DNA of 64,000 nucleotides from assembly GCA_028687715.1 (NCBI GenBank), contig JAQTZP010000003.1, positions 7,521 through 71,520 of the forward strand, in the 5' to 3' direction. The notes under the pieces are model-generated. The model did not search any database. It worked only from the letters and a program-made list of their open reading frames with translations, and was not told the origin of the DNA. Both the position numbers and the translations under genes were made by a program. Below, piece by piece: positions 1 through 64,000 of the stretch. The stretch's first letter is position 1, and every line of letters begins with the position of its first letter. The stretch is from Minisyncoccota bacterium. GTDB taxonomy: Bacteria; Patescibacteriota; Minisyncoccia; Minisyncoccales; GWA2-38-27.

Positions 1-99
1 AGGAGAGGCCTTAACATCCTTTTTTACTCCTGCCTCAACTATTTCTCTTTCCTTTAACAATTCTTCTTCACTTTTTTGGATAATGCGTTTTTTTCCCAT
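1..99 (-). CDS. rpsK: 30S ribosomal protein S11, N-terminal fragment (gene runs off the left edge)
   Basis: Reverse-strand ATG at 99 opens MGKKRIIQKSEEELLKEREIVEAGVKKDVKASP. It lies directly downstream of rpsM in the conserved infA-rpmJ-rpsM-rpsK order. Confidence 0.6.
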   Translation of the reverse strand, partial: MGKKRIIQKSEEELLKEREIVEAGVKKDVKASP

Positions 100-106
100 A
101 TATTTA

Positions 107-496
107 TTATGTTGGACCTGGAGCAGGTTTTCTGCCCGAACCTACAGTTTTTCTGACATTGCCCCTTACGGTTCTGGTATTAGTTTTAGTTCTCTGGCCT
201 CTTGCCGGCAGATTTTTAATATGGCGAATCCCCCGCCAGCACCTGATTTCTTTTAATCTTTTAATATCAGTCATTATCTGCCTTTTTAACTCTCCTTCTG
301 TCTTGCACTTCTTCTCAATCTCATTTCTTAATCTGCTGATTTCCTCCATTGTCAAAGCAGAAGCCTTTTTAAAAGGGTCTATCTTCAATTCTTTCAGGAT
401 TTTTCTACTTAAAGAAGGGCCTATACCGAAGATATAGGTTAGGGCAACTTCTATTTGTTTTTTTTCAGGGATGTTAGCCCCTGCAATTCTAAGCAT
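107..496 (-). CDS. rpsM: 30S ribosomal protein S13
   Basis: 129-aa ORF. MLRIAGANIPEKKQIEVALTYIFGIG and the basic C-terminal tail are typical of S13. Confidence 0.95.
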   Translation of the reverse strand: MLRIAGANIPEKKQIEVALTYIFGIGPSLSRKILKELKIDPFKKASALTMEEISRLRNEIEKKCKTEGELKRQIMTDIKRLKEIRCWRGIRHIKNLPARGQRTKTNTRTVRGNVRKTVGSGRKPAPGPT

Positions 497-501
497 ATAA
501 A

Positions 502-615
502 TTATCCCTGCCTTTGTTTGTGTTTAGGGTTTTTGCAGATGACATAAAGCCGACCCTTTCTTTTTACAGTTTTGCAATGGCGGCAGATTTTTTTAACTGA
601 AGCTCTTACTTTCAT
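502..615 (-). CDS. rpmJ: 50S ribosomal protein L36
   Basis: Not in the ORF track because it is under 60 aa. Hand translation from ATG 615 to TAA 502 gives [37 protein letters not shown] (37 aa) with the L36 CxxC...CxxxxH zinc ribbon. Confidence 0.9.
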
Positions 616-662
616 AAATTAAAAAATCGTCTTAACTAAATAAGTTGGATTGTAAAGGATGG

Positions 663-890
663 CTATTTTTCTCTGTAAACTATTCTTCCTCTCTTTTCAT
701 CATAAGAACCCATTTCAACCGTTACCCTGTCTCCAGGCAGAATCTTAATCTTATTAATCCTTAATCTTCCTGCTAGATGGGCGATTATCTCTCTGCCGTC
801 ATCATCTAGACGGACCTTAAACTGAATACTGGGAAGCGCTTCCAAAACCATTCCGCTTTTCCTGACAACCTTTTTATTAAAATCTTCCAT
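663..890 (-). CDS. infA: translation initiation factor IF-1
   Basis: 75 aa. GMVLEALPSIQFKVRLDDGREIIAHLAGRLR...GDRVTVEMSYD-like S1/OB fold signature of IF-1. Confidence 0.95.
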   Translation of the reverse strand: MEDFNKKVVRKSGMVLEALPSIQFKVRLDDDGREIIAHLAGRLRINKIKILPGDRVTVEMGSYDEKRGRIVYREK

Positions 891-940
891 TAAATTGAAT
901 AATTATATAATTTAACAAAGTTTGATAAATAAGTCAATAA

Positions 941-2221
941 TTAATCAAAAACCAGCTCTATTTTTATCTTATCCAAATCATTGGGAAATCTCTTTCTTAA
1001 AAAGAACAATCCCGGTTCAACCTCAACATTTTTAATCTGATAAGAATCCCCGTAAAGAGACATTTTAACCTCGTCAAACAGCTTTTCCGAGACTGCCCGT
1101 TTAATGCTGTCTAAGTCAATATCTTGATAAACTATTGCCTTGATTTCCACGTCTAAATACAGAATGTTTCTTTCATTGTCAAAAGAATCAAAAGAATATT
1201 TAATCTCTAATTTATCCTCTAAGAATCTTTTATTATCGGATATATTCTCTGTTAAATAATTCTTAACAAAATTCTCAATATCTGACTGCTTGAATATCAA
1301 TGACCTTGATTTAACCATAATTTCAGCTGTAAAGTCTTGAGCTTCTTCATTTAATTGTTTTGAGAATTTCTTATCCGTTATCTCCTGAAAAATAGTCTCA
1401 TCTATTAAGATAAAACCCTCGGGCAATGATTTCTTTAAAAAGCTAAGGCTTTCTTTTTTAGCTTTGTCTGCTGATGCATTCTCCGCCCTCTTTAAATCAT
1501 CTTCTGTAACCTTAGACGCCTCTCCCTTAAACCCGCCTGACATTTTAGAAAAAGATTTGCCGTAGAAAGCAGTGTATCTTGGGGTCCCGGCAAAACCAGG
1601 AATGGCGAAGGTTGAAGGCCCTATGTTATAGTTTTCTCCGGGTTCAGCCGCCTGGACTTCTATATCAACTTCACCGGGGATTAACTTTCCATTTTCATAC
1701 CTTCCTCCTGGGATTACCTCTTGTTTTAAAGACTTAAAAATCCTTCCTTCTGTAGAGATAAACCTTGTCTGGGCCAAAAGCGGCTGATTAGCGGTAGAAT
1801 ACGAGTTGTAAACCCTTATTACTCCCTTTGCCTTCTCTTCTTTTATAACCCTGCCGGTTGAGGAGAAAGTTTCTGAAACAGATTTCTGATCGCTGAAAAT
1901 CTGTCCGGAAACAGCCCCGTCATTGGATAAAGAACTATCTAATTTGTTCTGGCTGGCATTAACAGCAATTTTTTTAACTAAAGTAAGAGTTTCTGTCTCT
2001 GGATATAATTTAAGCGTAGTTTTTGATATAAAGGATAGTCCCAAAAACCCTAAAACTGCTAAAAAGATGAAAAAAATGAATATTCTTAAAGCAAATATCT
2101 TTTTAAAAATGTCTTTATTAAAAGATTTCCGTAATTCTTTTTTAAAAACTAAAGGCGGTTCATTAATTACTTCTTTTTTAATCCCTTTGGGCGGAATGAT
2201 ATCAAAGATTTTCTTAGGCAT
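941..2221 (-). CDS. hypothetical membrane-anchored protein (one N-terminal TM helix, large extracytoplasmic part)
   Basis: 426-aa ORF with hydrophobic segment IFALRIFIFFIFLAVLGFLGLSFI. Its start abuts the stop of the upstream actin-like ATPase gene (2221/2222). No family recognised. Confidence 0.5.
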   Translation of the reverse strand: MPKKIFDIIPPKGIKKEVINEPPLVFKKELRKSFNKDIFKKIFALRIFIFFIFLAVLGFLGLSFISKTTLKLYPETETLTLVKKIAVNASQNKLDSSLSNDGAVSGQIFSDQKSVSETFSSTGRVIKEEKAKGVIRVYNSYSTANQPLLAQTRFISTEGRIFKSLKQEVIPGGRYENGKLIPGEVDIEVQAAEPGENYNIGPSTFAIPGFAGTPRYTAFYGKSFSKMSGGFKGEASKVTEDDLKRAENASADKAKKESLSFLKKSLPEGFILIDETIFQEITDKKFSKQLNEEAQDFTAEIMVKSRSLIFKQSDIENFVKNYLTENISDNKRFLEDKLEIKYSFDSFDNERNILYLDVEIKAIVYQDIDLDSIKRAVSEKLFDEVKMSLYGDSYQIKNVEVEPGLFFLRKRFPNDLDKIKIELVFD

Positions 2222-3409
2222 TTATTTTAAAATTATATGAGAAATTAAAAGACAAGGAATATACTGCGGATTATTCAATCTTTTATTTTCATCTTCAACC
2301 GTTTTAAAATCTTTTAAAGAAAGCACTTCTGTCCTTCTGCAGTCAAAATCTCCAATCTCTTTAAGCGATTCTTCAATTTCAGGAATCTGAGAAGCTCCTC
2401 CGAAAATAAAGCAAGGAAAAGCCTCTCTGTTTTTTATCCTTTTTAAATGAATTTTTATGCTTTTGGCCCAGGCTGATTTATCAGGACTGAAAACTTCTTT
2501 GATTCTTTTGGCTGCCGATTCTGTCAAAAGCCTCTTAGAATAATTGATTATCATTGTTCTGATTGTCTCTCTGTCTAAGCCCCAAAGCTCAGAGAGGGTT
2601 TGATTAAACAGTCTGCCCCCTGATTTAAAGTCATCAACATGGATTATTCTGCCTTCTTTTAAAACAAATATCTGGGTAATATCAGCTCCGACATCTAAAA
2701 AAATACCGCAGTCTTTTCTATCTTTTGAGAAAATAGGCAGCGCCTCTGATAAATGAACTACTTCTTTTATTTCTAATTTTAAGGAATTAAAAATACCATC
2801 AAAGCTCTGCCAGTAGTTTTTCGGCAAAAAAACACCTATAATTTCAAATTCAACTATTTTGCCCTCATAACCAACTATTGAAGGGACCAAATACCCGTCA
2901 ATCTTACTCTCAATTATCTTTAAAGAAATCCAATTAATATCTTGGGATAGAATTCCGAAATTCTTTAAGAAATTATCAGATATTTTTTTCTTGGCTGACT
3001 CTAAAACATCAGATGATATGATATCCTTTTCTCTGGCAGATATTTTCTTATTCGGCAAAGACCTGAGATAGCTCTGGCTTACAACTTTTGCCTTTAAAAC
3101 ATTTGGAGGCAGTCCTAAGAAAACCTGCCACTTTTTCTTGATTTTAATTCTTTTTTCAGAAGACTCTAAAATAGAAACAGCATTATTTACTGCCAATGAA
3201 ATTGATTTTTTCAATGATTCATTTTCCAGCTCTGTGAAGCTGAACTTCATATATTCCTCCAAATAAGCCAAACCATCGGCTAAAACCTTTATTTTCTTAT
3301 CATTATTATTATAGGAGAAAATAAGGGCTTTTATTGATTCGGTTCCTATATCCAAAGCAAGAAAAAGCTTATCTTTTTTTATACTTCTTTTATTAAAAAA
3401 CCAGCTCAT
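2222..3409 (-). CDS. actin-like ATPase, FtsA/PilM-like paralogue
   Basis: 395 aa with phosphate-binding style motifs LALDIGTESIKAL and FLDVGADITQIFV. It is distinct from the ftsA at 20939 and the pilM at 50347. Confidence 0.55.
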   Translation of the reverse strand: MSWFFNKRSIKKDKLFLALDIGTESIKALIFSYNNNDKKIKVLADGLAYLEEYMKFSFTELENESLKKSISLAVNNAVSILESSEKRIKIKKKWQVFLGLPPNVLKAKVVSQSYLRSLPNKKISAREKDIISSDVLESAKKKISDNFLKNFGILSQDINWISLKIIESKIDGYLVPSIVGYEGKIVEFEIIGVFLPKNYWQSFDGIFNSLKLEIKEVVHLSEALPIFSKDRKDCGIFLDVGADITQIFVLKEGRIIHVDDFKSGGRLFNQTLSELWGLDRETIRTMIINYSKRLLTESAAKRIKEVFSPDKSAWAKSIKIHLKRIKNREAFPCFIFGGASQIPEIEESLKEIGDFDCRRTEVLSLKDFKTVEDENKRLNNPQYIPCLLISHIILK

Positions 3410-3446
3410 TAATTAATTTTAGCAGATTTTTACAATTCTTGAAAAA

Positions 3447-5240
3447 CTATTTTAAAACCGCTCTTATCCTTCTTACTCCTTTTGATGAAGATTCCTCCTT
3501 TATAATCTTAAAATCGCCAAGCTCAGAAGTCCTTTCAACATGAGGGCCGGCGCAGACTTCTTTTGAGAAACTTCCGATTGAATATACGCTTACATTCTGA
3601 GGATACTTCTCTTTAAAGAACGCCAATGCGCCCCAATCAAGCGCCTCTTTAAAGGGCATCTCTTTCTTATCAACCTTTAAACCTTCTTTAATCTTTTGAT
3701 TGACAATATCTTCAACTTTTTTTATCTGCTCCTCTGTCATCTTTTGAGGATAAGAAAAATCAAAACGAAGCCGCTCCGAAGTAATATCAGAACCCATCTG
3801 CCTGATATCCTTGCCTAAGATATCCCTTAGCGCCTGATGAAGAAGATGGGTTGCGGTGTGAAGCTTTACTGCCTCATAACTATCAGCCTCTTTTCCTATT
3901 CCTCCGAATTTTCTTTCAGCTCCTTTGCGGGAAATCTCCTGGTGCTTCTTTAATTCTTGCTTAAAAGACTCTTCATCAATCTTAAATCCCTCCTCTTCTG
4001 CCAATTCTTTTGTAAGTTCAAAAGGAAAACCGTAGCTCTGATAAAGGTTAAAGGCTAATTTTGAAGAAATTAATTTTGATTTGGAATTCTTTATCTGAGA
4101 TTTAAATTCTTTCAAGCCTCTCTCTAAGGTTTTCTCAAACTTCTCTTCTTCATTCTGAATCAATGTTAAAATATCTGTTTTTTTTCTCATCAGCTCAGGA
4201 TGCTCTTTATTATAATTCTCAATAACCTTTACGGCTAAAGGAATTAAAAAGTTATAAGGCATATTGATTATCCTTCCGAATCGGACAGCTCTCCTTATTA
4301 TCCTTCTCAATATATAGCCTGATTCAACATTAGAAGGAAAAACGCCGTCAGCTGTTAGAAAAACCGCTCCCCTTATATGATCGGCAATAATCCTGAAATT
4401 CTTTTTATTATCCTGGCATCTTCCTTTTGAAATACTCTCAAGCTCTTTGATTATCGGTATAAAAAGGTCGGTCTCATAAGCAGAATCTTTATTATTTAAA
4501 AGGGCTAAAAGCCGCTCAAAGCCAATCCCGGTATCAACATTGCGCTGAGGCAGTTTGATATAAGAGCCGTCATCTGTAAGCATATATTCCATAAAAACCA
4601 AATTCCACAATTCAACAAAACGCTTGCATTTGACGCAGTTTGGTCCGCATAAAGGGTCTTTGCATCCGTATTCCTCGCCCCTGTCGTAATGAATTTCAGA
4701 ACAAGGCCCGCAGGGACCAACTTTGGCGGTCGGACCCCAGAAATTATCCTTTGATCCGAATTCTTTTATTCTATCGGATGAAATGCCGTACTTCTGCCAT
4801 AGATTGAACGATTCCTGGTCTTTTGGAATTTTATCACCTCCTTTGAAAATAGTTATCCAAAATCTATCTTTATCCAAACCAATTTCATTGATAAAGAAAT
4901 CGAGAGCCAGCTTAATAGCTCCTTCTTTGAAATAGCCGTCTTTTGAATCTTCTCCGATTGACCAATTGCCGAGCATTTCAAAAAAAGTATGATGAGTGTC
5001 ATCTCCGACCTCATCAATGTCATCTGTTCTAAAGCATTTCTGGACAGAAGCCAAGTGACGACTGTTATAATCAGCTAAAACATCTTTTTCTCCTGAAAGA
5101 TAAGGAATAAACTGCTGCATCCCTGCTGAAGTCAAAAGAACGGTTTTATCGTCAGGAATTAAAGAGCTGGAAGGAACTATTTTATGTCCCTTCTTTTCAA
5201 AAAAGCGTATGAATTTTTCTCTAAGGTCCTTTGCCAGCAT
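3447..5240 (-). CDS. alaS: alanine--tRNA ligase (short form, no C-Ala domain)
   Basis: 597 aa. The N-terminal class II catalytic core (FFEKKGH, SAGMQQF) is followed by editing-domain motifs HTATHLLH and CAGPHV. The ORF ends right after the editing domain. Confidence 0.9.
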   Translation of the reverse strand: MLAKDLREKFIRFFEKKGHKIVPSSSLIPDDKTVLLTSAGMQQFIPYLSGEKDVLADYNSRHLASVQKCFRTDDIDEVGDDTHHTFFEMLGNWSIGEDSKDGYFKEGAIKLALDFFINEIGLDKDRFWITIFKGGDKIPKDQESFNLWQKYGISSDRIKEFGSKDNFWGPTAKVGPCGPCSEIHYDRGEEYGCKDPLCGPNCVKCKRFVELWNLVFMEYMLTDDGSYIKLPQRNVDTGIGFERLLALLNNKDSAYETDLFIPIIKELESISKGRCQDNKKNFRIIADHIRGAVFLTADGVFPSNVESGYILRRIIRRAVRFGRIINMPYNFLIPLAVKVIENYNKEHPELMRKKTDILTLIQNEEEKFEKTLERGLKEFKSQIKNSKSKLISSKLAFNLYQSYGFPFELTKELAEEEGFKIDEESFKQELKKHQEISRKGAERKFGGIGKEADSYEAVKLHTATHLLHQALRDILGKDIRQMGSDITSERLRFDFSYPQKMTEEQIKKVEDIVNQKIKEGLKVDKKEMPFKEALDWGALAFFKEKYPQNVSVYSIGSFSKEVCAGPHVERTSELGDFKIIKEESSSKGVRRIRAVLK

Positions 5241-5255
5241 AAGATAAATTATCTA

Positions 5256-5774
5256 TTAGCTGTATTTATCTGCTACAACTGAAGCAATATATGACTCTGG
5301 CTTGATTTTCGGCTCAAACCCGTTTCCCCTTATAAGGCCTGTAAGCTCTTTTATCATATCTTTGGTTCTGCCGTTCTCGCCGATGTCAGCGTGGATATAT
5401 TGAAACTGATAATTAAGAAATCCGTTTAGGGGCTCAATCTTTTTATTAAATATCTCTTTTAGAAATAAAGCCATTTCGCAGGATAAAAGCACTTCCTCCA
5501 AAATCCTGTTTTTCCAATTGGAAAACTTCTTGTTTACAGAAACAGGATAAGTAATCTTCTTTAAGAAGAACCTTCCGCCTTCTCCGACTCTTAAAATAGC
5601 CACTACTACCGGGAAATTCGGAGTCTCCTCTGATGAAGAATCGCAGCCGACAATAATATCATAGAATCTTTCCGGCTTTTCTCTCATATATGAAATCATT
5701 TCTTCTATGGTCTCTTCGGTTGACAAACTTCCTTTGGTAGGATTGTAGAAGTAAATCTCGCTTCCTATGCTCAT
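5256..5774 (-). CDS. RNase H-like YkuK/DUF458 family protein
   Basis: 172 aa. The layout F..P...EE.I..M...., IVGCDSS, then VVAILRVGEGG resembles the YkuK family. Confidence 0.55.
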   Translation of the reverse strand: MSIGSEIYFYNPTKGSLSTEETIEEMISYMREKPERFYDIIVGCDSSSEETPNFPVVVAILRVGEGGRFFLKKITYPVSVNKKFSNWKNRILEEVLLSCEMALFLKEIFNKKIEPLNGFLNYQFQYIHADIGENGRTKDMIKELTGLIRGNGFEPKIKPESYIASVVADKYS

Positions 5775-5817
5775 AAAGATATATTAACAGAATGGAAATT
5801 ACAAAACAATAAATTAT

Positions 5818-6630
5818 TTAAATTATAGCTCTTTCAGCTTTTTTCAGGCAGTCGCACGACCTCTGTTGGGGCATATTCTCTATAATAGACGATACATATC
5901 TTTTAAGCTTTTCTGTATTCTGTCTGAAATTCGCCAGAACCTGCTCTATTGAAACCGGCTCTATTTTCCGGCTTGAATAAATGCCGACATCGTAATCTGT
6001 AATCAAAGATATGTTTAAATAACAGATGCCAAGTTCAGAAGATAAAACTACCTCTGGATATTGGGTCATATTAACTAAATCCCAGCCCATTTTGGAAAAC
6101 CATAAACTTTCAGCCAAGGTTGAGAATTTAGGGCCCTCAATTACAACCACTGTTCCTTTGGGATGAGCCTTGATGCCAAGCTCTTTAGCTTTTTCCAAAG
6201 CAATTGTTCTTGCCTCAAAACAGTATGGATTTGCCATTTCAATATGAGCCACCTCCGGACCGTCAAAGAAGCTGTCCTGGCGAAACTTGGTCCTGTCAAC
6301 AAACTGGTCGCAGATAACAAAATCACCAGGCATTAGCTCTTGCTTTAAAGAGCCCACTGCGCTGGGAGCGATTATCCTAGAAACTCCAAGCTCCTTTAAA
6401 GCGTATATATTCGCTCTGTAGGGAATTTTATGCGGAGGAATTTGATGTTTTTTCCCATGCCTGGGCAAGAAGGCAACTTTCTTGCCGGCTATCTCCCCTA
6501 TTGTAATCTTATCGCTGGGTCTGCCGAACTTAGTCTCAATTTCCAACTCTTCGCCCCTGCCTTCAAAAAAATCATAGAAGCCGGTGCCGCCGATTAAACC
6601 TATTTGAGCCTTTATTTGAGAATCATCCAT
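5818..6630 (-). CDS. mtnP: S-methyl-5'-thioadenosine (purine nucleoside) phosphorylase
   Basis: 270 aa. IGLIGGTGFYDF, LPRHGKKH and NMTQYPE are motifs of the MTAP/PNP family. Confidence 0.85.
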   Translation of the reverse strand: MDDSQIKAQIGLIGGTGFYDFFEGRGEELEIETKFGRPSDKITIGEIAGKKVAFLPRHGKKHQIPPHKIPYRANIYALKELGVSRIIAPSAVGSLKQELMPGDFVICDQFVDRTKFRQDSFFDGPEVAHIEMANPYCFEARTIALEKAKELGIKAHPKGTVVVIEGPKFSTLAESLWFSKMGWDLVNMTQYPEVVLSSELGICYLNISLITDYDVGIYSSRKIEPVSIEQVLANFRQNTEKLKRYVSSIIENMPQQRSCDCLKKAERAII

Positions 6631-6631
6631 A

Positions 6632-7150
6632 TTAGTATTTTGCCAAGCTCCTTATATTATATCCTTTAAGCTTGCCTCTGCCGTTTAAAGATATCAACTC
6701 AATTAAAAAATCAATGCCAACTATTTCTCCTTTCAGCTGATTAATCAATTCAACTGTCGCCTCCATAGTTCCTCCGGTAGCTAAAACATCATCAATTATT
6801 AGAACTTTCTCTCCCTGATAAATTGAATCTTCGTGCATTTCTATCGTATTGCTTCCGTATTCTAAGGCATATTCTTTGGAAATGGTTCTAAAAGGAAGCT
6901 TTCCTTTTTTCCTCACAATAGCCAGTCCCGCTCCAATCCTATAGGCCAAGGGAGCTGCTAAGATGAATCCTCTGGCGTCAATTCCTACCACCTTATCAAT
7001 CTTTCTATCCAGATAAGGAAGAGCCAGTTCATCAATAATCTTTTTTAAAATATCTTTGTCCTCAATTAAAGGAGTAATATCTTTAAATCTTACTCCTTTT
7101 TTAGGCCAGTCGGGAATTTCTCTTATCTTTGATTTTATTAAATCCTCCAT
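6632..7150 (-). CDS. apt: adenine phosphoribosyltransferase
   Basis: 172 aa with PRPP-binding loop VLIIDDVLATGGT and an Apt-like N-terminus. Confidence 0.9.
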   Translation of the reverse strand: MEDLIKSKIREIPDWPKKGVRFKDITPLIEDKDILKKIIDELALPYLDRKIDKVVGIDARGFILAAPLAYRIGAGLAIVRKKGKLPFRTISKEYALEYGSNTIEMHEDSIYQGEKVLIIDDVLATGGTMEATVELINQLKGEIVGIDFLIELISLNGRGKLKGYNIRSLAKY

Positions 7151-7155
7151 ATTGG

Positions 7156-7866
7156 TTAAAGCCCTATAAACTCCCTTATTATATTGATAGGGACAGCTGA
7201 AATCTTTCCTAAAGAATCAACATTGGCAATTCCAACAAGCTCTCCCTTTATATTAAAAACAGGGCTTCCTTTGACATTTGTCTTATCTGTCATATTTGTC
7301 TGGATTATTTTATCATTGTAATTTTTAATAATCCCTTCGTTTACTGATTTATTCAGTCCTTTTTCAAAAAAAGATGATACCAGAAATATCCTTTTTCCAT
7401 ACCTTAAACTGCCGAAATCAGCAAAAGCCACTGTTTTAAGATTTTCTTCGTTTATCTTTATCAAAGCCAGGTTTTTATCCAAATCCCTTTTTAAAATCTG
7501 ATACTCAAGAACTTTTGAATCTACATAAAAAGCAAAAGCGCCTGAAGCAGGAACTAATTCTGCCAGAGTTAAAACCAAGCCGTCAGAGGTAACAATAATC
7601 CCTGAACCTGATATATTTTTGCCTGATACAGCTGTCCCTATCCCGATTACAGATTTTTCAACATCTTCAACAATATCCTCCAACAAAGTATTTTCTTCAA
7701 TAAATACTTCATATTTTTCAGTGACATAGACCGGAGACTGCTCTAAGCGGTACTTATAGAAAAGAGGCCTTTCAATAAAATAAGGCCAGAGAATCTGGTC
7801 AGCGAAAATCCCGCCGATTGTCCCTATTGTAAAGATGATAATAATTTTAAATATATTCTTTAGCAT
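7156..7866 (-). CDS. membrane-anchored trypsin-like (S1C-like) protein, probably lacking the catalytic His
   Basis: 236 aa with an N-terminal TM helix. GSGIIVTSDGLVLTLAELV has no His where the two HtrA paralogues have TNKHVV and TSCHVV. A Ser-box remnant VKGSPVFN is present. Confidence 0.5.
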   Translation of the reverse strand: MLKNIFKIIIIFTIGTIGGIFADQILWPYFIERPLFYKYRLEQSPVYVTEKYEVFIEENTLLEDIVEDVEKSVIGIGTAVSGKNISGSGIIVTSDGLVLTLAELVPASGAFAFYVDSKVLEYQILKRDLDKNLALIKINEENLKTVAFADFGSLRYGKRIFLVSSFFEKGLNKSVNEGIIKNYNDKIIQTNMTDKTNVKGSPVFNIKGELVGIANVDSLGKISAVPINIIREFIGL

Positions 7867-10557
7867 TTAAGCCAAGATTTTCTCTTTGCTATTTTTAACT
7901 AAATCTAAAGGAGACCTGATTATAATCTTTTTGTCCTCTGCGTCAATTAAAACCTCATCCTTTTCTTTTACCATTCCAGTTACGATTTTTAAAGCTAAAG
8001 GATTTAAAACTTCCCGCTGAATCACCCTCTTTAAGGGTCTGGCTCCCAAGTTCGGATCAAAACCTTTTTCAGCCAAAACTGCTTTTGCTTGTTCTGAAAC
8101 CCTTATTTTAATATTCTTGGCTATAAGGCGCTCAGCAACTTTAGCCAGTTCAAGCTCAACAATCTTTTTAATCTCGGGCTTGTCAAGATAGTTGAAAATA
8201 ATAATATCATCGACTCTGTTTAAAAATTCAGGCCTGAAGTTATCTCTTAAGGAATCCATTACTTTTTCTTTAAGCCTTTCCTTTTCAGAGCCTTCTTTTT
8301 CTCCTAAAAATCCCAAAGAACCCATCTTGGCTATATATTCAGAGCCAAGATTTGAAGTCATAATCAAAATGGAATTTTTAAAAGAGGCTGTTCTTCCTTT
8401 GGCGTCGGTTAATCTTCCGTCTTCTAAAATCTGAAGCAGGATATTGAAAACTTCAGGATGAGCTTTCTCAATTTCATCTAAAAGAATAACGCTGTAAGGC
8501 CTTCTCCTTATTTTCTCTGTCAACTGCCCTCCTTCTTCATATCCGACATATCCTGGAGGAGAACCAATCATTCTTGAAACAGTATGCTTTTCCATATATT
8601 CAGACATATCCAGCCTGATTAAAGCGTTTTCATCATTAAATAGAAACTCGGCCAATGCTTTGGCTGTTTCAGTCTTGCCCACTCCGGTAGGCCCTAAGAA
8701 CATAAAAGAGCCCAAGGGTCTGTTTTCCTCAGAGATTCCTGCCCTGGAGCGCCTGATAGCATTGGAAATAACAGATATTGCTTCTTTCTGGCCTATAACC
8801 CTTTTTGAAATTATTTCTTCTGTTTTCTCAAGCTTTTTGGCTTCTTCCTCCATTAATCTGGTTACTAGAATTCCAGTCCATTTTGAAACCACGTTGGCAA
8901 CATCTTCTTCGCCTATCTCTTCTTTTAGAATCTGATTATCCTGCTGAACTCTTATCAATTCCTTTTCAGATTCATTTACCTTTTTTAAAAGCTCTGGAAT
9001 CCTTCCGTATTTAATTTCAGCAACCTTGGACAAATTAGCCTCCCTTTGGGCAACTTCTGCCTCAAAAGAAAGCTCGTCTATCTCTTTTTTTAAGTTTCTT
9101 ATCTTTTGAATCAATTCTTTTTCAGATTTCCATTTAAGCTCAAAAGCTCTGGCTTTTTCTTTTAAATCAGCCAAAGCCCTATTAATAGCCAATACCCTTT
9201 TTTGAGACCCTTTTTCTTTTTTTATCGCTTCTTTTTCAACCTCAAGCCTTTGAATCTCTTTTTTAAACTCCTCCAGCTTATTCGGCTCTGACTCAATCTC
9301 AAGCCTTAAAGCAGACATTGCCTCATCCATCAAGTCAACCGCCTTATCGGGCAAAAACCTGTCTGTAATATACCTTGAAGCAAGTTCAGCTGAAGCAACA
9401 ATGGCAGAATCCTTGATTCTTAAACCATGATGAACCTCATACTTTTCCTTAATCCCTCTTAAAATAGAAATCGTATCTTCAACAGAAGGCTCTTTAACAT
9501 AAATAGGCTGGAATCTTCTTTCAAGGGCCGGATCCCTTTCAATATATCTCTGGTATTCTTTTAAAGTAGTAGCTCCTATTGCGCGAAGCTCTCCCCTGGC
9601 AAGGGCTGGCTTTAAAAGATTTGAAGCATCAATAGCTCCTTCAGCCGCTCCGGCTCCGACCAAAGTATGAAGCTCGTCTATAAAAAGGATGTATCTGCCT
9701 GCCGTTCTGTTTACTTCTTTAAGCATAGCCTTGACTCTGTCTTCAAATTCTCCCCTGTATTTTGTTCCGGCAACCAAGACTCCTAAGTCCAAAGAGATGA
9801 GTTCTTTATCTTTTAAGCTTTCCGGAACATCGCCTTTGTCAATTCTCTGAGCCAGTCCTTCAACAATAGCAGTTTTTCCAACTCCAGCCTCTCCTATTAA
9901 AACAGGGTTATTCTTTGTCCTGCGGGATAAAACCTGCATCAGCCTCCTTATTTCATCTTCTCTGCCTATTACAGGGTCAAGCTTTCCAGACCGAGCCATT
10001 GAAGTAAGATTTCTGGTATATTTCTCAATCACCTGGTATTTTGATTCAGGCTCCGGGTCTGTAATCTTATGACCGCCTCTTATCTGAAGCAAGGCCTTCA
10101 TTACTGTTTCGTAATCAAGCTTGGCAATTTCCAAGTTTTTCAGGTCTCCTGATTTGAAAAATACTGCTTTATCTAAAATCTCCTTGGCTTTTGTAGGAGA
10201 ATCAACCAAAGCTAAAAACAGATGCTCTACTGATATAAACTCATCTCCCATTTTAACTGTTTCCTGCTTTGCTCTCTCTAAAATCTTAGCCATATCCTGA
10301 GTTAGATAAAACTGGCCGAATACTTGAGGGGCGGCAAGAGTAGGAATCCTGTTTAAAGCAGCTTTTGTTCTTTTTACCAATCCTTCCAAATCAACCCCTA
10401 TTTTTCTAAGCAATGCCAAAACAACGCTTTCTTCCTGGGAAAGCAGAGATAGTAATAAATGCAGAGCATCAACCTGCTGCTGGCCTCTTTCCTGGGCCAA
10501 GGATTGAGCTTGCATCACTGCTTCTTGGGCTTTATGGGTAAAATTAGCTCCGTTCAT
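7867..10557 (-). CDS. clpB: ATP-dependent chaperone ClpB
   Basis: 896 aa. Clp N-domain, two AAA+ modules (Walker A GEAGVGKT and GPTGVGKT) and a long coiled-coil middle domain. Confidence 0.95.
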
Positions 10558-10605
10558 ACTAATAATTATCTTTTATCATATTTTTTAAAAAAAATCAAAC
10601 TAAAA

Positions 10606-10625
10606 AGACCTGATTTTTCAGGTCT
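10606..10625 (-). terminator. rho-independent terminator after the 86-aa ORF
   Basis: AGACCTGA/TCAGGTCT 8-bp stem with a 4-nt loop, followed by a T-run on the minus strand. Confidence 0.6.
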
Positions 10626-10635
10626 AAAAAAAGAA

Positions 10636-10896
10636 CTATAAATATCTTGAAGAAACAGGCTCTTCAAAATCCCTAAAATGGGACAGAAAATAACTATTAT
10701 CTTTTACAACTCTTTCTACTCCTTTCATTTCTCTAAAACCTTTTAAGGCAACAGAAGTTATTATCGGCCCGAAAAGAGCAACCAGCACTTGGCTATTTCT
10801 TTTATTTACCTCGACGACAAAACCTTTCTTTAAGGCATAGTTTAATAAATCATCAATATCTTTTTGATTGGCGCTCTTTTTCATCCAGACAATCAT
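10636..10896 (-). CDS. hypothetical small protein
   Basis: 86-aa ORF bracketed by terminator hairpins at 10928-10949 and 10606-10625. No family recognised. Confidence 0.35.
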   Translation of the reverse strand: MIVWMKKSANQKDIDDLLNYALKKGFVVEVNKRNSQVLVALFGPIITSVALKGFREMKGVERVVKDNSYFLSHFRDFEEPVSSRYL

Positions 10897-11049
10897 TCTT
10901 TGCCTCCAGCTAGAAAAAGAACAAAAAAGCCTCTTTTAAAAGAGAGGCTGATTGAAATTGTTTTTATCTTTGATTAACAACTTAAATCAGCCCCTTTTTA
11001 AAGAAGATAAATAAGAAGATAGATAGATTATTATAAAGTTTAATCATAA

Positions 11050-12381
11050 CTACTCTGTTCTTTCTCCTAAAACAACCTCTATATTCATTTCATCGGCTTC
11101 CCTTAAAACCTTTAAAGATATTTTATCATTAGGATTGTATCTCATTAATATTTTAGCTAAGCTGTTTTCCTGGGTGATTCTTTCCCCATTTACTTCCAGA
11201 ATTACATCATTTTCCTTCAGTCCTGCTTTATAGGCTGCTGAATCAGGCCAAACAGCTTTCTCGCCGTTATCCCCTTTTACTATCAAAGCGCCGTAATCTA
11301 CGGATAGATTGTTATCTTTTTTTATCTTTTCATTAACCAAAACGTATCTGACTCCTAAAAAAGGATAAACAATTTTCCCTAATGATTTTATCTGCTCGAT
11401 ATCTCTTTTAGCCCTGTTTATAGGGATAGAAAATCCAATGCTTTGAGCTTCAAGCACAGTAGCGGTGTTAATACCGATAACTTCTCCTTTTAGGTTTACC
11501 AAAGGCCCGCCTGAATTTCCTTTATTGATTGCCGCATCTGTTTGAATAACGTCCTCTAGCGTTTCAATTATTCCTCCGCCTGAAGCTGTAATAGTCCTGC
11601 CTAAACCCGAAACCACTCCCTTTGAAACAGTATTTCTGAATTCCCCCAAAGCGTTTCCTATGGTAATCACAGTCTGGCCTATCTCTAAACTATCAGAATC
11701 TCCCAATCTTGCTGTTGGAAAAGACTTTACAGCTGCATTTCCGCTCTCATCCATTTGCTTTTCAGGCTCAATCTTTATTACCGCTAAATCCTGAACCGGA
11801 TCTCTGGCTAAAACTTTTGCCGGATATTTTGAACCGTCATTTGTAAAAACAATGTATTCGGCTTCTTCATCTGAAACCACGTGCTTGTTAGTCAAAATTA
11901 TGCCATCTTCTGAAATAATTACCCCGCTCGCTCCTCCAATTTCCTTTTTTTCCGTTCCTATCTGGCGGTATTGAGGAATCTGATACTCAAAAGGGCTGGG
12001 ACCAAAGAACTGCTCGTATTCTTTAAAAGGGTTGTAAAAGTATTCTTCTACAATAGGGACGTCTTTGGAAACAATAATGCTTACAACTGCCGGTGAAACT
12101 TCTTTAACCGCCCTTACAGCAGCTTCTTCCTCTGAAATGCAGACTTCTGATTCTAAACTGGTTCTCTGGACTCCTCCGATAAGCGGCAGATTAATATTTT
12201 TAAGATAATTCCCTATTGGGTAATAAATGTATGTTATAAAAAGGACTCCGACCAAAAACCAGAATAAGGCAAAGACAACAAAGGTAAAAACTGACAGCTT
12301 AAAATTCTTCTTTTCTTCAAGAGATTTAATAAGTTTTTTAATAGAAGGCATTTTTAGGTTCGGGAGGTTATATAGATTCAT
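11050..12381 (-). CDS. htrA: HtrA/DegP-family serine protease with PDZ domain
   Basis: 443 aa with an N-terminal TM helix. Triad contexts are TNKHVV, DLAVIKI and GNSGGPLVN. A C-terminal PDZ-like region is present. Confidence 0.85.
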   Translation of the reverse strand: MNLYNLPNLKMPSIKKLIKSLEEKKNFKLSVFTFVVFALFWFLVGVLFITYIYYPIGNYLKNINLPLIGGVQRTSLESEVCISEEEAAVRAVKEVSPAVVSIIVSKDVPIVEEYFYNPFKEYEQFFGPSPFEYQIPQYRQIGTEKKEIGGASGVIISEDGIILTNKHVVSDEEAEYIVFTNDGSKYPAKVLARDPVQDLAVIKIEPEKQMDESGNAAVKSFPTARLGDSDSLEIGQTVITIGNALGEFRNTVSKGVVSGLGRTITASGGGIIETLEDVIQTDAAINKGNSGGPLVNLKGEVIGINTATVLEAQSIGFSIPINRAKRDIEQIKSLGKIVYPFLGVRYVLVNEKIKKDNNLSVDYGALIVKGDNGEKAVWPDSAAYKAGLKENDVILEVNGERITQENSLAKILMRYNPNDKISLKVLREADEMNIEVVLGERTE

Positions 12382-12389
12382 AAATAAAA

Positions 12390-13112
12390 TTAATATTTCT
12401 TAATTTTCTGATAATAGTGGCCGAATCTGTATCTGAATATATCAGATTTTACAGGACCGATTAAAACCATATAAAGCTCGCATAAAACGTATTTTGTATA
12501 AGTTTTAAACCAGCCGTCTCTTTTAAAGCGTCTTTTGGATATATAAATAACAGAGGATTTTATAAACCCATATTTTGCCATTTTCTTTGCCCTTCTTGCC
12601 AAATCATGGTCTTCAGCCAGTTTAATGTCTTCATCAAATCCATTGATTTTATCAAAAAGCCCTTTATCAATTAAGATTCCTGCTGAAGCGTGGGCGAGAA
12701 ATCTCTCCATAAAAATAACTGGGAAGTTGTAGAAGATGTTAAAAAACAGAGCTGTTATTCTGCCTTTATCCGGAAGCAGAGGGAAGCCGGCTATTTTCAA
12801 CTCTCTGGCATTAAATTCATCAATAGCTTTTTTGAAGAAATTATCAGGTAAGATAGTATCAGCATCCAAAAACAATAATAAGCTTCCCTGGGCCGCTTTA
12901 GCCCCGTTATTTTTTCCTTGAGCCGGAAGACCGCCTTGGATAATTTTAACATTATTCTGGGCAGCTATTTCTCTAGTTCTATCTTTTGAGCCGGCATCAG
13001 CAACAATTATTTCATAATCAATATCTATGCCTGAAATCTCCCTTTTTATAGATTCAAGCAAAAAAGGCAGGAATTTCTCTTCGTTAAATGTTGGAATAAT
13101 TATTGAAAGCAT
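12390..13112 (-). CDS. family 2 glycosyltransferase
   Basis: 240 aa. LSIIIPTFNEE and FLDADT (DxD) are GT2 hallmarks. Confidence 0.8.
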   Translation of the reverse strand: MLSIIIPTFNEEKFLPFLLESIKREISGIDIDYEIIVADAGSKDRTREIAAQNNVKIIQGGLPAQGKNNGAKAAQGSLLLFLDADTILPDNFFKKAIDEFNARELKIAGFPLLPDKGRITALFFNIFYNFPVIFMERFLAHASAGILIDKGLFDKINGFDEDIKLAEDHDLARRAKKMAKYGFIKSSVIYISKRRFKRDGWFKTYTKYVLCELYMVLIGPVKSDIFRYRFGHYYQKIKKY

Positions 13113-13121
13113 AAGTAGAAT

Positions 13122-14132
13122 TTAATTAAATAATAATTTAGCTTCTTCCCAGATTTCAGGCTTGTTGTTTTTTTCCTTCATAAAATACCACCATTCTGCG
13201 CCCCAGAGATAAAATTCTTTTAAACCGGTATTTTTAGCAAATTCAATATTCTTTTTAAACTGAGTTAAATTCATTGATTTTTCCTGCTCATCCAATGAAG
13301 AATAGTATATGAGGTTGGGAACCCAGGGCTCTGCTTGAAGTTCAACGCAGATTACTTCTTTGTTGAAAACCTTTTTAATCAATTGGGCTTTGCGCCAATA
13401 GAAAACAGAAGGATAAGGAAATGACAGATAAGAGCTTAACTCCGGAGACCAGACAATCTTATACATTGTAATTCCGACAATATCTCCCAGCATCGCTGGT
13501 TCAATCCATAAAGAAAGCTCTCCTGTATCTGAAATTATAACTGGTCTTTCTTTATCGTCAAGCGATTTCACTAAACTAATTTCTTCTTTCAATAAGTTTT
13601 TATCATTTTTAGGGCACTGGCCGAAAGGGAAAAAGGGCTCATTTTCAACCTGCCATCCAACAATTGAATCCCTGTCTTTATATCTTAAAACAATCTCTTT
13701 TATTAAATTAAGCACCCTCTCTTTTCTCTGATTTTCATCAAACCCTTGAACCCAAACAGGAATATGGCATTCAGGCCAGCGCGGCGTCTTCATCCCTATC
13801 GCCAAGATAAGCTCTATGTCTTTATCATCGGCAATTTGAACCTGCTGGTCTAAATCTTTAAAATTATATTCGTTCTCTTTAATTTCAACTAAATCCCAAT
13901 TAACAGCTATCCTTATTTTCTTTGCCCCTAAATCATCTATTAAAGAAAAATAGACGTCCTGCCAGCTAAATCCCAATTTCTCTGAATGGTCTTGAGAAAA
14001 GTTTATTCCCCATGATATATTTTCTGCTGGTTCGCTTTTCCCTGTAAAAAAATAACCGAAAAAAGCAATGAGCAAGACAAAAACAAGAAGAAGTGTTATT
14101 TTTAAGAAATTAATGATTCTCATTTGACCCAA
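13122..14132 (-). CDS. membrane-anchored glycoside hydrolase (clan GH-A / cellulase-like)
   Basis: 336 aa with an N-terminal TM helix. WQVENEPF resembles the acid/base NEP motif of clan GH-A enzymes. Confidence 0.5.
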   Translation of the reverse strand: MGQMRIINFLKITLLLVFVLLIAFFGYFFTGKSEPAENISWGINFSQDHSEKLGFSWQDVYFSLIDDLGAKKIRIAVNWDLVEIKENEYNFKDLDQQVQIADDKDIELILAIGMKTPRWPECHIPVWVQGFDENQRKERVLNLIKEIVLRYKDRDSIVGWQVENEPFFPFGQCPKNDKNLLKEEISLVKSLDDKERPVIISDTGELSLWIEPAMLGDIVGITMYKIVWSPELSSYLSFPYPSVFYWRKAQLIKKVFNKEVICVELQAEPWVPNLIYYSSLDEQEKSMNLTQFKKNIEFAKNTGLKEFYLWGAEWWYFMKEKNNKPEIWEEAKLLFN

Positions 14133-15450
14133 AGCAGACCTTAGATATATTATAGACTCCTAATTTCTCTGTTTCAATAAACCCCTGCATTGCCGCTTCA
14201 GCAAACCTGCCGCTGTTTATATAATCAAAAAGCCATTCTCTTGCGTATTTAGGGTCTTCTTCAATTATTCCGGCTCCGGTTCTAAGCAGCCATTTTCTAT
14301 TTAAATCTTCTTGAGAGCCTATTGAAGGAGCGATGATAATCGGAAGACCAAGGCCGCAATAAAAAGACAACTCGCTCGGTTTAGTCCATAAAATGTCAGT
14401 TTCTTTCAGTCTTTGGTTGAATTCATAGAAATAATCATATATTTCTTTTTCAAAAATTATCTCAATATTATCATTTACATTCTTGCCCAGCCCAAAATCT
14501 GTTATTATCTTTAAAAAATATCTTTTAACTTCTTCTCTAATTCCCGCTGATAAGATTATCTTAATCTTTTTATTCTTTATCTCTTCTTTTAAGTTTTTAA
14601 TATATTGAGCCACCAATTCTTTCTGAGAGCCAGCCCCTCCGATAGAAAAAAGAATAGTCAGCGGATGGTCTGTCAAATCAGGCAAGTCGCCGATATATTC
14701 ATTGATTAAAAACTTGTAATTATGGCGGTAGCGGGCTTCTGGGTCTAAGTTTAAAATCCTGTAAGAGATGTCATTTTTCAAAAGTTCCATATTTTCTGTT
14801 CCAATATTTTCTGTTGGGAGGGGAAATCCGGTTAAAAAGATATTTTCATCTTTAACTCCGTAAAGCTTTAGTCTGTTTACAACCCAGGAATTGGGAGCCA
14901 GATATTTAATCCTGCTTTTAGAAGACAAAATAGGAGCCCAGCTTCTTGAAATATCAGCATCGCAGATTACGCAGAATATCTCTCCGGGGTAATTGAATGA
15001 TTCAGCCATAAATGCCGGAGTAAAGAATGTTGTAATAAAGGGAATTTCCCCCCTATCAAATCTACTGCTTATTAATGAATTTCTGTCTTTTAATTTAGAA
15101 ATCAAATCTCTGCCCCATCCTTTTTTAATCATCTTAGATATTCTTTTTAAAAATAATGATGGTTTTGAAAGATCTCTTTTGGGGTAAAAGCTTGGAATCT
15201 CCTGAAATCGGTCAAACAAAGAAAAAGCAAGGTCTCCGGCCAGAGGAATCTTTTTAAATCTTGATATGAATTCGTAAAACTCCCGGGTGGAATGCCATAT
15301 TCTTTTATCTTCTTTAGGCATCCCTTCGTAGTTATTGGCCCTGATAACCCTGCCGCTGAAAGCAAAATCACGAAGAGTATAAGCTGTTCTCTGATGGCCG
15401 TATCCCATATCTATGCTTACAACCCAGGCTTTTCTATTAATGCTGTTCAT
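14110..15450 (-). CDS. putative GT-B type glycosyltransferase
   Basis: 446 aa. The N-terminal SIDMGYGHQRTAY resembles the G-x-GH motif of MGDG-synthase/MurG-like enzymes. This is a weak, by-eye call. Confidence 0.4.
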   Translation of the reverse strand: MNSINRKAWVVSIDMGYGHQRTAYTLRDFAFSGRVIRANNYEGMPKEDKRIWHSTREFYEFISRFKKIPLAGDLAFSLFDRFQEIPSFYPKRDLSKPSLFLKRISKMIKKGWGRDLISKLKDRNSLISSRFDRGEIPFITTFFTPAFMAESFNYPGEIFCVICDADISRSWAPILSSKSRIKYLAPNSWVVNRLKLYGVKDENIFLTGFPLPTENIGTENMELLKNDISYRILNLDPEARYRHNYKFLINEYIGDLPDLTDHPLTILFSIGGAGSQKELVAQYIKNLKEEIKNKKIKIILSAGIREEVKRYFLKIITDFGLGKNVNDNIEIIFEKEIYDYFYEFNQRLKETDILWTKPSELSFYCGLGLPIIIAPSIGSQEDLNRKWLLRTGAGIIEEDPKYAREWLFDYINSGRFAEAAMQGFIETEKLGVYNISKVCFGSNENH

Positions 15451-15457
15451 ATCTAAA

Positions 15458-16957
15458 TTATACCATAAAATTCAACTTTTCTCTCCTTTTTATCAGCCAA
15501 ACAATAAAGCCTAAAATCAAATAGAAAACAAAAAGCCAAACCCAGCTTACATAACCAATATTTATCTGGAACCAGCTTTTAGAGAAAAAATCAATTACTA
15601 AAACCATATAACCAAGAAAAAACCAAGAGAAAAAAGATGAAATCCAGCCTAAGAAGCCCCAGATAATCCCTAAGAAACCGCTGATAAATCCAAATATCAT
15701 AATCCAGTATAAGATAGGGAGTATCAGGATATTGCTAATAAGGGAAACAAGTGATATCGTTCCAAAGTTATAGATTAAAATAGGCAGAGTAAAGACTTGA
15801 GCTGAAAAAGTTATTGAAAGGTTGCTCCTTAGATTTATAACTTTCTGAAGGGGTATGAATCTAAGCCGCTTCTCTAAAACATCGCCAAAAAGAATTATTC
15901 CTAAAACTGCTAAAAAAGAAAGCTGAAATCCCACATCGTATCTTAAAAGCAAAGGATTTAAAAAGAGCATCAAAGAACCAACAAAAACAACTGTTATAAA
16001 GCTGGTTGATTTTCTGCCGAATTTCTGGGCTAAGAGAAAAAGAGAACCCATTATTCCGGCTCTTATTGCTGAAACCTGAACCCCGGTCATTAATACAAAA
16101 ATAAAGATAAAAAAGATTGAAAGATAAAAAGCCTGATGGCGCCAAAAGCCAAGCCCTAAAAACAAACTCATCAGAATGCCTGTTAAAATAACTACGTGCA
16201 TTCCTGAAATTGCAGTAATATGCCTTAATCCCGAGGCATTGAGTTTATCCTTTAATTCTTTTGAAAGTCTGCTTTTATCCCCTAAAATCATAGCGCCTAA
16301 GATTGAACTGTAAGGAGGAGATAAGTTTCTATAGACGCTTTCTGATAGCTTTTCTTTAAAAGACAATATGCCTTTTAGAATCTTGAAATTAAAGCTATTG
16401 TCTGCCTTATTGCCTAAAACCCTGATTTCGGAAAAAGATGCAAGACCGTAGACTCTGTCTTTTAAAAGATAATCCTTGTAATTGAATTCTTCAAGCTCTT
16501 GGGGTTCGTAAATTATGCCTCTTACTTCCAGGATATCTCCGTAGCTATATTCGGGATAGCGGCTTGAAATTAATAGAATTCTTCCATCAACAGGAGCCTT
16601 TTGATTTTCATTTATAACATTAAGCTCCCCTAAGGTTAAATTTAAAACATTTTCTTTGACAACAGGCTCTTTAACAACTACTGCTGAAATTGTCTGTTTT
16701 GTCCCAAAGTAATCAATGATTTCATTGTTTCTTGCTTTAAAATATACAGTTTGATGCCTCAAGAGCCCGATGCTGAAAAGAATGAAAAGCAAGCCGCAGA
16801 GAGCAGTTTTTTGATGCCTATAGAAAACGACAAAAACTGAAATGCCTAAAATTAAAAGAACAAGCGTTAATTTATCAGAGATTTCAAAAAAAGAACTTAA
16901 AAAGACCCCAATGATAAAAGAAAGGCACAAATAGAAAAATATCCTTGATTTTCCCAT
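15458..16957 (-). CDS. comEC: ComEC/Rec2 DNA internalisation channel (no metallo-beta-lactamase domain)
   Basis: 499-aa polytopic membrane protein with the core motif GLRHITAISGMHV. Confidence 0.8.
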   Translation of the reverse strand: MGKSRIFFYLCLSFIIGVFLSSFFEISDKLTLVLLILGISVFVVFYRHQKTALCGLLFILFSIGLLRHQTVYFKARNNEIIDYFGTKQTISAVVVKEPVVKENVLNLTLGELNVINENQKAPVDGRILLISSRYPEYSYGDILEVRGIIYEPQELEEFNYKDYLLKDRVYGLASFSEIRVLGNKADNSFNFKILKGILSFKEKLSESVYRNLSPPYSSILGAMILGDKSRLSKELKDKLNASGLRHITAISGMHVVILTGILMSLFLGLGFWRHQAFYLSIFFIFIFVLMTGVQVSAIRAGIMGSLFLLAQKFGRKSTSFITVVFVGSLMLFLNPLLLRYDVGFQLSFLAVLGIILFGDVLEKRLRFIPLQKVINLRSNLSITFSAQVFTLPILIYNFGTISLVSLISNILILPILYWIMIFGFISGFLGIIWGFLGWISSFFSWFFLGYMVLVIDFFSKSWFQINIGYVSWVWLFVFYLILGFIVWLIKRREKLNFMV

Positions 16958-16975
16958 CTAATTTAAAGCTTGAAC

Positions 16976-17671
16976 TTATCTTATTAGACAAACATCAAAG
17001 AAAGGAGAAACAGCTTCTTTTATCTGATAAAGATACTTTTCAGGATAAGGTTTTAATTTCTCAAACCTTGGATTTATTGTTTTTTGAGGCCTGAAGTTCT
17101 GGAGATAATACCTCTTTGCGCCGGAAAGCCACTGGCCTATCTCTATTATGTCCTCTTTTTCCAAAAGGCCGGGAACCAATGTGGTCCTAAATTCATAATC
17201 AACTCTATTTGTTTTAATTAAAGAAGCGCTCTTTTTAATGTTTTCTATATCAAAATTCAAACCTATAAGCTCTTTGTATTTTCTAATCGGACCCTTGATA
17301 TCCATTGCTATATAATCAATAAGCTTATTGTCTATTAATTTTTTAAGCATATTGGGATTAGAACCGTTAGTATCAATCTTTACCTCGTAGCCAAATTCTT
17401 TAATCTTTAAAATAAATTCAGGCAGGTCCTTATTTAAACAGGGCTCTCCCCCGCAGACAACGATTCCCTCTAGAAGATTCTTTCTTGTTGATAGAAAATT
17501 ATAGAATTCTTTATCAGAGATTTTAGGCTGTTTTTCTATTCTCTCAGGCAAGACCAGTTCGGAAGAATAACACCAGGGACATCTAAAATTACAGCCTGCT
17601 AAAAAAACAGTGGCTGCTAATTTATGCGGATAATCTATTAAAGTAAGCCTTTGAAGTCCTCCGATAATCAT
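16976..17671 (-). CDS. nrdG: anaerobic ribonucleoside-triphosphate reductase activating protein (radical SAM)
   Basis: 231 aa with the CNFRCPWC cluster motif, located directly downstream of nrdD. Confidence 0.85.
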   Translation of the reverse strand: MIIGGLQRLTLIDYPHKLAATVFLAGCNFRCPWCYSSELVLPERIEKQPKISDKEFYNFLSTRKNLLEGIVVCGGEPCLNKDLPEFILKIKEFGYEVKIDTNGSNPNMLKKLIDNKLIDYIAMDIKGPIRKYKELIGLNFDIENIKKSASLIKTNRVDYEFRTTLVPGLLEKEDIIEIGQWLSGAKRYYLQNFRPQKTINPRFEKLKPYPEKYLYQIKEAVSPFFDVCLIR

Positions 17672-17742
17672 AATATTATTTTCTTATTGTATCAAAAAAA
17701 CCTCTCAATAGTAAGAGGTTTTAATTATTATTGATTATAGTT

Positions 17743-19845
17743 TTACTTTAAGACGAATTCTTTTCTCTCCTTATACTCCTGAACCTTTCCCTTATTCCAT
17801 TGCTGAACCGGCCTCAAATAACCAACTATTCTAGAATAAACTTCGCAAGGCTGTTTAATGGTGCATTTAGGACAGGTGAAATGCTCTCCTGTTAAATATC
17901 CGTGAGTAGGGCAAATTGAAAAGGTAGGCGTTAGAGTGATATAAGGGAGATGGAAGTTTTCAAAAACCTTTTTAACTAATTTCTTTACTGTTTCAACATT
18001 AGAAACAGCTTCACCTAAAAAAAGATGCTCTACGGTGCCGCCTGTATAAAGACATTGTAATTCATCCTGAAGTTTTAACGCTTCAAACGCATCGTCTGTA
18101 TGACTAACCGGCAGTTGAGTAGAGTTTGTATAATAAGGTTCTTCTTTCGAACCGGCGCTAATAATATCTGGATATTTTTCTTTGTCTTTTAGAGCTAATC
18201 TATAAGAAGTTGATTCTGCGGGCGTTGCTTCTAAATTGTAAATATTTCCTGTTTCTTTTTGATAATTTACCATTTTTTCTCTCATAAAATTCATTATTTC
18301 TAAAGCGAAAATCATTCCTCTTTTTGAAGCGATGTCTTCTTCTAAGAAATTTAGAAGAGCTTCGTTCATTCCAACCACGCCAATAGTAGAAAAATGATTA
18401 GCGAAATATCTTCCTCTTGATTTTTTAACATCTGATAAATAAAAGCGTGAGTAAGGATAAAGGCCTTTTTCAATAAAGTTCTCTATTGTTTTTCTTTTTA
18501 TCTCCAAGCTTTCTTTTGCTAAATCCATTAAATGTCCCAATCTTTCAAGAAATTCTTTTTTGGTTTTCGATAAGTATCCTATCCTAGGAAGATTAATTGT
18601 AACTACGCCGATTGAGCCTGTTAGGCTTCCGCTTCCGAAAAGCCCGCCGCCGCCGCGATTATAGAGTTCTGTCAAGTCTAATCTCAAACGACAACACATG
18701 CTTTTAACATCTTCCGGCTTCATTTCAGAATTTATATAGTTTGCGAAGTAATTAGTTCCGTATTTGCCTGAAGCTTCAAATATTATATCAAAAGAATGAT
18801 CATCCCAGGGAAAATCTTTAGTGATATTAATCGTAGGAATAGGAAAATGAAATGGCCTTCCGCTTTTATCTCCTTCAAGCAGTGATTCGTATAAGGCCTT
18901 ATTAAATATTCTCATTTCTTCTTGAAAATCACCGTAAGTTTCTTTTTGATTTTGTCCTCCGGATATTACTGGCTGTTTTTCAAAAACAGGAGAGGGTTTA
19001 AGATCTAATGTAATATTGGAAAAAGGACACTGGAAGCCAACCCTAGTGGGTATCGCCATATTAAACAGAAATTCCTGAAGGGATTGCTTTACTTGCTGAT
19101 AATTTAAATTATCATACCTTATAAAAGGAGCAAGCAGAGTATCAAAATTTGAAAAGGCAACCGCGCCAGCTGTTTCTCCTTGAAGAGTGTATAAAAAATT
19201 TACTACCTGACCCAGGGCTGCTCTTAGATGTTTTACTGGCTTTGCCTCCACCTTGCCATTAACTCCTCCAAAACCTTTCAATAAAAGGCCATAAAGGTCC
19301 CATCCGCAACAATAAGGACCCAAAGTATCCAAATTATGAATGTGGAAATCTCCTGATTCTGATGCTTCTCTGACTTCTTTAGGATAAATTTTATTAAGCC
19401 AATACCTTTTTATAATATAAGAAACCCCGTAGTGATTCATTCCTTGCAAAGAAAAGGCCATATTGGCATTTTCCTGAACCTCCCAATCTAATTTTTCCAA
19501 ATAATGATCTATTCTGTCTACTGCCTCTTCGCTGACTAAAGCCGCCTCCCTGATTCTCCTTCTTTGTTCTCTGTATAAGATATAGGCTCTAGCTGTTTCA
19601 ACCAATCCTTCTAAAATCAAAACTTCCTCCACAATATCCTGGATCTGCTCTACTTGAGGGATTTCATCATTTTTAAATCTTCTGTTTAAAATCTGAATAA
19701 CTTTTTCAGAAATTTTTTTAGACAATACGCCGTCGCCCTGATTAGCAGCGGTAATCGCCTTAAAAACGGCGTCGGTAATCTTTATCTGGTCAAAATTAAC
19801 TATTGAACCATCTCTTTTTTGAACTTTTGTTATTTTATTATCCAT
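17743..19845 (-). CDS. nrdD: anaerobic ribonucleoside-triphosphate reductase
   Basis: 700 aa. N-terminal ATP-cone, C-terminal Zn site (CPTHG...CPKC) and glycyl-radical region SRIVGYLRP. Confidence 0.95.
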   Translation of the reverse strand: MDNKITKVQKRDGSIVNFDQIKITDAVFKAITAANQGDGVLSKKISEKVIQILNRRFKNDEIPQVEQIQDIVEEVLILEGLVETARAYILYREQRRRIREAALVSEEAVDRIDHYLEKLDWEVQENANMAFSLQGMNHYGVSYIIKRYWLNKIYPKEVREASESGDFHIHNLDTLGPYCCGWDLYGLLLKGFGGVNGKVEAKPVKHLRAALGQVVNFLYTLQGETAGAVAFSNFDTLLAPFIRYDNLNYQQVKQSLQEFLFNMAIPTRVGFQCPFSNITLDLKPSPVFEKQPVISGGQNQKETYGDFQEEMRIFNKALYESLLEGDKSGRPFHFPIPTINITKDFPWDDHSFDIIFEASGKYGTNYFANYINSEMKPEDVKSMCCRLRLDLTELYNRGGGGLFGSGSLTGSIGVVTINLPRIGYLSKTKKEFLERLGHLMDLAKESLEIKRKTIENFIEKGLYPYSRFYLSDVKKSRGRYFANHFSTIGVVGMNEALLNFLEEDIASKRGMIFALEIMNFMREKMVNYQKETGNIYNLEATPAESTSYRLALKDKEKYPDIISAGSKEEPYYTNSTQLPVSHTDDAFEALKLQDELQCLYTGGTVEHLFLGEAVSNVETVKKLVKKVFENFHLPYITLTPTFSICPTHGYLTGEHFTCPKCTIKQPCEVYSRIVGYLRPVQQWNKGKVQEYKERKEFVLK

Positions 19846-19901
19846 TTTTGGCGATAAAAAAATAGGCTTTTGGGGACTAATTACTCTATTTTAACCCATA
19901 G

Positions 19902-19935
19902 AAAAAGGGGGTCAAGGTGTGGAAAACCCCCTTTT
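19902..19935 (-). terminator. rho-independent terminator after ftsZ
   Basis: GGGGG/CCCCC stem extended by A/T pairs, followed by TTTTT on the minus strand. Confidence 0.6.
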
Positions 19936-19959
19936 AAAATTAAGTTTGAAATAATAAAA

Positions 19960-20892
19960 TCAGAGGCTGAATCCAGTAGCAACAACTGTAACTTTTATTT
20001 CTCCTTTTTTCAATTTCTCGTCTTGGATTGCGCCAAATACTGACTTTGCTTCAGGAGAAACCTGCTGGGTAATGATTTTTGCTGCTTCGTCTATTTCTGA
20101 AAGACTAATATCCTTCCCTCCTGATATATTGAACAGGACTCTTTTAGCTCCTTTAGAGGATATATCTAAAAGCGGAGAGCTGAGCGCTTTCTGCGCAGCT
20201 TCTTTCGCCCTTTCGGGTCCGTTTGAAATTCCAATACCGAAAAGAGCGAATCCAGAGTTTTTCATAATTGCTTTCACATCGGCAAAATCAATATTTATTA
20301 TTCCGGGAAGAACAATCAAATCAGATATGCCCTGAACTGCCTGCCTTAAAATCTCATCGCAGAACCAAAAAGCGCTTACCACCGTTGTTTTCGGTTCTAA
20401 GATAGAAAACAATTTATCATTGGAAATAGCGATTAAGGTGTCTACTTTATCCTTTAATTTTCTTAGGCTGTTAAGAGCAATTTCAGCCCTCTGATCGCCT
20501 TCAAAGGAAAAAGGCTTAGTAACTACCGCTATTGTCAAGGCTCCATTCTTTTTAGCTATCTCTGCGACAACTGATGAAGCTCCGCTTCCGCATCCCCCTC
20601 CCAAGCCGCAGGTGACAAAAACTATATCAGCTCCTGCCAAAGCTTCTTCTAAATCTTCTCTCTGCTCTTCAGCCGCTTTCTGTCCTATCTCCGGATTCAT
20701 TCCCGTGCCAAGACCCTTAGTTATCTTTTTGCCTATCCTGACTTTTCTATGAGCTCTGGCTTTTTGAAGATCCTGGGCGTCAGCATTAACAGCTATCATT
20801 TCAACTCCTTTAATTTTGCACTTCATCATTCTGGAAATAGCATTGCAGCCTGAACCGCCCACTCCAACCACTTTTATTTTATTAGAATTCAT
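19960..20892 (-). CDS. ftsZ: cell division protein FtsZ (core only, no C-terminal linker or tail)
   Basis: 310 aa with the tubulin signature GLGGGCGSGAS. The ORF stops at ...VTVVATGFSL*, right at the end of the globular core. Confidence 0.95.
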   Translation of the reverse strand: MNSNKIKVVGVGGSGCNAISRMMKCKIKGVEMIAVNADAQDLQKARAHRKVRIGKKITKGLGTGMNPEIGQKAAEEQREDLEEALAGADIVFVTCGLGGGCGSGASSVVAEIAKKNGALTIAVVTKPFSFEGDQRAEIALNSLRKLKDKVDTLIAISNDKLFSILEPKTTVVSAFWFCDEILRQAVQGISDLIVLPGIINIDFADVKAIMKNSGFALFGIGISNGPERAKEAAQKALSSPLLDISSKGAKRVLFNISGGKDISLSEIDEAAKIITQQVSPEAKSVFGAIQDEKLKKGEIKVTVVATGFSL

Positions 20893-20914
20893 AATAAATT
20901 ATTTGGGGAAAAAT

Positions 20915-20933
20915 AAGGGAGAAAACCTCCCTT
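20915..20933 (-). terminator. hairpin and T-run between ftsA and ftsZ
   Basis: AAGGGAG GTTTT CTCCCTT followed by ATTTTT on the minus strand. Confidence 0.45.
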
Positions 20934-20938
20934 AATAC

Positions 20939-22195
20939 TTATGGTATAAAAACTCTTAATAAGCTCTTAGCCTTGTGCCAGAATCCTCCTCCGCCGCCTG
21001 AATCCCTTATATCGTCTTCCTCCATCTCTATAGCCTCTATTAAAAGCCCGTAAAGGGTTGAATGGCCCGGGTCATCTGAAAGTCCAAAAACCTGATGGCG
21101 CCCTTTTTCTTCTGAAAGAAAGACAGGGGTTCCGATTCTTATCGGAAGCTTCAATTCTTTTTTCGCAAAATCTCTAATCCCTAAAATCTTGGCGCCGCCT
21201 CCTGTTAGAACAACTCCTGCGGGCAGTTGCCCTTGTTTTGAAATCTTTTTAAGCTCTTTGTTGGTTAGGTCAAAAATTTCAGAAACTCTGGCTTCTATAA
21301 TATCATTCAGGGTTTTTTTAGAAAAGCTCACATTATCTTCTCCTTCAATCTTTATCTTTTTCTCATTCTTTCTGTTTCTTTTCTCTGAAGCTCCGCTTTC
21401 TCTTAATGCTCCGAACTCTATTTTTATCTTCTCGGCAGTATCAATATCTGTTTTAAGGCACACGGCAATATCGTTCGTGATATGGCCTGAACCAACGGGA
21501 AAGACCGCTGTATGAATCAAGCTTCCTTCTTCAAAAACGCTCATTGAGCTTGTCCCTGATCCAATATCCAAAACACAAACCCCTAATTCTTTTTCTCTGG
21601 GAGTTAAAACTGCTTTTGAACTTGCCAAAGGAGTGGGAATAAGGCAGTTGATTTCAAGCCCTGAAGTTAAAATAGATTTTTTTAAATTATTTAAATAAGG
21701 AGAAAATCCGCAAATAGCTAAAACATCTGCCTCAAGCCTCACCCCCTGCATCCCTACCGCTTCTTTGATGCTGTTCCCTCCATCAACAATAAAGTCTTTT
21801 GGAAAAACCTCAATTATCTCTTTATTTGAAGGCAGAGGAAATGTCTGAGCCGCTTGAATAACCCTGTAGATATCTTCTCTTGAAATCTTTTGATCTGCCC
21901 TTGAAACAGAAACCAGTCCGCGGGAGCAGACGCTGTTTATGTGCCCTCCCCCGATATTGGCGTAGATTCCGCCTATCTTCTTTTTGCTTTTGTCTTCTAA
22001 TTTTCTAACTAAAGAAGAAATGGTATCAGATACCTGCGAAGCATTAATCACCACTCCCCTCCTTATCCCTAAAGAAGGCTCTTCTAGATATCCTAAGATT
22101 TCAAAATCTGAATCACCGCGCCTCTTTAAAACAGAGACAAGTTTTACTGAACCGGAACCAATGTCTAAAGCAGTGATATTATAGGGCTTTGGCAT
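20939..22195 (-). CDS. ftsA: cell division protein FtsA
   Basis: 418 aa with actin-fold motifs DIGSGSVKLV and LDIGSGTSS, and a C-terminal amphipathic tail FWHKAKSLLRVF. It lies immediately upstream of ftsZ. Confidence 0.9.
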   Translation of the reverse strand: MPKPYNITALDIGSGSVKLVSVLKRRGDSDFEILGYLEEPSLGIRRGVVINASQVSDTISSLVRKLEDKSKKKIGGIYANIGGGHINSVCSRGLVSVSRADQKISREDIYRVIQAAQTFPLPSNKEIIEVFPKDFIVDGGNSIKEAVGMQGVRLEADVLAICGFSPYLNNLKKSILTSGLEINCLIPTPLASSKAVLTPREKELGVCVLDIGSGTSSMSVFEEGSLIHTAVFPVGSGHITNDIAVCLKTDIDTAEKIKIEFGALRESGASEKRNRKNEKKIKIEGEDNVSFSKKTLNDIIEARVSEIFDLTNKELKKISKQGQLPAGVVLTGGGAKILGIRDFAKKELKLPIRIGTPVFLSEEKGRHQVFGLSDDPGHSTLYGLLIEAIEMEEDDIRDSGGGGGFWHKAKSLLRVFIP

Positions 22196-22601
22196 AATTT
22201 AAATAATACTCTTCTTTTTTATTCATTATTTGACGCTCTTTGTTTGAGCCTTCGTGCTTATATCCCAAAAGATGTAAAATTCCGTGGATTAAGACCCTTG
22301 CAGCCTCCTCCTTATAATTCAGTTTAAACCTCTTGGAATTTTTTTCAACTATTTTCAAGCAGATAACAATTTCCCCTAGTCCTTCTTTTAAATTACCCTG
22401 ATTAAAACTAAAGGATAAAACATCTGTCGGCTTATCTTTTTTCCTGTATTTTTTATTAAGAAACCTAATTCTTTTTTCTCCTGCAATCACAATAGATAAA
22501 TCGCTGTCTTTTTTTCCTTCCTCTTTTAAAACAATCTCAGCAGATTTTTTAAGAAGATTTTTATCAATCTTTGCCAGAGTTAAATTGTTAATCTCAACCA
22601 T
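22179..22601 (-). CDS. ybeY: rRNA maturation endoribonuclease YbeY
   Basis: 140 aa with the zinc motif HGILHLLGYKH. Confidence 0.9.
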   Translation of the reverse strand: MVEINNLTLAKIDKNLLKKSAEIVLKEEGKKDSDLSIVIAGEKRIRFLNKKYRKKDKPTDVLSFSFNQGNLKEGLGEIVICLKIVEKNSKRFKLNYKEEAARVLIHGILHLLGYKHEGSNKERQIMNKKEEYYLNYAKAL

Positions 22602-22627
22602 ATTATAATTCTATCACTAATTAAATT

Positions 22628-23122
22628 TTAAGCGAGAGCTTCTTTAACAATCTTTGAGATGATAGAACCGTCTGCCTTTCCTTTTAATTTAGGCATTACC
22701 TCTGCCATTATCCGGCCCATATCCTTTATTTGGCTGGCTCCTGTTTTTCTTACAGCTTCCTCAACTATCTTTTTTATCTCTTCTTCTGAAATCTGTTCTG
22801 GCAGATATTTTTCAAGAATTTTAATTTCAGCCTTTTCTTTTTCTATTAAATCATTTCTTTTGCCTTTTTCAAACTCTAAAATTGCATCTTTTCTTTTTTT
22901 AACCTCGGAAAAAATAACATTGATTATCTCTTCGTCTATAAGCTCTGATTTCTCAATAAGCTCTTTTTCGCCAAAGTCAGGATTATCTTTAGCTATTTTA
23001 TACCTCTTCTCTTTTTCTTTTGAGAAAATTACAGATAAAAGCAAACGTAAAACACCCGAGATATTTTCATTTTTTTCTTTTACCGCTTCCAAAATCTCGG
23101 ATTGAATCTTTTGTTTAAGCAT
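22628..23122 (-). CDS. GatB/YqeY domain protein
   Basis: 164 aa, Lys/Glu-rich helical protein with a YqeY-like layout (...YLPEQISEEEIKKIV...). Confidence 0.75.
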   Translation of the reverse strand: MLKQKIQSEILEAVKEKNENISGVLRLLLSVIFSKEKEKRYKIAKDNPDFGEKELIEKSELIDEEIINVIFSEVKKRKDAILEFEKGKRNDLIEKEKAEIKILEKYLPEQISEEEIKKIVEEAVRKTGASQIKDMGRIMAEVMPKLKGKADGSIISKIVKEALA

Positions 23123-23126
23123 AATA

Positions 23127-23351
23127 TTATTTATTGTTAATTTTGCCTAACTTAGAAAGCTTCTCGTATTCCTTTTTAAGCTCCTCTCTCCTTAGAGCTG
23201 ATCTTTTCTTCATCTGCTCGCTCTTGGGCCTTTTTTTGAATTGAATCTTTCTGGCACGGATTAAAATACCGCTTTTTTTAATCCTTTTTGAAAAGCGTCT
23301 TACTAAACTTTGAGAAGTCTCTCTTTCCTGCTTTTTTATCTCTAAGCTCAT
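23127..23351 (-). CDS. rpsU: 30S ribosomal protein S21
   Basis: 74-aa basic protein. ...SLVRRFSKRIKKSGILIRARK...F.KRPKSEQ is the S21 pattern. Confidence 0.85.
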   Translation of the reverse strand: MSLEIKKQERETSQSLVRRFSKRIKKSGILIRARKIQFKKRPKSEQMKKRSALRREELKKEYEKLSKLGKINNK

Positions 23352-23353
23352 TT

Positions 23354-23683
23354 TTATCTATTTGGATCGCCCATTAAATGAATATGAAGGTGGTCAACAA
23401 TCTGACCCCCTTTTCGTCCAATATTAATTAATAATTTATAGCCTGAAAGGTTTTTATCCTTGGCTATTTTCTTAGCTGTAGATATTAAATTCCAAACAAG
23501 GTCTTTATCTTCTAATTCAATATGGTCTAAAGAAATAATGTGTTTTTTGGGGACAACAAGGATATGAACCGGAGCCTTGGGATAAATATCATTAAAAGCA
23601 ATAACTTTTTCATCTTCATAAACAATTTCTGAAGGCGTTTGATTATTTATAATTTTGCAGAATATGCAGTCTTTAGTATCCAT
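23354..23683 (-). CDS. HIT family hydrolase
   Basis: 109 aa with CIFCKI and the histidine triad HLHIHLM. Confidence 0.9.
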   Translation of the reverse strand: MDTKDCIFCKIINNQTPSEIVYEDEKVIAFNDIYPKAPVHILVVPKKHIISLDHIELEDKDLVWNLISTAKKIAKDKNLSGYKLLINIGRKGGQIVDHLHIHLMGDPNR

Positions 23684-23686
23684 TTC

Positions 23687-24985
23687 TTATTTATTTTTTA
23701 ACAATCTTTTTATTTCCTCCAACACCTTTTCAAATTTTACTATGTTTTGCTTTCCAGTTTTCATATCCCTTATTATCACGGTGTTGTCAAGAGATTCCTG
23801 CTGGCCTATGATTAAAGAATATTTAGCGCCTATTCTGTCTGCTCTGTTAAGCTGGGCTTTTAATGAATCTTTTCCGAATGATTCAGCCACCTTAATATTC
23901 ATCTTTCTGAACCCATCCATCAGTTTAAGGCTTTTTCTTTTCGCCAAGTTTCCAAGCTGGGCTATAAACACTGAAACCTTATTTTCTTCTTTAAACCTTA
24001 CATCCTGATTTTTCAAAAGAGAAACGACTCTTTCTATTCCTACCGCACCGCCCGAGGCCGGCATATCTTTGCCTCCTAAAATCTTTACAAGCTTATCGTA
24101 CCTGCCGCCTCCGCCCAACGCAAGCTCTTTTTCTTTGCTGTCCTGATCCTGCTTTTCTGAAATAGAGAAAATCTCAAAAATAGTTTTGGTGTAGTAATCA
24201 AGACCTCTGACTAAGTACGGATTTAAACGGTAAGGTATTTCAACCTCATCTAAAAACTCTAACACTTCTTTAAAATGAAGACGGCATTCCTCGCATAAAT
24301 GGTCGAGTATTTGAGGAGCATCGGCCTTAACCGGCTGACACTTTTCTTCTTTGCAGTCTAGGATTCTCAATACATTCTCTTTAAGCCGCCTCCGGCATTC
24401 AACGCAGAGACTGCTTTCTCTGTTTCTAAAATAATTAGATAAAAGTTTTTTGTAATAGGGACGGCACTGGCTGTCTCCAATGCTGTTTATCTCTATAATC
24501 AAGCTCTTTAACTTTAATTCTTTTAAGATATTGTAAAAAATCTGAATAATCTGAGCATCAACCACTGCTCCTTTTTCTCCGATTACCTCAAACCCAAACT
24601 GATGAAACTGGCGGTATCTTCCTGACTGAGGCCTTTCATAGCGGAAAAAAGGACCAAAATACCAGAGCTTTACCGGATGAGGAAGATTCTGCATTCCATG
24701 CTCTATATAGGCTCTTATTATCCCCGGGGTTCCTTCAGGCCTTAAGGTTAGAAAATCTCCGCTTTTAGTTCTGAAGCTGTACATCTGCTTTTTAACAATA
24801 TCTGTTGCTGTGCCGGTAGCAGTTGTAAAAAGGTCTGCATTTTCTAATATGGGGGTCTCTATTTTTGAAAATCCGTAAAAGTCTGCTATTTCAGAAACTA
24901 CTTCATAAACCTTCTTGAAATACTTTTGGTCCTCTGGCAAAATATCATTCATTCCTGCCTGAGACTGGAATTTTAATTTCTTCAT
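23687..24985 (-). CDS. hisS: histidine--tRNA ligase
   Basis: Class II HisRS-like (GMNDILPED, RPEGT, GGGRYD). The start is moved to the internal ATG at 24985 (MKKLKFQ...), which abuts the lepB stop. The track start is 25012. Confidence 0.9.
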   Translation of the reverse strand: MKKLKFQSQAGMNDILPEDQKYFKKVYEVVSEIADFYGFSKIETPILENADLFTTATGTATDIVKKQMYSFRTKSGDFLTLRPEGTPGIIRAYIEHGMQNLPHPVKLWYFGPFFRYERPQSGRYRQFHQFGFEVIGEKGAVVDAQIIQIFYNILKELKLKSLIIEINSIGDSQCRPYYKKLLSNYFRNRESSLCVECRRRLKENVLRILDCKEEKCQPVKADAPQILDHLCEECRLHFKEVLEFLDEVEIPYRLNPYLVRGLDYYTKTIFEIFSISEKQDQDSKEKELALGGGGRYDKLVKILGGKDMPASGGAVGIERVVSLLKNQDVRFKEENKVSVFIAQLGNLAKRKSLKLMDGFRKMNIKVAESFGKDSLKAQLNRADRIGAKYSLIIGQQESLDNTVIIRDMKTGKQNIVKFEKVLEEIKRLLKNK

Positions 24986-24986
24986 A

Positions 24987-25538
24987 TTATTTATTATAGA
25001 GGGGCGTCTCAAAGATATTTAAGGAAGCAAAAGGCCAGGCTCTCAAAAAGACTCTGCCTATAATATTGTCTTTAGGCAGAATACCGAATCTTCTTGAATC
25101 AAAAGAGTAAAGGCGATTGTCTCCCAGAACAAAATACTCATCATTTTTTAAAACAACCCTTACATCTCCCAAAGTCTTTATTGAGTCGGATAAATAAGAG
25201 GACTCATTTAAAAATTCTTCTGTTTCCCCAATAGAGATTTTTATCTGTCCGTCCTTAATTTCTACTGTTTCTCCGGGGAGCCCTATAATCCTCTTTATAA
25301 ATCTCTGGGAGGGATTGTCAGGATACTGAAAAACAATAACCTCTCCCCTTTTAGGCTCTCTGAAATAATAGGAGATTTCATCAACAATCAAATAATCGCC
25401 GTTTTCAAAATTAGGTTCCATTGATTCTCCCCTGACGAAAAACGGCTGGAATAAAAAATATCTGATTGGAATTACAATTACTAAAGAAATTATCAATACC
25501 TTTATAACCTCCAAAGTAAAAGAAAGAATCTTTTTCAT
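24987..25538 (-). CDS. lepB: signal peptidase I
   Basis: SPase I boxes GESMEP, KRIIGLPGE and GDNRLYSFDSR. The likely start is MKKILSF at 25538. The track ORF extends to 25625 through a terminator hairpin. Confidence 0.85.
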   Translation of the reverse strand: MKKILSFTLEVIKVLIISLVIVIPIRYFLFQPFFVRGESMEPNFENGDYLIVDEISYYFREPKRGEVIVFQYPDNPSQRFIKRIIGLPGETVEIKDGQIKISIGETEEFLNESSYLSDSIKTLGDVRVVLKNDEYFVLGDNRLYSFDSRRFGILPKDNIIGRVFLRAWPFASLNIFETPLYNK

Positions 25539-25597
25539 ATAATTTAAAGTCATTATAGCAAATTTTACGATAAATTGCAAGTCCTTTTTAAACAAAA

Positions 25598-25623
25598 GAG
25601 CTGCAGATAAAGCTCTACAGCTC
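25598..25623 (-). terminator. terminator of the 98-aa G+C-rich ORF
   Basis: GAGCTGTA...TGCAGCTC stem followed by TTTTGTTT on the minus strand. Confidence 0.5.
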
Positions 25624-25644
25624 AAACCTTCAAGAAAGGAACGA

Positions 25645-25941
25645 TTAGAAGCGGAGACAGCGGGGCTTTTTCACACAGGGAGGAGGCCTCCTGCCAAGCA
25701 GGATTGTTGAGGCTGACCTCTTCCTGCGCCTTCTAATGTTTGTAATGAGGCGCCTAACAGTATGCGGATTCATCTCGGCGCCAAACCGGATTGAGAACAA
25801 AGACGCAACCTTCTTCAAATGGCTGTAATTATTAATATCACAGCCCTCCCCGCAGAGAGAAAGAAAACGCTGCTGGTCAAAGCTGAGGTCTCCGAAAGAG
25901 ACAATCCTGTCGTCTCCATTCCTTCTTGCCCTCGAGCACAT
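25645..25941 (-). CDS. hypothetical Arg-rich small protein (possible HTH), G+C-rich cassette
   Basis: ATG at 25941 is preceded by AAGGAGA with a 7-nt spacer. The 98-aa product is MCSRARRNGDDRIVSF...NPHTVRRLITNIRRRRKR.... Composition clearly differs from the flanks, and the unit has its own promoter and terminator. Confidence 0.45.
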   Translation of the reverse strand: MCSRARRNGDDRIVSFGDLSFDQQRFLSLCGEGCDINNYSHLKKVASLFSIRFGAEMNPHTVRRLITNIRRRRKRSASTILLGRRPPPCVKKPRCLRF

Positions 25942-26050
25942 TTCAGATCTCCTTTTCGCACCAGTTGAACCAGCCAACTCCCGCTGCGCCCCTTCTCTTT
26001 CCTGTTAAAGCTAATCTCCTTTCCTGAAAGATACAAAGAGCCAATAGTTA

Positions 26051-26078
26051 ATTCTATTAAAAATAAATAAAGTGTCAA
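26051..26078 (-). promoter_or_regulatory. sigma70-like promoter TTGACA-N16-TAGAAT for the 98-aa ORF
   Basis: The minus strand reads TTGACActttatttatttttaaTAGAAT, about 110 nt upstream of the ATG at 25941. Confidence 0.45.
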
Positions 26079-26081
26079 TAG

Positions 26082-26110
26082 TTGCTGTTGAAAAACAAAA
26101 GTAATATAAT
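26082..26110 (+). promoter_or_regulatory. sigma70-like promoter TTGCTG-N17-TATAAT for pth (near-leaderless mRNA)
   Basis: The -10 element ends 9 nt before the pth ATG at 26120, and no SD is present. Confidence 0.4.
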
Positions 26111-26119
26111 GAAAAAAAT

Positions 26120-26680
26120 ATGATTATTATTACAGGATTAGGAAACCCAGAAGAAAAATACTTAAGAACAAGGCACAATGCTGGTTTTACAGCTGTTGAT
26201 GAATTTCAGAAAAAGAACAACTTTTCTGATTTTATCTTTTCTAAGAAAATTAATTCTTTAATATCTGAAGGAGTTTTTAACAATGAGAAAATAATTATTA
26301 TAAAGCCCCAAACCCATATGAACAATTCAGGAAGAGCAGTAAGACTGGCCCTTGATTATTATAAAGGGAAGTGCTTGGATTTATTTGTTATCCATGATGA
26401 CAGTGACCTTGTCTTAGGCAAGATAAAGATTGTTAAAAACCGGGGCTCAGCCGGACATAAAGGAGTAGAATCAATAATAAACGAGATTGGAAGCCAGGAT
26501 TTTATAAGAATTAGAATCGGGATAAGGAGTAAAAACTTAAAAGACGCCTCTGATTTTGTTTTAAAGAAGTTCTCCCAAAAAGAAGAGGTTTTGTTTAAAA
26601 GAGCTGTTAAAAAAACAATTGAAGCTGTAGAATATTTTAAAAAAGAAGGACTTAAAAAAACAATGAACAAGTATAACTAA
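26120..26680 (+). CDS. pth: peptidyl-tRNA hydrolase
   Basis: 186 aa. GLGNPEEKYLRTRHNAGF is the Pth N-terminal signature. Confidence 0.9.
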   Translation: MIIITGLGNPEEKYLRTRHNAGFTAVDEFQKKNNFSDFIFSKKINSLISEGVFNNEKIIIIKPQTHMNNSGRAVRLALDYYKGKCLDLFVIHDDSDLVLGKIKIVKNRGSAGHKGVESIINEIGSQDFIRIRIGIRSKNLKDASDFVLKKFSQKEEVLFKRAVKKTIEAVEYFKKEGLKKTMNKYN

Positions 26681-26684
26681 ATAT

Positions 26685-28709
26685 ATGAACTTAGTAATTG
26701 TAGAAAGCCCGACTAAAGCAAAAACTATTTCCAAGTTTTTAGGCAGGGGTTATAAAATAATGTCTTCTTTCGGTCATGTAAGAGACCTGCCTGAAGATAA
26801 ACTGGGAATAGATATAGAGAATAATTTTAAACCCGAATACGTAATCCCTTCAAAGTCAAAGAAAGTGATATCTTCATTGAAAAAAGAGTCAAAGAAGTCA
26901 GAAAGAGTGATTTTAGCGACAGACGAAGACCGAGAAGGAGAATCTATCTCCTGGCATCTGGAGCAAATCTTAAATCTTAGAAATCCCCAAAGAATCGCTT
27001 TTCACGAAATCACTAAACCAGCTATTGAAGAAGCGCTTTCAAATCCGAGAAAGATTGACATGAATTTAGTCAATGCCCAGCAGGCAAGAAGAATACTTGA
27101 CCGAATTGTCGGCTACAAACTCTCTCCTTTTTTATGGAAAAAGGTTGCCAGACGTCTCTCTGCCGGAAGAGTCCAGTCTGTTGCAGTAAGACTTATAGTT
27201 GAAAGAGAAAGAGAAATTGAGAAATTCATCCAAGAACAGTACTGGACTATCACTGCCCTATTGTCTAAAGACCAAAAAGAGTTTGAAGCTCTGCTTTTTA
27301 AAAAAGATAAAAAGGTTATCCCTAAAATGGGAATAAAGACAGAAAAACAGGCAGATGAGATAATTAAAGAGCTGAAAGATTCAGAATACATGGTTGAAAA
27401 AGTTGAAAAGAAGGAAACAAAGAAGAATCCCCTGCCCCCGTTTACAACCAGTACGCTCCAGCAGGAAGCTTCAAAAAGACTAAGGTTTCCGGCAAAAATG
27501 ACAATGAGCATTGCCCAGAGGCTTTATGAAAAAGGACTAATCACTTATCATAGAACCGACTCTTTGAATCTTTCAAACCAGTCTCTTTTTACAGTCAAGA
27601 AATTCATTGAGGAAAGATACGGAAAAAACTATTGGCCGGGATTCTTCAAGAAATATAAAGCTAAAGGAAAAGTCCAGGAAGCTCACGAGGCAATAAGGCC
27701 TGCGCATATTGAAAGGACTCCTGACAAGATAAAAGAAGATAAAAACTCCCAAAGGCTTTATGAGCTGATATGGAGAAGATTTACTGCCTGCCAGATGGCT
27801 CCAGCTGTATTTGACTCTCAAAGCTATGATATAAAGGCAAAAAACTACGCTTTTAGAGCAACGGGTCAAACTTTAAAATTTGAAGGGTTTCTAAAGGTGT
27901 ATCAGATGTCCTTTGAAGAAAAAGATCTGCCAGCTCTTAGAAAAGGAGATATTTTAAATATTATAAAGTTAAGCCCTTTAAAACATCTGACTCAGCCTCC
28001 TCCAAGATACAATGAAGCATCATTGATTAAAGCTCTTGAAGAAAACGGAATTGGAAGGCCGTCTACCTATGCCCCGATTATCTCAACAATCCAAGACAGA
28101 AATTATATTGAAAAAGATAAAGATAAAAGGTTTTCTCCCACTGAAATAGGAACTGTTGTCAATGACCTTTTGGTAGAGCATTTCCCTGAGATTGTAGATG
28201 TGAAGTTTACAGCAGAAATGGAACAAGATTTGGATAAAATAGCCCAGGCTGAAAAAGACTGGGTTAAAATATGCAGAGACTTCTATGCGCCTTTTGAAAA
28301 GAATCTTAAAAAGAAATACAAAGAGGTTTCTAAAAAAGATATCACAGAAAAGCCAACTGAAAAAATATGTCCAAAATGCGGGTCTCCACTAGTAGAGCGT
28401 TTGGGGAAATTCGGCAGGTTCTACGCCTGCTCAGCTTTTCCCAAGTGCCGCTATACTGAATCATTAAAAGAAAATATCTTAGGAATAAAATGCCCTAAAT
28501 GTATAAAAGGAGAAATCCTTGAGAAAAGAACCAAAAGAGGCAAGCTATTCTACGGCTGCAGCCGCTTTCCTAAATGCGACTTTGCTCTTTGGGACAAGCC
28601 TACAGGAAAAAAATGCCCTATTTGCGATTCTCTTTTAACAGAAACAAAAAGAAAGCAGGTCAAATGCTCAAATAAGGATTGCCAATACAATAAAAAAATG
28701 GCAAAATAG
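26685..28709 (+). CDS. topA: DNA topoisomerase I
   Basis: 674 aa. Toprim N-terminus VIVESPTKAKTI, active-site Tyr region ITYHRTDS, and several C-terminal CxxC zinc ribbons. Confidence 0.95.
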   Translation: MNLVIVESPTKAKTISKFLGRGYKIMSSFGHVRDLPEDKLGIDIENNFKPEYVIPSKSKKVISSLKKESKKSERVILATDEDREGESISWHLEQILNLRNPQRIAFHEITKPAIEEALSNPRKIDMNLVNAQQARRILDRIVGYKLSPFLWKKVARRLSAGRVQSVAVRLIVEREREIEKFIQEQYWTITALLSKDQKEFEALLFKKDKKVIPKMGIKTEKQADEIIKELKDSEYMVEKVEKKETKKNPLPPFTTSTLQQEASKRLRFPAKMTMSIAQRLYEKGLITYHRTDSLNLSNQSLFTVKKFIEERYGKNYWPGFFKKYKAKGKVQEAHEAIRPAHIERTPDKIKEDKNSQRLYELIWRRFTACQMAPAVFDSQSYDIKAKNYAFRATGQTLKFEGFLKVYQMSFEEKDLPALRKGDILNIIKLSPLKHLTQPPPRYNEASLIKALEENGIGRPSTYAPIISTIQDRNYIEKDKDKRFSPTEIGTVVNDLLVEHFPEIVDVKFTAEMEQDLDKIAQAEKDWVKICRDFYAPFEKNLKKKYKEVSKKDITEKPTEKICPKCGSPLVERLGKFGRFYACSAFPKCRYTESLKENILGIKCPKCIKGEILEKRTKRGKLFYGCSRFPKCDFALWDKPTGKKCPICDSLLTETKRKQVKCSNKDCQYNKKMAK

Positions 28710-28716
28710 CTTATCT

Positions 28717-28803
28717 GCCTGGGTGGCGGAATTGGCTTACGCGTACGACTCAAAATCGTATGACCGCAAGGTCGTGTGGGTTCGAGTCCCACCCCAGGCA
28801 CCA
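28717..28803 (+). tRNA. tRNA-Leu (anticodon CAA), CCA encoded
   Basis: Hand fold: acceptor GCCTGGG/CCCAGGC, anticodon arm TACGA-CTCAAAA-TCGTA, long variable arm, T arm GTGGG-TTCGAGT-CCCAC, 3' ACCA. Confidence 0.9.
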
Positions 28804-28923
28804 GTATTAAACTTTCAGGAATTTTGCCGACCGATTCGGCCGCGCGAAGCGCGCCATCAGTTCCGTTCAAAAAAGGTTCGGATTTCGTCAAATAGACGCA
28901 CCGGAATCTAATTTTCGGAAAAA

Positions 28924-29460
28924 TTATAGCTTTGTAAATCCCTTCTGAAAGACCTTAAGCCATTCATCAAACTCACTTCTAACATCTTTGCTTATTTGGT
29001 TAGAAATTTGTTTTAAGTCTTGATTAAATCCAAAATTCCCTTTAATCTGATCGACTATTTCAATAGCAATATTAAATAAAGATTTAACTTCATTGATACT
29101 CATCGAATTTTCTCTTAAAAATTCTTCTCGAGCAAGCATTCTCTTTACATCGAGATGTGCAAACATCTTATTCCTTAAATTTGTAATCCTTTCAATCAGT
29201 TCATCGTAATCTGATAATTTATAATCTAGGAAATAATAAATGGAAATGGTTTCTTTAAACCTTTTAGGAACTTCAAAAATTTTTGCTAAACCTAACAAAT
29301 AATCTTTTTCCAAACTTATAAGAATTATATTCCATGTTGGAATAAATTTATTGTAAAAATCTCCATCCACTTTCTCGTGCATAATTTCATTAAGACATAA
29401 CTGACGATAAGAAAATAATAGATTTTCAATTAATATCTCAAATTCTTCAGCTTGCGCCAT
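28924..29460 (-). CDS. HEPN-like (AbiU2-type) putative defence protein
   Basis: 178-aa all-helical protein with an Rx4-6H-type motif LRNKMFAHLD. It is the last gene of the methyltransferase-endonuclease operon. Confidence 0.5.
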   Translation of the reverse strand: MAQAEEFEILIENLLFSYRQLCLNEIMHEKVDGDFYNKFIPTWNIILISLEKDYLLGLAKIFEVPKRFKETISIYYFLDYKLSDYDELIERITNLRNKMFAHLDVKRMLAREEFLRENSMSINEVKSLFNIAIEIVDQIKGNFGFNQDLKQISNQISKDVRSEFDEWLKVFQKGFTKL

Positions 29461-29474
29461 AGGAATTAAAATAC

Positions 29475-30389
29475 TTATTTAAGCATAAACAAAGCCTTAA
29501 AACCGGCGGTATTTACCCAAAAATTCTGCGGATTGTGAATTAGATATTTCTTAATCTCTTTTCTTTGCGTTGTTATTTTATCACCACCATTTTCATCGCT
29601 TAGAAGAATATTTGAGTAACTGCCGTCCAAAAAAGCGAGATAAGAGATATTTTTATTCTGTTCTCTTAGGCTAATAATTTCAATCAATTCGGCAATTTGC
29701 TTATCTTGTCCCCCGCCCGAAGTATTTAGATGTTTAGCTTCGCATAAAAATATTCTTCCATTCATTTTAATAATCAAGTCTAACTTTTTATTCTGTTTCT
29801 TGGCGGCCAATCTAATACCTAAATTTTTTCGGACATTTTTTACGCTGAAAATCTTTGAAAATTTAGCTGTGCATTTTCGTTTATCAGAAAAATCTTTCCA
29901 AGTCCTTACTTCTTGAAAACCATATTTGGCTAAAATATACAGAAGTTTTTTCTCGCCGCATTTTCCTTTTTTGCGACCAGAATTTGAATCTAAAATAGCT
30001 TGTATCCATTCTTCGGGAACGGATTCATTCAAAATTCTTTTCTCAAAATATTTTTGGGCGATTTTCTCTAGTAAAATAATGTCCTGCTTGGCTAAATCTA
30101 AAAAGCTATCGCAGGCGTTTATAAAACAAGCAAATTCCGAACAATTTGAGAATTTCCCCAGCGCCTTTGAAAGCTCCAAGAGATATTTTCTTATAACTTT
30201 TTTGTCCTCGTTTTTCTTTTGTAATGTCCTAATGGTAATCAGGATATTTTTAATTTCTTTTGTATTGGTAATATACTTCTGAAGTTGCGGGTGTTTTCCA
30301 TCAAAAATATAAAAACTATCCAAAATTTTCTCTGGATTTTGCTGTGATATTTTAAAATAATGCAGGTTGTTTTGAATTTTTTTCATCAT
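29475..30389 (-). CDS. putative type II restriction endonuclease (PD-(D/E)xK-like)
   Basis: 304 aa. KKLDLIIKMNGRIFLCEAKH fits D...ExK. It overlaps the upstream methyltransferase gene by 38 nt. Confidence 0.5.
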   Translation of the reverse strand: MMKKIQNNLHYFKISQQNPEKILDSFYIFDGKHPQLQKYITNTKEIKNILITIRTLQKKNEDKKVIRKYLLELSKALGKFSNCSEFACFINACDSFLDLAKQDIILLEKIAQKYFEKRILNESVPEEWIQAILDSNSGRKKGKCGEKKLLYILAKYGFQEVRTWKDFSDKRKCTAKFSKIFSVKNVRKNLGIRLAAKKQNKKLDLIIKMNGRIFLCEAKHLNTSGGGQDKQIAELIEIISLREQNKNISYLAFLDGSYSNILLSDENGGDKITTQRKEIKKYLIHNPQNFWVNTAGFKALFMLK

Positions 30390-31488
30390 AAATATAGTTC
30401 AAAAACTTATAAGTAAGCTCAAAAGAAATTCTTTTCCTGTTGTTGTCTCTAAAATTAGTCAGAAAAAATGAAAGATATTTACTCCTCCCGCGATTCAACT
30501 CTTTGTTAAACCGCTTCATCAGTTCTATTTGGTCGTTTATCGGTATTTCCTCCTTGAAAATCAAATGGGCCATATTACGGGAAGTGTTTTTGCCCACAAG
30601 CCCGACAACGCCATACTTTCTTATATCTTCAAGTTGAATTTTCTTTCCGTTTTTGCTGTCTATGGCCCTTAAAAAGAGGATGTTTTTTTCTATTAACTTT
30701 TTAATGTCTTTGCTGATACGAAGCGGTTTTTTATCTTTAATATTCTGAAACGCCAACTCAACTTCGTATTCACCGGATTTCAAATAATCTTCAGTTAAGC
30801 GAAAAATTCCTAAATGATTTTGGGTATTTTTAATTCTGTTGATAAAATCACCGCCAAATTGCCAGTTGTATTTTCTTTCAATCGTAAAATCAATCTGTTT
30901 CTTTTCGGGGAAAATAACGGCGGGAATTCTGATCTTTTCTAAATTATCTTTTTTTCTTCTGAAATAAAAAGATATTACGTTATAAGTTGTGTCTTCAAAA
31001 ACTTGTTCGGAAAAGATGTTTAACTTTACAATTTCAAATTTATCAAAGAATAGATTTCTGATTTTTCTGGAATTTTCAGCGCAAAGAAAATTCAATGGAA
31101 CAATTAAAATTCCTTCTTCGCAATTCAAAATTGAGAATACAGAAACTTGATATAAATCCTCAAAACCTGAATGCGTTCCGGAAAAAAACCTTTCTTTAGT
31201 TTTTTGGTCCGTCTTGTTTTTGTGTAAATAGGGCGGATTAGTACAAACGAACTTATATATCTGCGGAGAATTTATTGAATCATTATAGAGGGTATTTTTG
31301 CCGTCAACATAGTTTTTATCACAATCAAAACCAACGACTTTTTTGCAGCCATTTTTGCGAGCCCACCCTATTAAATCCTGATTGCCGGCAAAAGGATCGG
31401 TAATTTCTTTATTTTTTACAAATCCCTCAAGTCCCTGCAGAATATAATCAGAATTTGTAGTGAAAAATTGTCCAAATTGCTTTTTCAT
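30352..31488 (-). CDS. N6-adenine DNA methyltransferase (type II, gamma-like motif order)
   Basis: 378 aa. FGQFFTT, a SAM-binding-like DPFAGNQD and the catalytic TNPPY are present. Confidence 0.8.
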   Translation of the reverse strand: MKKQFGQFFTTNSDYILQGLEGFVKNKEITDPFAGNQDLIGWARKNGCKKVVGFDCDKNYVDGKNTLYNDSINSPQIYKFVCTNPPYLHKNKTDQKTKERFFSGTHSGFEDLYQVSVFSILNCEEGILIVPLNFLCAENSRKIRNLFFDKFEIVKLNIFSEQVFEDTTYNVISFYFRRKKDNLEKIRIPAVIFPEKKQIDFTIERKYNWQFGGDFINRIKNTQNHLGIFRLTEDYLKSGEYEVELAFQNIKDKKPLRISKDIKKLIEKNILFLRAIDSKNGKKIQLEDIRKYGVVGLVGKNTSRNMAHLIFKEEIPINDQIELMKRFNKELNRGRSKYLSFFLTNFRDNNRKRISFELTYKFLNYIYDEKNSKQPALF

Positions 31489-31600
31489 ATAAAGAATTCT
31501 GCTTTATTATTATTTTACTTGATTTTTAATAATAGTCCAATTTTCACTGGTGCGCTTGGATACGATAGAATTTCAGGGAAATGGTTGCATAATTAAAAAA

Positions 31601-31615
31601 AGCAGATTGTCTGCT
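31601..31615. terminator. bidirectional hairpin terminator
   Basis: AGCAG/CTGCT stem flanked by an A-run on one side and a T-run on the other. Confidence 0.45.
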
Positions 31616-31648
31616 TTTTTTATATATCTATGTCTTCTTCTAATTTTA

Positions 31649-32191
31649 TTAGAAACTCTTAAACAGGGATGTCAATTTCTTCCTTTTAGATATCATATAC
31701 CCTCCCCACCCTATAATTATTCCAATTACTGCTCCGTAAAAAACATCAGAGGGCCAATGAATGCCTATAAAGATTCTGGATGTGGTTATTAAAAAAGCAG
31801 AGATATAGAATAAAAGGCCGAGTTTTTTGTTATACAGATAGACAGCTGTTGATAAAGCGAAATAAAAAGAGGCATGGCCTGAAGGAAAAGAAGCCTCATT
31901 AGAATTATAATTTACAAGCAGATTAACATTGTTAGTTATAAAAGGCCTGGGTCTGAACCAAATAAAACGAATAAAGTCAGTTACGATAAATCTTGATATC
32001 AAAGCAGACAAAAACCCAGAAGCAGCCATTCTGCAATATTCTTTAAACTTTAAAGCCAATAGCCCAAATAAAACCAAGATTAAAACATACTCAAAATATT
32101 GAGCTAAAAATACGGCAAAAGCATCTAAACAGGCCCATTTCCCCGCATAACCATTTATTAAATTAAATAGATATAGATCCATATTCTTCAA
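31649..32191 (-). CDS. PAP2 family phosphatase (undecaprenyl-diphosphatase-like)
   Basis: 180-aa polytopic protein with PSGHAS and SRIFIGIHWPSDV motifs. Its start overlaps the RT stop. Confidence 0.85.
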   Translation of the reverse strand: MKNMDLYLFNLINGYAGKWACLDAFAVFLAQYFEYVLILVLFGLLALKFKEYCRMAASGFLSALISRFIVTDFIRFIWFRPRPFITNNVNLLVNYNSNEASFPSGHASFYFALSTAVYLYNKKLGLLFYISAFLITTSRIFIGIHWPSDVFYGAVIGIIIGWGGYMISKRKKLTSLFKSF

Positions 32192-33218
32192 TTATTTCCT
32201 TTTTTAATTTATAACTCTTGCAATGTTTTAAAATGCCGAAATAAGATTGAATAGTTTGACCAAAAGATTGTTTTGAGATTTTATTGTTTTTTAGGTCTTT
32301 AATTCTCTTTTCTATTCTTTTTAACATTCTTTTTTTAGTCTTAGTCCTTAAGATAATATGATGAGGGAAACTGACATATCCCAAGAAATCAACTCCCTGG
32401 TGATATCTCTTTATTACTATCTTACCTGGATGAAGAGATAATTTCAAATTACCTTTTAGAAAAGTTTTAATCTTTGGAATAATCCCTGTCAGATATCTGA
32501 AATTATTAGACACTATCAAGAAATCATCGCAATAACGAACATAATATCTTATTCTTAGATTATCTTTGATAAATCTATCTAACTCATTCAGATAAATATT
32601 AGCAAATAATTGGCTTGTAATATTTCCCAAAGGAATACCTTTTAAAAGCGAGGTTGAATAGCTTTTAATTATTCCTTCTATCAACCAAACAGCATCTTTA
32701 TCTTTTATCTTTTTTTTAATTAAACTAATTAGTATTTTATGGTCTATTGAATCAAAGAACTTTAAAATATCGCATTTTAGAAAATAGCAATTTCTAGCAT
32801 TATTCTTACTTGCCTTTTTAGCGAACCTATTAAGACGCACTACTGCCCTATGAGTACCTTTGTTTATCCTTGAAGAATAGGAATCAAAGATAAAAGAATT
32901 ATCAAAAATAGGGTATAATATTTTAAAAACAGCATGATGTAAGACCCTGTCTTTTACGCAAGCTTTATGAATATGCCTGAGTTTCGGGTCTTTTATATAG
33001 AAAGAGGTATAATCAGAATGTCTGTAGGTTTTTAATTTTAATTCTTTATGAAGACAAAATATATTATTTTCTAAAAAGAGGTTAAAATCTAAAACATCTA
33101 TTTTTTTAATTTTCCCCCTTTTAAATTCATCCCAAGCGCAAAATAGATTTTCAAGAGAAATAATCTCATCAAAAGTATGGCATTTAATACCCCCGACTTC
33201 GATTTGCCGATTATCCAT
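32163..33218 (-). CDS. DGR-type reverse transcriptase
   Basis: 351 aa. The N-terminal ...LENLFCAWDEFKRGK... matches DGR/group-II-like RTs. The DGR signature LGNITSQ and the catalytic YCDD (RYCDDFLIV) are present. Confidence 0.9.
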   Translation of the reverse strand: MDNRQIEVGGIKCHTFDEIISLENLFCAWDEFKRGKIKKIDVLDFNLFLENNIFCLHKELKLKTYRHSDYTSFYIKDPKLRHIHKACVKDRVLHHAVFKILYPIFDNSFIFDSYSSRINKGTHRAVVRLNRFAKKASKNNARNCYFLKCDILKFFDSIDHKILISLIKKKIKDKDAVWLIEGIIKSYSTSLLKGIPLGNITSQLFANIYLNELDRFIKDNLRIRYYVRYCDDFLIVSNNFRYLTGIIPKIKTFLKGNLKLSLHPGKIVIKRYHQGVDFLGYVSFPHHIILRTKTKKRMLKRIEKRIKDLKNNKISKQSFGQTIQSYFGILKHCKSYKLKKEIIEEYGSISI

Positions 33219-33539
33219 AAAGTTTATGATTTTTACAACCTATTTTATCGGTATTTAGAAACTTTTCCCAAAAAAGATAAATATATCTTAGGACAAAAAT
33301 GCGAGAATATAATTTTAGATATCTTAGAACTGATTTTTACAGCAGCTCAAACCAAGCAAGAAAATAAATTAGATTTATTAGAAAAAGCAAGCGTTAAGTT
33401 AAATATCTTAAGAATAATAGTGAGATTAGCAAAAGATATAAAGGTTTTAGACTTTAAGAAGTATCTAACAATCCAAAAGAATATAGATGAAATTGGGAGA
33501 ATGCTTGGCGGCTGGATTAAATTAACCAAAGACCGCTGA
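33177..33539 (+). CDS. avd: Avd-like four-helix-bundle accessory protein (opposite strand to RT/TR/target)
   Basis: 120-aa basic helical protein. ...KDKYILGQKCENIILDILELI... and the C-terminal IGRMLGGWIKLTK resemble bAvd/four-helix-bundle proteins. Confidence 0.7.
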   Translation: MAFNTPDFDLPIIHKVYDFYNLFYRYLETFPKKDKYILGQKCENIILDILELIFTAAQTKQENKLDLLEKASVKLNILRIIVRLAKDIKVLDFKKYLTIQKNIDEIGRMLGGWIKLTKDR

Positions 33540-33587
33540 ACTAAAGGTTCTCCAAAAAAGAGGGTGTTTTTATTTTAGATGAGAGAT

Positions 33588-33709
33588 AGAATTTCCGAGC
33601 AGAGGAAACACCCAAGTTAGCGTTGCGGTTGTCATCCCAGTTGTTGTTGACGTTGAGGCCCCTCAAATCGAAGTTGCCGACGTAGATACGGTTGCCGTCC
33701 GAATCCACA
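33588..33709 (-). repeat. DGR template repeat (TR)
   Basis: The 122 nt are identical to VR except at 17 of its 29 adenines on the minus strand. It encodes GNRIYVGNFDLRGLNVNNNWDDNRNANLGVSSARK with nine AAC codons. Confidence 0.9.
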
Positions 33710-33995
33710 TTATTTGCTTATCCTCGTCCATGTCACTGGAAATTGGGGTTTACTACTCATAAGAGTTTATATCCTCTCTTTCCTGTATTTTATTCGGGAG
33801 CAGACAAATTTCGTTGCCATCTCCTCTAAAGACAAGCAAGAAGTTCTATCTCTATCTTTTATCACACGCTATCGTTATCCGTAAACAACGATATTCTGGT
33901 GATGTCTCAAAGATGAGACGCCTGCGAGGTGAAGCCTTGACCGCACCTGCATTAGCAGACATTTATATTTTATAAGATATTTGAAGAAAAGAAAA

Positions 33996-34026
33996 GAGCC
34001 TCCTGCGAAAATATCGCCGAAGGCTC
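33996..34026 (-). terminator. terminator-like hairpin after the DGR target gene
   Basis: GAGCCT...AGGCTC stem followed by TTTTCTTTTCTTC on the minus strand. Confidence 0.45.
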
Positions 34027-34029
34027 AAG

Positions 34030-34056
34030 GACTCAAGAGATTCAAACTCTCGAGTC
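34030..34056 (-). promoter_or_regulatory. inverted repeat/hairpin immediately 3' of VR
   Basis: 10-bp stem (GACTCGAGAG / TCTCTTGAGTC, one G-U pair on the minus-strand RNA) with a 7-nt loop, starting 8 nt after the target stop codon. Confidence 0.45.
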
Positions 34057-34063
34057 TCAAAGT

Positions 34064-34837
34064 TCAGAACTTCCGAGCAGAGGAAACACCCAAGTCAGCG
34101 CTGCGGTAGTCATCCCAGTCGTAGCAGACGTAGAGGCCCCTCAAATCGAAGGCGCCGACGAAGAGACGGCGGCCGACCGAAGCCACAGATGAGGTTCGAA
34201 CATAGATGTGTTCAAACAAGCGTTCATCAGTAGCAAGATAGTGTCCAATGATGGTGTAGACCATCACTTGGGCAGTGGGGACTTCATCCTCTTCGCCGAT
34301 AAGAGCCAATTGCTCTTCCCAGTTCTTCGAGGTTGAATTGTTCACTGGGGTCTTGGAAACCAAGTGCCAGCTTGTCTTGCCACGGTCACGAGCGACTGAC
34401 TCCTCGTTGTACCACGACTGGTCGCAGAACAACCTGGAATCCACCTTGCCCCGAATCTCAAGGATTGAGAGCGGGAAGACTGCCACCAGAACGTGCGTGT
34501 CCTTTGCCTTTTGGAGCACCTCTTCAGAGAAAGGAATCTCCGACAAAGCAAGCGTTTGCTGGCGGGTCGGGTTAACCCCGAAATGCTTGATGGCTTCTTC
34601 AATGCCGAAGAAGTTCCTGCCCATGATTTCACGGGCACGCTTCTGGCTGGTTGTGGGTTCGAACCCGCCTTTCTGAATCAACCTGACCACTTTCGTAGCA
34701 AGGTCGTTGCCCTTCGAGTCGATGACTTTCTGGGCGAACTCTCCTGTGAGACCAGCGACTTCCAACTTCTTCAGGAATTCGTGTTCCTGATGCACCGAAA
34801 TGGTACGTTCGTCTGTAGAGCTTACCATGGCTTTCAT
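34064..34837 (-). CDS. DGR target protein (variable C-terminus), no signal peptide, unknown N-terminal domain
   Basis: 257-aa ORF, G+C-rich, with SD AGGAGGG upstream. The last 40 codons are the VR. Confidence 0.85.
   Translation of the reverse strand: MKAMVSSTDERTISVHQEHEFLKKLEVAGLTGEFAQKVIDSKGNDLATKVVRLIQKGGFEPTTSQKRAREIMGRNFFGIEEAIKHFGVNPTRQQTLALSEIPFSEEVLQKAKDTHVLVAVFPLSILEIRGKVDSRLFCDQSWYNEESVARDRGKTSWHLVSKTPVNNSTSKNWEEQLALIGEEDEVPTAQVMVYTIIGHYLATDERLFEHIYVRTSSVASVGRRLFVGAFDLRGLYVCYDWDDYRSADLGVSSARKF
34066..34187 (-). repeat. DGR variable repeat (VR)
   Basis: 3' end of the target ORF, offset exactly 478 nt from TR. All 17 mismatches to TR are at TR adenines. Confidence 0.9.
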
Positions 34838-34978
34838 GGCACACCCTCCTGTCTGTGAAGTTATCCGATTCGTCGGATATGCGACTGCCTCGGAATGAGA
34901 CTAGCGCTTTACACCCTTTTTAAAGTTAAAGGAGGTAAAACGCTAGCCTCATATTTCTGAAACATTTGATATAAAGAA

Positions 34979-35809
34979 CTATTCTGCCTTAATTATAGCA
35001 AATTTAAATAAATTGTCAAGTAGGCAAGCTACAGCCACAGGCCCAATTCCATTTGGCACCGGAGCTATAAAACTTGCCTTATGGTAGGCATTTTTATCAA
35101 TATCCCCTTTTACCCTTCCTTCTTCAGAAGATGTTCCTGCGTCAATTAAAACAACGCCTTCTTTTACCATCTTATCAGTTATAATCCCGGGCGAACCGGC
35201 CCCTGATATTATAATGTCAGCTTCTTTTGTAATCTCTGATATATTTTTTGTGCTTCTATCAATTACAGAATAATTAATATTTCTGTTTTTAAACCATACG
35301 GCCAGGGGTTTTCCAACCAGCCTCCCTTTCCCGACTATCACCACTTTTTTATTATTAATATCAATGTTAAATTCTTCTAAAAAGCATTTCACTGCGCCGA
35401 CAACAGGAGGAAGAATCATCAGCTTGTTCCTTTCAAACTTATCAAAATTAATGTCTGTTAAAACATCAATATCTTTTTCAGGCGGTATCATATTTAAAAT
35501 ATCAGGCGCATTGAAGCCTTTAGGCAGAGGAAGCTGAATAACAATTGATGAAACGCTTGCGTCTTCGGCTAATCTCTTTACTTCTTTCTTTAAATCGTCT
35601 TCAGAAACATCTAAAGGGAAAAAAGAGAGATTAAACTCAATTCCTATTTTCCTAGAAGCCTCCTCTTTCTTCCTTATAAACGACTTAGAAGCCAAGCTTT
35701 CTCCAGCCAAAACAACAGCTAACTTCAAATTAAGCTTTTTTTCAATAATCTTTTTCTTAAGATTATCTAAAATCCTATCAGCTAGTTTATTGCCGTCTAA
35801 AATAGTCAT
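34979..35809 (-). CDS. folD: bifunctional methylenetetrahydrofolate dehydrogenase/cyclohydrolase
   Basis: 276 aa. Rossmann site VVIVGKGRLVGKPLA and a FolD-like C-terminus PNGIGPVAVACLL. Confidence 0.9.
   Translation of the reverse strand: MTILDGNKLADRILDNLKKKIIEKKLNLKLAVVLAGESLASKSFIRKKEEASRKIGIEFNLSFFPLDVSEDDLKKEVKRLAEDASVSSIVIQLPLPKGFNAPDILNMIPPEKDIDVLTDINFDKFERNKLMILPPVVGAVKCFLEEFNIDINNKKVVIVGKGRLVGKPLAVWFKNRNINYSVIDRSTKNISEITKEADIIISGAGSPGIITDKMVKEGVVLIDAGTSSEEGRVKGDIDKNAYHKASFIAPVPNGIGPVAVACLLDNLFKFAIIKAE
34992..35019 (-). promoter_or_regulatory. consensus sigma70 promoter TTGACA-N16-TATAAT inside the 3' end of folD, facing the DGR target
   Basis: The minus strand reads TTGACAatttatttaaatttgcTATAAT. 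The predicted 5' UTR is about 150 nt and contains hairpins at 34901-34946 and 34863-34878. Confidence 0.5.
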
Positions 35810-35810
35810 T

Positions 35811-37055
35811 TTAATGAGGCAAAGGGAACTTCTTGGTTAATTTCCTTACTTGTTCCCTTATTCTTTTAACTGACTTAGGGTTTGAGATAACTTCATTTAT
35901 CCATAGGGCGATAAGTTTCATCTCTTTTTCTTTCATCCCCCTTGTAGTTAGAGCCGGAGTCCCAAGCCTTATGCCTGAAGGATTAAAAGGAGAAGCAGTG
36001 TCATAAGGAATAGTATTTTTATTTACCGTTATGCCTGCTTCTTCTAATAATTCTTGGGCATCTTTGCCTGATATGTTTTTATTCCTTAAATCAATTAAAA
36101 TCAAATGATTGTCTGTTCCGCCAGTAATTAAATTAAAGCCGTATTTCTTTAATTCCGCAGCTAAAGCTTTTGCATTCTTTACGATTAAAGCAGCATATCT
36201 TTTAAAAGAGGGCGTTGAGGCTTCTTTCAAACAAACTGCTATTGCGGCAATCTGATTCATATGAGGCCCCCCTTGAAGGCCTGGAAAGACGCTTCTATCA
36301 ATCTTAATCGGCAGTTCCGGGTCCTTTTTTAGTCCCTTTTCTGTAACCATTATCATGCCTCCTCTGGGACCCCTTAAAGTCTTATGGGTTGTAGTAGTAA
36401 TAATATGAACATAATCAACAGGGCTTGGATGAACTCCTCCGGCTATTAAACCAGCGATATGAGCTATATCGGCTGCGAGATAAGCGCCTATTGAATCAGC
36501 TATTTGACCGAATCTCTTAAAATCAAAGACGCGGGGATAAGCTGTTGCTCCAACCCAGATTAATTTGGGCTTGTTTTCTTTTGCCAGTTTCTCTACAGCC
36601 TCATAATCTAAAAGATGGGTTTTCTCATCTACGGGGTATAAAACAGGGTTGAATAATCTGCCTGAGAAGTTTACCTTCCAGCCGTGAGTCAGATGACCTC
36701 CGTGAGGCAGAGACATCCCCATTGTTGTATCAGAAGCATTTAAAACAGCGAGATAAACTGCTTGATTTGCCGGAGAACCAGAATAAGGCTGAACATTAAC
36801 ATAAGGGACCTTAAAAAGCTTCTTTGCCCTTTTTTGGCATAATGTTTCAATCTCATCATAGAATTTTAATCCTGCATAGTATCTTTTTTTAGGATAGCCT
36901 TCTGCGTATTTATCAGTTAAAACAGAGCCTAAAACTTCTCTGACCGAAGAAGAAGAATGATTCTCTGAAGGAATCATCTCAAGCGCTGTTCTTTGCCTTT
37001 CTTCCTCCAACTCCATCAGCTTTGCTAACTGAGGGTCTTGTTTTTCAAGTTTCAT
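35811..37055 (-). CDS. glyA: serine hydroxymethyltransferase
   Basis: 414 aa with the PLP-lysine region TTTTHKTLRGPRGG. Confidence 0.95.
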   Translation of the reverse strand: MKLEKQDPQLAKLMELEEERQRTALEMIPSENHSSSSVREVLGSVLTDKYAEGYPKKRYYAGLKFYDEIETLCQKRAKKLFKVPYVNVQPYSGSPANQAVYLAVLNASDTTMGMSLPHGGHLTHGWKVNFSGRLFNPVLYPVDEKTHLLDYEAVEKLAKENKPKLIWVGATAYPRVFDFKRFGQIADSIGAYLAADIAHIAGLIAGGVHPSPVDYVHIITTTTHKTLRGPRGGMIMVTEKGLKKDPELPIKIDRSVFPGLQGGPHMNQIAAIAVCLKEASTPSFKRYAALIVKNAKALAAELKKYGFNLITGGTDNHLILIDLRNKNISGKDAQELLEEAGITVNKNTIPYDTASPFNPSGIRLGTPALTTRGMKEKEMKLIALWINEVISNPKSVKRIREQVRKLTKKFPLPH

Positions 37056-37067
37056 AATATTATTCTT

Positions 37068-37667
37068 TTAGTATCTTAATACTTTTTCTTTTTTTCCTGT
37101 CAAATCAATAACCCTTGAAGGTTTATTATATCTTAAATTCCCGTTATCTATTATTAAATCAGGCTGATATTTAGAACTGATAAACTGAATAATCACTTCC
37201 TTTATCTTTGTTGAACAAGGTTTATCAGAGATATTAGCTGAAGTTCCTATCAATGGCTTATTGAACTTTTTAATCAGGATATTAACTAATCTGTAATCAG
37301 GCGCTCTTATGCCGATAGTGTTATCCTTGGCTATTGTCTGTTCTGCTAACTTGCAGTTATTTTTTGCTTTCAGTATAAAAGTGAATCTGCCGGGCCAGTG
37401 CTTTCTTAATATCTTTTCCTGTCTTCCGTCAATTACGGCTAATCTCTTGGCTGTTTTAATATCTTTTACAAACACAGGAAAAGGTTTGGTTCTCTTTCTT
37501 TTTTTTATTTTAAAGACTTTCTCAACTGCTCTTTTATTGGCTGCATCAGATAAAAGCCCGTAAACCGTATCTGTTGGAAAAACAACTGCCCCCTGATTCT
37601 TTAAAACCCTTAAAGCTCTTTTAATTATTTCTTTTTGAGGCACAAGGGATGTTTTTAAAACCTCCAT
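37068..37667 (-). CDS. tsaC: L-threonylcarbamoyladenylate synthase (YrdC/Sua5 domain)
   Basis: 199 aa with VVFPTDTVYGL and SANISD motifs. Confidence 0.85.
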   Translation of the reverse strand: MEVLKTSLVPQKEIIKRALRVLKNQGAVVFPTDTVYGLLSDAANKRAVEKVFKIKKRKRTKPFPVFVKDIKTAKRLAVIDGRQEKILRKHWPGRFTFILKAKNNCKLAEQTIAKDNTIGIRAPDYRLVNILIKKFNKPLIGTSANISDKPCSTKIKEVIIQFISSKYQPDLIIDNGNLRYNKPSRVIDLTGKKEKVLRY

Positions 37668-38439
37668 TTTTATTTAAAGCTCTTTTAAGGCTTGTGATGC
37701 TTTTTAAGAACTTGGAAACCTTGATAATATCTGCCGGGTTGCCGAAATCAAGCCATTTGTCTTTTAATTCTTTGATTTTAACTTTCTTTTCTTTGGCTAA
37801 AAGATTTATCGCATCAGTAATCTCATATTCTCCTCTTTTTGATTTCTTTATTTTAAAAACCTTGTCAAATATCTCATAGTTAAACCTGTAAAGGCCCGTG
37901 TTGATTAGGTTGCCTACAAACTCCTTGGGCTTTTCTATTATCTTTATCAGAAAATCTTTATCAGAAACCAAAACCCCGTATTTTTCAGGGTGTTCATTGT
38001 AAATCCCTCCGATATAATTGTATCTGTCGCCTTTATTTATAGCTTTTAAGTCTCTGACTGAATAAAGATTGTCTCCGCAAAGGTATATAAAAGTGTTCTT
38101 TCCAACTATATCCTTGACGCATTTTAAAGGACAAGCTGTGCCGTATTCTTTTTCTTTAGGACCTAAAATCTCATACTGGCTTACAACTATTATTCTATAA
38201 CCTCCTTTTTTCAAGCTTTTAAGAGGCGGCAGGTATTCTTTTAAAAAGTCTTTGATTAAATCCTCTTTGTACCCAACCACTAAAATCAATTCCCTATAGC
38301 CTGCCCTGAATAAATTATCAAGAAGATAAGACAGAAAAGGCCTCTTTCTAACTTTTATCAAATGCTTGCATTTATTGTTAGTCAAATGAAGCATTCTTGT
38401 TCCCTGTCCTGCTGCGGCAATTACTACTTTTTTTGTCAT
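37621..38439 (-). CDS. sugar-phosphate nucleotidyltransferase
   Basis: 272 aa with the N-terminal AAGQGTRM (GxGTR) motif. Confidence 0.75.
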   Translation of the reverse strand: MTKKVVIAAAGQGTRMLHLTNNKCKHLIKVRKRPFLSYLLDNLFRAGYRELILVVGYKEDLIKDFLKEYLPPLKSLKKGGYRIIVVSQYEILGPKEKEYGTACPLKCVKDIVGKNTFIYLCGDNLYSVRDLKAINKGDRYNYIGGIYNEHPEKYGVLVSDKDFLIKIIEKPKEFVGNLINTGLYRFNYEIFDKVFKIKKSKRGEYEITDAINLLAKEKKVKIKELKDKWLDFGNPADIIKVSKFLKSITSLKRALNKNGGFKNIPCASKRNN

Positions 38440-39005
38440 TGTTTTGAAAGCTTGAAAGCTTTCTTATTAAGCTCTACGTATTTCTCAGGCACTATTTTCT
38501 CAATCGCTTCTATTACAGAATCAGCTGATAGAGGTATTATTTTATTAAATACGCCTATCGATAAAAGATAGATGCCGCTTACTACTTCGCTGTCCAGCTT
38601 GTCTTTGCAAACCGATAAAGCATCAATGAGATATTTCCTTTTGATAGATATAGAGTTTATCTTTTTAATTGCTTCTTCTTTATCCAAAGCATCAGGATAA
38701 AAAAGCTGGTATTTATCTGAAATAACGGCTCCTTCGGGTTTTAAATAAAAGATATTTCTTAAAGCTTCGGTGATTTCAAGCCCGATAATTAAATCAGCTT
38801 TATTCTCAGTGATTAAAGGAGACCAGACGCGCTCTCCAAAACGGATATGAGTCTGGACGCTTCCTCCTCTTTGAGACAAGCCGTGGAGTTCTGAAGTTTT
38901 AACATCTTTTTTCTCAATCCTGCAGGCTTCAGCTATTATCTTGGTTAAAGTGATAAGGCCCTGTCCTCCAACTCCTGAAATAATGATATTGAAAGTTTTA
39001 TTCAT
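38436..39005 (-). CDS. 2-oxoacid (indolepyruvate):ferredoxin oxidoreductase gamma/beta-type subunit
   Basis: 189 aa. GVGGQGLIT is the N-terminus of the pyruvate/ketoisovalerate OR gamma family. It is coupled to the upstream alpha-like subunit. Confidence 0.7.
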   Translation of the reverse strand: MNKTFNIIISGVGGQGLITLTKIIAEACRIEKKDVKTSELHGLSQRGGSVQTHIRFGERVWSPLITENKADLIIGLEITEALRNIFYLKPEGAVISDKYQLFYPDALDKEEAIKKINSISIKRKYLIDALSVCKDKLDSEVVSGIYLLSIGVFNKIIPLSADSVIEAIEKIVPEKYVELNKKAFKLSKQ

Positions 39006-39009
39006 AGTT

Positions 39010-40638
39010 TTATGACTGCTTCTGTTTTCTTAAAATATATGCGCAGGTTCCTCTGGCAATTATCACAGAAACCTCATCTTTATTTAAGAATTCTTTAACA
39101 AAGGACTCAAGTTCTTTGACATTAGAGAAATTAACAACCTTTAAGTTCTTGACTCCGCAGGCTTTGACTATTTCTTCTATTTTTATCTCTGAAGTTGCTT
39201 CTCCCATTGCTGTTTTTCCTATGCCTGGATTTACCTGATGCCCGGTCATAGCAGTAATTCTGTTATCCATAATAATAATCAAAGGATTAGACTTGTTAAA
39301 AACCGCATTTATCAAAGCTGGTATGCCTGAATGGAAAAAAGTAGAATCTCCGATAAAAGCTATCAGTTTCTGGTTTGCAGATTTCTTAATCCCGTGAGCA
39401 ATTCCTATTGATGAACCCATTGAAAAAAGATAATCCTGCATATTATGGGGAGGAAAGCCGGAAAGCATATAGCATCCGATATCTCCTCCAAAAACAGCAT
39501 CTGGAGATGATTTCTTTACAGCAGAGAAAATAGTCCAGTAAGGGCATCCTGTGCATAATCTGGGAAACCTTTTAGCTAAATTAAAAGAAATAACCTCAGG
39601 CTTTTTATACTTTCTCTTTAAAATCTTAGAAAGAGCGAAAACAACCTTTTCTGAATCAAGCTCTCCAATAAAAAGAAGAACATCTTTTCCAAATACCCTG
39701 ACCTTGCAATTGGTATCCTTTGCCAGGGCCATTACTTCTTTCTCCAAGTATCCTTCAAGCTCTTCAACAATTAAAACATTATCAATGTTTTTAATGAAAT
39801 CTTTAATGCTTTTTTCAGCCAAAGGATAAAAAGAGCCTATCTTTAAAACAGGCAGCTTTAGATTCATCTGGTCTAAAGCTTCTTTGACATAAAGATAGCA
39901 AATGCCCGAACATATAATACCTAAGGATTTTGACGACTTGATGTCTTCTGTTTTGTTTATCTTCTCTATATAAGGCTTTATCTTGTCTAATTTCTCAAAC
40001 AGCTCTTTTTTCATCTCCAAAACTCTTGGAGGCATTGTCACAAACCTTCTTACATCTTTTTCAAACCTCCCTTTAGCTTTAGAATTGTTTATCTCTGACC
40101 TGCAGACAAGCATTCTCTGATGAGCCACCCTGGTAGTAATCCTTAAAATCACAGGAATACTGAACTTCTCTGATATCTCAAATCCTAATTTAGTGAAGTC
40201 TTTCGCTTCTTGGGCGTCAGAAGGCTCAAGTATTGGAATGTGGGACAGATATGCAAAACCCCTTGAATTCTCTTCTGACTGGGCTGAACTAAAGCAAGAA
40301 GGATCATCAGCCACAACTATTACCGCAGGACCCTTAGTGCCGGTATAGGCAAAAGGCATAAGACTGTCTGATGCTACATTTAATCCGAAATTCTTCATTG
40401 CAACCAAAGACTTAAGGCCTGAAAAGCTGGCTCCAATAGCGGCTTCTAAAGCAACCTTTTCATTAGTTGAAACTTCAAAATAGACTCCATGATCCTTGGC
40501 AATCTCGGAAAAAACATCTCCTATTTCAGAGCTTGGAGTGCCTGGATAAACAGAAACAAAATCAACGCCTGACTCTAAGGCGCCCCAAACAATAGCCTCG
40601 TTTCCCAAAAGTATCTCTTTGTTAATGCATTTTTTCAT
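39010..40638 (-). CDS. indolepyruvate:ferredoxin oxidoreductase alpha-like subunit (TPP-dependent)
   Basis: 542 aa. The N-terminal GNEAIVWGALESGVDFVSVYPGTPSSEI and the TPP region GDSTFFHSG are present. Confidence 0.75.
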   Translation of the reverse strand: MKKCINKEILLGNEAIVWGALESGVDFVSVYPGTPSSEIGDVFSEIAKDHGVYFEVSTNEKVALEAAIGASFSGLKSLVAMKNFGLNVASDSLMPFAYTGTKGPAVIVVADDPSCFSSAQSEENSRGFAYLSHIPILEPSDAQEAKDFTKLGFEISEKFSIPVILRITTRVAHQRMLVCRSEINNSKAKGRFEKDVRRFVTMPPRVLEMKKELFEKLDKIKPYIEKINKTEDIKSSKSLGIICSGICYLYVKEALDQMNLKLPVLKIGSFYPLAEKSIKDFIKNIDNVLIVEELEGYLEKEVMALAKDTNCKVRVFGKDVLLFIGELDSEKVVFALSKILKRKYKKPEVISFNLAKRFPRLCTGCPYWTIFSAVKKSSPDAVFGGDIGCYMLSGFPPHNMQDYLFSMGSSIGIAHGIKKSANQKLIAFIGDSTFFHSGIPALINAVFNKSNPLIIIMDNRITAMTGHQVNPGIGKTAMGEATSEIKIEEIVKACGVKNLKVVNFSNVKELESFVKEFLNKDEVSVIIARGTCAYILRKQKQS

Positions 40639-40657
40639 AAAAATAGATTACTTGAAA

Positions 40658-43153
40658 TTAAACTACTATATTAATTAATTTATTCTTAACAAATATTATC
40701 TTTTTAATTTTTTTGCCCTGCATCCATTTATTAACCTTTTCTGTTTTTAATACTGTTTCTTTTGCATTGTCTTCAGAAATATCTTGGCCAACCTCTATCT
40801 TGTCTCTCACTTTTCCGTTAATCTGAACTATTAACAGAACCTTATCTTCTCTAATGAATTCCTCATCATGCTTAGGCCACTTCTGGGAAAAGCATAGTCC
40901 TTTAAAGCCAGATTCTTCCCAAAGCTCTTCTGATATATGAGGGGCAAAAACAGAAAGAATAATCAAGAACTTTTTAAAATCATCTTTATCCAAGCCTGTT
41001 TTTTCCTTGTGCCATTTATTTATAAACTCCATCAAAGCACTTACCGCAGTGTTGAATTTCAAAGAGTCAATATCAAGAGAAACCTTTTTTATTGTTTTGT
41101 GCAGCAATCTTTTAAGCTCGCTGTCTTTAGCTTCTATCTTAGATGGAAGCTTATACACCCTTTGTAAAAACCTATAAATTCCAACAATTCCTTTTGTGTC
41201 CCATATAGCAGCCTGTTCAAAAGGGCCTATAAACATTTCATAAACTCTTAAGGCGTCTGCCCCGTATTTATTTATAACTTCATCCGGGTTGATGACATTG
41301 CCTTTGGATTTTGACATCTTTATCATTTTTTCCCCTAAAATCATGCCGTGAGAGGTTCTCTTTCTGTAAGGTTCCGGGCCTATGGATTTAGGCACGACTC
41401 CAATATCCCAAAGGAATTTATAAATAAAGCGGGAGTATAAAAGGTGGAGGGTGGTATGCTCCATTCCTCCGTTATACCAGTCAACCGGCATCCAGTAGCT
41501 GAGAGGTTTTTTGCCAGCCAGCTCATTGTTGTTATATGGGTCGCAGTAGCGCAAATAATACCAGTTAGAGCCTGCCCAATTAGGCATTACATCAGTTTCT
41601 CTTTGAGCCTGTTTTTGGCACTTAGGACATTTAACTTCTAAAAAGTCTTTATTCTTTGCCAAAGGAGATTCCCCTTTTTCCGTAGGCTTGTATTCTTTTA
41701 CTTCAGGGAGAACAAGGGGCAGGTCTTTTTCCTCTACTGGAATTATTTCATATTTTATGCCTTCTTTTACTATATAATCATAGCCTTCTCTCGCTTCATC
41801 TTTTTCTTTTTTCAGCTTTTTTTCCCAGCAATAAGAGCAGTAAATAATGGGTATTGGTTCTCCCCAATAGCGCTGCCTTGAAAAAATCCAATCCCTCAAT
41901 TTATAATATACCTTATTTTCTGCTAAACCCTTATTGCTTAGCCATTTGGCTATTTTATCCTTAGCTCTTTTAGAGTCCATGCCGCTAAATCTCTCGGAAT
42001 TAACCAAGAATCCTTCTCCTTCATACGCCTTGTCATAATCAAACTTCTGGCCTTTATTATCTCTAATTACTTCAATAATAGAAAGATTATATCTTTTAGC
42101 AAAATCAAAATCCCTTTTATCATGAGCCGGAACCGCCATTATGGCTCCGGTGCCGTAATTAATCAAAACGTAATCTGCGACAAAAACAGGTATCTCTTTT
42201 CCGTTTGCCGGGTTTACTGCTTTTATCCCAATCAGCTCTACTCCGGTTTTCTCTTTTATCTCTGAAATCCTTTCTCTTTCCAGCTTGCTCTTAGCCTTTT
42301 CAATATAGCTTTTTACAATTCTGTAATTTTTAATTCTGTCTTTTAATTTCTCTATTAATTGATGCTCTGGAGCTAAAACCAAATAAGTGCACCCGAATAA
42401 AGTATCTATCCTTGTGGTAAAAACACTTGCTGAAAGAGTGGTTTTAGAAATCTTAAACTTAACCTCTAGTCCCTGGCTCTTGCCTATCCATTCCTTCTGG
42501 CCTATTTTCACCCTTTCAGGATAATCAACCAAGCCTAAATCATCAATTAATCTTTGGGCATATTCTGTAATTTTTATCAGCCACTGCTCTTTTTCCTTTT
42601 TAACAACATTAAAGCCGCATCTCTCGCATTTTCCATCGAGCACTTCTTCGTTAGCCAGCCCAATCTTACAGGAAGGACACCAGTTAATATCCATTTTTGC
42701 TTTATAGGACAGGCCTTTCTTAAAAAGCTGGATGAATATCCACTGAGTCCATTTGTAGTACAACGGATCTGAAGTATTAATTTCTCTTGAAAAATCAAAG
42801 GAAAGACCTATTCTTTTTTGCTGTTTTCTGAATTTATCAGTATTATTTAAAGTAGCGGCAGCTGGATGAATCCCTGTCTTAATAGCATAGTTTTCTGTAG
42901 GAAGCCCAAAGGCATCCCAGCCCATTGGAAATAATACATTAAATCCTTCTAATCTCTTTTTTCTGGCAATAACATCCAGACCAATATAGCTTCGGCAGTG
43001 GCCCACATGAAGCCCTTCCCCGGAAGGATATGGGAATTCAACAAGAACATAGAATTTTTTAGAGCCTGAACTATCTTTTGCCTTAAAAACATCCGAGCTG
43101 TACCACTTATTCTGCCATTTTTTCTCTATTTTCTTAGGATTATACTTTCTCAT
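40658..43153 (-). CDS. leuS: leucine--tRNA ligase
   Basis: 831 aa with class I HVGH (LHVGHCRSY) and KMSKS motifs. Confidence 0.95.
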   Translation of the reverse strand: MRKYNPKKIEKKWQNKWYSSDVFKAKDSSGSKKFYVLVEFPYPSGEGLHVGHCRSYIGLDVIARKKRLEGFNVLFPMGWDAFGLPTENYAIKTGIHPAAATLNNTDKFRKQQKRIGLSFDFSREINTSDPLYYKWTQWIFIQLFKKGLSYKAKMDINWCPSCKIGLANEEVLDGKCERCGFNVVKKEKEQWLIKITEYAQRLIDDLGLVDYPERVKIGQKEWIGKSQGLEVKFKISKTTLSASVFTTRIDTLFGCTYLVLAPEHQLIEKLKDRIKNYRIVKSYIEKAKSKLERERISEIKEKTGVELIGIKAVNPANGKEIPVFVADYVLINYGTGAIMAVPAHDKRDFDFAKRYNLSIIEVIRDNKGQKFDYDKAYEGEGFLVNSERFSGMDSKRAKDKIAKWLSNKGLAENKVYYKLRDWIFSRQRYWGEPIPIIYCSYCWEKKLKKEKDEAREGYDYIVKEGIKYEIIPVEEKDLPLVLPEVKEYKPTEKGESPLAKNKDFLEVKCPKCQKQAQRETDVMPNWAGSNWYYLRYCDPYNNNELAGKKPLSYWMPVDWYNGGMEHTTLHLLYSRFIYKFLWDIGVVPKSIGPEPYRKRTSHGMILGEKMIKMSKSKGNVINPDEVINKYGADALRVYEMFIGPFEQAAIWDTKGIVGIYRFLQRVYKLPSKIEAKDSELKRLLHKTIKKVSLDIDSLKFNTAVSALMEFINKWHKEKTGLDKDDFKKFLIILSVFAPHISEELWEESGFKGLCFSQKWPKHDEEFIREDKVLLIVQINGKVRDKIEVGQDISEDNAKETVLKTEKVNKWMQGKKIKKIIFVKNKLINIVV

Positions 43154-43195
43154 AACTTATTTTATATAATAGCACGATAAAAAAGAGTCATCAAT

Positions 43196-44011
43196 TTATA
43201 GCTTAAACAGCTTTGCCGCATTCTCAAATGTCATATCAGCTGTTTCTTTAAAGCTTATTCCTTTAAGCTCAGCTATTCTTTCAATGATATATTTTACAAA
43301 TAAAGGTTCGTTGCGGCTTGCTTTTGCTTTATAAGGAGTAAGATAAGGGCAATCTGTCTCAACCAAGATTCTATCCATAGGAGCCTTTTTAATTACTTCA
43401 TTAAGGTCTAATTTAAAGATTATTCCGTTAAACCCTAAATAATAACCCATATTAAGATATTTCTCGGCATCATCCCAAGCGCCTGTAAAGCAGTGGATTA
43501 CCCCTTTTAAACTTCCATCAAGAATATCAATTAAATCATTGTGCGCCATCCTTGAGTGCAGTATCACTGGCAGATTAAGCTCTTTTGCTAAATCCAACTG
43601 CTTTAGAAAAACCTCTTTCTGCTTATTCTTAAACAATTCTAATTTATTATTTGCTTTTGGGCGATAATAATAATCAAGACCTATCTCTCCTATTGCAACC
43701 ACCTTATCATTTAAAGCAAGCTCTTTGTAGTTATTGATGTCAAAGTCTTCTTGATTGATTGCAAACCCTCCTTCTTCTTTATCAGCTCTTACTTTTACAA
43801 ATTCACTGGCAGAATAAATAGGGTGAAGCCCTACTGCCGCATAAACGCCTCTGTTATACTTTTCGGCAATCTCTACTGCTTTTTTGCTGGTCTCATATTT
43901 TGAGCCAACATTAATCATCCAGATATCATCTGATAAGGTTTTTGATATGACAGAAGCTAAATCTTTATTATACGCATTGAAATTAAGATGGGCGTGGGTA
44001 TCTATTATCAT
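43196..44011 (-). CDS. tatD: TatD family metal-dependent hydrolase
   Basis: The MIIDTHAHL start at 44011 is preferred. The track ORF start at 44071 would run through the csrA terminator. Confidence 0.85.
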   Translation of the reverse strand: MIIDTHAHLNFNAYNKDLASVISKTLSDDIWMINVGSKYETSKKAVEIAEKYNRGVYAAVGLHPIYSASEFVKVRADKEEGGFAINQEDFDINNYKELALNDKVVAIGEIGLDYYYRPKANNKLELFKNKQKEVFLKQLDLAKELNLPVILHSRMAHNDLIDILDGSLKGVIHCFTGAWDDAEKYLNMGYYLGFNGIIFKLDLNEVIKKAPMDRILVETDCPYLTPYKAKASRNEPLFVKYIIERIAELKGISFKETADMTFENAAKLFKL

Positions 44012-44063
44012 AATTAATTGGTGTATTTTAGCTGAATTGGGAAATAAACTCAAATAATAACAA

Positions 44064-44086
44064 AGCGGCAAAGTCTTTTTGCCGCT
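44064..44086 (-). terminator. csrA terminator
   Basis: AGCGGCAAA/TTTGCCGCT 9-bp stem followed by TTGTTATTATTT on the minus strand. Confidence 0.6.
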
Positions 44087-44112
44087 AAAATGAGAATGAG
44101 AAGAGAATGAGC

Positions 44113-44289
44113 CTACGCCCTCTTGGCGTGATGAATTGCCTCAAGAATCTCTTTCCTGTGCACAGGAATATCCTTGGGCGCGTCAATGCCCAACCTGACG
44201 CTCTTGCCGTAGATGGCAAGGACAACGACTGACACCCTGTTTTCTCCGATGACGATTGACTGACCCTTCTTCCTTGAAAGCACCAACAT
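44113..44289 (-). CDS. csrA: carbon storage regulator CsrA (post-transcriptional RNA-binding regulator)
   Basis: Not in the ORF track (58 aa). Hand translation gives MLVLSRKKGQSIVIGENRVSVVVLAIYGKSVRLGIDAPKDIPVHRKEILEAIHHAKRA*, with the family-defining MLVLSRK, LGIDAPK and HRKEI. Confidence 0.9.
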   Translation of the reverse strand: MLVLSRKKGQSIVIGENRVSVVVLAIYGKSVRLGIDAPKDIPVHRKEILEAIHHAKRA

Positions 44290-44316
44290 TTCCCTTTCCT
44301 TTCCAAAGAGTTAAAC

Positions 44317-44339
44317 TTCTCAGATTCCCGTTCTGAGAA
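44317..44339 (-). promoter_or_regulatory. 5' UTR hairpin presenting GGGA in its loop, plus a GGA-rich SD region (possible CsrA autoregulation sites)
   Basis: The minus strand reads TTCTCAGA-ACGGGAA-TCTGAGAA (8-bp stem). Downstream, GGAAAGGAAAGGGAAATG overlaps the SD and start codon. Confidence 0.4.
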
Positions 44340-44353
44340 AAGAACTAATTTCT

Positions 44354-44381
44354 ATCTTACTGGAATTTAAGGGATTGTCAA
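44354..44381 (-). promoter_or_regulatory. sigma70-like promoter TTGACA-N16-TAAGAT for csrA
   Basis: The -35 element overlaps the stop codon of the upstream permease gene. Confidence 0.5.
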
Positions 44382-45508
44382 GGTTTTAGAAAATATACTG
44401 CCTCAAAAATAATGCCCAAGATAAAGATGAAAACAAGGAAGTAATTAATCGGGTTCATTTTAAAAGACCTTTTCATCAGAAATGCCCTATAAAGAAATAC
44501 AATAACAATGCCTTCAATACCCAAAGACACAGCTCCTAAAAACCCTATTATCTTAATATACTCCCTTAGGCCTAAAAGAAAAAGAATAAAAGGAATAAAG
44601 CAGGTAAAAAGCCAGGAAAGCCCTTTATTTATGCCAAAGTCATAATTAAGCATCTTTTTCAAGGTCAGGGCAATTGTTAGAAAAGAAGTAAAACAGCATA
44701 AAAGTCCGAAAATAAAGCCCAGGCCTAATATATTTACGCCAAGCTTATCAACCAATCCGGATATTGCTTCTTTTGAGGTTGAAGGCCCTGATACGCCAAG
44801 GGTTATAAAGATAAAGAATAGGTATAGAAAAGCTGAGAAAACAATTCCCAGCGCTATTATCTTTTTTAAGTTTTTGCTTAAAAGATTCTTACCCATTTCC
44901 CTTTTAAGCATTTCTTTGATTTCAGGAATAATGGAAGCTCCCCAAAGAGAAAAAAGAACCACTCCATAGGGAAAAGTAAAAAAGGCTGAATCAATCTTTT
45001 TAAAATAATCTGTGTTTATAAAAGAATAGGAGGTTATGAAAAAAAGAGAGAGGATGAATATGAGTATAAATACCAGCAAAAGCTCTATTTTAGAAATGCT
45101 CTTTATGTCCCTATAAACTAAATAAGAGCCGAAAAGAAAGAATATAAGGGTGTATAAAACAGGGCTTCCTCCAAATATGGGGTAAAGTAAAGAAAACAAG
45201 AAATCTCCTCCAACAATCAGATAGGCAATAAGAGAGCCTCCCAAACCTATTAACCCTATAACAAATACCGACCTCTTCCACCCTGCTCCCAAATATTCTT
45301 CTGTATAACCAGTAAGCCGGTGGATTTTCTCTGTCTTTAAAACAACTTCTGCGTAAAGAAAATGAACCCAGACAACAACACCTGCCATTGATATTAAATA
45401 AACAGCGGTAATAAAAAAGCCGGCTTTCAAAGCCACAAAAGGCAAACTAAATATGCCTACGCCTATTACTGTTCCCAAGAAAACAGCAAGCGATTTAGCC
45501 AAGACCAT
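44378..45508 (-). CDS. amino acid permease (aromatic amino acid transporter-like)
   Basis: 376-aa protein with about 11 TM helices. This is a family-level call only. Confidence 0.6.
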   Translation of the reverse strand: MVLAKSLAVFLGTVIGVGIFSLPFVALKAGFFITAVYLISMAGVVVWVHFLYAEVVLKTEKIHRLTGYTEEYLGAGWKRSVFVIGLIGLGGSLIAYLIVGGDFLFSLLYPIFGGSPVLYTLIFFLFGSYLVYRDIKSISKIELLLVFILIFILSLFFITSYSFINTDYFKKIDSAFFTFPYGVVLFSLWGASIIPEIKEMLKREMGKNLLSKNLKKIIALGIVFSAFLYLFFIFITLGVSGPSTSKEAISGLVDKLGVNILGLGFIFGLLCCFTSFLTIALTLKKMLNYDFGINKGLSWLFTCFIPFILFLLGLREYIKIIGFLGAVSLGIEGIVIVFLYRAFLMKRSFKMNPINYFLVFIFILGIIFEAVYFLKP

Positions 45509-45525
45509 TTCTTTGTCTTTTAACG

Positions 45526-45819
45526 CTAAATTTTATACACCTTATACCCTTCCCTTACCTTATCTTTTACCTTTAAGCCAATAGAAGAGCCTTTCTTGGC
45601 TGTTTTAATCTTTTTATGCTCGTATTCCATTGACTTTACCGATTGAGTAAAATCAGTCTCTTCTCCGCCTGCAATTCTAATCTTGTCTCCAACAGAAAGC
45701 CCTGATGAAAGTTTAATAACCGCTACTTCAATTTTTGAAAAATAATGGGTTATTCTCCCTATGGGCTTGCCTTCTTTTTTAGCGCTTTTTGAAGCCTTTG
45801 CGGTTTTCTTCTTTGCCAT
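45526..45819 (-). CDS. translation elongation factor-like small protein (EF-Tu domain 2-like barrel)
   Basis: A start at ATG 45819 (MAKKKTAKAS...) is preferred over the TTG at 45879. IGRITHYFSKIEVAVIKLSSGLSVGDKIRI...GLKV...REGYKVYK is the family pattern. Confidence 0.6.
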   Translation of the reverse strand: MAKKKTAKASKSAKKEGKPIGRITHYFSKIEVAVIKLSSGLSVGDKIRIAGGEETDFTQSVKSMEYEHKKIKTAKKGSSIGLKVKDKVREGYKVYKI

Positions 45820-45893
45820 ATTATATAGCCTGTTTAAGGCTGATTTAAAAACCCGACCTTTATTAAAGTAATTATACAATAAAGAAACTAAAA

Positions 45894-46066
45894 ATGGAAA
45901 CCTAAAAAAATTAAGTTTCCATTTTTAATGAGGGAGGCGAGATTTAACGAACTCGGTTGAACTTCAAAGCTGGTGTTAGGACAAGTTCCAGAGACGTCTT
46001 TGAACCTCCTCCATTAAATCTCGTTGTCCTTTTGGGAATATTCTTTTAATATCCCGCACCCCCTCA
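45894..46066 (-). ncRNA. candidate structured small RNA (unknown family) with its own promoter and terminator
   Basis: A TTGACA-N18-TAAGAT promoter lies at 46073-46102. Nested helices are 46059-46066/45929-45936 (8 bp) and 46014-46023/45938-45947 (10 bp), plus hairpins. The terminator ATGGAAAC...GTTTCCAT+TTTTT is at 45894-45922. Several ANGGA motifs are present. Confidence 0.35.
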
Positions 46067-46072
46067 ATTTTA

Positions 46073-46102
46073 ATCTTACAATAAGTTGAAAATCCTTGTC
46101 AA
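46073..46102 (-). promoter_or_regulatory. sigma70-like promoter TTGACA-N18-TAAGAT for the candidate sRNA
   Basis: The minus strand reads TTGACAaggattttcaacttattgTAAGAT. Confidence 0.4.
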
Positions 46103-46203
46103 TATATTGCTGTAAAACAAAAGCCCTTCACAAATCGTCAAAATGACAAGATGCAAAGGGCAAAAGTCCAAGGTCAAAGAGCAAAAGATCAAAGACCAAA
46201 GGA

Positions 46204-46857
46204 CTAATTTGAAGATACCTGCGAGACAGCGAATGCGAAGCCGCTGCCGGAGTGCCAGTCGTCGTCGGGCCTGACATAGTAGGGGCTCAGCCAACGACCC
46301 TCATCGTAGCGGTCGGCGTAGAGCAAGTTCGGATCGCCAGCGGAATCATTGATGGGTTCGTGGAAAACCACAATCCACCAAAGATCCATGGCTTTCAGTT
46401 CCTTGTCCGAGAACAATTCGCGGATAAGGCAGGTAACCTCAGCATGCGGCTTCTCCAACTTCCGACGCTCAGCCTCAGCACGAATCTTCCTGGTGATGCG
46501 GTTCTTGTCCGTGAACAACGTACCCTTAAGCACAGCGACCTTGTAGGTCACACCCGTTGTAGGCTTGAAGTCCGAAGAAAGCAAAACATCCTTGGCCCAC
46601 TTGCTGAGCCGAAAACCCTTCTTCTCCAAGCGTTCAATCCACTGGGGACCGGTGGTGCCGTCAGAGGTGACCTCAAAGTAGATGACTCCGTTCTCTTCGT
46701 GCCAGCGACGCGATGAGCTCCCCTTAGGCGGACACAAAGCATCGGTCAAAGCCTTTTGCAAGGTCTTGGGGTTCTCTACCCACCCGCTCATGACGTCCTC
46801 AGGGACATTGACAAGGTTCTTGACCACGCACGAAACAAATTCCAAGACAAGCGACAT
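46204..46857 (-). CDS. hypothetical protein, non-diversified paralogue of the DGR target (by-eye similarity)
   Basis: ATG at 46857 is preceded by AAGGAGA. The ORF is 217 aa and G+C-rich. Motifs shared with the DGR target are FKPTTG/FEPTTS, YKVAVL/HVLVAV, WWIVVFHEP/WHLVSKTP, and a C-terminal YYVRPDDDWHSGSGFAF against LYVCYDWDDYRSADLGVS. Confidence 0.6.
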   Translation of the reverse strand: MSLVLEFVSCVVKNLVNVPEDVMSGWVENPKTLQKALTDALCPPKGSSSRRWHEENGVIYFEVTSDGTTGPQWIERLEKKGFRLSKWAKDVLLSSDFKPTTGVTYKVAVLKGTLFTDKNRITRKIRAEAERRKLEKPHAEVTCLIRELFSDKELKAMDLWWIVVFHEPINDSAGDPNLLYADRYDEGRWLSPYYVRPDDDWHSGSGFAFAVSQVSSN

Positions 46858-47015
46858 GGCGCATTCTCCTTTTATGAGCATTCGCCGAGTTCTTGAATCT
46901 GACCGCCACCATAGCAGTCATAGCCAGAAAATACCGATAAGTTATTAAGATTAGTATCTTTTGGCTATGACTGATAATACGCAAGCAGCTTTGTTATTAA
47001 AAGAGCTATTGATAT

Positions 47016-47045
47016 ATTAATAGCATAGTTATTTTGTTTTGTCAA
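47016..47045 (-). promoter_or_regulatory. sigma70-like promoter TTGACA-N17-TATTAAT for the paralogue gene
   Basis: The minus strand reads TTGACAaaacaaaataactatgcTATTAAT. It directly abuts tRNA-Arg(CCT). Confidence 0.45.
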
Positions 47046-47051
47046 AAAATA

Positions 47052-47123
47052 TGCCCCTGGAAGGAATTGAACCTTCGTCTAGAGCTTAGGAGTCTCTTGT
47101 TCTATCCGTTGAACTACAGGGGC
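47052..47123 (-). tRNA. tRNA-Arg (anticodon CCT)
   Basis: Hand fold: acceptor GCCCCTG/CAGGGGC, anticodon loop CTCCTAA, T arm GAAGG-TTCAATT-CCTTC. There is one A-G mismatch at the base of the anticodon stem. Confidence 0.8.
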
Positions 47124-47207
47124 TTATTTATAAAATAGCAAGTTTTCCACTTGATGACAACATTTTTTATGGTATTATTACTAAATAATCAACTTAATTT
47201 AAAACTT

Positions 47208-48236
47208 ATGAAAATTCATTCTCCCTTGGTGGAAATTGCTAAAAAGGTCTGCCCTGCTGTAATTACTATTGTAGTTTCCAAAGACCTTCCAAAGATAGAA
47301 GGTTTTTATCTTCTTCCCTTCGGAGGCAAGGAATTCATTATGCCTAAGATAAATGAAGGGAAAAAACAGATGACTAAAATAGGAGGAGGCTCCGGCTTTA
47401 TAGTATCTTCTGACGGCTATATACTTACTTCCTGCCATGTTGTTCAGGACCCTAACGCAGACTACACTATTATAATAGAGCAGGGAAAGAAACATCCGGC
47501 AAAGATTTTAGCCAGAGACCCAATTAACGATATTGCTGTATTAAAGATTAAAGCTGACAATCTCCCCTATTTGGACCTCGGCGACTCTGGTTCGATAGAG
47601 CTCGGAGAACAGGTAGTGGCAGTAGGCAATGCTTTGGGAGAATTCCACGATACAGTAAGCTCGGGCATTATTTCAGGCCTTTCAAGGTTCATTCAGGCAA
47701 CAAATAATATCACTAATCAGGCAGAAAGGCTAAGAGGACTTATCCAGACTGACGCCGCAATCAATCCCGGCAACTCCGGAGGCCCCTTGATAAATATGGA
47801 AAGCAAGGTAATTGGAATTAACACTGCAGTAGTCTGGGGGGCGCAGAATATAAGTTTTGCCATTCCTATAAACTATGCCAAAAAAGACTTGGAAGAAGTT
47901 AGAAAATACGGCAAAATCAAGTTTCCATTTTTAGGAATAAAATATATTATCATCAATAAGGAAATCGCTCAAAAGAACAAACTGCCTACTGAATATGGCG
48001 CCTTGATAGTAAGAGAAAGCTTGGGAGAACCACCCATAATTAAAGGGTCTGCTGCTGAAAAATCAGGTCTTTTGGAGTTTGATATAATTAAAGAAGCAAA
48101 AGGCAAAAAGATTACTGTAAAAAACCCTCTTTCTCATATTCTTGAAGAATGCAAAATAGGAGAAGAAATAGAATTAAAAGTTCTAAGAGATGGAAAGGAG
48201 ATAACGCTTAGGGTTAAGCTGGAAGAAAAGAAGTAA
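47208..48236 (+). CDS. HtrA-like serine protease with PDZ domain (second copy)
   Basis: Triad contexts are TSCHVV, DIAVLKI and GNSGGPLIN. The start is uncertain: the track uses TTG at 47151, and ATG at 47208 follows a TTGATG-N16-TATTAT promoter-like element. Confidence 0.8.
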   Translation: MKIHSPLVEIAKKVCPAVITIVVSKDLPKIEGFYLLPFGGKEFIMPKINEGKKQMTKIGGGSGFIVSSDGYILTSCHVVQDPNADYTIIIEQGKKHPAKILARDPINDIAVLKIKADNLPYLDLGDSGSIELGEQVVAVGNALGEFHDTVSSGIISGLSRFIQATNNITNQAERLRGLIQTDAAINPGNSGGPLINMESKVIGINTAVVWGAQNISFAIPINYAKKDLEEVRKYGKIKFPFLGIKYIIINKEIAQKNKLPTEYGALIVRESLGEPPIIKGSAAEKSGLLEFDIIKEAKGKKITVKNPLSHILEECKIGEEIELKVLRDGKEITLRVKLEEKK

Positions 48237-48247
48237 CATTTTAATTT

Positions 48248-48279
48248 AAAAAGCCCTGTTAAATAATAGGGCTTTTTAT
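48248..48279. terminator. bidirectional terminator
   Basis: AAAAAGCCCT...AGGGCTTTTT. Confidence 0.6.
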
Positions 48280-48428
48280 TTTACTTCAATTATATCTAAT
48301 ACCCCCATCCTTATCTTAATTACCTTTTCGTATTCCTTTATTATCAGCCAGCTGAAAAGACCTGCTATTAAGAATATAACAATAAATGCAACTTGGAGTG
48401 AAATCTTTCTATTGAAAAAATCAAACAT
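48276..48428 (-). CDS. possible 50-aa single-TM peptide
   Basis: Hand-translated MFDFFNRKISLQVAFIVIFLIAGLFSWLIIKEYEKVIKIRMGVLDIIEVK. It has no SD and no recognised homology. Confidence 0.2.
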   Translation of the reverse strand: MFDFFNRKISLQVAFIVIFLIAGLFSWLIIKEYEKVIKIRMGVLDIIEVK

Positions 48429-48509
48429 AATATTCTTTTTAAGATTATAACTTTTAGGACCTAAAAAAGAAAGACCCTTAAGGGCCTTGATTATAAATAA
48501 AAGGGCTTT

Positions 48510-48695
48510 TCACCTTTGGCTGTGAACGCGAACTAATTGGATTTCAGCATCAGGTTTTATTTCTATTCCTTCTTTTTCCTCATAACCTGAAAAATCAACA
48601 ACCTTTCCATCTCCTGTTTTGCATAAAAGAGGCATTTCGGAATCAGGATTTATAACAACAAAGTATCTATGACAAGGAGCCTCGGAAAACCTCAT
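48510..48695 (-). CDS. hypothetical 61-aa protein
   Basis: ATG at 48695 is preceded by AAGGAGGAAC. A terminator hairpin lies at 48471-48488. The longer track ORF (to 48803) reads through tRNA-His and is rejected. Confidence 0.45.
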   Translation of the reverse strand: MRFSEAPCHRYFVVINPDSEMPLLCKTGDGKVVDFSGYEEKEGIEIKPDAEIQLVRVHSQR

Positions 48696-48727
48696 TTGTT
48701 CCTCCTTCCTTTTAAATTGGCAAACAG

Positions 48728-48801
48728 GGTGACCGACGCGACTCGAACGCGCAACCACTTCGGCCACAGCGAAGCGCTCTGCCAATTGAGCTACGGTCAC
48801 C
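48728..48801 (-). tRNA. tRNA-His (anticodon GTG) with encoded G-1
   Basis: Hand fold: G-1:C73, acceptor GTGACCG/CGGTCAC, anticodon loop CTGTGGC, T arm GCGCG-TTCGAGT-CGCGT. Confidence 0.9.
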
Positions 48802-48829
48802 AAAATAAAGCATTACACTATAACTGCTG

Positions 48830-48901
48830 CGCCCCCGAGAGGAATCGAACCTCTATCTAGAACTTAGAAGGTTCCTATTCTGTCCATTGAACTACAGGGG
48901 C
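48830..48901 (-). tRNA. tRNA-Arg (anticodon TCT)
   Basis: Hand fold: acceptor GCCCCTG/CGGGGGC, anticodon loop CTTCTAA, T arm AGAGG-TTCGATT-CCTCT. Confidence 0.85.
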
Positions 48902-48948
48902 AGACAGGATTTTAGATTATAACCAAAATAGACAGATTGGTCAAACAT

Positions 48949-49233
48949 TTAATCGCTGAAAGGACTCTTGTATTCCTTCAAATCTATATCTTTTAATCTT
49001 TCTTCTTGCTCATGCCAGAATCTTAGAATTTCCTGATAAGACTTCTCTTCTATTTTCAAATTTAGAACGTAATCGTTTTTATCCTTATAAGAAAGGGTGG
49101 AAGCATAAAAAATAACTGCTCCGATAATCAAAGATAATAAAAAAGAAAACAAACAAGCCCAAAAGATATGATATACTAAAAAGTCAGAATAAATCAGCAG
49201 AATTCTCTTTATTTTTTTAACTGTCATTTTCAT
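48949..49233 (-). CDS. hypothetical single-TM protein, last gene of the pilus cluster
   Basis: 94 aa with one TM helix, in operon position after the pilO-like gene. Confidence 0.4.
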   Translation of the reverse strand: MKMTVKKIKRILLIYSDFLVYHIFWACLFSFLLSLIIGAVIFYASTLSYKDKNDYVLNLKIEEKSYQEILRFWHEQEERLKDIDLKEYKSPFSD

Positions 49234-49820
49234 TTTGCAAAAACTTTAACTGTTAAATTGGCCTCAATAGCGCCAGGAGACGTAATCTGCCCTATATCTA
49301 ATCCCCGGCTTGTTATGTTCATATTATAGATTTCTATAAGATAGGGGCCATTTTCTATTTTATTTAGGAATTTCATGAAATTATTGAAATCACCGAATAT
49401 CGTTATTTGAAAAGGTATAAAATTCCAGATATCTAAATCGCTTTTCTTCAAACCCGATGAATTAATCTCGACTAAAACCTCTGATTGTCCTGCCGCTTCC
49501 TCCCAGAACTTTATAACATCGATAGGCATGTTTAAATCGGCAAAAAGAGTGTCAATCTTAGCTAAATCCGCTTCGCAAGCTCTAAAGCCTTCCTTTATTT
49601 TATCAAGATTCTCAATCTTTTGATTAAAAGAAGACAGCTCATTTTTTGCTCTTATAATCTCTTGGGAACTATTCTTAATGACTATCAAAAGAGGATAGAT
49701 TAAAAAGAAAATCAGAACTATAATTGTTAATCCGAATAATGACAGAATCTTAATTTTTCTTTTATTTATTTTCATAAAACTAATTTTTTGCCTCCAAGGT
49801 GAAAGTAAACGAAAAATCAA
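49230..49820 (-). CDS. PilO-like pilus assembly protein
   Basis: N-terminal TM helix plus a coiled-coil, in position after the pilN-like gene. The alternative start MKINKRK at 49775 would remove the overlap. Confidence 0.5.
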   Translation of the reverse strand: MIFRLLSPWRQKISFMKINKRKIKILSLFGLTIIVLIFFLIYPLLIVIKNSSQEIIRAKNELSSFNQKIENLDKIKEGFRACEADLAKIDTLFADLNMPIDVIKFWEEAAGQSEVLVEINSSGLKKSDLDIWNFIPFQITIFGDFNNFMKFLNKIENGPYLIEIYNMNITSRGLDIGQITSPGAIEANLTVKVFAK

Positions 49821-50340
49821 TATCTTCTGGCTTTAACCAGTTTGAAGATGGAAAATCAGGAAATTCCTTGAAGTAGCTTTCCTGTTCAAGGTTACTTTTA
49901 AAATTAAAGAGAAGCTCCCTTGTCTCGGCAAAACCTGAAAGAGAAATCTTAATAATATTTTTACTACCTTCTCTGTCAGCTACTATTGAAATATTTTTAA
50001 GATAAACCCCCGAGGGCAAGGTTTGGGATATCTTTTCCATTAAATCACTAAAGTAGGTTCTATTGGAATAGAATTTATTAAGATTTGTTAAATCTGTATT
50101 AGCTGATTTAAGCTTTTCCTGAAGGCTTTGAACTTCTGAATTCTCAAATTTTGTTTTTTCATTTTCAAGAACTATCTTCTGAAAATCAGCTTGGCCATTG
50201 AGATAAATTATTATTGAAACCAAAATCAAAAAAAGACAAAAGGTGAAAAACAAAAATAATAACCATAAAATTATTATTTTTTTCTTTTGCCTTTTCCAAT
50301 AAAGATTTTCTTTTTCTAAAGAAGGAAGAAGATTTATCAT
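49780..50340 (-). CDS. PilN-like pilus assembly protein
   Basis: 186 aa. MINLLP start, one TM helix and a coiled-coil, located directly after pilM. Confidence 0.6.
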   Translation of the reverse strand: MINLLPSLEKENLYWKRQKKKIIILWLLFLFFTFCLFLILVSIIIYLNGQADFQKIVLENEKTKFENSEVQSLQEKLKSANTDLTNLNKFYSNRTYFSDLMEKISQTLPSGVYLKNISIVADREGSKNIIKISLSGFAETRELLFNFKSNLEQESYFKEFPDFPSSNWLKPEDIDFSFTFTLEAKN

Positions 50341-50346
50341 TTTTTA

Positions 50347-51510
50347 TTATAATATATTAATGTTTTCTTCTCCTTTTATTCCTCTAATCGCCAAGCCTAA
50401 AGCGCTGGTGTAACCTAAAGATTCTTTAAAGGGAAGCTGAGGAACTTCCTTTAAAGGAATCGGCAGGATATTTATCCAGGGATTGCCCAGCTCTACTGGG
50501 ATTTTCAATTCAAGAGATAAAAAATCAGTAAATCTTTTTAAATTAGAACCTCTGCCTGAAAGAATAATCTTTTCCACCTTCTCCAGCTTATTTAATCTTG
50601 ATCCGGAACCGAAATTATGGCTTTGGTAGTAAATTATATATTTTTTTATCTGCTGAGCAAGCTCGTTTAAAACAGGAAGCATTGCTTTGGCAATCTGCGG
50701 CTTGTCTATTTTTTTAGACCTTATGCTCTTTTTTGACTCTTTGATTCCTTTGTCGAAAAAACCTTCTAACCCGTATTTCAATTTTAGCTTTTCAGCTTCT
50801 TCAAAATCTATCTTAAAATATTTTGATAATTCTTCGGTAAGACTTTGGGAAGAAATAGAAATAGTAGAGGTAAAACGCAGAGAATAGCCGGAAAAAATAA
50901 TGAAGCTTGCCCTGCTCTTGCCAAAATCAAATAAAACCACTGGAGAAGAAGTAATGTTGTTTTTTATCAAAGCCCGGCTTATCGACTGAGATTCAACCTC
51001 AAAAGCTTGAATATTAAGACCTGCCCTTTTGAATGAAGACACATAAGAATCAACTATTTTTTTAGGGACAGCGGCAATTAAAACTTCGCATTCCTTCCCC
51101 AAGTGCCCCTTTGAAGAAGGAACTGCCTCAAAATCTAAATAAACTTCTTCTATTGGAAAGGGCACGTAATTCTCCGCCTCAAAAAGAACAGCTGATTTTA
51201 ATTCTTTCTCCTCCATCTTCGGCATCTTAATTACTTGAAGAAAGGCTTCTTTCTCGGGCAGGGAAATAACTACATTTTTTGTTTTTAACTTCTCTCCTTT
51301 AACCTTGGGCAAATTATCTTTTATTATTTTCACTAAGGCGTCTTCATCCTTTATCTCTCCTCTTTCAATTATTCCAGGACTTAGGTCTATTTCTGTCCAA
51401 GAAGCCAATTTTAAAAACCTCCCCTTTTTTCCCAGTTTTACAAGCTTAAGGGACAAATCAGAAACATCAAGCCCGAATGACTCAGTTTTTAACGTTAAAC
51501 ATTCTATCAT
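50347..51510 (-). CDS. pilM: type IV pilus assembly ATPase-fold protein PilM
   Basis: 387-aa actin-like fold (FGLDVSDLSLKLV, VLFDFGKSRASF) within the pilMNO order. Confidence 0.8.
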   Translation of the reverse strand: MIECLTLKTESFGLDVSDLSLKLVKLGKKGRFLKLASWTEIDLSPGIIERGEIKDEDALVKIIKDNLPKVKGEKLKTKNVVISLPEKEAFLQVIKMPKMEEKELKSAVLFEAENYVPFPIEEVYLDFEAVPSSKGHLGKECEVLIAAVPKKIVDSYVSSFKRAGLNIQAFEVESQSISRALIKNNITSSPVVLFDFGKSRASFIIFSGYSLRFTSTISISSQSLTEELSKYFKIDFEEAEKLKLKYGLEGFFDKGIKESKKSIRSKKIDKPQIAKAMLPVLNELAQQIKKYIIYYQSHNFGSGSRLNKLEKVEKIILSGRGSNLKRFTDFLSLELKIPVELGNPWINILPIPLKEVPQLPFKESLGYTSALGLAIRGIKGEENINIL

Positions 51511-51558
51511 AAATTAAAAGCTCTTATTAATTATATCATCAAAAAGATATTTAAAGAA

Positions 51559-52833
51559 TTATTCAACCACCTTCCAGCTTTCTATTGTCCAGGAGCCGCC
51601 CGGGCCGCTGGAGAAATAAACATTCTGAAGACCGCTTTCATATTCTACTTCAGCATTATTGTTTATCTTTATCTTATACCCTGTTACTTCCCTGGCTTTC
51701 ATGTTATTGCTGAGATAGATTAAGCCACTGGTTGTATAAAAGATGGCTCCCTGGGCATTATTGCCCACCAGAATTGCCGGATACGATGGATCTAAAGAAG
51801 GATTGGTTGAAAGAATCAATACGTAGCTTCCGGGATGTCCCGAGCCTCGAAGTATGGCATTATTTTTTAAGGTTATCCGACCGTCGGCTAAAATAACCCC
51901 GCTCGTAGAACCATACCCAGAATCAAGCTCTAATACGGCATTATTGCTTATAATAATATTGCCTGTGACATAAACAGTGCCTGTGATTTTAACCCTAGCG
52001 TTATTAGTTATTTCTAAGTTTTTAGGAGCTGACGGCGTTCCAATCTGAACAGGACCTAAAGAACCGGTAACGCTGTTGTAGACAACATTGTTATTTATAA
52101 CTCCCCCTGATAAACCCTCCTGCTTCCAATTGATTATCTGACTTTCAGGGATAGGAAGGGGTTCGGGATTAATTTTTTCTGTTCTAACAAAGGTTGAACC
52201 AGAAACAATACATCCTGAAATAGTTCCCCCTGATACATAGGTTAAGTCTCCTGTTATCTTGCAGTTTTCGCAGCTGTAGGATAAGGCATCCCCTCCGATT
52301 TCAAGATTCTTAATTTTATTCCCATTATTGGCCACAACAACATTATTATCAATATATCCTTTGTTTGAACTGGAAATAGTTCCATTTGAGAAAACATTCC
52401 CTTTAACTCTGGCGTTATTACCTATTTCCATTCCCCCTTCACCGACTTGTACGCCGTAAAAAAATGATGCTTCCGAAGATAAAATTGTGTAAACTGCTTT
52501 GATTTTTTTTATTCTGCTTCCAATGTTTGCCGAAGATAATATGGTTCTTGAACCTCCTAAAACGTCTGAGATGCCTACATTAACAGTCCCCCCTTCCAAA
52601 TTAAAAGCATAGGAGAATGATGTCATTTGGGGATTCTGCCTAAGTCTAAGAAGAGCATCTTCTACGCCTATTTCAGTAAGGTAGTAAACTTTTTTTGAGC
52701 TTACGGCGTTAATCAAGATCCTTTGCGAATTAACAACTAGAATACTTAATCCCAAACCCACGCTTACTACAACTATCATTATCAAAATAGTTATAAAAAT
52801 TGCAATAAACCCTTTTTTATTTTTTATTCTCAT
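51559..52833 (-). CDS. PilX-like N-terminal anchor fused to an Asn/Gly-rich beta-helix-like domain (putative minor pilin or tip protein)
   Basis: 424 aa. The N-terminus KKGFIAIFITILIMIVVVS lacks Glu5. It is followed by repetitive GNNARVKGNVFSNGTISSSN... segments. Confidence 0.45.
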   Translation of the reverse strand: MRIKNKKGFIAIFITILIMIVVVSVGLGLSILVVNSQRILINAVSSKKVYYLTEIGVEDALLRLRQNPQMTSFSYAFNLEGGTVNVGISDVLGGSRTILSSANIGSRIKKIKAVYTILSSEASFFYGVQVGEGGMEIGNNARVKGNVFSNGTISSSNKGYIDNNVVVANNGNKIKNLEIGGDALSYSCENCKITGDLTYVSGGTISGCIVSGSTFVRTEKINPEPLPIPESQIINWKQEGLSGGVINNNVVYNSVTGSLGPVQIGTPSAPKNLEITNNARVKITGTVYVTGNIIISNNAVLELDSGYGSTSGVILADGRITLKNNAILRGSGHPGSYVLILSTNPSLDPSYPAILVGNNAQGAIFYTTSGLIYLSNNMKAREVTGYKIKINNNAEVEYESGLQNVYFSSGPGGSWTIESWKVVE

Positions 52834-52843
52834 GAAAATATAA

Positions 52844-53356
52844 TCAGTTGCTCCTTATAAAAGCTGTTGAAGTTAAAGTTATTTCAGCATCATATTCTGG
52901 ACGGCCGGAAATATTCCTATAAGCAACTGTCATTTCGATTTTAATTGAATAGGATTTTTCGTAAACAACTTGAGTAAAATTAATGTCTTTTATCTCAACC
53001 AAAGAAGATGTCAAAGAAACAGGATCTTCTGATTCTTTTTTAAAAAATAAGGTGCCGTTATCCTCATAAAAATCAATATAGGAAGCTTCCTCTCCCTGGG
53101 GCAGATATTTTGATGTCTCCAAAGAAATCTGTCTTGATGCGCTTGTCGGAGTATAAATGCTTTTTGCTTCTTTTATTTCCGAAATCATTGTTTCCATCGC
53201 GATTCTCGCATTATCATTTACCTCTCTCATAACCTTTATTTTAGAAGAAGAATTAATCAGCCAAAGGATAAAAAAACCAGTAACAACGATAATTACGGAA
53301 AAAACAGCTATATAAATTAAAACTTCTACTAAAGTGAATCCGTTGTTTTTCTTCAT
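52844..53356 (-). CDS. prepilin-type N-terminal cleavage/methylation domain protein (minor pilin)
   Basis: MKKNNG|FTLVEVLIYIAVF, the class III signal peptide with Glu5. Confidence 0.75.
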   Translation of the reverse strand: MKKNNGFTLVEVLIYIAVFSVIIVVTGFFILWLINSSSKIKVMREVNDNARIAMETMISEIKEAKSIYTPTSASRQISLETSKYLPQGEEASYIDFYEDNGTLFFKKESEDPVSLTSSLVEIKDINFTQVVYEKSYSIKIEMTVAYRNISGRPEYDAEITLTSTAFIRSN

Positions 53357-53871
53357 TTTTTCCAGTTTGTAAAATAAGTAATTAATTCCAAATTATTATT
53401 CCCCCACGAAACCGAAACTATCACCTTTCTCGTATTCGGATCATCATTTGAAGGGTTGTAAGTTTGCTCTATTGTTTGATTTATCGGATTCCTGGAAACT
53501 TTTCTAAACATAATTTTTCTGGAAAATACCTCTATTGTTTCAATCCCTGGCACCAGGTCCCAATAATAAAAGCCTCCTGTTGACTGAAACTTAAGTTCAG
53601 GATGATAGTAATAAGAATCGGATGTATTTAAAGAGCCTAAGCCATTAATGCTCCACTGAGTTTGTTTCCTAAAACTTCTTACTGCCTCAATCGCCTCCTG
53701 GGCTAATTCATTTGCCTGATTATTCATTTTTATGGAAACAGAGTTTTTTAAAAAAAAGGCAACAGCGCTTAAAATCGCAATAAAAGCAAGAATAATGATG
53801 CCAACAACAATCATCATTTCTATAATAGAAAATCCCTTATTAATTTTATTGCCATTCAATACTTGAAACAT
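53353..53871 (-). CDS. prepilin-type N-terminal cleavage/methylation domain protein (minor pilin)
   Basis: ...NKINKG|FSIIEMMIVVG. Confidence 0.75.
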   Translation of the reverse strand: MFQVLNGNKINKGFSIIEMMIVVGIIILAFIAILSAVAFFLKNSVSIKMNNQANELAQEAIEAVRSFRKQTQWSINGLGSLNTSDSYYYHPELKFQSTGGFYYWDLVPGIETIEVFSRKIMFRKVSRNPINQTIEQTYNPSNDDPNTRKVIVSVSWGNNNLELITYFTNWKK

Positions 53872-54733
53872 AAATTGAAGACGAATTCACGTCTAAACCG
53901 TCTGCGGAGTATTCAATAAGACTGCCTGAGGTGTCTCCGCTTAAAGTAACAACCAAGGTTTTAGTATTAAATCTCATATCACGATGAATGCAAAATTCTG
54001 TACCGGGATTATTCAAATTATGGGTGTGAATCTTTATCTTTTGAGCTTCTCCTCCAACAACGATCTCTCCCTCCCAAAAAATCTGACCGCCTGCTAAAAA
54101 AGTACTTATCGGCACTTCTTTAATTAGAGACCCTCCGTCAAAAGTTAAAACAATAATTTCTGTTGAGGTATCTATGTATCTGATATAATCAAAATGAGTA
54201 TGCCTAAAATCTTTTATCGGCTCCGTGATGGTTTCCGGGATCGGATCCAATGATATCATACCGGAACCTGAGATATAGATGGTTTTGATTTTAGTAAAAG
54301 GACCGACCTCCAGCTTTACAGTAATATTTCCCAAATTAGGAGTTGCCCCTGAGATTATATTAAAAATAACTTCTCGACCACTCCCTGCAAGGTTAAGAGC
54401 GCTTACTTCTATATCATCGGGCATATTATACACTTTATCATAAGAAGAATCTCTTAAAGCATAGCTTGGGCCTTTAAATAAAATATATCTGCCCGAGGAA
54501 AGAGGATCAAAATAAACTCCATACTGGCTTGAAAGTTCTGATACCGTACTTTTGCTTTTAGCAAGCTCTAAGGCATTGATAACTTCTTGAACAACATTGT
54601 TTAGTCTAGCCTCTTGATTGAATGTAAAATAAACCGAAGTCATTAAAATAGCCAAAACTGCGAGTGTTGCAATCATTGTAATTACTTCGATAAAAGTCAT
54701 GCCTGAATTATTTTTTATTATTCTGTAAATCAT
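53846..54733 (-). CDS. prepilin-type N-terminal cleavage/methylation domain protein (large pilin-like)
   Basis: ...KNNSG|MTFIEVITMIATLAVL. Confidence 0.7.
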   Translation of the reverse strand: MIYRIIKNNSGMTFIEVITMIATLAVLAILMTSVYFTFNQEARLNNVVQEVINALELAKSKSTVSELSSQYGVYFDPLSSGRYILFKGPSYALRDSSYDKVYNMPDDIEVSALNLAGSGREVIFNIISGATPNLGNITVKLEVGPFTKIKTIYISGSGMISLDPIPETITEPIKDFRHTHFDYIRYIDTSTEIIVLTFDGGSLIKEVPISTFLAGGQIFWEGEIVVGGEAQKIKIHTHNLNNPGTEFCIHRDMRFNTKTLVVTLSGDTSGSLIEYSADGLDVNSSSIYVSSIEWQ

Positions 54734-54740
54734 CGCTATT

Positions 54741-55958
54741 TTACTTCATAGCTCCAACCATGCTGTAAATCGGCTGAATCATTGAAACAGCGAAAAAGCC
54801 GACTGCAGCACCGACTATAAGCATTAAAACAGGTTCAATGACCGAAGATAAATTCTTAGCCGCGTTAGCAACCTCCTCCTCGAAAAACTCAGCCAGCTTT
54901 TCTAAAATGCCTGAGGTCTCACCTGTTTCTTCTCCAACTTCAATCATCTGAATTACTAGATTCGGATAAACATCTTTATGCTTTTTTAATATTTCACCGA
55001 GCTTAGACCCTTTTTTTACCTCTTCAGCCGCCTCTTCCATCGCTCTTCTATAATAAACATTAGTCATTACCCTTGAAACGATTTCAAGCGACCTGACAAT
55101 AGGAATGCCAGCCTTAATTAAAGAGCTTAAAGTTCTTACTGTCCTGGCTGAATTTGTTTTTATTACAAAAACAGAAAATAGAGGAATTCTTAGAATTATA
55201 GTGTCAATTGCAATCTTGCCTGTTTTTGTTTTTAATGCAAAACGGACAGCTGCTACAAGGACTAAAATAAAAAGGGGGAAGAGATACCAAAATTGAGAGG
55301 AAAAAATACCTATAGCAATAACTATCCTTGTTGTCAGCGGAAGCGGAATAGAAAGTTCTGTAAATGTTTCTGCCAGTTTAGGAATAACCAGTATCATCAT
55401 TAAAAAACCGATAAGAATCATAGCTCCTATTATAACTGCCGGATAAATCATGGCTCCTTTTATCTTTGATTTAAGCTCATGCTCTTTTTCCATCTGACTG
55501 ACTAAGATATTTAGAGAATCTTCCATAGTCCCTGATTCTTCGCCCACTTTCATCATGCTTGAGAATAATTCCGGGAAGATATCGGGGTAATTTATCAAAC
55601 TTTCTGAAAAGCTTTTTCCTTTAGTAATCTCATCAGCGATATTATTCAAAGCTATCTTGAGCTTTTTATTCTTAGCCTGTTCTACTATAATCCTTAAAGC
55701 TCTGGGCAAGGGAATTCCAGCTTTTATCATAACTCCTAAATTCCTGGCAAACATTATCTTTTCAACTAAAGAAACTTTTTTAAAAAAAGGGATGTAAAAT
55801 TCTAATCTCTTTTTTGATCTTTCTTCTATTGAAGCTGAAATTAGAATATATCCTTCGCGACGCAAAACCTTAGCTAATTCATGTTCATTCTTAGCTTCTG
55901 AAGCGCCTGATTTCGGCTCTCCTGATAAGTTTTTAGCTATATATGAATAATAAGGCAC
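54741..55958 (-). CDS. pilC: type IV pilus platform protein PilC (GspF family)
   Basis: 405 aa with a duplicated GspF domain and three TM segments. Confidence 0.9.
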   Translation of the reverse strand: MPYYSYIAKNLSGEPKSGASEAKNEHELAKVLRREGYILISASIEERSKKRLEFYIPFFKKVSLVEKIMFARNLGVMIKAGIPLPRALRIIVEQAKNKKLKIALNNIADEITKGKSFSESLINYPDIFPELFSSMMKVGEESGTMEDSLNILVSQMEKEHELKSKIKGAMIYPAVIIGAMILIGFLMMILVIPKLAETFTELSIPLPLTTRIVIAIGIFSSQFWYLFPLFILVLVAAVRFALKTKTGKIAIDTIILRIPLFSVFVIKTNSARTVRTLSSLIKAGIPIVRSLEIVSRVMTNVYYRRAMEEAAEEVKKGSKLGEILKKHKDVYPNLVIQMIEVGEETGETSGILEKLAEFFEEEVANAAKNLSSVIEPVLMLIVGAAVGFFAVSMIQPIYSMVGAMK

Positions 55959-55981
55959 GATAACAAATTAAATGTATTAAT

Positions 55982-57733
55982 TTATTCCATTATTACCCTC
56001 AACACCTCTTCGATGCTGGTGATTCCCTGAGCCGCTTTAATAAATCCGTCTTCAACCATAGTAAGCATTCCCTCGCTTCTTGCCTGAGATTGAAGCTGAT
56101 CAGTAGTCGCCTTTTTGACAATTAATTCCTTTATTGCCTCTGTGACAATCAGGGCTTCGAAAATACCCACTCTTCCGAAATAGCCGTCTGGATATTCTTT
56201 AGAAGGCTTTGGGCGATAAAAATTAATATTTTTAATGGAATCTTTTGGTTTTACTATCTTTGTTTCTTTTAATATTTTAAGAACTTTTTCAAGATCGCAG
56301 TATTTGGCAAAGTTTTTAATATCTGCTTCTTTTAAAGCATATTTCTCTTTATTAGAAGCTAATTTCCTTACAAGCCTTTGAGCCAATATGATATTTAAAG
56401 TTGATGATATTAAAAATGGTTCTGCTTTCATATCCACCAAGCGCGGAATTGCTCCAGCTGCATTAATTGTATGCAAAGTTGATAAAACCAAGTGTCCTGT
56501 AAGGGCCGCGTTAATCGCCAAACCTGCGGTCTCATTATCTCTTATTTCCCCAACCATAATAATATCAGGATCCTGCCTAACCAGCGATCTCAAGCCGTTG
56601 GCAAAGGTAAGATCTATCTTAGGATTGACCTGAGTCTGATTGACGCGAGGAATCCTATACTCAATAGGGTCTTCAATAGTTGAAATATTGACTCCTGAAG
56701 TATTTAAAATCTCCATCATAGAATACAAAGTCGTTGTTTTGCCGGAACCAGTAGGCCCAGTAATCAAAATCATCCCTATTGGCTTCTTTAAAGAGCTTTT
56801 AACTCTTTCTAAAGCCTCTCCGCTTAATCCAATATCTTCCAAAGAATAAGCTTTCACGCTTTCAGAAAGAAGCCTCATTACAATCTTTTCGCCTCCAAAA
56901 ATGGGAAGGATAGAAACACGAACTGAATATTTATAATCTTCTGTTTCAATCTTAAAACGGCCGTCCTGGGGAAGCCGATGCTCATCTAATTTTAGATTAG
57001 ATAAAACCTTGATTCTGGCTACAACGCCTGGGGCAATAGTTTTCGGCAAAACCATTGCGTCATGAAGAATCCCGTCAATCCTGTACCGAACTATCACTTC
57101 TTTTTCCGTAGGTTCAATATGAATATCAGAAGCGCGCTGCAAAACAGCATGCTTCATTAAAGTATCAACAATCCTTATAACAGGAAGCTCTTCTGCTACT
57201 TTTCTTAATTCATCTTTTTCTTTCAGCTCATCTCCTGTTTCCTTGATAGATTTTATTCCTCCCACTTCTTTCTTTATAATCTCTCCGAATTCCACTTCCA
57301 GCGTTTTCTGGTACTGCCTTAGGGCTGATTTGATGCTTTCTTCGTTTGTCAGTCGAGGAAGAATCTTCAAATTAGATTTCTTCTTAATAAACTCTATCGT
57401 TCTTAAATCTTCAGGGTCAAGCATGGCCACTTCTAAATTATTCTCATATTTTCTAAAAGCAATGATATTATTTTTCTTGGCTACAAGCTCCGGGATTATT
57501 CTCAGGACTTCAGGCGGGATAGTAATCCTTTTTAAATTAACAAAAGGAATGCCTAAAATATATGCTTCCAGCTTTATTAGCTCTTCTTGCTTTATTAATC
57601 CTTCTTTTACTAAAACATCTTCAATTTTCTGTTTTTTAGCTTTTGATTTTTTAAGCGCTTTCTCAAATTGAGCTTTGGTCACCAAACCCACGTCAAGGAT
57701 AAAAGCTTTTAGTTGCTCTGGTTCTACGTGCAT
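55982..57733 (-). CDS. pilB: type IV pilus assembly ATPase PilB (GspE family)
   Basis: 583 aa with Walker A GPTGSGKTTT, Asp box and His box of GspE ATPases. Confidence 0.9.
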   Translation of the reverse strand: MHVEPEQLKAFILDVGLVTKAQFEKALKKSKAKKQKIEDVLVKEGLIKQEELIKLEAYILGIPFVNLKRITIPPEVLRIIPELVAKKNNIIAFRKYENNLEVAMLDPEDLRTIEFIKKKSNLKILPRLTNEESIKSALRQYQKTLEVEFGEIIKKEVGGIKSIKETGDELKEKDELRKVAEELPVIRIVDTLMKHAVLQRASDIHIEPTEKEVIVRYRIDGILHDAMVLPKTIAPGVVARIKVLSNLKLDEHRLPQDGRFKIETEDYKYSVRVSILPIFGGEKIVMRLLSESVKAYSLEDIGLSGEALERVKSSLKKPIGMILITGPTGSGKTTTLYSMMEILNTSGVNISTIEDPIEYRIPRVNQTQVNPKIDLTFANGLRSLVRQDPDIIMVGEIRDNETAGLAINAALTGHLVLSTLHTINAAGAIPRLVDMKAEPFLISSTLNIILAQRLVRKLASNKEKYALKEADIKNFAKYCDLEKVLKILKETKIVKPKDSIKNINFYRPKPSKEYPDGYFGRVGIFEALIVTEAIKELIVKKATTDQLQSQARSEGMLTMVEDGFIKAAQGITSIEEVLRVIME

Positions 57734-57749
57734 AAGATTATAAAGTGTT

Positions 57750-58115
57750 TTATTTTAATACTTGCTTGATTTTTGATAGAACATCCTGCAGTCGGTATGA
57801 ACTTTTTACAAGATAGGTTGTCGCCCCAAGTTCAAGAGCCTTGGTTACTTCTTCGGTTCCTTCTAAATTGGTTAAGATAATAACGGGAATTTTCTCTGTT
57901 TCCGGATCTGCTTTAATTTTTTCTAATAAATCAAATCCGTGAAGCTTCGGCAAAACTAAATCTAAAAGCACTAAGTCGGGCTTTTTTACTTTTACCATTT
58001 TAAGGCCGGTTTCTCCGTCAAAAGCGCTTATAACGTTGTATCCTTTTTTCTTTAAAAACTCTCCCATTGTCTTCTGAATAGCTTTTTCATCTTCAATAAA
58101 TAAGATTCTTTTCAT
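57750..58115 (-). CDS. single-domain response regulator (CheY-like receiver)
   Basis: 121 aa with a phospho-acceptor context PDLVLLDLVLP and a conserved Lys near the C-terminus. Confidence 0.9.
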   Translation of the reverse strand: MKRILFIEDEKAIQKTMGEFLKKKGYNVISAFDGETGLKMVKVKKPDLVLLDLVLPKLHGFDLLEKIKADPETEKIPVIILTNLEGTEEVTKALELGATTYLVKSSYRLQDVLSKIKQVLK

Positions 58116-58184
58116 AAAATTAACGCTAATATTATTGAATTGCCGACATTATAACCGGCATCAGTTTATAAAGCGTTTAAATTA

Positions 58185-59126
58185 TTATTTTGTTGGAATT
58201 AAAAAATGAAAGGTTGTCCCTTTATTTGCTTCAGAATCAAACCAAATCCTGCCGCCTGACTTTATAATAATTGATTTGGCGATATAAAGACCGAGACCGC
58301 TTCCCTTTGTTTGATTCCTCATTGCATTTTCAGCCCTGAAGAACTTGCCAAAGATATATTTCTGGTCTTGCTTCGGAATGCCGACTCCGTTGTCTTTAAT
58401 TGAAAAATACAACCTGTTTTTCCTGCATTCTGTTTCTATTTCAACCCTTCCTCCTTTTTTTGTATAGCGAATAGCATTATCTATCAGATTCTCTACTACC
58501 AACTTTATCAAATTAGGGTCAAAAAAAGCACTTGGAAGGCTTTCTTTCGGATTAAAAACAATCTTTATATTACAAACCTCAGCAAATGCTTTAGAGCGTT
58601 CTATCACTTCATATACCAAATCATTTAAAGAGCTTTTAGTTTTCTTTAAAGGGAAAGAGCCCTCCTCAATTTTTGAAACAATTAAAAGGTCGTCTATCAG
58701 CTCCACCATTCTTGATATGTTCTCTTTTAAATGAGTATAGTATTCATCTTTTTTATTATCAGCTATCTCTACGTCTTCCGAGGTCAAAAAGTCAGCTATC
58801 CACTTTATATTAGTAATAGGAGAACGAAGCTGATGGGAAACGATATTTATAAATTCTGACTTCATTCTGGATGCTTCAGCCAGCCTCTCAAAGCTTCGTG
58901 TAATAATGTATGAAATGATAAATAAAACGCCTGTGATAATAATGACTATTAAAGCCACAAGAGAAGGATCAGTTATATAACTGCTTCCAATTAGATAAGA
59001 ACCTATTGAAGTCAAAATAATAATCAACCCCATCACCAAAAAAAGAAATTGGGGGCACTGCCAGATGGAAAGCCCGTAGCCTCTGCAGTATTTGACGATG
59101 TTTAATTGAGAAACTACTTCTTGCAT
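58185..59126 (-). CDS. sensor histidine kinase
   Basis: 313 aa. Two N-terminal TM helices, H-box SHQLRSPIT, and N and G boxes DNAIRYT and GSGLGLYIA. Confidence 0.85.
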   Translation of the reverse strand: MQEVVSQLNIVKYCRGYGLSIWQCPQFLFLVMGLIIILTSIGSYLIGSSYITDPSLVALIVIIITGVLFIISYIITRSFERLAEASRMKSEFINIVSHQLRSPITNIKWIADFLTSEDVEIADNKKDEYYTHLKENISRMVELIDDLLIVSKIEEGSFPLKKTKSSLNDLVYEVIERSKAFAEVCNIKIVFNPKESLPSAFFDPNLIKLVVENLIDNAIRYTKKGGRVEIETECRKNRLYFSIKDNGVGIPKQDQKYIFGKFFRAENAMRNQTKGSGLGLYIAKSIIIKSGGRIWFDSEANKGTTFHFLIPTK

Positions 59127-59242
59127 AAGATTTAACCATTTATACTATTATAGTAATAAATGATATAAATTGCTAATCTTTTTAATTCTACCACATTTAA
59201 CGATTAGCTTCAAAATAAAAAGGCTGTTGTTTAAACAGCTTT

Positions 59243-60463
59243 TTATTCATACCTTAGAGCATCAACAGGCTTCAATTTAGAAGCAGAACGCGCTGGAAAA
59301 AATCCTGAAGCGCAGCCTACCAAGAAAGAAAAGGCTAAAGAAAATGTGATTAAGCCGGGACTGGCAGAGGCTTTCATGTAAAAAAGAGGGTGAAATTGAA
59401 GGTATAATTCTATGCTTTTGGCAAGCCCGACTCCCAATAGAGTTCCCCCAATACCTCCTATCATCCCAAAGATGCCTGACTCAATCAAAAAGATAAGATT
59501 GATTGTTGAATTCTTGGCTCCTATTGCCTTCATAATTCCTATTTCCTTTACTCTTTCCCTTACCGAAGTATACATTGTATTCATTATCCCTATTCCGCCG
59601 ACAACAATGGCAATTGAGGCAAATCCAAAGATAACAGCTTCTATTAAAATCATTATATCCCCGACAATTTTAGTAATCTTCTCACTGCTTAAAACAGAAA
59701 AAGACGTAGAATCTTCTCCTCTTTTTCTTTTTCTGGTTTCATTAAGATTATCTTTAATGTATTCAACGACGTCATCTGTCGAATACCCTGATTTTATCTT
59801 GGCAAAGGCCATGCTGGCGCCTTCTCTTTTGCCTGTGATATCCTGGAAAATGGTTAAATCTAAAGCAATCATAGAATCATCCTGTTTGCTCCCAAGGGAA
59901 TTTAAAACGCCGACTATTTCAAATCTCCTGCCCTTTATTACTGCATCGGTTCCTACTTTCAGCCCTGGGAATATTTCTTCAGGCACCAGGCTCCCGACAA
60001 TAATCTCTTCTTTGCCTGGTATCGGCCAACGACCTTCTTTAAGAGTCCAGCCCATATCCTTTTGATAAACATCAAGGGCTTCTTTCCAAGGATTTCCGTA
60101 TAAAATTACAGTTTTTTTCTCATTTTTATAGCGCATAACTTCTGCTTTGTAAATCATTGGCACTACAAAATCAACGCCTTCTGTCTTTTTAATCGTTCTG
60201 ATATCATCATCTGTCAATTCAACCCCGCCGATAAGAGTAGTCATCAAGTCGCTTATATCCCCCGGAATAATCATAACTAAATCTTTGCCCATCATTCTCA
60301 TCTGCTGCAAAACTGCGGTTTTAAGCCCTTCGCTTAAGGAAATTAATGAGACAATCAAAAAGACGCCGATAATAACGCCTATTATGGTCAGCCAGCTTCT
60401 CAGCTTTCTGGTTTTTAAATTCTTTACAGCTATTTTAATATATTCTTTAAAACTGCCTTTCAT
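59243..60463 (-). CDS. ABC transporter permease (MacB/FtsX-like)
   Basis: 406 aa. TM1, a large extracytoplasmic domain, then a C-terminal FtsX 3-TM bundle. Confidence 0.85.
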   Translation of the reverse strand: MKGSFKEYIKIAVKNLKTRKLRSWLTIIGVIIGVFLIVSLISLSEGLKTAVLQQMRMMGKDLVMIIPGDISDLMTTLIGGVELTDDDIRTIKKTEGVDFVVPMIYKAEVMRYKNEKKTVILYGNPWKEALDVYQKDMGWTLKEGRWPIPGKEEIIVGSLVPEEIFPGLKVGTDAVIKGRRFEIVGVLNSLGSKQDDSMIALDLTIFQDITGKREGASMAFAKIKSGYSTDDVVEYIKDNLNETRKRKRGEDSTSFSVLSSEKITKIVGDIMILIEAVIFGFASIAIVVGGIGIMNTMYTSVRERVKEIGIMKAIGAKNSTINLIFLIESGIFGMIGGIGGTLLGVGLAKSIELYLQFHPLFYMKASASPGLITFSLAFSFLVGCASGFFPARSASKLKPVDALRYE

Positions 60464-60470
60464 ATAATTA

Positions 60471-61178
60471 TTATTTCCACAAGACTTTTTCTGAAGCTAA
60501 ATGATTGGAAACAATCTGGCCGTCTTTGATATTAATAACTTCTTTGCTGTAGCGGGCGATATTTGGGTCGTGAGTAACCACAATGATTGTTTTTTTATTC
60601 TCACTGTGCAGTTTTTCAAATATCTCCATAATTATCTTGCCTGTTGAAGAATCTAAGTTTCCGGTCGGCTCATCGGCTATTAAAATCTCCGGGTCGTTAG
60701 CCAAAGAACGGGCTATTGCAATTCTCTGCTGTTCACCCCCCGAAAGCTCTGAAGGACGATGGTTTATTCTTTTATCCAAATTCAAGGAGTTTAAAAGGCT
60801 TAATGCCTTTTCTTTTCTTTTATCCTCATCAATTCCCTGAAAAATCATAGGAAGCATAACGTTTTCCAAGGCTGTAAGATTAGGCAAAAGATTAAACTGC
60901 TGGAATACAAATCCGATTTTTCTGCCTCTGAACTTAGCAAGTTCATCTTCAGTAAACTTAGAAACATCGCTGCCTTCTAAAAGAATCCTTCCTTTACTCG
61001 GAATATCCAAAAGGCCTAAAAGATACATCAGAGTTGATTTGCCAGAACCAGAAGGACCCATTATTGTAACAAAAGAACCTGAGCTTATTTCCAAGTTTAT
61101 TTCTTTTAAAACAGCAAGCTCTATCTCTCCGAGCCTAAAGATTTTACTGACATTTTCTAATTTTATTAAAGATTGCAT
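60471..61178 (-). CDS. ABC transporter ATP-binding protein (MacB/LolD-like)
   Basis: Walker A GPSGSGKST, signature LSGGEQQR and Walker B ILIADEPT. Confidence 0.95.
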   Translation of the reverse strand: MQSLIKLENVSKIFRLGEIELAVLKEINLEISSGSFVTIMGPSGSGKSTLMYLLGLLDIPSKGRILLEGSDVSKFTEDELAKFRGRKIGFVFQQFNLLPNLTALENVMLPMIFQGIDEDKRKEKALSLLNSLNLDKRINHRPSELSGGEQQRIAIARSLANDPEILIADEPTGNLDSSTGKIIMEIFEKLHSENKKTIIVVTHDPNIARYSKEVINIKDGQIVSNHLASEKVLWK

Positions 61179-61190
61179 TTACTAGTGATA

Positions 61191-62819
61191 TTATCTATTT
61201 TTAGATAAAACTATCTGTTCTCCTTCTGAAATACCCGAAACAATCTCTGTCATATCGTTTCCTTCAAGACCTATCTCAATTTCTCTTTCTTCAATTTTTC
61301 CGTCCTTAAAAACCTCAACGACTCTCTTTCCGTTTATTTTCTCAATGGCTTCGTTTAAAACAGCTAAGATATTTTCTTTTTTTACAGCTTCAATGACAAT
61401 ATCAGCAGTCATCCCGGGTTTAATTCCCTCTTTAGTTTCTATAAAATCAATGGTTACCTCATAATAAACAACATTGTTTATTAATTTCTCTGCTGGATCA
61501 ATTGAAGAAACTTCTCCTTTGAGCGTTTCGTCTGGAAAGGCAACGAGATTTATCTTAACAGGATTCCCTACCTTTATATCCACTATTTCTTCTTCGTAGA
61601 TATCAACTTTTACCTGAAAAGGAGCCTGAGGCAGAAAAGATATTACTTTTTCAGCAGGCTGAACTATTTCTCCCTGTCTTTTATCTATTTTTGTTATCTG
61701 CCCGTCAACTGGAGCTTTCAAAGTATATTCATTGATTTGATTCTGGTACAAAGAAACTTTTGCCAAAGCTTCTTCGGTCTGGGCCTTATAAAGGTTTACT
61801 TCTTCTGACCGGGCTGAAGCAATAAGCAGGCTGAGATCGCTTTCTGCTCTTAAAAGACTTGTTTCCTTTTCAGAAACGTCAGCCTTGGCATTATTGATGT
61901 TTTTTTCATTTGCAACTTTTGTAGATGAAATTGTCTGGACAACAGTTATTATATTTGTATAAGAAGTGTTAATGTATGATTTTTGGTTATCAAGAGACGT
62001 CTTGTAGCTGCTAGAAACAGCATCTCTGTAAAGCATTGAATCTGTCATATTTCTGACTATCTCCAGCGAGCTCCTAACATTCTCAAGAGATTCTTTTGTC
62101 TTAATCAAAGCAGCGTCAATTGAAGACTGGGAGCCTGATAAAGAACTGGAAATTGCAGAGCTTGCCTCATTTAAAGAATTCTCTATATCTATTCTTTTCT
62201 GCCTGACATTTAAACCTTCCTGGTCGTTTAAAGTGAAATAAGTGCGCTCTATGTCTTTTACCACTATTAGGGCGTTATAGATTTTCAGATAAGCATCATT
62301 TAAGGCGTCTTCACCATCCTCATAGGCATTATCTAAATCCTGCTTGGCATTCAGTTCTGCATCTAAAAGCTTCTGCCTGCTGTTTTCTAAACTGGTTCTG
62401 GCGTTTAAAACATTTGTCTCATAAACTTTAATTTCCTCCTTTGTGGCTCCGGCTAAAAGCTTATCGTAATTTGCCTTAGCAGCGTTATATAAAGCCTGAG
62501 CCTGTCTTAATTGATAATAAACATCTGTACTCTCAAGCTTTACCAGCTCCTGGCCTGCTTTTACCTGGTCTCCAGCCTTTACATAAATCTTTTCAATCCC
62601 TGAGCTGTTTTTAAAACTTAATCCTATTTCTTCGCTTATTTTCACTGTGCCTGTTTCCGAGATCTCTTTTATTACCGTAGTCCTTTCTGCGGCTTTTAAA
62701 ACAAGATTATCGCCTTTATTCTTAAAAAATGCATTATATAGAACAAAGCCGATTATCAATAAAGCGATAATGATTATTATAATGGGCCTTTTTTTGATTA
62801 TCTTTATAAACCTATTCAT
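61191..62819 (-). CDS. HlyD/MacA-like periplasmic adaptor with a very long coiled-coil
   Basis: 542 aa. N-terminal TM helix, biotinyl-lipoyl-like VKAGDQVKAGQELVKL, and a long helical hairpin region. Confidence 0.75.
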   Translation of the reverse strand: MNRFIKIIKKRPIIIIIIALLIIGFVLYNAFFKNKGDNLVLKAAERTTVIKEISETGTVKISEEIGLSFKNSSGIEKIYVKAGDQVKAGQELVKLESTDVYYQLRQAQALYNAAKANYDKLLAGATKEEIKVYETNVLNARTSLENSRQKLLDAELNAKQDLDNAYEDGEDALNDAYLKIYNALIVVKDIERTYFTLNDQEGLNVRQKRIDIENSLNEASSAISSSLSGSQSSIDAALIKTKESLENVRSSLEIVRNMTDSMLYRDAVSSSYKTSLDNQKSYINTSYTNIITVVQTISSTKVANEKNINNAKADVSEKETSLLRAESDLSLLIASARSEEVNLYKAQTEEALAKVSLYQNQINEYTLKAPVDGQITKIDKRQGEIVQPAEKVISFLPQAPFQVKVDIYEEEIVDIKVGNPVKINLVAFPDETLKGEVSSIDPAEKLINNVVYYEVTIDFIETKEGIKPGMTADIVIEAVKKENILAVLNEAIEKINGKRVVEVFKDGKIEEREIEIGLEGNDMTEIVSGISEGEQIVLSKNR

Positions 62820-62895
62820 TTTTAATTTATTTTATCAGCATTCTTTTACCCCTGCCTGAAAGAATAAAAGAAGCCTATTAAAATATTATTGATTA

Positions 62896-63666
62896 TTAAC
62901 CATTTAAAAGAATCTTGCTTAAAAACATTAAGGTTATGCCAAAAAAGAATATTACAAGATGAATGATTGAATCCTTTGGACCTAAGCTATGCTTAATTTC
63001 AGGGAGCAGGTCTGAAGAAGCGATATAGATAAAATTACCAGCGGCAAAAGGCAGTAAAAAGATAATTGAAGAACCTATTTTTTCTGACACTAAAAACCCT
63101 ATTATTCCTCCTAAAACAGCCAGTAAAGCTGAAAGAAAATTAAAGAAAACAGCCTTTATTTTTTTAAATCCGCCGTAAATCAAAACTCCAAAGTCTCCTA
63201 TTTCCTGAGGAATTTCATGAAAAGCTATGCTTAAAGTAGTGATAACGCCTACAGGAATTGAGACTATAAAGGAAGCAGCTATTATAAAGCCGTCTATTAA
63301 ATTATGAATTCCGTCTGAAATTAAAATCAGATAAGAAAAAGGCGCTGTCTTGGGACAATCCTTGCAATTTATAACATGATGATGGTGCCATCTTATTACC
63401 TGCTCCAAGAAAAAAAATGAAGAAAATCCAATAATTAGAAATGAAAATATTTGCAAAAGAGATTCTTCATTAGAACCAATTTCTTCAATTGCCTCGGGCA
63501 GAAGATGAAAAAAAGAACTGCCGATTAATGTCCCGGCAGAAAAAGTAACCAATACTAAAATTATTTTATTCAATATCTTTTCTTTTAGAACTAAAGTCAA
63601 AACTCCGATAAAAGAAATCAAACTGACTAAAAAAGTGCTGATTAAGATGTAAAAGAGGATATTCAT
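62896..63666 (-). CDS. ZIP family metal transporter (ZupT-like)
   Basis: 256-aa polytopic protein with a His-rich loop WHHHHV and the HEIPQEIGDF motif. Confidence 0.85.
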   Translation of the reverse strand: MNILFYILISTFLVSLISFIGVLTLVLKEKILNKIILVLVTFSAGTLIGSSFFHLLPEAIEEIGSNEESLLQIFSFLIIGFSSFFFLEQVIRWHHHHVINCKDCPKTAPFSYLILISDGIHNLIDGFIIAASFIVSIPVGVITTLSIAFHEIPQEIGDFGVLIYGGFKKIKAVFFNFLSALLAVLGGIIGFLVSEKIGSSIIFLLPFAAGNFIYIASSDLLPEIKHSLGPKDSIIHLVIFFFGITLMFLSKILLNG

Positions 63667-63683
63667 TTTAAAAAAAGAGATTC

Positions 63684-64000
63684 CTAATTAGAGAAGTTTT
63701 CTCGGCAAATTAAGTCTTTCAAGCTTTTTCTTGATTTTACCGATGGCTCATCATAAGGCACTCCTACAGGCATTAATGCAACAACTTTATACTGAACCGG
63801 TATTGATAAGATTTTCCTTATTTCGTCTTGGGAAAAAGAGCCTATCCAGCAGGTTCCCAAGCCTTCTGAACTAGCGGCAAGAGTCAAATGATCCATCGCA
63901 ACAGCGACATCAACTGCATAAGCAGGCACTCCTGATGTCATTATGTGCTTAGGATTTAAAGAAACGCCTACTATGACAAGAGGAGCTTCTGATATAAAGC
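63684..64000 (-). CDS. nitroreductase family protein, C-terminal part (runs off the right edge)
   Basis: ...GLGTCWIGSFSQDEIRKILSIP... matches the nitroreductase C-terminus. The reading frame stays open upstream of the track Met to the window end. Confidence 0.55.
   Translation of the reverse strand, partial: FISEAPLVIVGVSLNPKHIMTSGVPAYAVDVAVAMDHLTLAASSEGLGTCWIGSFSQDEIRKILSIPVQYKVVALMPVGVPYDEPSVKSRKSLKDLICRENFSN

Follow-up and report, generated by a model that had tools for sequence, protein, structure and literature searches.

Composition of the window and its G+C-rich islands

Are short G+C-rich segments in an otherwise A+T-rich bacterial locus the traces of recently acquired cassettes, or do they mark resident genes that are expressed in a manner of their own? 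Both readings had been offered by the first-pass annotation, which described four such segments in the DNA studied here. The window (the whole 64-kb stretch) has an overall G+C content of 36.1% (200-bp windows, mean 0.361, sd 0.056), which rises to 0.49 at 25601-26050, 0.52 at 34001-34950, 0.45 at 44051-44350 (0.51 in the csrA coding sequence) and 0.51 at 46101-46950. The remaining windows of at least 0.47 G+C correspond to tRNAs or are internal to genes. Four ORFs occupy these islands:

25645..25941 (−): Arg98, an Arg-rich ORF (17% Arg), 98 aa, G+C 0.51, GC3 0.60
34064..34837 (−): family-1 DGR target, 257 aa, G+C 0.53, GC3 0.66
44113..44289 (−): csrA (PF02599), 58 aa, G+C 0.51, GC3 0.68
46204..46857 (−): family-2 DGR target, apparently an orphan copy, 217 aa, G+C 0.54, GC3 0.70

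Relative to 57 host genes (G+C 0.350 ± 0.032, maximum 0.421; GC3 0.325 ± 0.038, maximum 0.428), the GC3 values of these ORFs have z-scores of 7.2 to 9.9, and the four segments are therefore real. Their surplus G+C resides mostly at third codon positions. Codons of the NNC and CGY types are preferred, whereas ATA and TTA are absent altogether and AGA is avoided, accounting for 4% as compared with 53% in host genes. The limits first given to two of the segments, 33590-34960 and 45925-46990, were somewhat too wide, because the candidate sRNA (0.45) and the spacer between the family-1 target and its template repeat (0.40) are only slightly raised in G+C.

The two large islands are DGR targets of two unrelated families

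Each of the two large islands is a variable-protein gene, and the two fall into separate DGR target families, unrelated to each other, that are distributed across Patescibacteria. The first lies in a cassette (32163-34837) that includes a reverse transcriptase (RT), the accessory protein Avd, a template repeat (TR) and a variable repeat (VR) with adenine-specific differences, and a VR placed at the 3′ end of the target and followed by a conserved hairpin:

32163..33218 (−): DGR reverse transcriptase (RVT_1), G+C 27.5%, GC3 0.23, no SD
33177..33539 (+): DGR accessory protein Avd (bAvd), G+C 29.5%, no SD
33588..33709 (−): TR, 122 nt, 29 adenines, G+C 0.52
33713..33960 (−): RNA domain on the 5′ side of TR, defined by nucleotide conservation
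33996..34026 (−): intrinsic terminator of the target mRNA (GAGCCTTCGGCG...CGCAGGAGGCTC plus T-run), conserved in 14 loci
34032..34054 (−): hairpin after the VR and stop codon (CTCGAGAG...CTCTTGAG), conserved in 14 loci
34066..34187 (−): VR, 122 nt, differing from TR at 17 sites

The RT and Avd assignments rest on matches to PF00078 (E = 1.2e-22) and PF22296 bAvd (E = 1.6e-23); the two genes are divergent, with a 42-nt overlap between the 5′ ends of their longest ORFs, and both are A+T-rich, as had been described. All 17 TR-VR mismatches fall at TR adenines (A>C 4, A>T 6, A>G 7), and the family-1 target has an active adjacent TR/Avd/RT partner. The VR closes at the target stop codon, and the 3′ ends of TR and VR are the same save for one A/G position (A in TR, G in VR). 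The RNA domain is preceded by the -10-like sequence TATAAAATATAAAT at 33974-33961 and has no Rfam match, and nucleotide identity over the target-TR interval (33713-34063) is 82-92% with the closest loci and 66-80%, in local alignments, with more distant ones. Family-1 homologues number >1,000, those named being overwhelmingly from Patescibacteria, and the C-terminal ~35 aa of the target is hypervariable.

Bordetella phage BPP-1 is the prototype of the DGR mechanism, and its priming element lies 3′ of TR. The system described here differs in that the TR RNA has a ~230-nt conserved domain 5′ of TR. In its RVT_1 RT, its Avd, its 122-nt TR and VR with adenine-only differences, its C-terminal VR and its targets without recognisable domains, it resembles the CPR-restricted, cell-encoded DGR clade designated clade 2 by Roux et al. 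2021 (PMC8144416).

The second large island, for which we took the SD-led ATG at 46857 as the start (the longest ORF begins at 46881), had been described as a paralogue of the first target, and the link to the DGR target family had been called unexplained. A paralogous relationship was rejected (BLASTP E = 0.18, hhalign probability 1%), and the link proved to be membership of a second genuine DGR-target family: family-2 homologues lie directly upstream of a TR-Avd-RT module in 18 of the 33 loci that span 8 kb or more, and their alignment consists of an invariant scaffold carrying a hypervariable C-terminal segment. No cognate TR (no segment with a match of at least 60%) was present anywhere in the 64-kb window, so that this copy is an orphan here or its TR is supplied from elsewhere in the genome.

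Expression signals of the island units

The islands have one format. A strong sigma-70 promoter of host type is followed by a leader of 60-150 nt, and an SD-like motif (AGGAGG or AAGGAG) lies 6-9 nt ahead of the ATG; the ORF uses G/C-ending codons, and most units have an intrinsic terminator. The corresponding features, together with a candidate sRNA unit, are:

25598..25623 (−): Arg98 intrinsic terminator
25942..26044 (−): Arg98 leader, ~103 nt, SD AAGGAGA
26051..26078 (−): Arg98 promoter TTGACA-16-TAGAAT, 11/12, promoter scan
34838..34985 (−): family-1 leader, ~148 nt, SD CAGGAGGG
34902-34887 and 34879-34862 (−): family-1 leader hairpins P1 and P2, respectively (P2, TATCCGA-CGAA-TCGGATA)
34992..35019 (−): family-1 promoter TTGACA-16-TG-TATAAT, 12/12, within the 3′ end of folD
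44064..44086 (−): csrA terminator, terminator scan
44290..44347 (−): csrA leader, with a hairpin at 44339-44317 followed by GGAAAGGAAAGGGAA over the SD
44354..44381 (−): csrA promoter TTGACA-16-TAAGAT, promoter scan
45887..46102 (−): candidate sRNA unit, with promoter TTGACA-18-TAAGAT (46102-46073, promoter scan), body (46066-45930) and terminator (45929-45887)
46858..47045 (−): family-2 leader (~153 nt, SD AAGGAGA) and promoter TTGACA-17-TATTAAT (47045-47016)

The proposal that each unit has its own near-consensus sigma70 promoter was upheld, as four promoters matched on the scan and the family-2 promoter, which failed the scanner's -10 rule, is present too, beginning 6 nt past tRNA-Arg(CCT) at 47052-47123. 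These promoters are of the host's TTGACA/TATAAT type and are sited in A+T-rich DNA, and comparable promoters occur on host units (TTGACC-17-TATAAT at 48944-48916 for the tRNA operon, and TTGCAA-17-TATAAT at 25580-25552). Most units also have their own terminator, as first proposed; those of Arg98, csrA, the sRNA and family 1 were found, and none was evident in the window for family 2.

Predicted duplexes with the anti-SD have energies of −8.7, −10.8, −6.7 and −8.7 kcal/mol for the four island ORFs, compared with a host mean of −0.8 kcal/mol, and with +0.9 for RT and −0.4 for Avd. A duplex of −6 or stronger precedes 4 of 4 island ORFs and 1 of 57 host genes (Fisher p = 1e-5; background over all ATGs, 11.9%), in agreement with the earlier claim that each coding unit has a strong SD and the flanking housekeeping genes inspected do not; SD-like sites are thus not equally common upstream of host genes. 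Elsewhere in the window, a 61-aa ORF (48510-48695) has a perfect SD yet A+T-rich codons, and SD and G+C-richness are therefore separable.

The signature is conserved across Patescibacteria

The G+C content of the target gene exceeds that of its flanks in both families (55.6% vs 43.5% in 47 family-1 loci; 55.4% vs 41.6% in 48 family-2 loci), and the difference from the flanks in 19 complete cassettes is +14 points for the target and −4 to −5 points for RT and Avd. Logit regression of target on host GC3 gave a slope of 0.63 ± 0.13 and an offset of +1.10 for family 1 (43 loci) and a slope of 0.86 ± 0.28 and an offset of +1.16 for family 2 (31 loci), as compared with offsets of −0.10 for RT and +0.06 for Avd from the same cassettes. 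The target offset of ~+1.1 logit, equivalent to 3-fold odds, is constant over host composition.

The expression signals are likewise family-wide. A strong SD precedes 92-97% of family-1 and 74-89% of family-2 genes, but only 12.5% of the host genes (n = 665) and none of 50 avd genes, and the SD-start block AGGAGGTATGC(C/G)ATG is almost invariant. Promoters matching at least 10 of 12 positions were found for 77% of family 1, 56% of family 2, 19% of host genes and 4-5% of shuffles. Leaders are ~140 nt long with covarying hairpins; a hairpin of at least 5 bp is present in 100% of family-1 leaders (54% of shuffles), with 35 stem variants, and P1 shows covariation. The suggestion of a distinct expression class was thus borne out, with SD, leaders, promoters and the GC3 offset all holding across the families. 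Under synonymous-codon permutation, extra mRNA structure was found solely for the family-1 target (z = −4.4); the z-scores of family 2, csrA and Arg98 lay between −0.7 and −1.3, and values as low as −2.1 to −2.5 occur among host genes. Neither of the DGR surveys searched contains the words "GC content" or "codon usage". New relative to known DGRs is the signature that the targets show across the phylum, namely an offset in GC3, an SD in genomes otherwise poor in them, and leader covariation.

The islands are probably resident units rather than recent imports

We conclude that the islands are probably resident, self-contained units that form an old and maintained expression class, and not products of recent transfer. 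The GC3 bias of both target families rides on host composition and is absent from RT, Avd and classic highly expressed genes, and it is therefore a long-maintained, gene-specific property and not the trace of a recent import. This conclusion draws directly on composition, signals, family-wide conservation and DGR anatomy, all of which were observed; the family-1 logit slope of less than 1 counts against it.

If the islands were instead single-gene cassettes recently received from an SD-using donor of higher G+C content, and still unameliorated, their strongly atypical codon dialect would be expected, and, as with transferred genomic islands, one unit (family 2) adjoins a tRNA gene, tRNA-Arg. 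Arg98 also fits such a history, since it had no homologues in two very large protein searches and its syntenic slot in relatives is empty or holds unrelated small SD-led ORFs; a recent gain of Arg98 is therefore possible. In addition, one family-1 locus labelled Veblenbacteria, a different class, has a copy with 74% identity, a hint that genes have at times moved between classes. The reading as horizontally acquired cassettes was nevertheless not supported for the two large islands, on several grounds. The G+C excess recurs in relatives from dozens of Patescibacteria species with a constant offset that scales with host GC3, whereas transferred islands would show a lineage-specific anomaly. Values of dS between the target and its relatives (0.9-2.4; ~1-2 for the nearest ones) are such that amelioration would be expected, and target identity ranks with host relatedness. 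The cassette-mates RT and Avd are host-like, the promoters are of host type, and no flanking direct repeats, integrases or mobility genes were found at the islands, nor any viral copies or reservoir of the target genes. Recent import is thus unlikely.

The csrA island raises the question of whether all units are CsrA targets. The protein is a canonical CsrA (PF02599, 80.1 bits vs a cut-off of 27), and its leader has a layout suggestive of autoregulation, with a GGA in the hairpin loop (unpaired probability 0.99) and GGA repeats over the SD (4 GGA motifs in the leader vs 1.2 expected; P = 0.036), as in CsrA/RsmA systems. A regulon in which the only GGA-bearing ribosome-binding sites are those gated by CsrA, with the nearby sRNA as a sponge, is consistent with the GGA inside every SD of the class and with the TTAGAGGAAAA, hairpin and AAGGAGA arrangement of many family-2 leaders. 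The candidate sRNA lies 1.6 kb from csrA and has a closing stem GAGGGGG...CCUCCCUC (fold z = −6.0); it matched nothing in Rfam, and 1.67 Mb of CPR loci contained no counterpart. It appears to differ from the sponges CsrB and RsmY/Z in having few exposed GGA motifs: it contains 5 (2.3 expected; P = 0.09), of which just 2 have an unpaired probability >0.6. Moreover, GGA corrected for composition is not enriched in the window's family-1 and family-2 leaders and is at most marginal in the sRNA and in the Arg98 leader, which has 5 GGA motifs (P = 0.09-0.86); GGA is indistinguishable from an ordinary SD; and no csrA was found near family 1 or family 2 in 140 loci. We consider such a regulon quite unlikely; csrA and Arg98 share the unit format as seen within this window only.

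GC-biased gene conversion would raise GC3 without selection if DGR targets recombined frequently, either with paralogues or with variants in the population. It would account for a GC3 elevation that is uniform along the gene and for tandem paralogues at several loci (e.g. L018, L021 and L024). It would also fit the lower pS of targets (0.54-0.72 vs 0.67-0.87 for housekeeping genes), which could reflect either synonymous constraint or more recent exchange among relatives. Yet the boundaries are sharp, with RT and Avd less than 1 kb away at an offset near 0; single-copy and orphan members are just as G+C-rich; and csrA and Arg98 show the same offset though they are not DGR targets, making this explanation very unlikely.

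Ordinary translational selection, under which these would be the most highly expressed genes and would use optimal codons that happen to end in G or C, is highly improbable. Consensus promoters, strong SDs, the NNC/CGY preference and ATA/AGA/TTA avoidance are all as it would predict, and csrA is reported to be highly expressed in ultra-small prokaryotes (PMC9938205). However, EF-Tu, GroEL, S2, L2 and S13 are at or below the host level of GC3: the first four, in the same loci, have values of 0.25-0.44 where the locus is A+T-rich and 0.68 in the 54%-G+C locus L047, S13 in the window has 0.37, and the five checked for an SD have none. Finally, assembly or binning chimeras, which abrupt composition shifts in a MAG might suggest, have a negligible probability, given that five contigs independently assembled from four runs are 100% identical over 33628-36620 and 41456-47107 (thereby reproducing the family-1, csrA and family-2 islands) and that the gene-in-context pattern recurs in dozens of other MAGs.

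A possible separate channel of expression

With the islands read as a resident expression class, we infer a force that holds GC3 high, stable transcripts and a reader of the SD-like element. The units might have a channel of expression to themselves, in organisms that translate most of their genes without an SD. They would be strongly transcribed, and the 5′ hairpins, the G+C-rich body and the 3′ terminator would make their transcripts long-lived. Known mRNA-stabilising 5′ leaders include the 5′ hairpins of the ompA type and the STAB-SD of Bacillus thuringiensis cryIIIA, and the units have a comparable arrangement of strong promoter, long leader with 5′ hairpins, perfect SD-like element and strong terminator, which is no more than a resemblance.

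Initiation would occur via the purine-rich element, gated by the neighbouring hairpin. Translation in Bacteroidetes is reportedly SD-independent, with the anti-SD sequestered, and a few genes there, such as rpsU, keep a strong SD. The genome-wide lack of SDs with a small gene set bearing a strong one is similar here, but the phylum is different and the exceptions are DGR targets, csrA and small ORFs. The purine-rich element could be read by pairing with 16S rRNA if the anti-SD is kept in this lineage, or else by an RNA-binding factor. Neither the window nor 1.67 Mb of loci contained a 16S gene. Detection of the anti-SD motif is reported for 48% of Parcubacteria, with about half lacking it (PMC9297842), and the SD-like motif may therefore not act as an SD.

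A more speculative possibility, which we regard as doubtful, is that two translation regimes coexist in Patescibacteria. Bulk genes, including those for EF-Tu and ribosomal proteins, would be translated SD-free with A/T-ending codons, whereas a small, ancient, DGR-centred set (here with csrA and small basic ORFs) would keep to G/C-ending codons, with an invariant purine-rich element and a hairpin that gates it upstream. A factor or ribosome state of its own would recognise this element; CsrA might be that factor, and the lineages concerned might include those whose 16S rRNA has lost its anti-SD. If so, the hypervariable proteins would be made only when the cell is in a certain physiological state, for example during starvation or while seeking a host.

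Four autonomous units of one format

The first-pass annotation had singled out four segments as visibly richer in G+C than their surroundings, and in 200-bp windows (mean 0.361, sd 0.056; whole-window G+C 36.1%) they stand out as claimed, the remaining high-G+C windows being tRNAs or lying inside genes.

High-G+C islands of the window
25601-26050: island A, a 98-aa Arg-rich ORF (Arg98); G+C 0.49
34001-34950: island B, the target end of a classic DGR; G+C 0.52
44051-44350: island C, a canonical csrA; G+C 0.45 (csrA CDS 0.51)
46101-46950: island D, a 217-aa ORF of a second family (family 2); G+C 0.51

The excess in the island ORFs lies mainly at third codon positions: their GC3 values (0.60, 0.66, 0.68 and 0.70) are 7-10 standard scores above the 57 host genes of the window (0.325 ± 0.038, maximum 0.428). 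The class formed by these ORFs avoids ATA, TTA, AGA and AAA and favours NNC, CGY and AAG. Structured RNA genes were rejected as the cause of the islands, as Rfam yields only 4 tRNAs in the window and E-value scans were negative.

All four islands are autonomous units with the same format of promoter, leader, Shine-Dalgarno sequence (SD), ORF and, usually, terminator. The promoters listed for them could all be confirmed, that of the DGR target being a perfect TTGACA-16-TG-TATAAT, and host units in the window bear promoters of the same type. The proposal that strong SDs mark these units in an SD-poor host was borne out quantitatively, with predicted anti-SD duplexes of −6.7 to −10.8 kcal/mol for the island ORFs versus a host mean of −0.8; just 1 host gene in 57 is at −6 or stronger (Fisher p = 1e-5), a frequency below the all-ATG background of 11.9%. 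The DGR RT and avd genes are host-like in the SD test.

Directly behind tRNA-His, a 61-aa ORF at 48510-48695 (−) combines a perfect SD (AAAGGAAGGAGGAACAAATG) with A+T-rich, host-like codons (GC3 0.25), so that SD use and G+C-richness are separable. It has no Pfam match and seems to share a transcript with the tRNA-Arg/tRNA-His operon, read from TTGACC-17-TATAAT (48944-48916).

Two unrelated families of DGR targets

Island B belongs to a DGR comprising an RT (RVT_1), Avd, a template/variable repeat (TR/VR) pair and a 257-aa family-1 ORF with a C-terminal VR. The 122-nt TR and VR differ at 17 positions, all 17 of them TR adenines. CPR bacteria, in which DGRs are unusually common, carry a cell-encoded, CPR-restricted clade of these elements whose targets lack recognisable domains (PMC8144416), and the window DGR is itself a member of this known clade. 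The AlphaFold model of the family-1 target has a pLDDT of 43, too low for use. The longest RT (−) and avd (+) ORFs are divergent, their 5′ ends overlapping by 42 nt at 33177-33218, and the actual start of RT may be further downstream.

The ORF of island D had been taken for a paralogue of the family-1 target, but the two are not detectably homologous (BLASTP E = 0.18; profile-profile probability 1%). Each family has more than 1,000 homologues, those with named organisms being overwhelmingly Patescibacteria, and in both alignments the body is strongly conserved, whereas hypervariable positions alternate with an invariant scaffold over the ∼35 residues at the C-terminus. Family 2 is a second, genuine DGR-target family: of its 33 long loci, 18 carry a TR, a divergent avd and an RT directly after the target gene. 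Fold searches with the family-2 model gave no significant match. The 64 kb contain no cognate TR for the window copy. On the 3′ side of this copy's stop codon, a run of CTTTG/CTTGA-like repeats (46110-46203, −) is similar to the element that follows VR in the active family-1 cassette, and may have been left behind by an earlier DGR junction. Tandem pairs of family-1 targets are frequent (L018, L021, L024, L017 and L031, all CPR loci from other MAGs), each copy with its own SD and leader but with one shared TR-Avd-RT.

The interval from the target stop codon to TR (33713-34063, −) is 82-92% identical in nucleotide sequence in the closest loci, where it is better conserved than the CDS, and 66-80% identical (local alignments) in more distant ones. 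In an alignment of the window with L006, L007, L009, L011, L013, L014, L016, L021, L024, L028, L029, L033 and L039, it consists, in order, of a post-VR hairpin, the target terminator, an A+T-rich −10 element, a conserved domain of ∼230 nt, TR and a second terminator. This arrangement indicates that TR RNA is a transcript of its own, with a conserved and probably structured 5′ domain; the domain has no Rfam match.

A family-wide G+C excess that follows the host

Across 47 species-level loci, family-1 targets average 55.6% G+C (sd 4.2) against flanks of 32-60% (mean 43.5%), and across 48 family-2 loci the targets average 55.4% against 41.6%; orphan family-2 copies are likewise G+C-rich. In 19 loci containing a whole cassette, the target has 54.7% G+C and a GC3 of 0.68, with flanks at 40.7%, RT at 36.2% and Avd at 35.9% (GC3 of RT and Avd, 0.37-0.38). 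Regression of gene GC3 on host GC3 on the logit scale, locus by locus, separated the targets from their partner genes; for the four window ORFs the offset is 1.0-1.5.

Logit regression of gene GC3 on host GC3
Family 1 (n = 43): slope 0.63 ± 0.13; offset +1.10
Family 2 (n = 31): slope 0.86 ± 0.28; offset +1.16
RT: slope 0.66; offset −0.10
Avd: slope 1.15; offset +0.06

A gene of fixed composition that was repeatedly imported should give a slope near 0, and target GC3 instead tracks the host with a constant push of ∼3-fold odds, as expected of a resident gene subject to host mutation bias plus a persistent force favouring G/C. The G+C excess is thus a family trait and not a local accident.

Selection for specific mRNA structure is one candidate for this force. 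The coding body of the family-1 mRNA (34190-34837, −) does fold better than its synonymous-codon permutations (z = −4.4, 24 permutations), but the other class members fold no better than theirs, so that this explanation has no class-wide support. Biased gene conversion fits poorly, given the sharp boundaries beside RT and Avd. Ordinary codon optimisation is unlikely in view of classic highly expressed genes: EF-Tu, GroEL, S2 and L2 in target loci have GC3 values of 0.25-0.44 where the locus is A+T-rich, none has an SD, and the DGR targets beside them have values of 0.43-0.81. S2 in L047 (locus G+C 54%) reaches 0.68, and S13 in the window has 0.37. The idea that adenine mutagenesis by the DGR leaks into the gene body was rejected because A3/(A3+T3) is near the host range (0.47 in family 1 and 0.40 in family 2; host 0.43-0.46), A-depletion is restricted to the VR quarter and GC3 is even along the gene. 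A three-taxon parsimony analysis of the direction of synonymous change was discarded, since the host-gene control also gave an "equilibrium" of 0.49, a saturation artefact.

Promoters and leaders are conserved in both families

A strong SD precedes 92-97% of family-1 and 74-89% of family-2 genes, compared with 12.5% of 665 host genes (78 loci) and 0 of 50 avd genes. In the 200 nt upstream, promoters matching at 10/12 or better were found for 77% of family 1 and 56% of family 2, versus 19% of host genes and 4-5% of shuffles; the implied leader is ∼140 nt long. The family-1 start block, AGGAGGT(A/G)TGC(C/G)ATG, is almost invariant, and the hairpin 5′ of it combines a conserved (R)CGA(A) loop with 35 different inner stems. 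By direct hairpin scan against shuffled controls, a leader hairpin of at least 5 bp is present in 57 of 57 family-1 leaders (54% of shuffles) and one of at least 6 bp in 77% (25% of shuffles). A second family-1 hairpin, GUCUC...GAGAC, shows compensatory changes, and family 2 has a covarying hairpin directly 5′ of AAGGAGA. RNAalifold on the MAFFT alignment misses P2, one of the two family-1 leader hairpins, through misalignment. These promoter, leader and SD signals are strong and host-type, not foreign.

The 16S 3′ end was found neither in the window nor in the CPR loci. A 16S anti-SD motif has been detected in only 48% of Parcubacteria, where SD helices are thought not to form (PMC9297842).

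Descent of the units

Horizontal acquisition of cassettes retaining donor signals, one of the two readings first offered, is not supported for the two DGR-target islands: the offset is family-wide and tracks host GC3, no flanking direct repeats or mobility genes were found around any of the four units, and 2.9 million viral contigs, searched for a reservoir, contained no family member apart from 1 distant match. With VR removed, the window target differs from its closest relatives by dS 0.9-2.4 (pS 0.54-0.72); housekeeping genes are saturated. The order of target identity is that of host relatedness, with 76% and 73% in L009 and L014, which NrdD and another shared gene mark as the closest hosts, and 67-72% in the more distant L013, L015 and L019. 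A Veblenbacteria-labelled locus with 74% identity to the window family-1 target hints that CPR lineages may have exchanged some copies.

RT and Avd are closest to those of L019 (68% and 65%, versus 51-54%), while the target is closest to L009/L014; the sequences suggest that the RT-Avd and target-TR modules can be exchanged independently.

As to the possibility of assembly chimeras, four sequencing runs yielded five independently assembled contigs that match the window at 100% identity over 33628-36620 and 41456-47107. Islands C and D are covered on either side and B on its target side, confirming these junctions; island A lies outside the contigs.

csrA, a candidate sRNA and the Arg98 slot

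In ultra-small groundwater prokaryotes csrA belongs to the highly expressed genes (PMC9938205), and a CsrA regulon behind the class is an attractive explanation, with csrA's own leader showing an autoregulatory GGA layout (P = 0.036). However, GGA enrichment is significant in that leader alone, and the target leaders of the window give no support. Counterparts of csrA, the candidate sRNA and the Arg98 region were absent from 1.67 Mb of CPR loci, 80 family-2 loci among them.

45887-46102 (−): candidate sRNA with its own promoter (TTGACA-18-TAAGAT), closing stem GAGGGGG...CCUCCCUC and 19-bp terminator

Its predicted fold has z = −6.0, and it has no Rfam match.

Arg98 has no Pfam match and no homologue among 5.8 billion sequences; 1.84 billion representatives gave only two matches, of low-complexity type. 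The slot that it occupies between pth and a signal peptidase gene is hypervariable among relatives.

Contents of the pth-signal peptidase slot
Window, 25598-26078: promoter and SD-led unit with clear terminator
L015, 562-1228: promoter and SD-led unit with clear terminator
L019, 13261-13900: promoter and SD-led unit
L013, ∼14301-14317: empty

The three units are mutually unrelated, and each has a consensus promoter and a small, SD-led Arg-rich ORF. By eye, a short HTH-like stretch is common to Arg98 and the L019 ORF (TVRRLITNIRRRRKR versus DVRRMATNLQRKQRR).

A small, very A+T-rich defence cluster (28717-31488) lies between tRNA-Leu(CAA) and the PAP2 gene/DGR.

28924-29460: AbiU2-type HEPN protein
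29475-30389: DpnII/Tsp45I-like restriction enzyme
30352-31488: N6 methylase

A probable distinct expression class

Two unrelated DGR-target families keep the unit format and a constant GC3 offset phylum-wide, and RT, Avd and classic highly expressed genes have neither. The SD, promoter, leader and GC3 offset in both families support the other initial reading, a distinct expression class, and extend it across the phylum. We propose a separate expression channel for class units, in which they would be strongly transcribed, the transcript would be stabilised by its 5′ hairpins, G+C-rich body and terminator, and initiation would use the purine-rich element with the adjacent hairpin as a gate.

This compositional and expression signature of DGR targets appears to have been undescribed so far; "GC content" and "codon usage" are absent from the text of the PMC8144416 DGR survey and of a 2024 survey. 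If the result holds, screens that rely on composition to detect horizontal transfer or contamination would misflag such resident genes in CPR MAGs, and GC3 offset plus SD would be a simple signature for finding further class members. It would also raise the question of what reads the SD-like element in lineages reported to lack an anti-SD. The G+C offset, near-consensus promoters, covarying leaders and SD-like block, a set common to two unrelated families and absent from other genes, even EF-Tu, would then provide a handle on how DGR targets are expressed.

Follow-up and report, generated by a model that had tools for sequence, protein, structure and literature searches.

A probable CPR-type DGR with divergent, overlapping RT and avd genes and a structured RNA upstream of its template repeat, and a putative repeat-based switch in its relatives

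The locus described here, found in a window of 64,000 nt (the whole stretch of DNA that was analysed), is probably an intact chromosomal DGR of a CPR-specific class, in which the target gene with its variable repeat (VR) is followed by the template repeat (TR), an avd gene on the reverse strand and the reverse transcriptase (RT). For this CPR clade a two-part reading is tentatively put forward, at somewhat less than even confidence, in which the role of the 3' spacer would have moved to a structured 5' leader, ~250 nt long and clamping the TR 3' end, and in which a G:C tract (or GA/CT repeat) in the overlap of RT and avd would serve as a slipped-strand switch for both genes, making hypermutation phase-variable, with the window carrying a 'locked-on' G5 derivative. 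As a class member the DGR of the window is ordinary, and the control mechanism is proposed for the class as a whole. The finding of the earlier note on this DNA, as it was stated there, is a textbook CPR DGR and nothing new. The dual-coding overlap, the G:C tract and the 5' leader RNA, on the other hand, appear to be undescribed in Rfam 15 and in the literature searched, and the main text of one survey of CPR DGRs (PMC5758913) makes no mention of a start-to-start overlap, a G:C tract or an upstream leader RNA.

A very large part of all DGRs is found in CPR and DPANN organisms, and to our knowledge all mechanistic knowledge of DGRs comes from the Bordetella phage element, the RNA of which is differently organised. 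The leader and its testable pairing with the TR offer a concrete RNA construct for reconstitution of a CPR DGR, which would be useful for DGR-based mutagenesis tools. If the proposal is true, a tract gating both RT and Avd would amount to phase variation of diversification itself, a description of which was not found in the literature searched. The features of the locus are collected in Table 1.

Table 1. Features of the DGR locus and its surroundings, in window coordinates.
Feature	Position	Strand	Basis
PAP2 / undecaprenyl-diphosphatase-like neighbour gene, outside the DGR	31649..32191	minus	ORF list and profile matches
DGR reverse transcriptase, 351 aa, LGNITSQ and YCDD motifs	32163..33218	minus	ORF, Pfam, search for structural relatives
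avd, 120 aa, on the strand opposite TR and RT	33177..33539	plus	NCBIfam and Pfam
Head-to-head dual-coding overlap of RT and avd	33177..33218	both	14 vs 14 codons, in-phase antisense
C5 (plus strand) / G5 (RT strand) run at the overlap centre	33190..33194	both	in frame in both genes
Convergent spacer, TR end to avd stop	33540..33587	both	stable hairpin absent on either strand
TR 3'-boundary arm GGAAAUUCUAUCUCU, partner of the ACU box	33582..33596	minus	complementarity
Template repeat (TR)	~33588..33709	minus	TR/VR alignment
Structured 5' leader of the TR RNA, ~250 nt	33710..33960	minus	covariation and covariance-model match
'ACU box' arm AGAGAUAGAACUUCU of the leader, able to pair with the TR 3' boundary	33839..33853	minus	15-nt helix
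-10-like AT box TATAAAATATAAAT, proposed TR RNA promoter	33961..33974	minus	position and boxes of relatives (putative)
Terminator-like stem-loop (33996-34026) and T-run (33984-33995), putative end of the target transcript	33984..34026	minus	same layout in VR-TR gaps of relatives
Inverted repeat GAGACUCGAGAG-UUUGAAU-CUCUUGAGUC directly after VR and stop codon	34030..34058	minus	putative function
Variable repeat (VR), 3' end of the target ORF	34065..34187	minus	TR/VR alignment
DGR target gene, 257 aa	34064..34837	minus	ORF, VR content

All four DGR components were found in the window, and the differences between TR and VR are adenine-specific: the two repeats are 86% identical in a 122-nt BLAST alignment, where each of the 17 mismatches coincides with a TR adenine and nearly all of them fall at position 1 or 2 of a target codon. 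In DGRs the VR is typically found at the target C-terminus, within a C-type-lectin fold; here it runs up to the stop codon of the target ORF. The target protein is without a match in Pfam and NCBIfam. The RT matches Pfam RVT_1 (E=1.2e-22), and its closest relative among solved structures is the bRT of a Bordetella phage (8ub7; residues 15-313 of the query, E=3.4e-43), with group II intron and retron RTs behind it, which together with the two motifs listed in Table 1 identifies it as an RT of the DGR clade. This protein had no match to a DGR-RT-specific NCBIfam model; the top model there was a group II intron RT at 149 bits, against a cut-off of 300. No fewer than 7884 proteins belong to the family of this RT at E<=1e-60. 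The earlier note had placed target, TR and RT on the minus strand and an Avd-like ORF on the plus strand, and these parts and strands were correctly named. The plus-strand ORF is a genuine Avd, above cut-off both for NCBIfam NF033474 DivGenRetAVD (101.9 bits, cut-off 80) and for Pfam PF22296 bAvd (83.7 bits, cut-off 40), with no match in a sequence-only search of the PDB.

The TR-(avd)-RT order has been described as Architecture B3, which makes up 90% of a CPR DGR set (Wu et al., 2018, NAR 46:11, PMC5758913), and, as far as this class is set out in the main text of that paper, the layout of the window shows no difference from it: TR, avd and RT have the same order and orientation, with avd, the sole accessory gene, placed between the other two and read from the opposite strand, there is one adjacent upstream target, and the host is a CPR organism. 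Host and RT clade agree, as the RT is 100% identical to a protein (P0014) whose NCBI name is Candidatus Pacebacteria (a MAG), and its closest relatives among GTDB genomes all come from Patescibacteria MAGs (27/27). The same layout was seen in 24/27 of the closest genome loci, 22 of which also have A-biased TR/VR pairs in the same order, and in 68/68 metagenome loci having a detected Avd; TR-(avd)-RT is the norm in the RT clade of the window. The comparison with published catalogues for which the earlier note had called thus places the layout, which it had termed unusual, in a class that is frequent and already described in the parts of the catalogue drawn on here, and the observation itself stands.

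It was also claimed in the earlier note that RT (32163-33218, minus strand) and Avd (33177-33539, plus strand) overlap head-to-head by 42 nt, and these coordinates were confirmed. The overlap comprises exactly 14 codons of one gene against 14 codons of the other, in phase, so that the start codon of the RT (M1, ATG) lies opposite the His codon H14 (CAT) of Avd, and Avd M1 lies opposite RT H14 in the same way. The further claim, that no alternative ATG would remove the overlap, also holds, in that the RT has no ATG, GTG or TTG between the upstream stop and its conserved core apart from the start at 33218, and the alternative TTG start of Avd at 33204 still leaves 15 nt of overlap. In this geometry a TTA, CTA or TCA codon in one gene places a stop in the in-phase antisense frame of the other, and these antisense-stop codons were counted across 44 related loci. 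On the Avd side they make up 1/396 codons in the overlap vs 330/4738 (7.0%) elsewhere (p=1e-11), and on the RT side 2/220 vs 770/14593 (5.3%) (p=6e-4), p-values which are optimistic because the relatives are phylogenetically non-independent. Among leucine codons, TTA and CTA account for 0/40 in the overlap and 262/694 elsewhere. This depletion indicates that selection keeps the overlap free of stop codons on both strands, and because it affects the overlapped codons, the overlap is not a chance ORF artefact. Two other observations had been considered as evidence that the overlap is translated and were dropped for the stop-avoidance test, namely the conserved N-terminal peptide of the RT, which is not independent because it is merely the antisense of a conserved Avd motif, and the equal frame shift of RT and avd, which is a consequence of the in-phase geometry.

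It would be very unlikely, on these counts, that the overlap is only apparent, with the true starts internal or non-canonical (TTG 33204 for Avd, ATT or ATC for the RT), the genes abutting, and the open antisense frames a result of composition. Such an arrangement would fit the positions of the conserved cores, which begin at residue 15-16 of the RT and residue 10 of Avd with 30 nt between them, and the alignment of bRT residue 8 to RT residue 15; it would also fit some 40 related loci free of the repeat described below, in which the ATGs stand back to back, mostly 3-4 nt apart, and nearly all between a 27-nt gap and a 27-nt overlap. It is opposed by the lack of any ATG, GTG or TTG ahead of the RT core other than 33218, by the strength of the antisense-stop depletion and its confinement to exactly the overlapped codons, and by the 41/44 repeat-bearing loci in which the ATGs lie on the far sides of the tract.

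With the overlap taken as dual-coding, its centre is of interest in the relatives, where 39/87 non-redundant related loci carry a run of G8-G15 and three others carry a dinucleotide repeat, (GA)10-11 or (CT)6, in its place at the same site. G/C runs of at least 8 number 37 in 5.4 kb of junction sequence vs 3 in 434 kb elsewhere, a ~1000-fold enrichment. In the window the tract is C5/G5 at 33190-33194, one of a total of 34 runs of at least 5 in the window, and it falls below the length at which slippage is expected (about 7-8 G/C or more), a length reached in the 39/87 relatives, to which the three dinucleotide loci can be added. Variation in tract length was followed through truncated RT calls, exact look-ups of read-through RTs being blind to length by construction. 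Two loci, L190 and L191, differ over 2396 nt solely by G10 vs G11, and another two, L199 and L200, from two samples, differ over 2372 nt solely by G11 vs G10; in L201 and L202 the tract also differs in length (G12/G11). Among six contig sets of relatives, tract length differs in three and is invariant in three, a tally to which sequencing error could contribute, and the G10-G12 differences call for caution because sequencing or assembly error can produce them. In L201, an N-run lies beside the tract and coverage is 3.6x.

These observations suggest that in the relatives a hypermutable G:C tract, or GA/CT repeat, at the overlap centre would set the frame of RT and avd together, and that in the window, with its short tract of 5 nt and with RT and avd both in frame, the element would be constitutively 'on'. 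Somewhat less probable, although to be taken seriously, is that the run is no switch and encodes only a Gly-Gly-Gly / Pro-Pro-Pro motif, the frameshifts and length differences being homopolymer errors of short reads. GGG does occur near the N-terminus of many called RT homologues, the low coverage and adjoining Ns of L201 are as such errors would have them, and a single tract length was agreed in three sets of identical contigs and likewise in L081/L082. A coding motif would not, however, readily account for runs that are pure G over 8-15 nt in AT-rich genomes rather than mixed GGN codons, for run lengths that are often not multiples of 3, or for the three loci with (GA)10-11 or (CT)6 instead, and read errors sit poorly with independent assemblies that reproduce out-of-frame lengths and with two pairs, from different sources, that differ solely in the run.

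A putative switch of this kind is like the simple-sequence-repeat contingency loci, of which the poly-G tracts in Neisseria and Campylobacter genes are examples (PMC5084427, PMC8355987). The likeness applies to the relatives, not to the window: a G8-G15 or dinucleotide repeat stands at the coding 5' end, the frame depends on its length, and that length differs among otherwise identical sequences. It would differ from those loci in the function controlled, predicted here to be a mutagenic retroelement rather than a surface antigen. Sharing of one repeat by two divergent genes has a parallel in Haemophilus influenzae, where a (TA)n repeat lies between the divergent hifA and hifB fimbrial promoters. 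Unlike that repeat, the tract of the DGRs lies within the dual-coding antisense overlap of RT and avd, and would therefore act on the translation frame of both genes, not on promoter spacing.

The second part of the proposal concerns the region between VR and TR, where the leader is arranged, from its 5' end, as a motif GUCUGCUAAUG, two distal helices, the ACU box, helix P1, a AAUAAAAUACAG box (33783-33794), helix P2 and a CAGUG..GGA element (33727-33739). In a MAFFT alignment of 10 loci the distal part has 26 pairs, 23 of them with a compensatory change, and 88.5% paired vs 62.9% in shuffled alignments (0/500 shuffles). The proximal part is matched at 33707-33855 by a model, R1, that was built without the window (27.1 bits, E=5e-4); this independent score is modest, and P2 in the window consists of a 4-bp closure with a long insertion. 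No Rfam 15 family matched the leader at the gathering threshold or at E<=10. A small conserved ORF in the VR-TR gap was considered and rejected; the leader is conserved at the nucleotide level and not as an ORF, because similarity across loci falls in several frames and on both strands. The compensatory changes point firmly to a conserved, covarying non-coding RNA of ~250 nt directly upstream of the TR. As to its start, 22 relatives have a TATAAT-like box, often TG-extended, 6-10 nt ahead of the leader 5' motif. Another promoter-like match, at 33736..33709, was rejected as the TR promoter because it overlaps the conserved CAGUG..GGA box and a better-conserved -10 box lies ~250 nt upstream.

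In the window the ACU box of this leader and the TR 3' boundary can form a 15-nt helix with 1 mismatch (z=5.5, 0/200 shuffles). Scoring was restricted to ungapped helices, after whole-leader RNAduplex against the TR 3' end had proved noisy and had scored cognate and non-cognate partners about alike. In the restricted test the pairing covaries among loci, cognate combinations scoring higher than non-cognate ones in a set of 23 loci (Mann-Whitney p=9e-9, again optimistic because the loci are related), although z>2 was reached in only 13/23. A duplex of the TR 3' end with flanking RNA is thus present as in the Bordetella element, the partner lying on the 5' side and not on the 3' side. Structured RNA conserved directly downstream of the TR, as in Bordetella, was not seen in the window, the conserved structure being upstream.

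Downstream of the TR, the window has 48 nt before the avd stop, with no stable hairpin (z +0.3 and +0.7), and this downstream region folds no better than shuffles. In the relatives the TR lies 11-73 nt from the avd stop where TR and avd do not overlap, and a hairpin of -14 to -33 kcal/mol follows the TR in 21/22, within ~25 nt and often spanning the avd stop, with a U-run after about half of these hairpins; by these features it looks like a bidirectional terminator. According to the earlier note, RNA running from the TR to the RT would be antisense to the whole of avd, and the spacer used for priming would be encoded opposite avd. The first of these claims is weakened in the relatives by the hairpin in 21/22 and survives for the window, where the spacer is without a stable hairpin and read-through antisense to avd is therefore possible. 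The second is probably moot, given the 11-73 nt and hairpin of the relatives and the conserved RNA upstream of the TR.

Both claims belong to a Bordetella-like organisation, in which the TR would be co-transcribed with the RT, the spacer and priming region would lie downstream and antisense to avd, and the long RNA would down-regulate avd. It draws on the window's lack of a stable hairpin or terminator between TR and avd, on the failure to find a separate convincing RT promoter, and on phage BPP-1, where a 140-nt spacer downstream of the TR is essential (bioRxiv 10.1101/2023.10.23.563531). Such an organisation is nevertheless improbable here in view of the strong hairpin after the TR in 21/22 relatives, the shuffle-like folding downstream of the TR in the window, and the upstream position, relative to the TR, of both the covarying RNA and the segment that can pair with the TR 3' end. 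The DGR of BPP-1 (mtd-avd-TR-brt, Architecture B1; PDB 8ub7; bioRxiv 10.1101/2023.10.23.563531) is like that of the window in its homologous RT and an Avd of the same family, in adenine-specific transfer from TR to a VR at the target C-terminus, in an RNA segment outside the TR that pairs with the TR 3' end, and in tetraloop-capped hairpins of ~9 bp. The window differs from it in that avd is on the other strand and between TR and RT, that a 140-nt 3' spacer would not fit, and that the 5' ends of RT and avd overlap. Since the structured RNA is a 5' leader of ~250 nt, the RNA would be permuted relative to that of BPP-1.

With the leader thus taken as the structured part of the TR RNA, the locus may be read as three transcription units. 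The first would be the target gene, equipped with a strong promoter, an SD and a terminator of its own; the second would be a leader-TR RNA starting at the -10 box just past the target terminator, in which the leader, rather than a 3' spacer, would recruit RT-Avd and the duplex of ACU box and TR 3' end would position the point at which cDNA synthesis starts. A bidirectional terminator, serving the convergent avd as well, would end this RNA in most relatives, and on the joint reading the move of the spacer's role to a clamping 5' leader would allow the TR to terminate convergently with avd. The third unit would comprise avd and RT, each promoter being buried in the first codons of the partner; the mRNAs would then lack an SD and overlap at their 5' ends, and expression of the two genes would presumably be low and coupled. 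The promoters, the ends of the RNAs and the site of priming are placed here from sequence features, and the promoter rules of CPR organisms are poorly known. Scans for -10 hexamers inside avd and RT gave nothing convincing, and an AATAAT that recurs 45-60 nt ahead of the Avd core is not decisive, as it coincides with conserved RT codons (EIIS). The absence of an SD from both genes, noted earlier, was borne out, with none preceding the avd or RT start; the target gene, unlike these two, has AGGAGG 7 nt ahead of its ATG.

The target gene also has a GC content of 53% vs 27% for the RT, a jump that had prompted the idea of a recent horizontal transfer of the target/TR module; this was rejected because the target ORF is GC-richer than RT and avd in 23/23 loci examined. 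The inverted repeat that follows the VR sits where Bordetella and Legionella DGRs have a post-IMH hairpin, as described in the main text of PMC5758913, and may have a like function; CTTG-type short repeats are found around it. At the other end of the locus, the RT stop overlaps the PAP2 start, as had been reported, by 29 nt if that gene starts at TTG 32191 and by 20 nt if it starts at ATG 32182, as in a public gene call. Among the flanking genes PAP2, folD, glyA and a methyltransferase gene, no synteny is shared with the relatives. At DGR loci of this kind, gene callers overlook avd or call it too short, and they also cut RTs off at the tract; catalogues may therefore under-report Avd and mis-assign starts.

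On the minus strand of the window, the target ORF, the variable repeat (VR), a non-coding gap, the template repeat (TR) and the reverse transcriptase (RT) gene of the diversity-generating retroelement (DGR) follow one another, with the accessory variability determinant (avd) opposite them on the plus strand; an earlier note on this DNA had described these strands for target, TR, RT and avd. The best solved relative of the RT is the Bordetella phage DGR RT (8ub7, E=3.4e-43), and the plus-strand ORF, which the note had called Avd-like, scores 101.9 against NCBIfam DivGenRetAVD (curated threshold 80) and 83.7 against Pfam bAvd (curated threshold 40). TR and VR are 86% identical over an alignment of 122 nt, in which 17/17 mismatches fall at TR adenines, nearly all at codon position 1 or 2; no second VR was found within the window. 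These intact parts and adenine-only mismatches indicate that the DGR is complete and was once active.

Components of the DGR and their coordinates in the window
Feature	Position	Strand	Remark
Target ORF	34064-34837	minus	257 aa
VR	34065-34187	minus	C-terminal part of target ORF
Non-coding gap	VR to TR	minus	356 nt
TR	~33588-33709	minus	
RT	32163-33218	minus	Pfam RVT_1 match
avd ORF	33177-33539	plus	between TR and RT

The layout had been thought unusual, a view that finds no support because the arrangement is published as the CPR (candidate phyla radiation) norm, is shared by the relatives surveyed here and belongs to an RT that matches, at 100% identity, a protein attributed by NCBI to a Candidatus Pacebacteria MAG. 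According to Wu et al. (2018; PMC5758913), architecture B3, TR-(avd)-RT with an inverted avd, makes up 90% of their CPR set (126 DGRs) and is almost missing elsewhere. Among the 27 closest RT relatives in GTDB species genomes, all Patescibacteria MAGs, Avd is divergent and directly adjacent to the RT in 24, and 22 of those 24 have TR/VR pairs with A bias, ordered VR-gap-TR-(avd)-RT; scanned metagenome loci show the same arrangement wherever an Avd was detected (68/68). Farther-off RT relatives, from other phyla, place avd either upstream of the RT in the same orientation or downstream of it. The window thus holds the standard CPR DGR cassette. Within six loci of DPANN archaeal RT relatives (L030, L031, L033, L034, L037 and L039), Avd was mostly undetected in the retrieved flanks, with a distant match ~2 kb downstream of the RT in L034; their TRs are 82-93 nt long and end ~10-60 nt before the RT start, except in L031, whose TR sits just past the RT on the opposite strand; more than one VR is present in several of these loci. 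Two close RT homologues, P0053 (512 aa) and P0063 (483 aa; 56-57% identity), carry an extra PF03167 (uracil-DNA glycosylase superfamily) domain and would be DGR-type RTs fused to a UDG-like domain.

The head-to-head overlap of RT and avd is real and occupies 33177-33218, where 14 codons of each ORF face one another symmetrically in the same register, such that the RT ATG is antisense to Avd His14 (CAT) and the Avd ATG to RT His14 (CAT), with a C5/G5 run at 33190-33194 in the middle. The earlier note had seen no alternative ATG by which the overlap would vanish. No further canonical start precedes the conserved core of the RT; for Avd, TTG 33204 is possible, yet 15 nt would still overlap. Neither start is preceded by an SD, as had been noted, whereas an AGGAGG stands 7 nt upstream of the target gene ATG; no RT or avd promoter could be assigned with confidence. 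The overlap of the RT end with the start of the PAP2 gene (20-29 nt, same strand) is likewise real and is ordinary in a compact genome.

Among relatives, the distance between the conserved cores of RT and Avd is 22-99 nt in 24 genomes and reaches 135 nt in one metagenome locus. Two sub-types can be distinguished: in the first (~40 loci), the ATGs stand back to back, mostly 3-4 nt apart and nearly all between a 27-nt gap and a 27-nt overlap, while in the second (~45 loci including the window) they lie beyond the far sides of a central repeat, giving ORF overlaps of ~40-90 nt. Many sub-type 2 loci have the geometry of the window, in which ~24-27 nt separate the RT ATG from the repeat and ~12-13 nt the Avd ATG. 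In sub-type 2, codons that read as a stop on the opposite strand in phase (TTA, CTA, TCA) make up 1/396 overlapped codons of Avd versus 330/4738 in the rest (p=1e-11), and 2/220 versus 770/14593 for the RT (p=6e-4); leucine is encoded by TTA or CTA in 0/40 cases in the overlap versus 262/694 elsewhere. This avoidance shows independently that the two N-terminal extensions have to be kept open, and it marks the overlap as genuine and selected, a dual-coding feature of a large sub-clade. A conserved RT N-terminal peptide, M-N-Q-R-N-I-K-F, was rejected as proof, being only the antisense reading of the Avd motif F-(D/N)-L-P-I-(I/L)-H.

A homopolymeric G run on the RT strand, first visible in a codon print-out of the divergent region, proved widespread in this junction. 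In a census of 87 non-redundant loci, G8-G15 is present in 39, G5-G7 in six (G5 in the window and in L001, its closest relative) and (GA)10-11 or (CT)6 at the same position in three, the remainder having no repeat; G/C runs of at least 8 number 37 in 5.4 kb of junction versus 3 in 434 kb of flanking sequence. The RT and Avd ORFs both pass through the run, so that their frames depend jointly on how long it is; only ~6/39 long tracts are in frame in the assemblies. Tract length was compared in six sets of otherwise identical contigs, retrieved through RT gene calls starting after the tract; it was invariant in three sets and differed in three. G10 versus G11 is the sole difference over 2396 nt between L190 and L191 (NCBI MAG and Logan assembly), as is G11 versus G10 over 2372 nt between L199 and L200 (two JGI samples); the third pair, L201/L202 (G12 versus G11), has Ns beside the tract and low coverage. 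Such differences are what a slipped-strand contingency repeat would be expected to leave, although homopolymer sequencing error may be their source instead. On the contingency reading, a hypermutable repeat common to RT and avd would be a class-level feature for which no earlier description was found; nothing in the literature that was searched connects DGRs with homopolymeric tracts or phase variation. The G5 run of the window is too short for hypermutability, and RT and avd are both in frame; like the G5 of the window and L001, the interrupted tract of the L197/L198 lineage (GGGGGTGGGG) looks like a stabilised homopolymer derivative. In public gene calls, avd is absent at the window locus and at L178-L186 and cut to 76 aa at L158-L167, presumably because the caller forbids 5'-5' overlaps, and the G run itself is where ~25/120 of the called RT homologues begin (MGGG.../LGGG...). 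In catalogues, Avd may thus be under-counted and starts mis-placed.

The earlier note had also placed a Bordetella-like spacer downstream of TR, antisense to avd. This probably does not apply to the relatives, where TR end and avd stop, if not overlapping, are only 11-73 nt apart and the conserved RNA lies upstream. A strong hairpin (-14 to -33 kcal/mol) separates TR and avd stop in 21/22 relatives, often across the stop codon and flanked by A- and U-runs, and looks like a bidirectional terminator. On neither strand does the corresponding spacer of the window (33540-33587) fold into a stable hairpin (z +0.3, +0.7; L001 -4.8, L016 -3.7), so that in this genome transcription may run on from TR through avd to the RT; the antisense scenario would then be partly true here.

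The VR-TR gap follows the same plan in 23/23 loci: short CTTG-type repeats with an inverted repeat after VR, the target gene terminator, a TATAAT-like box, a conserved 5' motif 6-10 nt past it, and ~190-360 nt of conserved sequence up to TR. Short CTT(G/A) motifs are repeated every ~8-11 nt just past VR (34030-34063 in the window, with an inverted repeat at 34030-34058; first ~80 nt after VR in L001-L027), at 2-5 per 100 nt versus ~0.8 elsewhere, and together with the inverted repeat may be a target-site recognition element like the post-IMH hairpin of other DGRs.

Directly upstream of TR, the conserved sequence appears to form a structured leader RNA. In a MAFFT alignment of 10 loci that was not structure-fitted, RNAalifold predicted 26 pairs in the distal half, 23 with compensatory changes; 88.5% of cells were paired, versus 62.9% after shuffling (0/500) and 38-49% with partners slid. 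In the proximal half, P1 is followed by an A-rich box, by P2 (9 bp, closed by a UGCG or GNRA loop) and by CAGUG..GGA, with 12 of 15 pairs showing double changes in an alignment fitted to the model. A covariance model from seven relatives gave 12 matches in 499 kb, 12/12 immediately upstream of TR, including a non-seed locus (78.8 bits) and the window (27.1 bits, E=5e-4, 33707-33855), where P2 has only 4 closing bp and a 44-nt insertion; a second model matched nine more distant clade loci weakly (10-19 bits) at the same position. No Rfam 15 family was found at the leader.

The leader also carries a conserved ACU box, 100-147 nt upstream of TR, whose sequence complements that of the TR 3' boundary. 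The pairing partners in the window are AGAGAUAGAACUUCU (33853-33839) and GGAAAUUCUAUCUCU (33596-33582), complementary over 15 nt but for a single mismatch (z=5.5, 0/200 shuffles). Between sub-groups, the two sequences vary with complementarity kept, e.g. GAGCACUCC:GGAGUGCUC and UAGAAACU:AGUUUCUA, and cognate leader/TR pairs outscore non-cognate ones (Mann-Whitney p=9e-9), although the pairing exceeds z=2 in only 13/23 loci. Such a leader, pairing with the TR 3' end, would be a class-level feature, and no earlier description of it was found. In the Bordetella DGR, TR-flanking RNA pairs with the TR 3' end and sets up priming, and a tetraloop-capped ~9-bp stem binds Avd (bioRxiv 10.1101/2023.10.23.563531). 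The CPR leader has analogous pieces, but supplies them from the 5' side, and by this analogy we infer that it could be the functional counterpart of the Bordetella spacer. The DPANN loci, too, have no room for a 3' spacer of the Bordetella kind.

Several further observations concern the target gene and its surroundings. A perfect (12/12) sigma-70-type promoter (TTGACA-16-TGnTATAAT; 34992-35019, minus) lies within the 3'-terminal part of the folD-like gene upstream, and a GC-rich 5' UTR of ~150 nt (34838-34985) comes after it; because of this promoter and the strong SD, the target gene looks strongly expressed, unlike the SD-less RT and avd. GC content is 53% in the target gene and 52% in TR versus 29% in avd, 27% in the RT and ~33% in the surrounding genome (34064-34900 vs 32163-33539), and as the target is GC-richer by +7 to +26 points at 23/23 related loci, the contrast is systematic and not caused by a local transfer event. 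The target protein has clear relatives only in L010 (Kerfeldbacteria MAG), with two tandem paralogous targets (48% and 42% identity), and in L002, with one (32%); L001 is the closest locus by RT, so target relatedness does not follow the RT ranking. Directly downstream of the PAP2 gene, three ORFs (28924-31488, minus) with weak Pfam matches to Eco57I-type methyltransferase/restriction enzyme, DpnII and HEPN_AbiU2 make up a putative small defence island adjoining the DGR.
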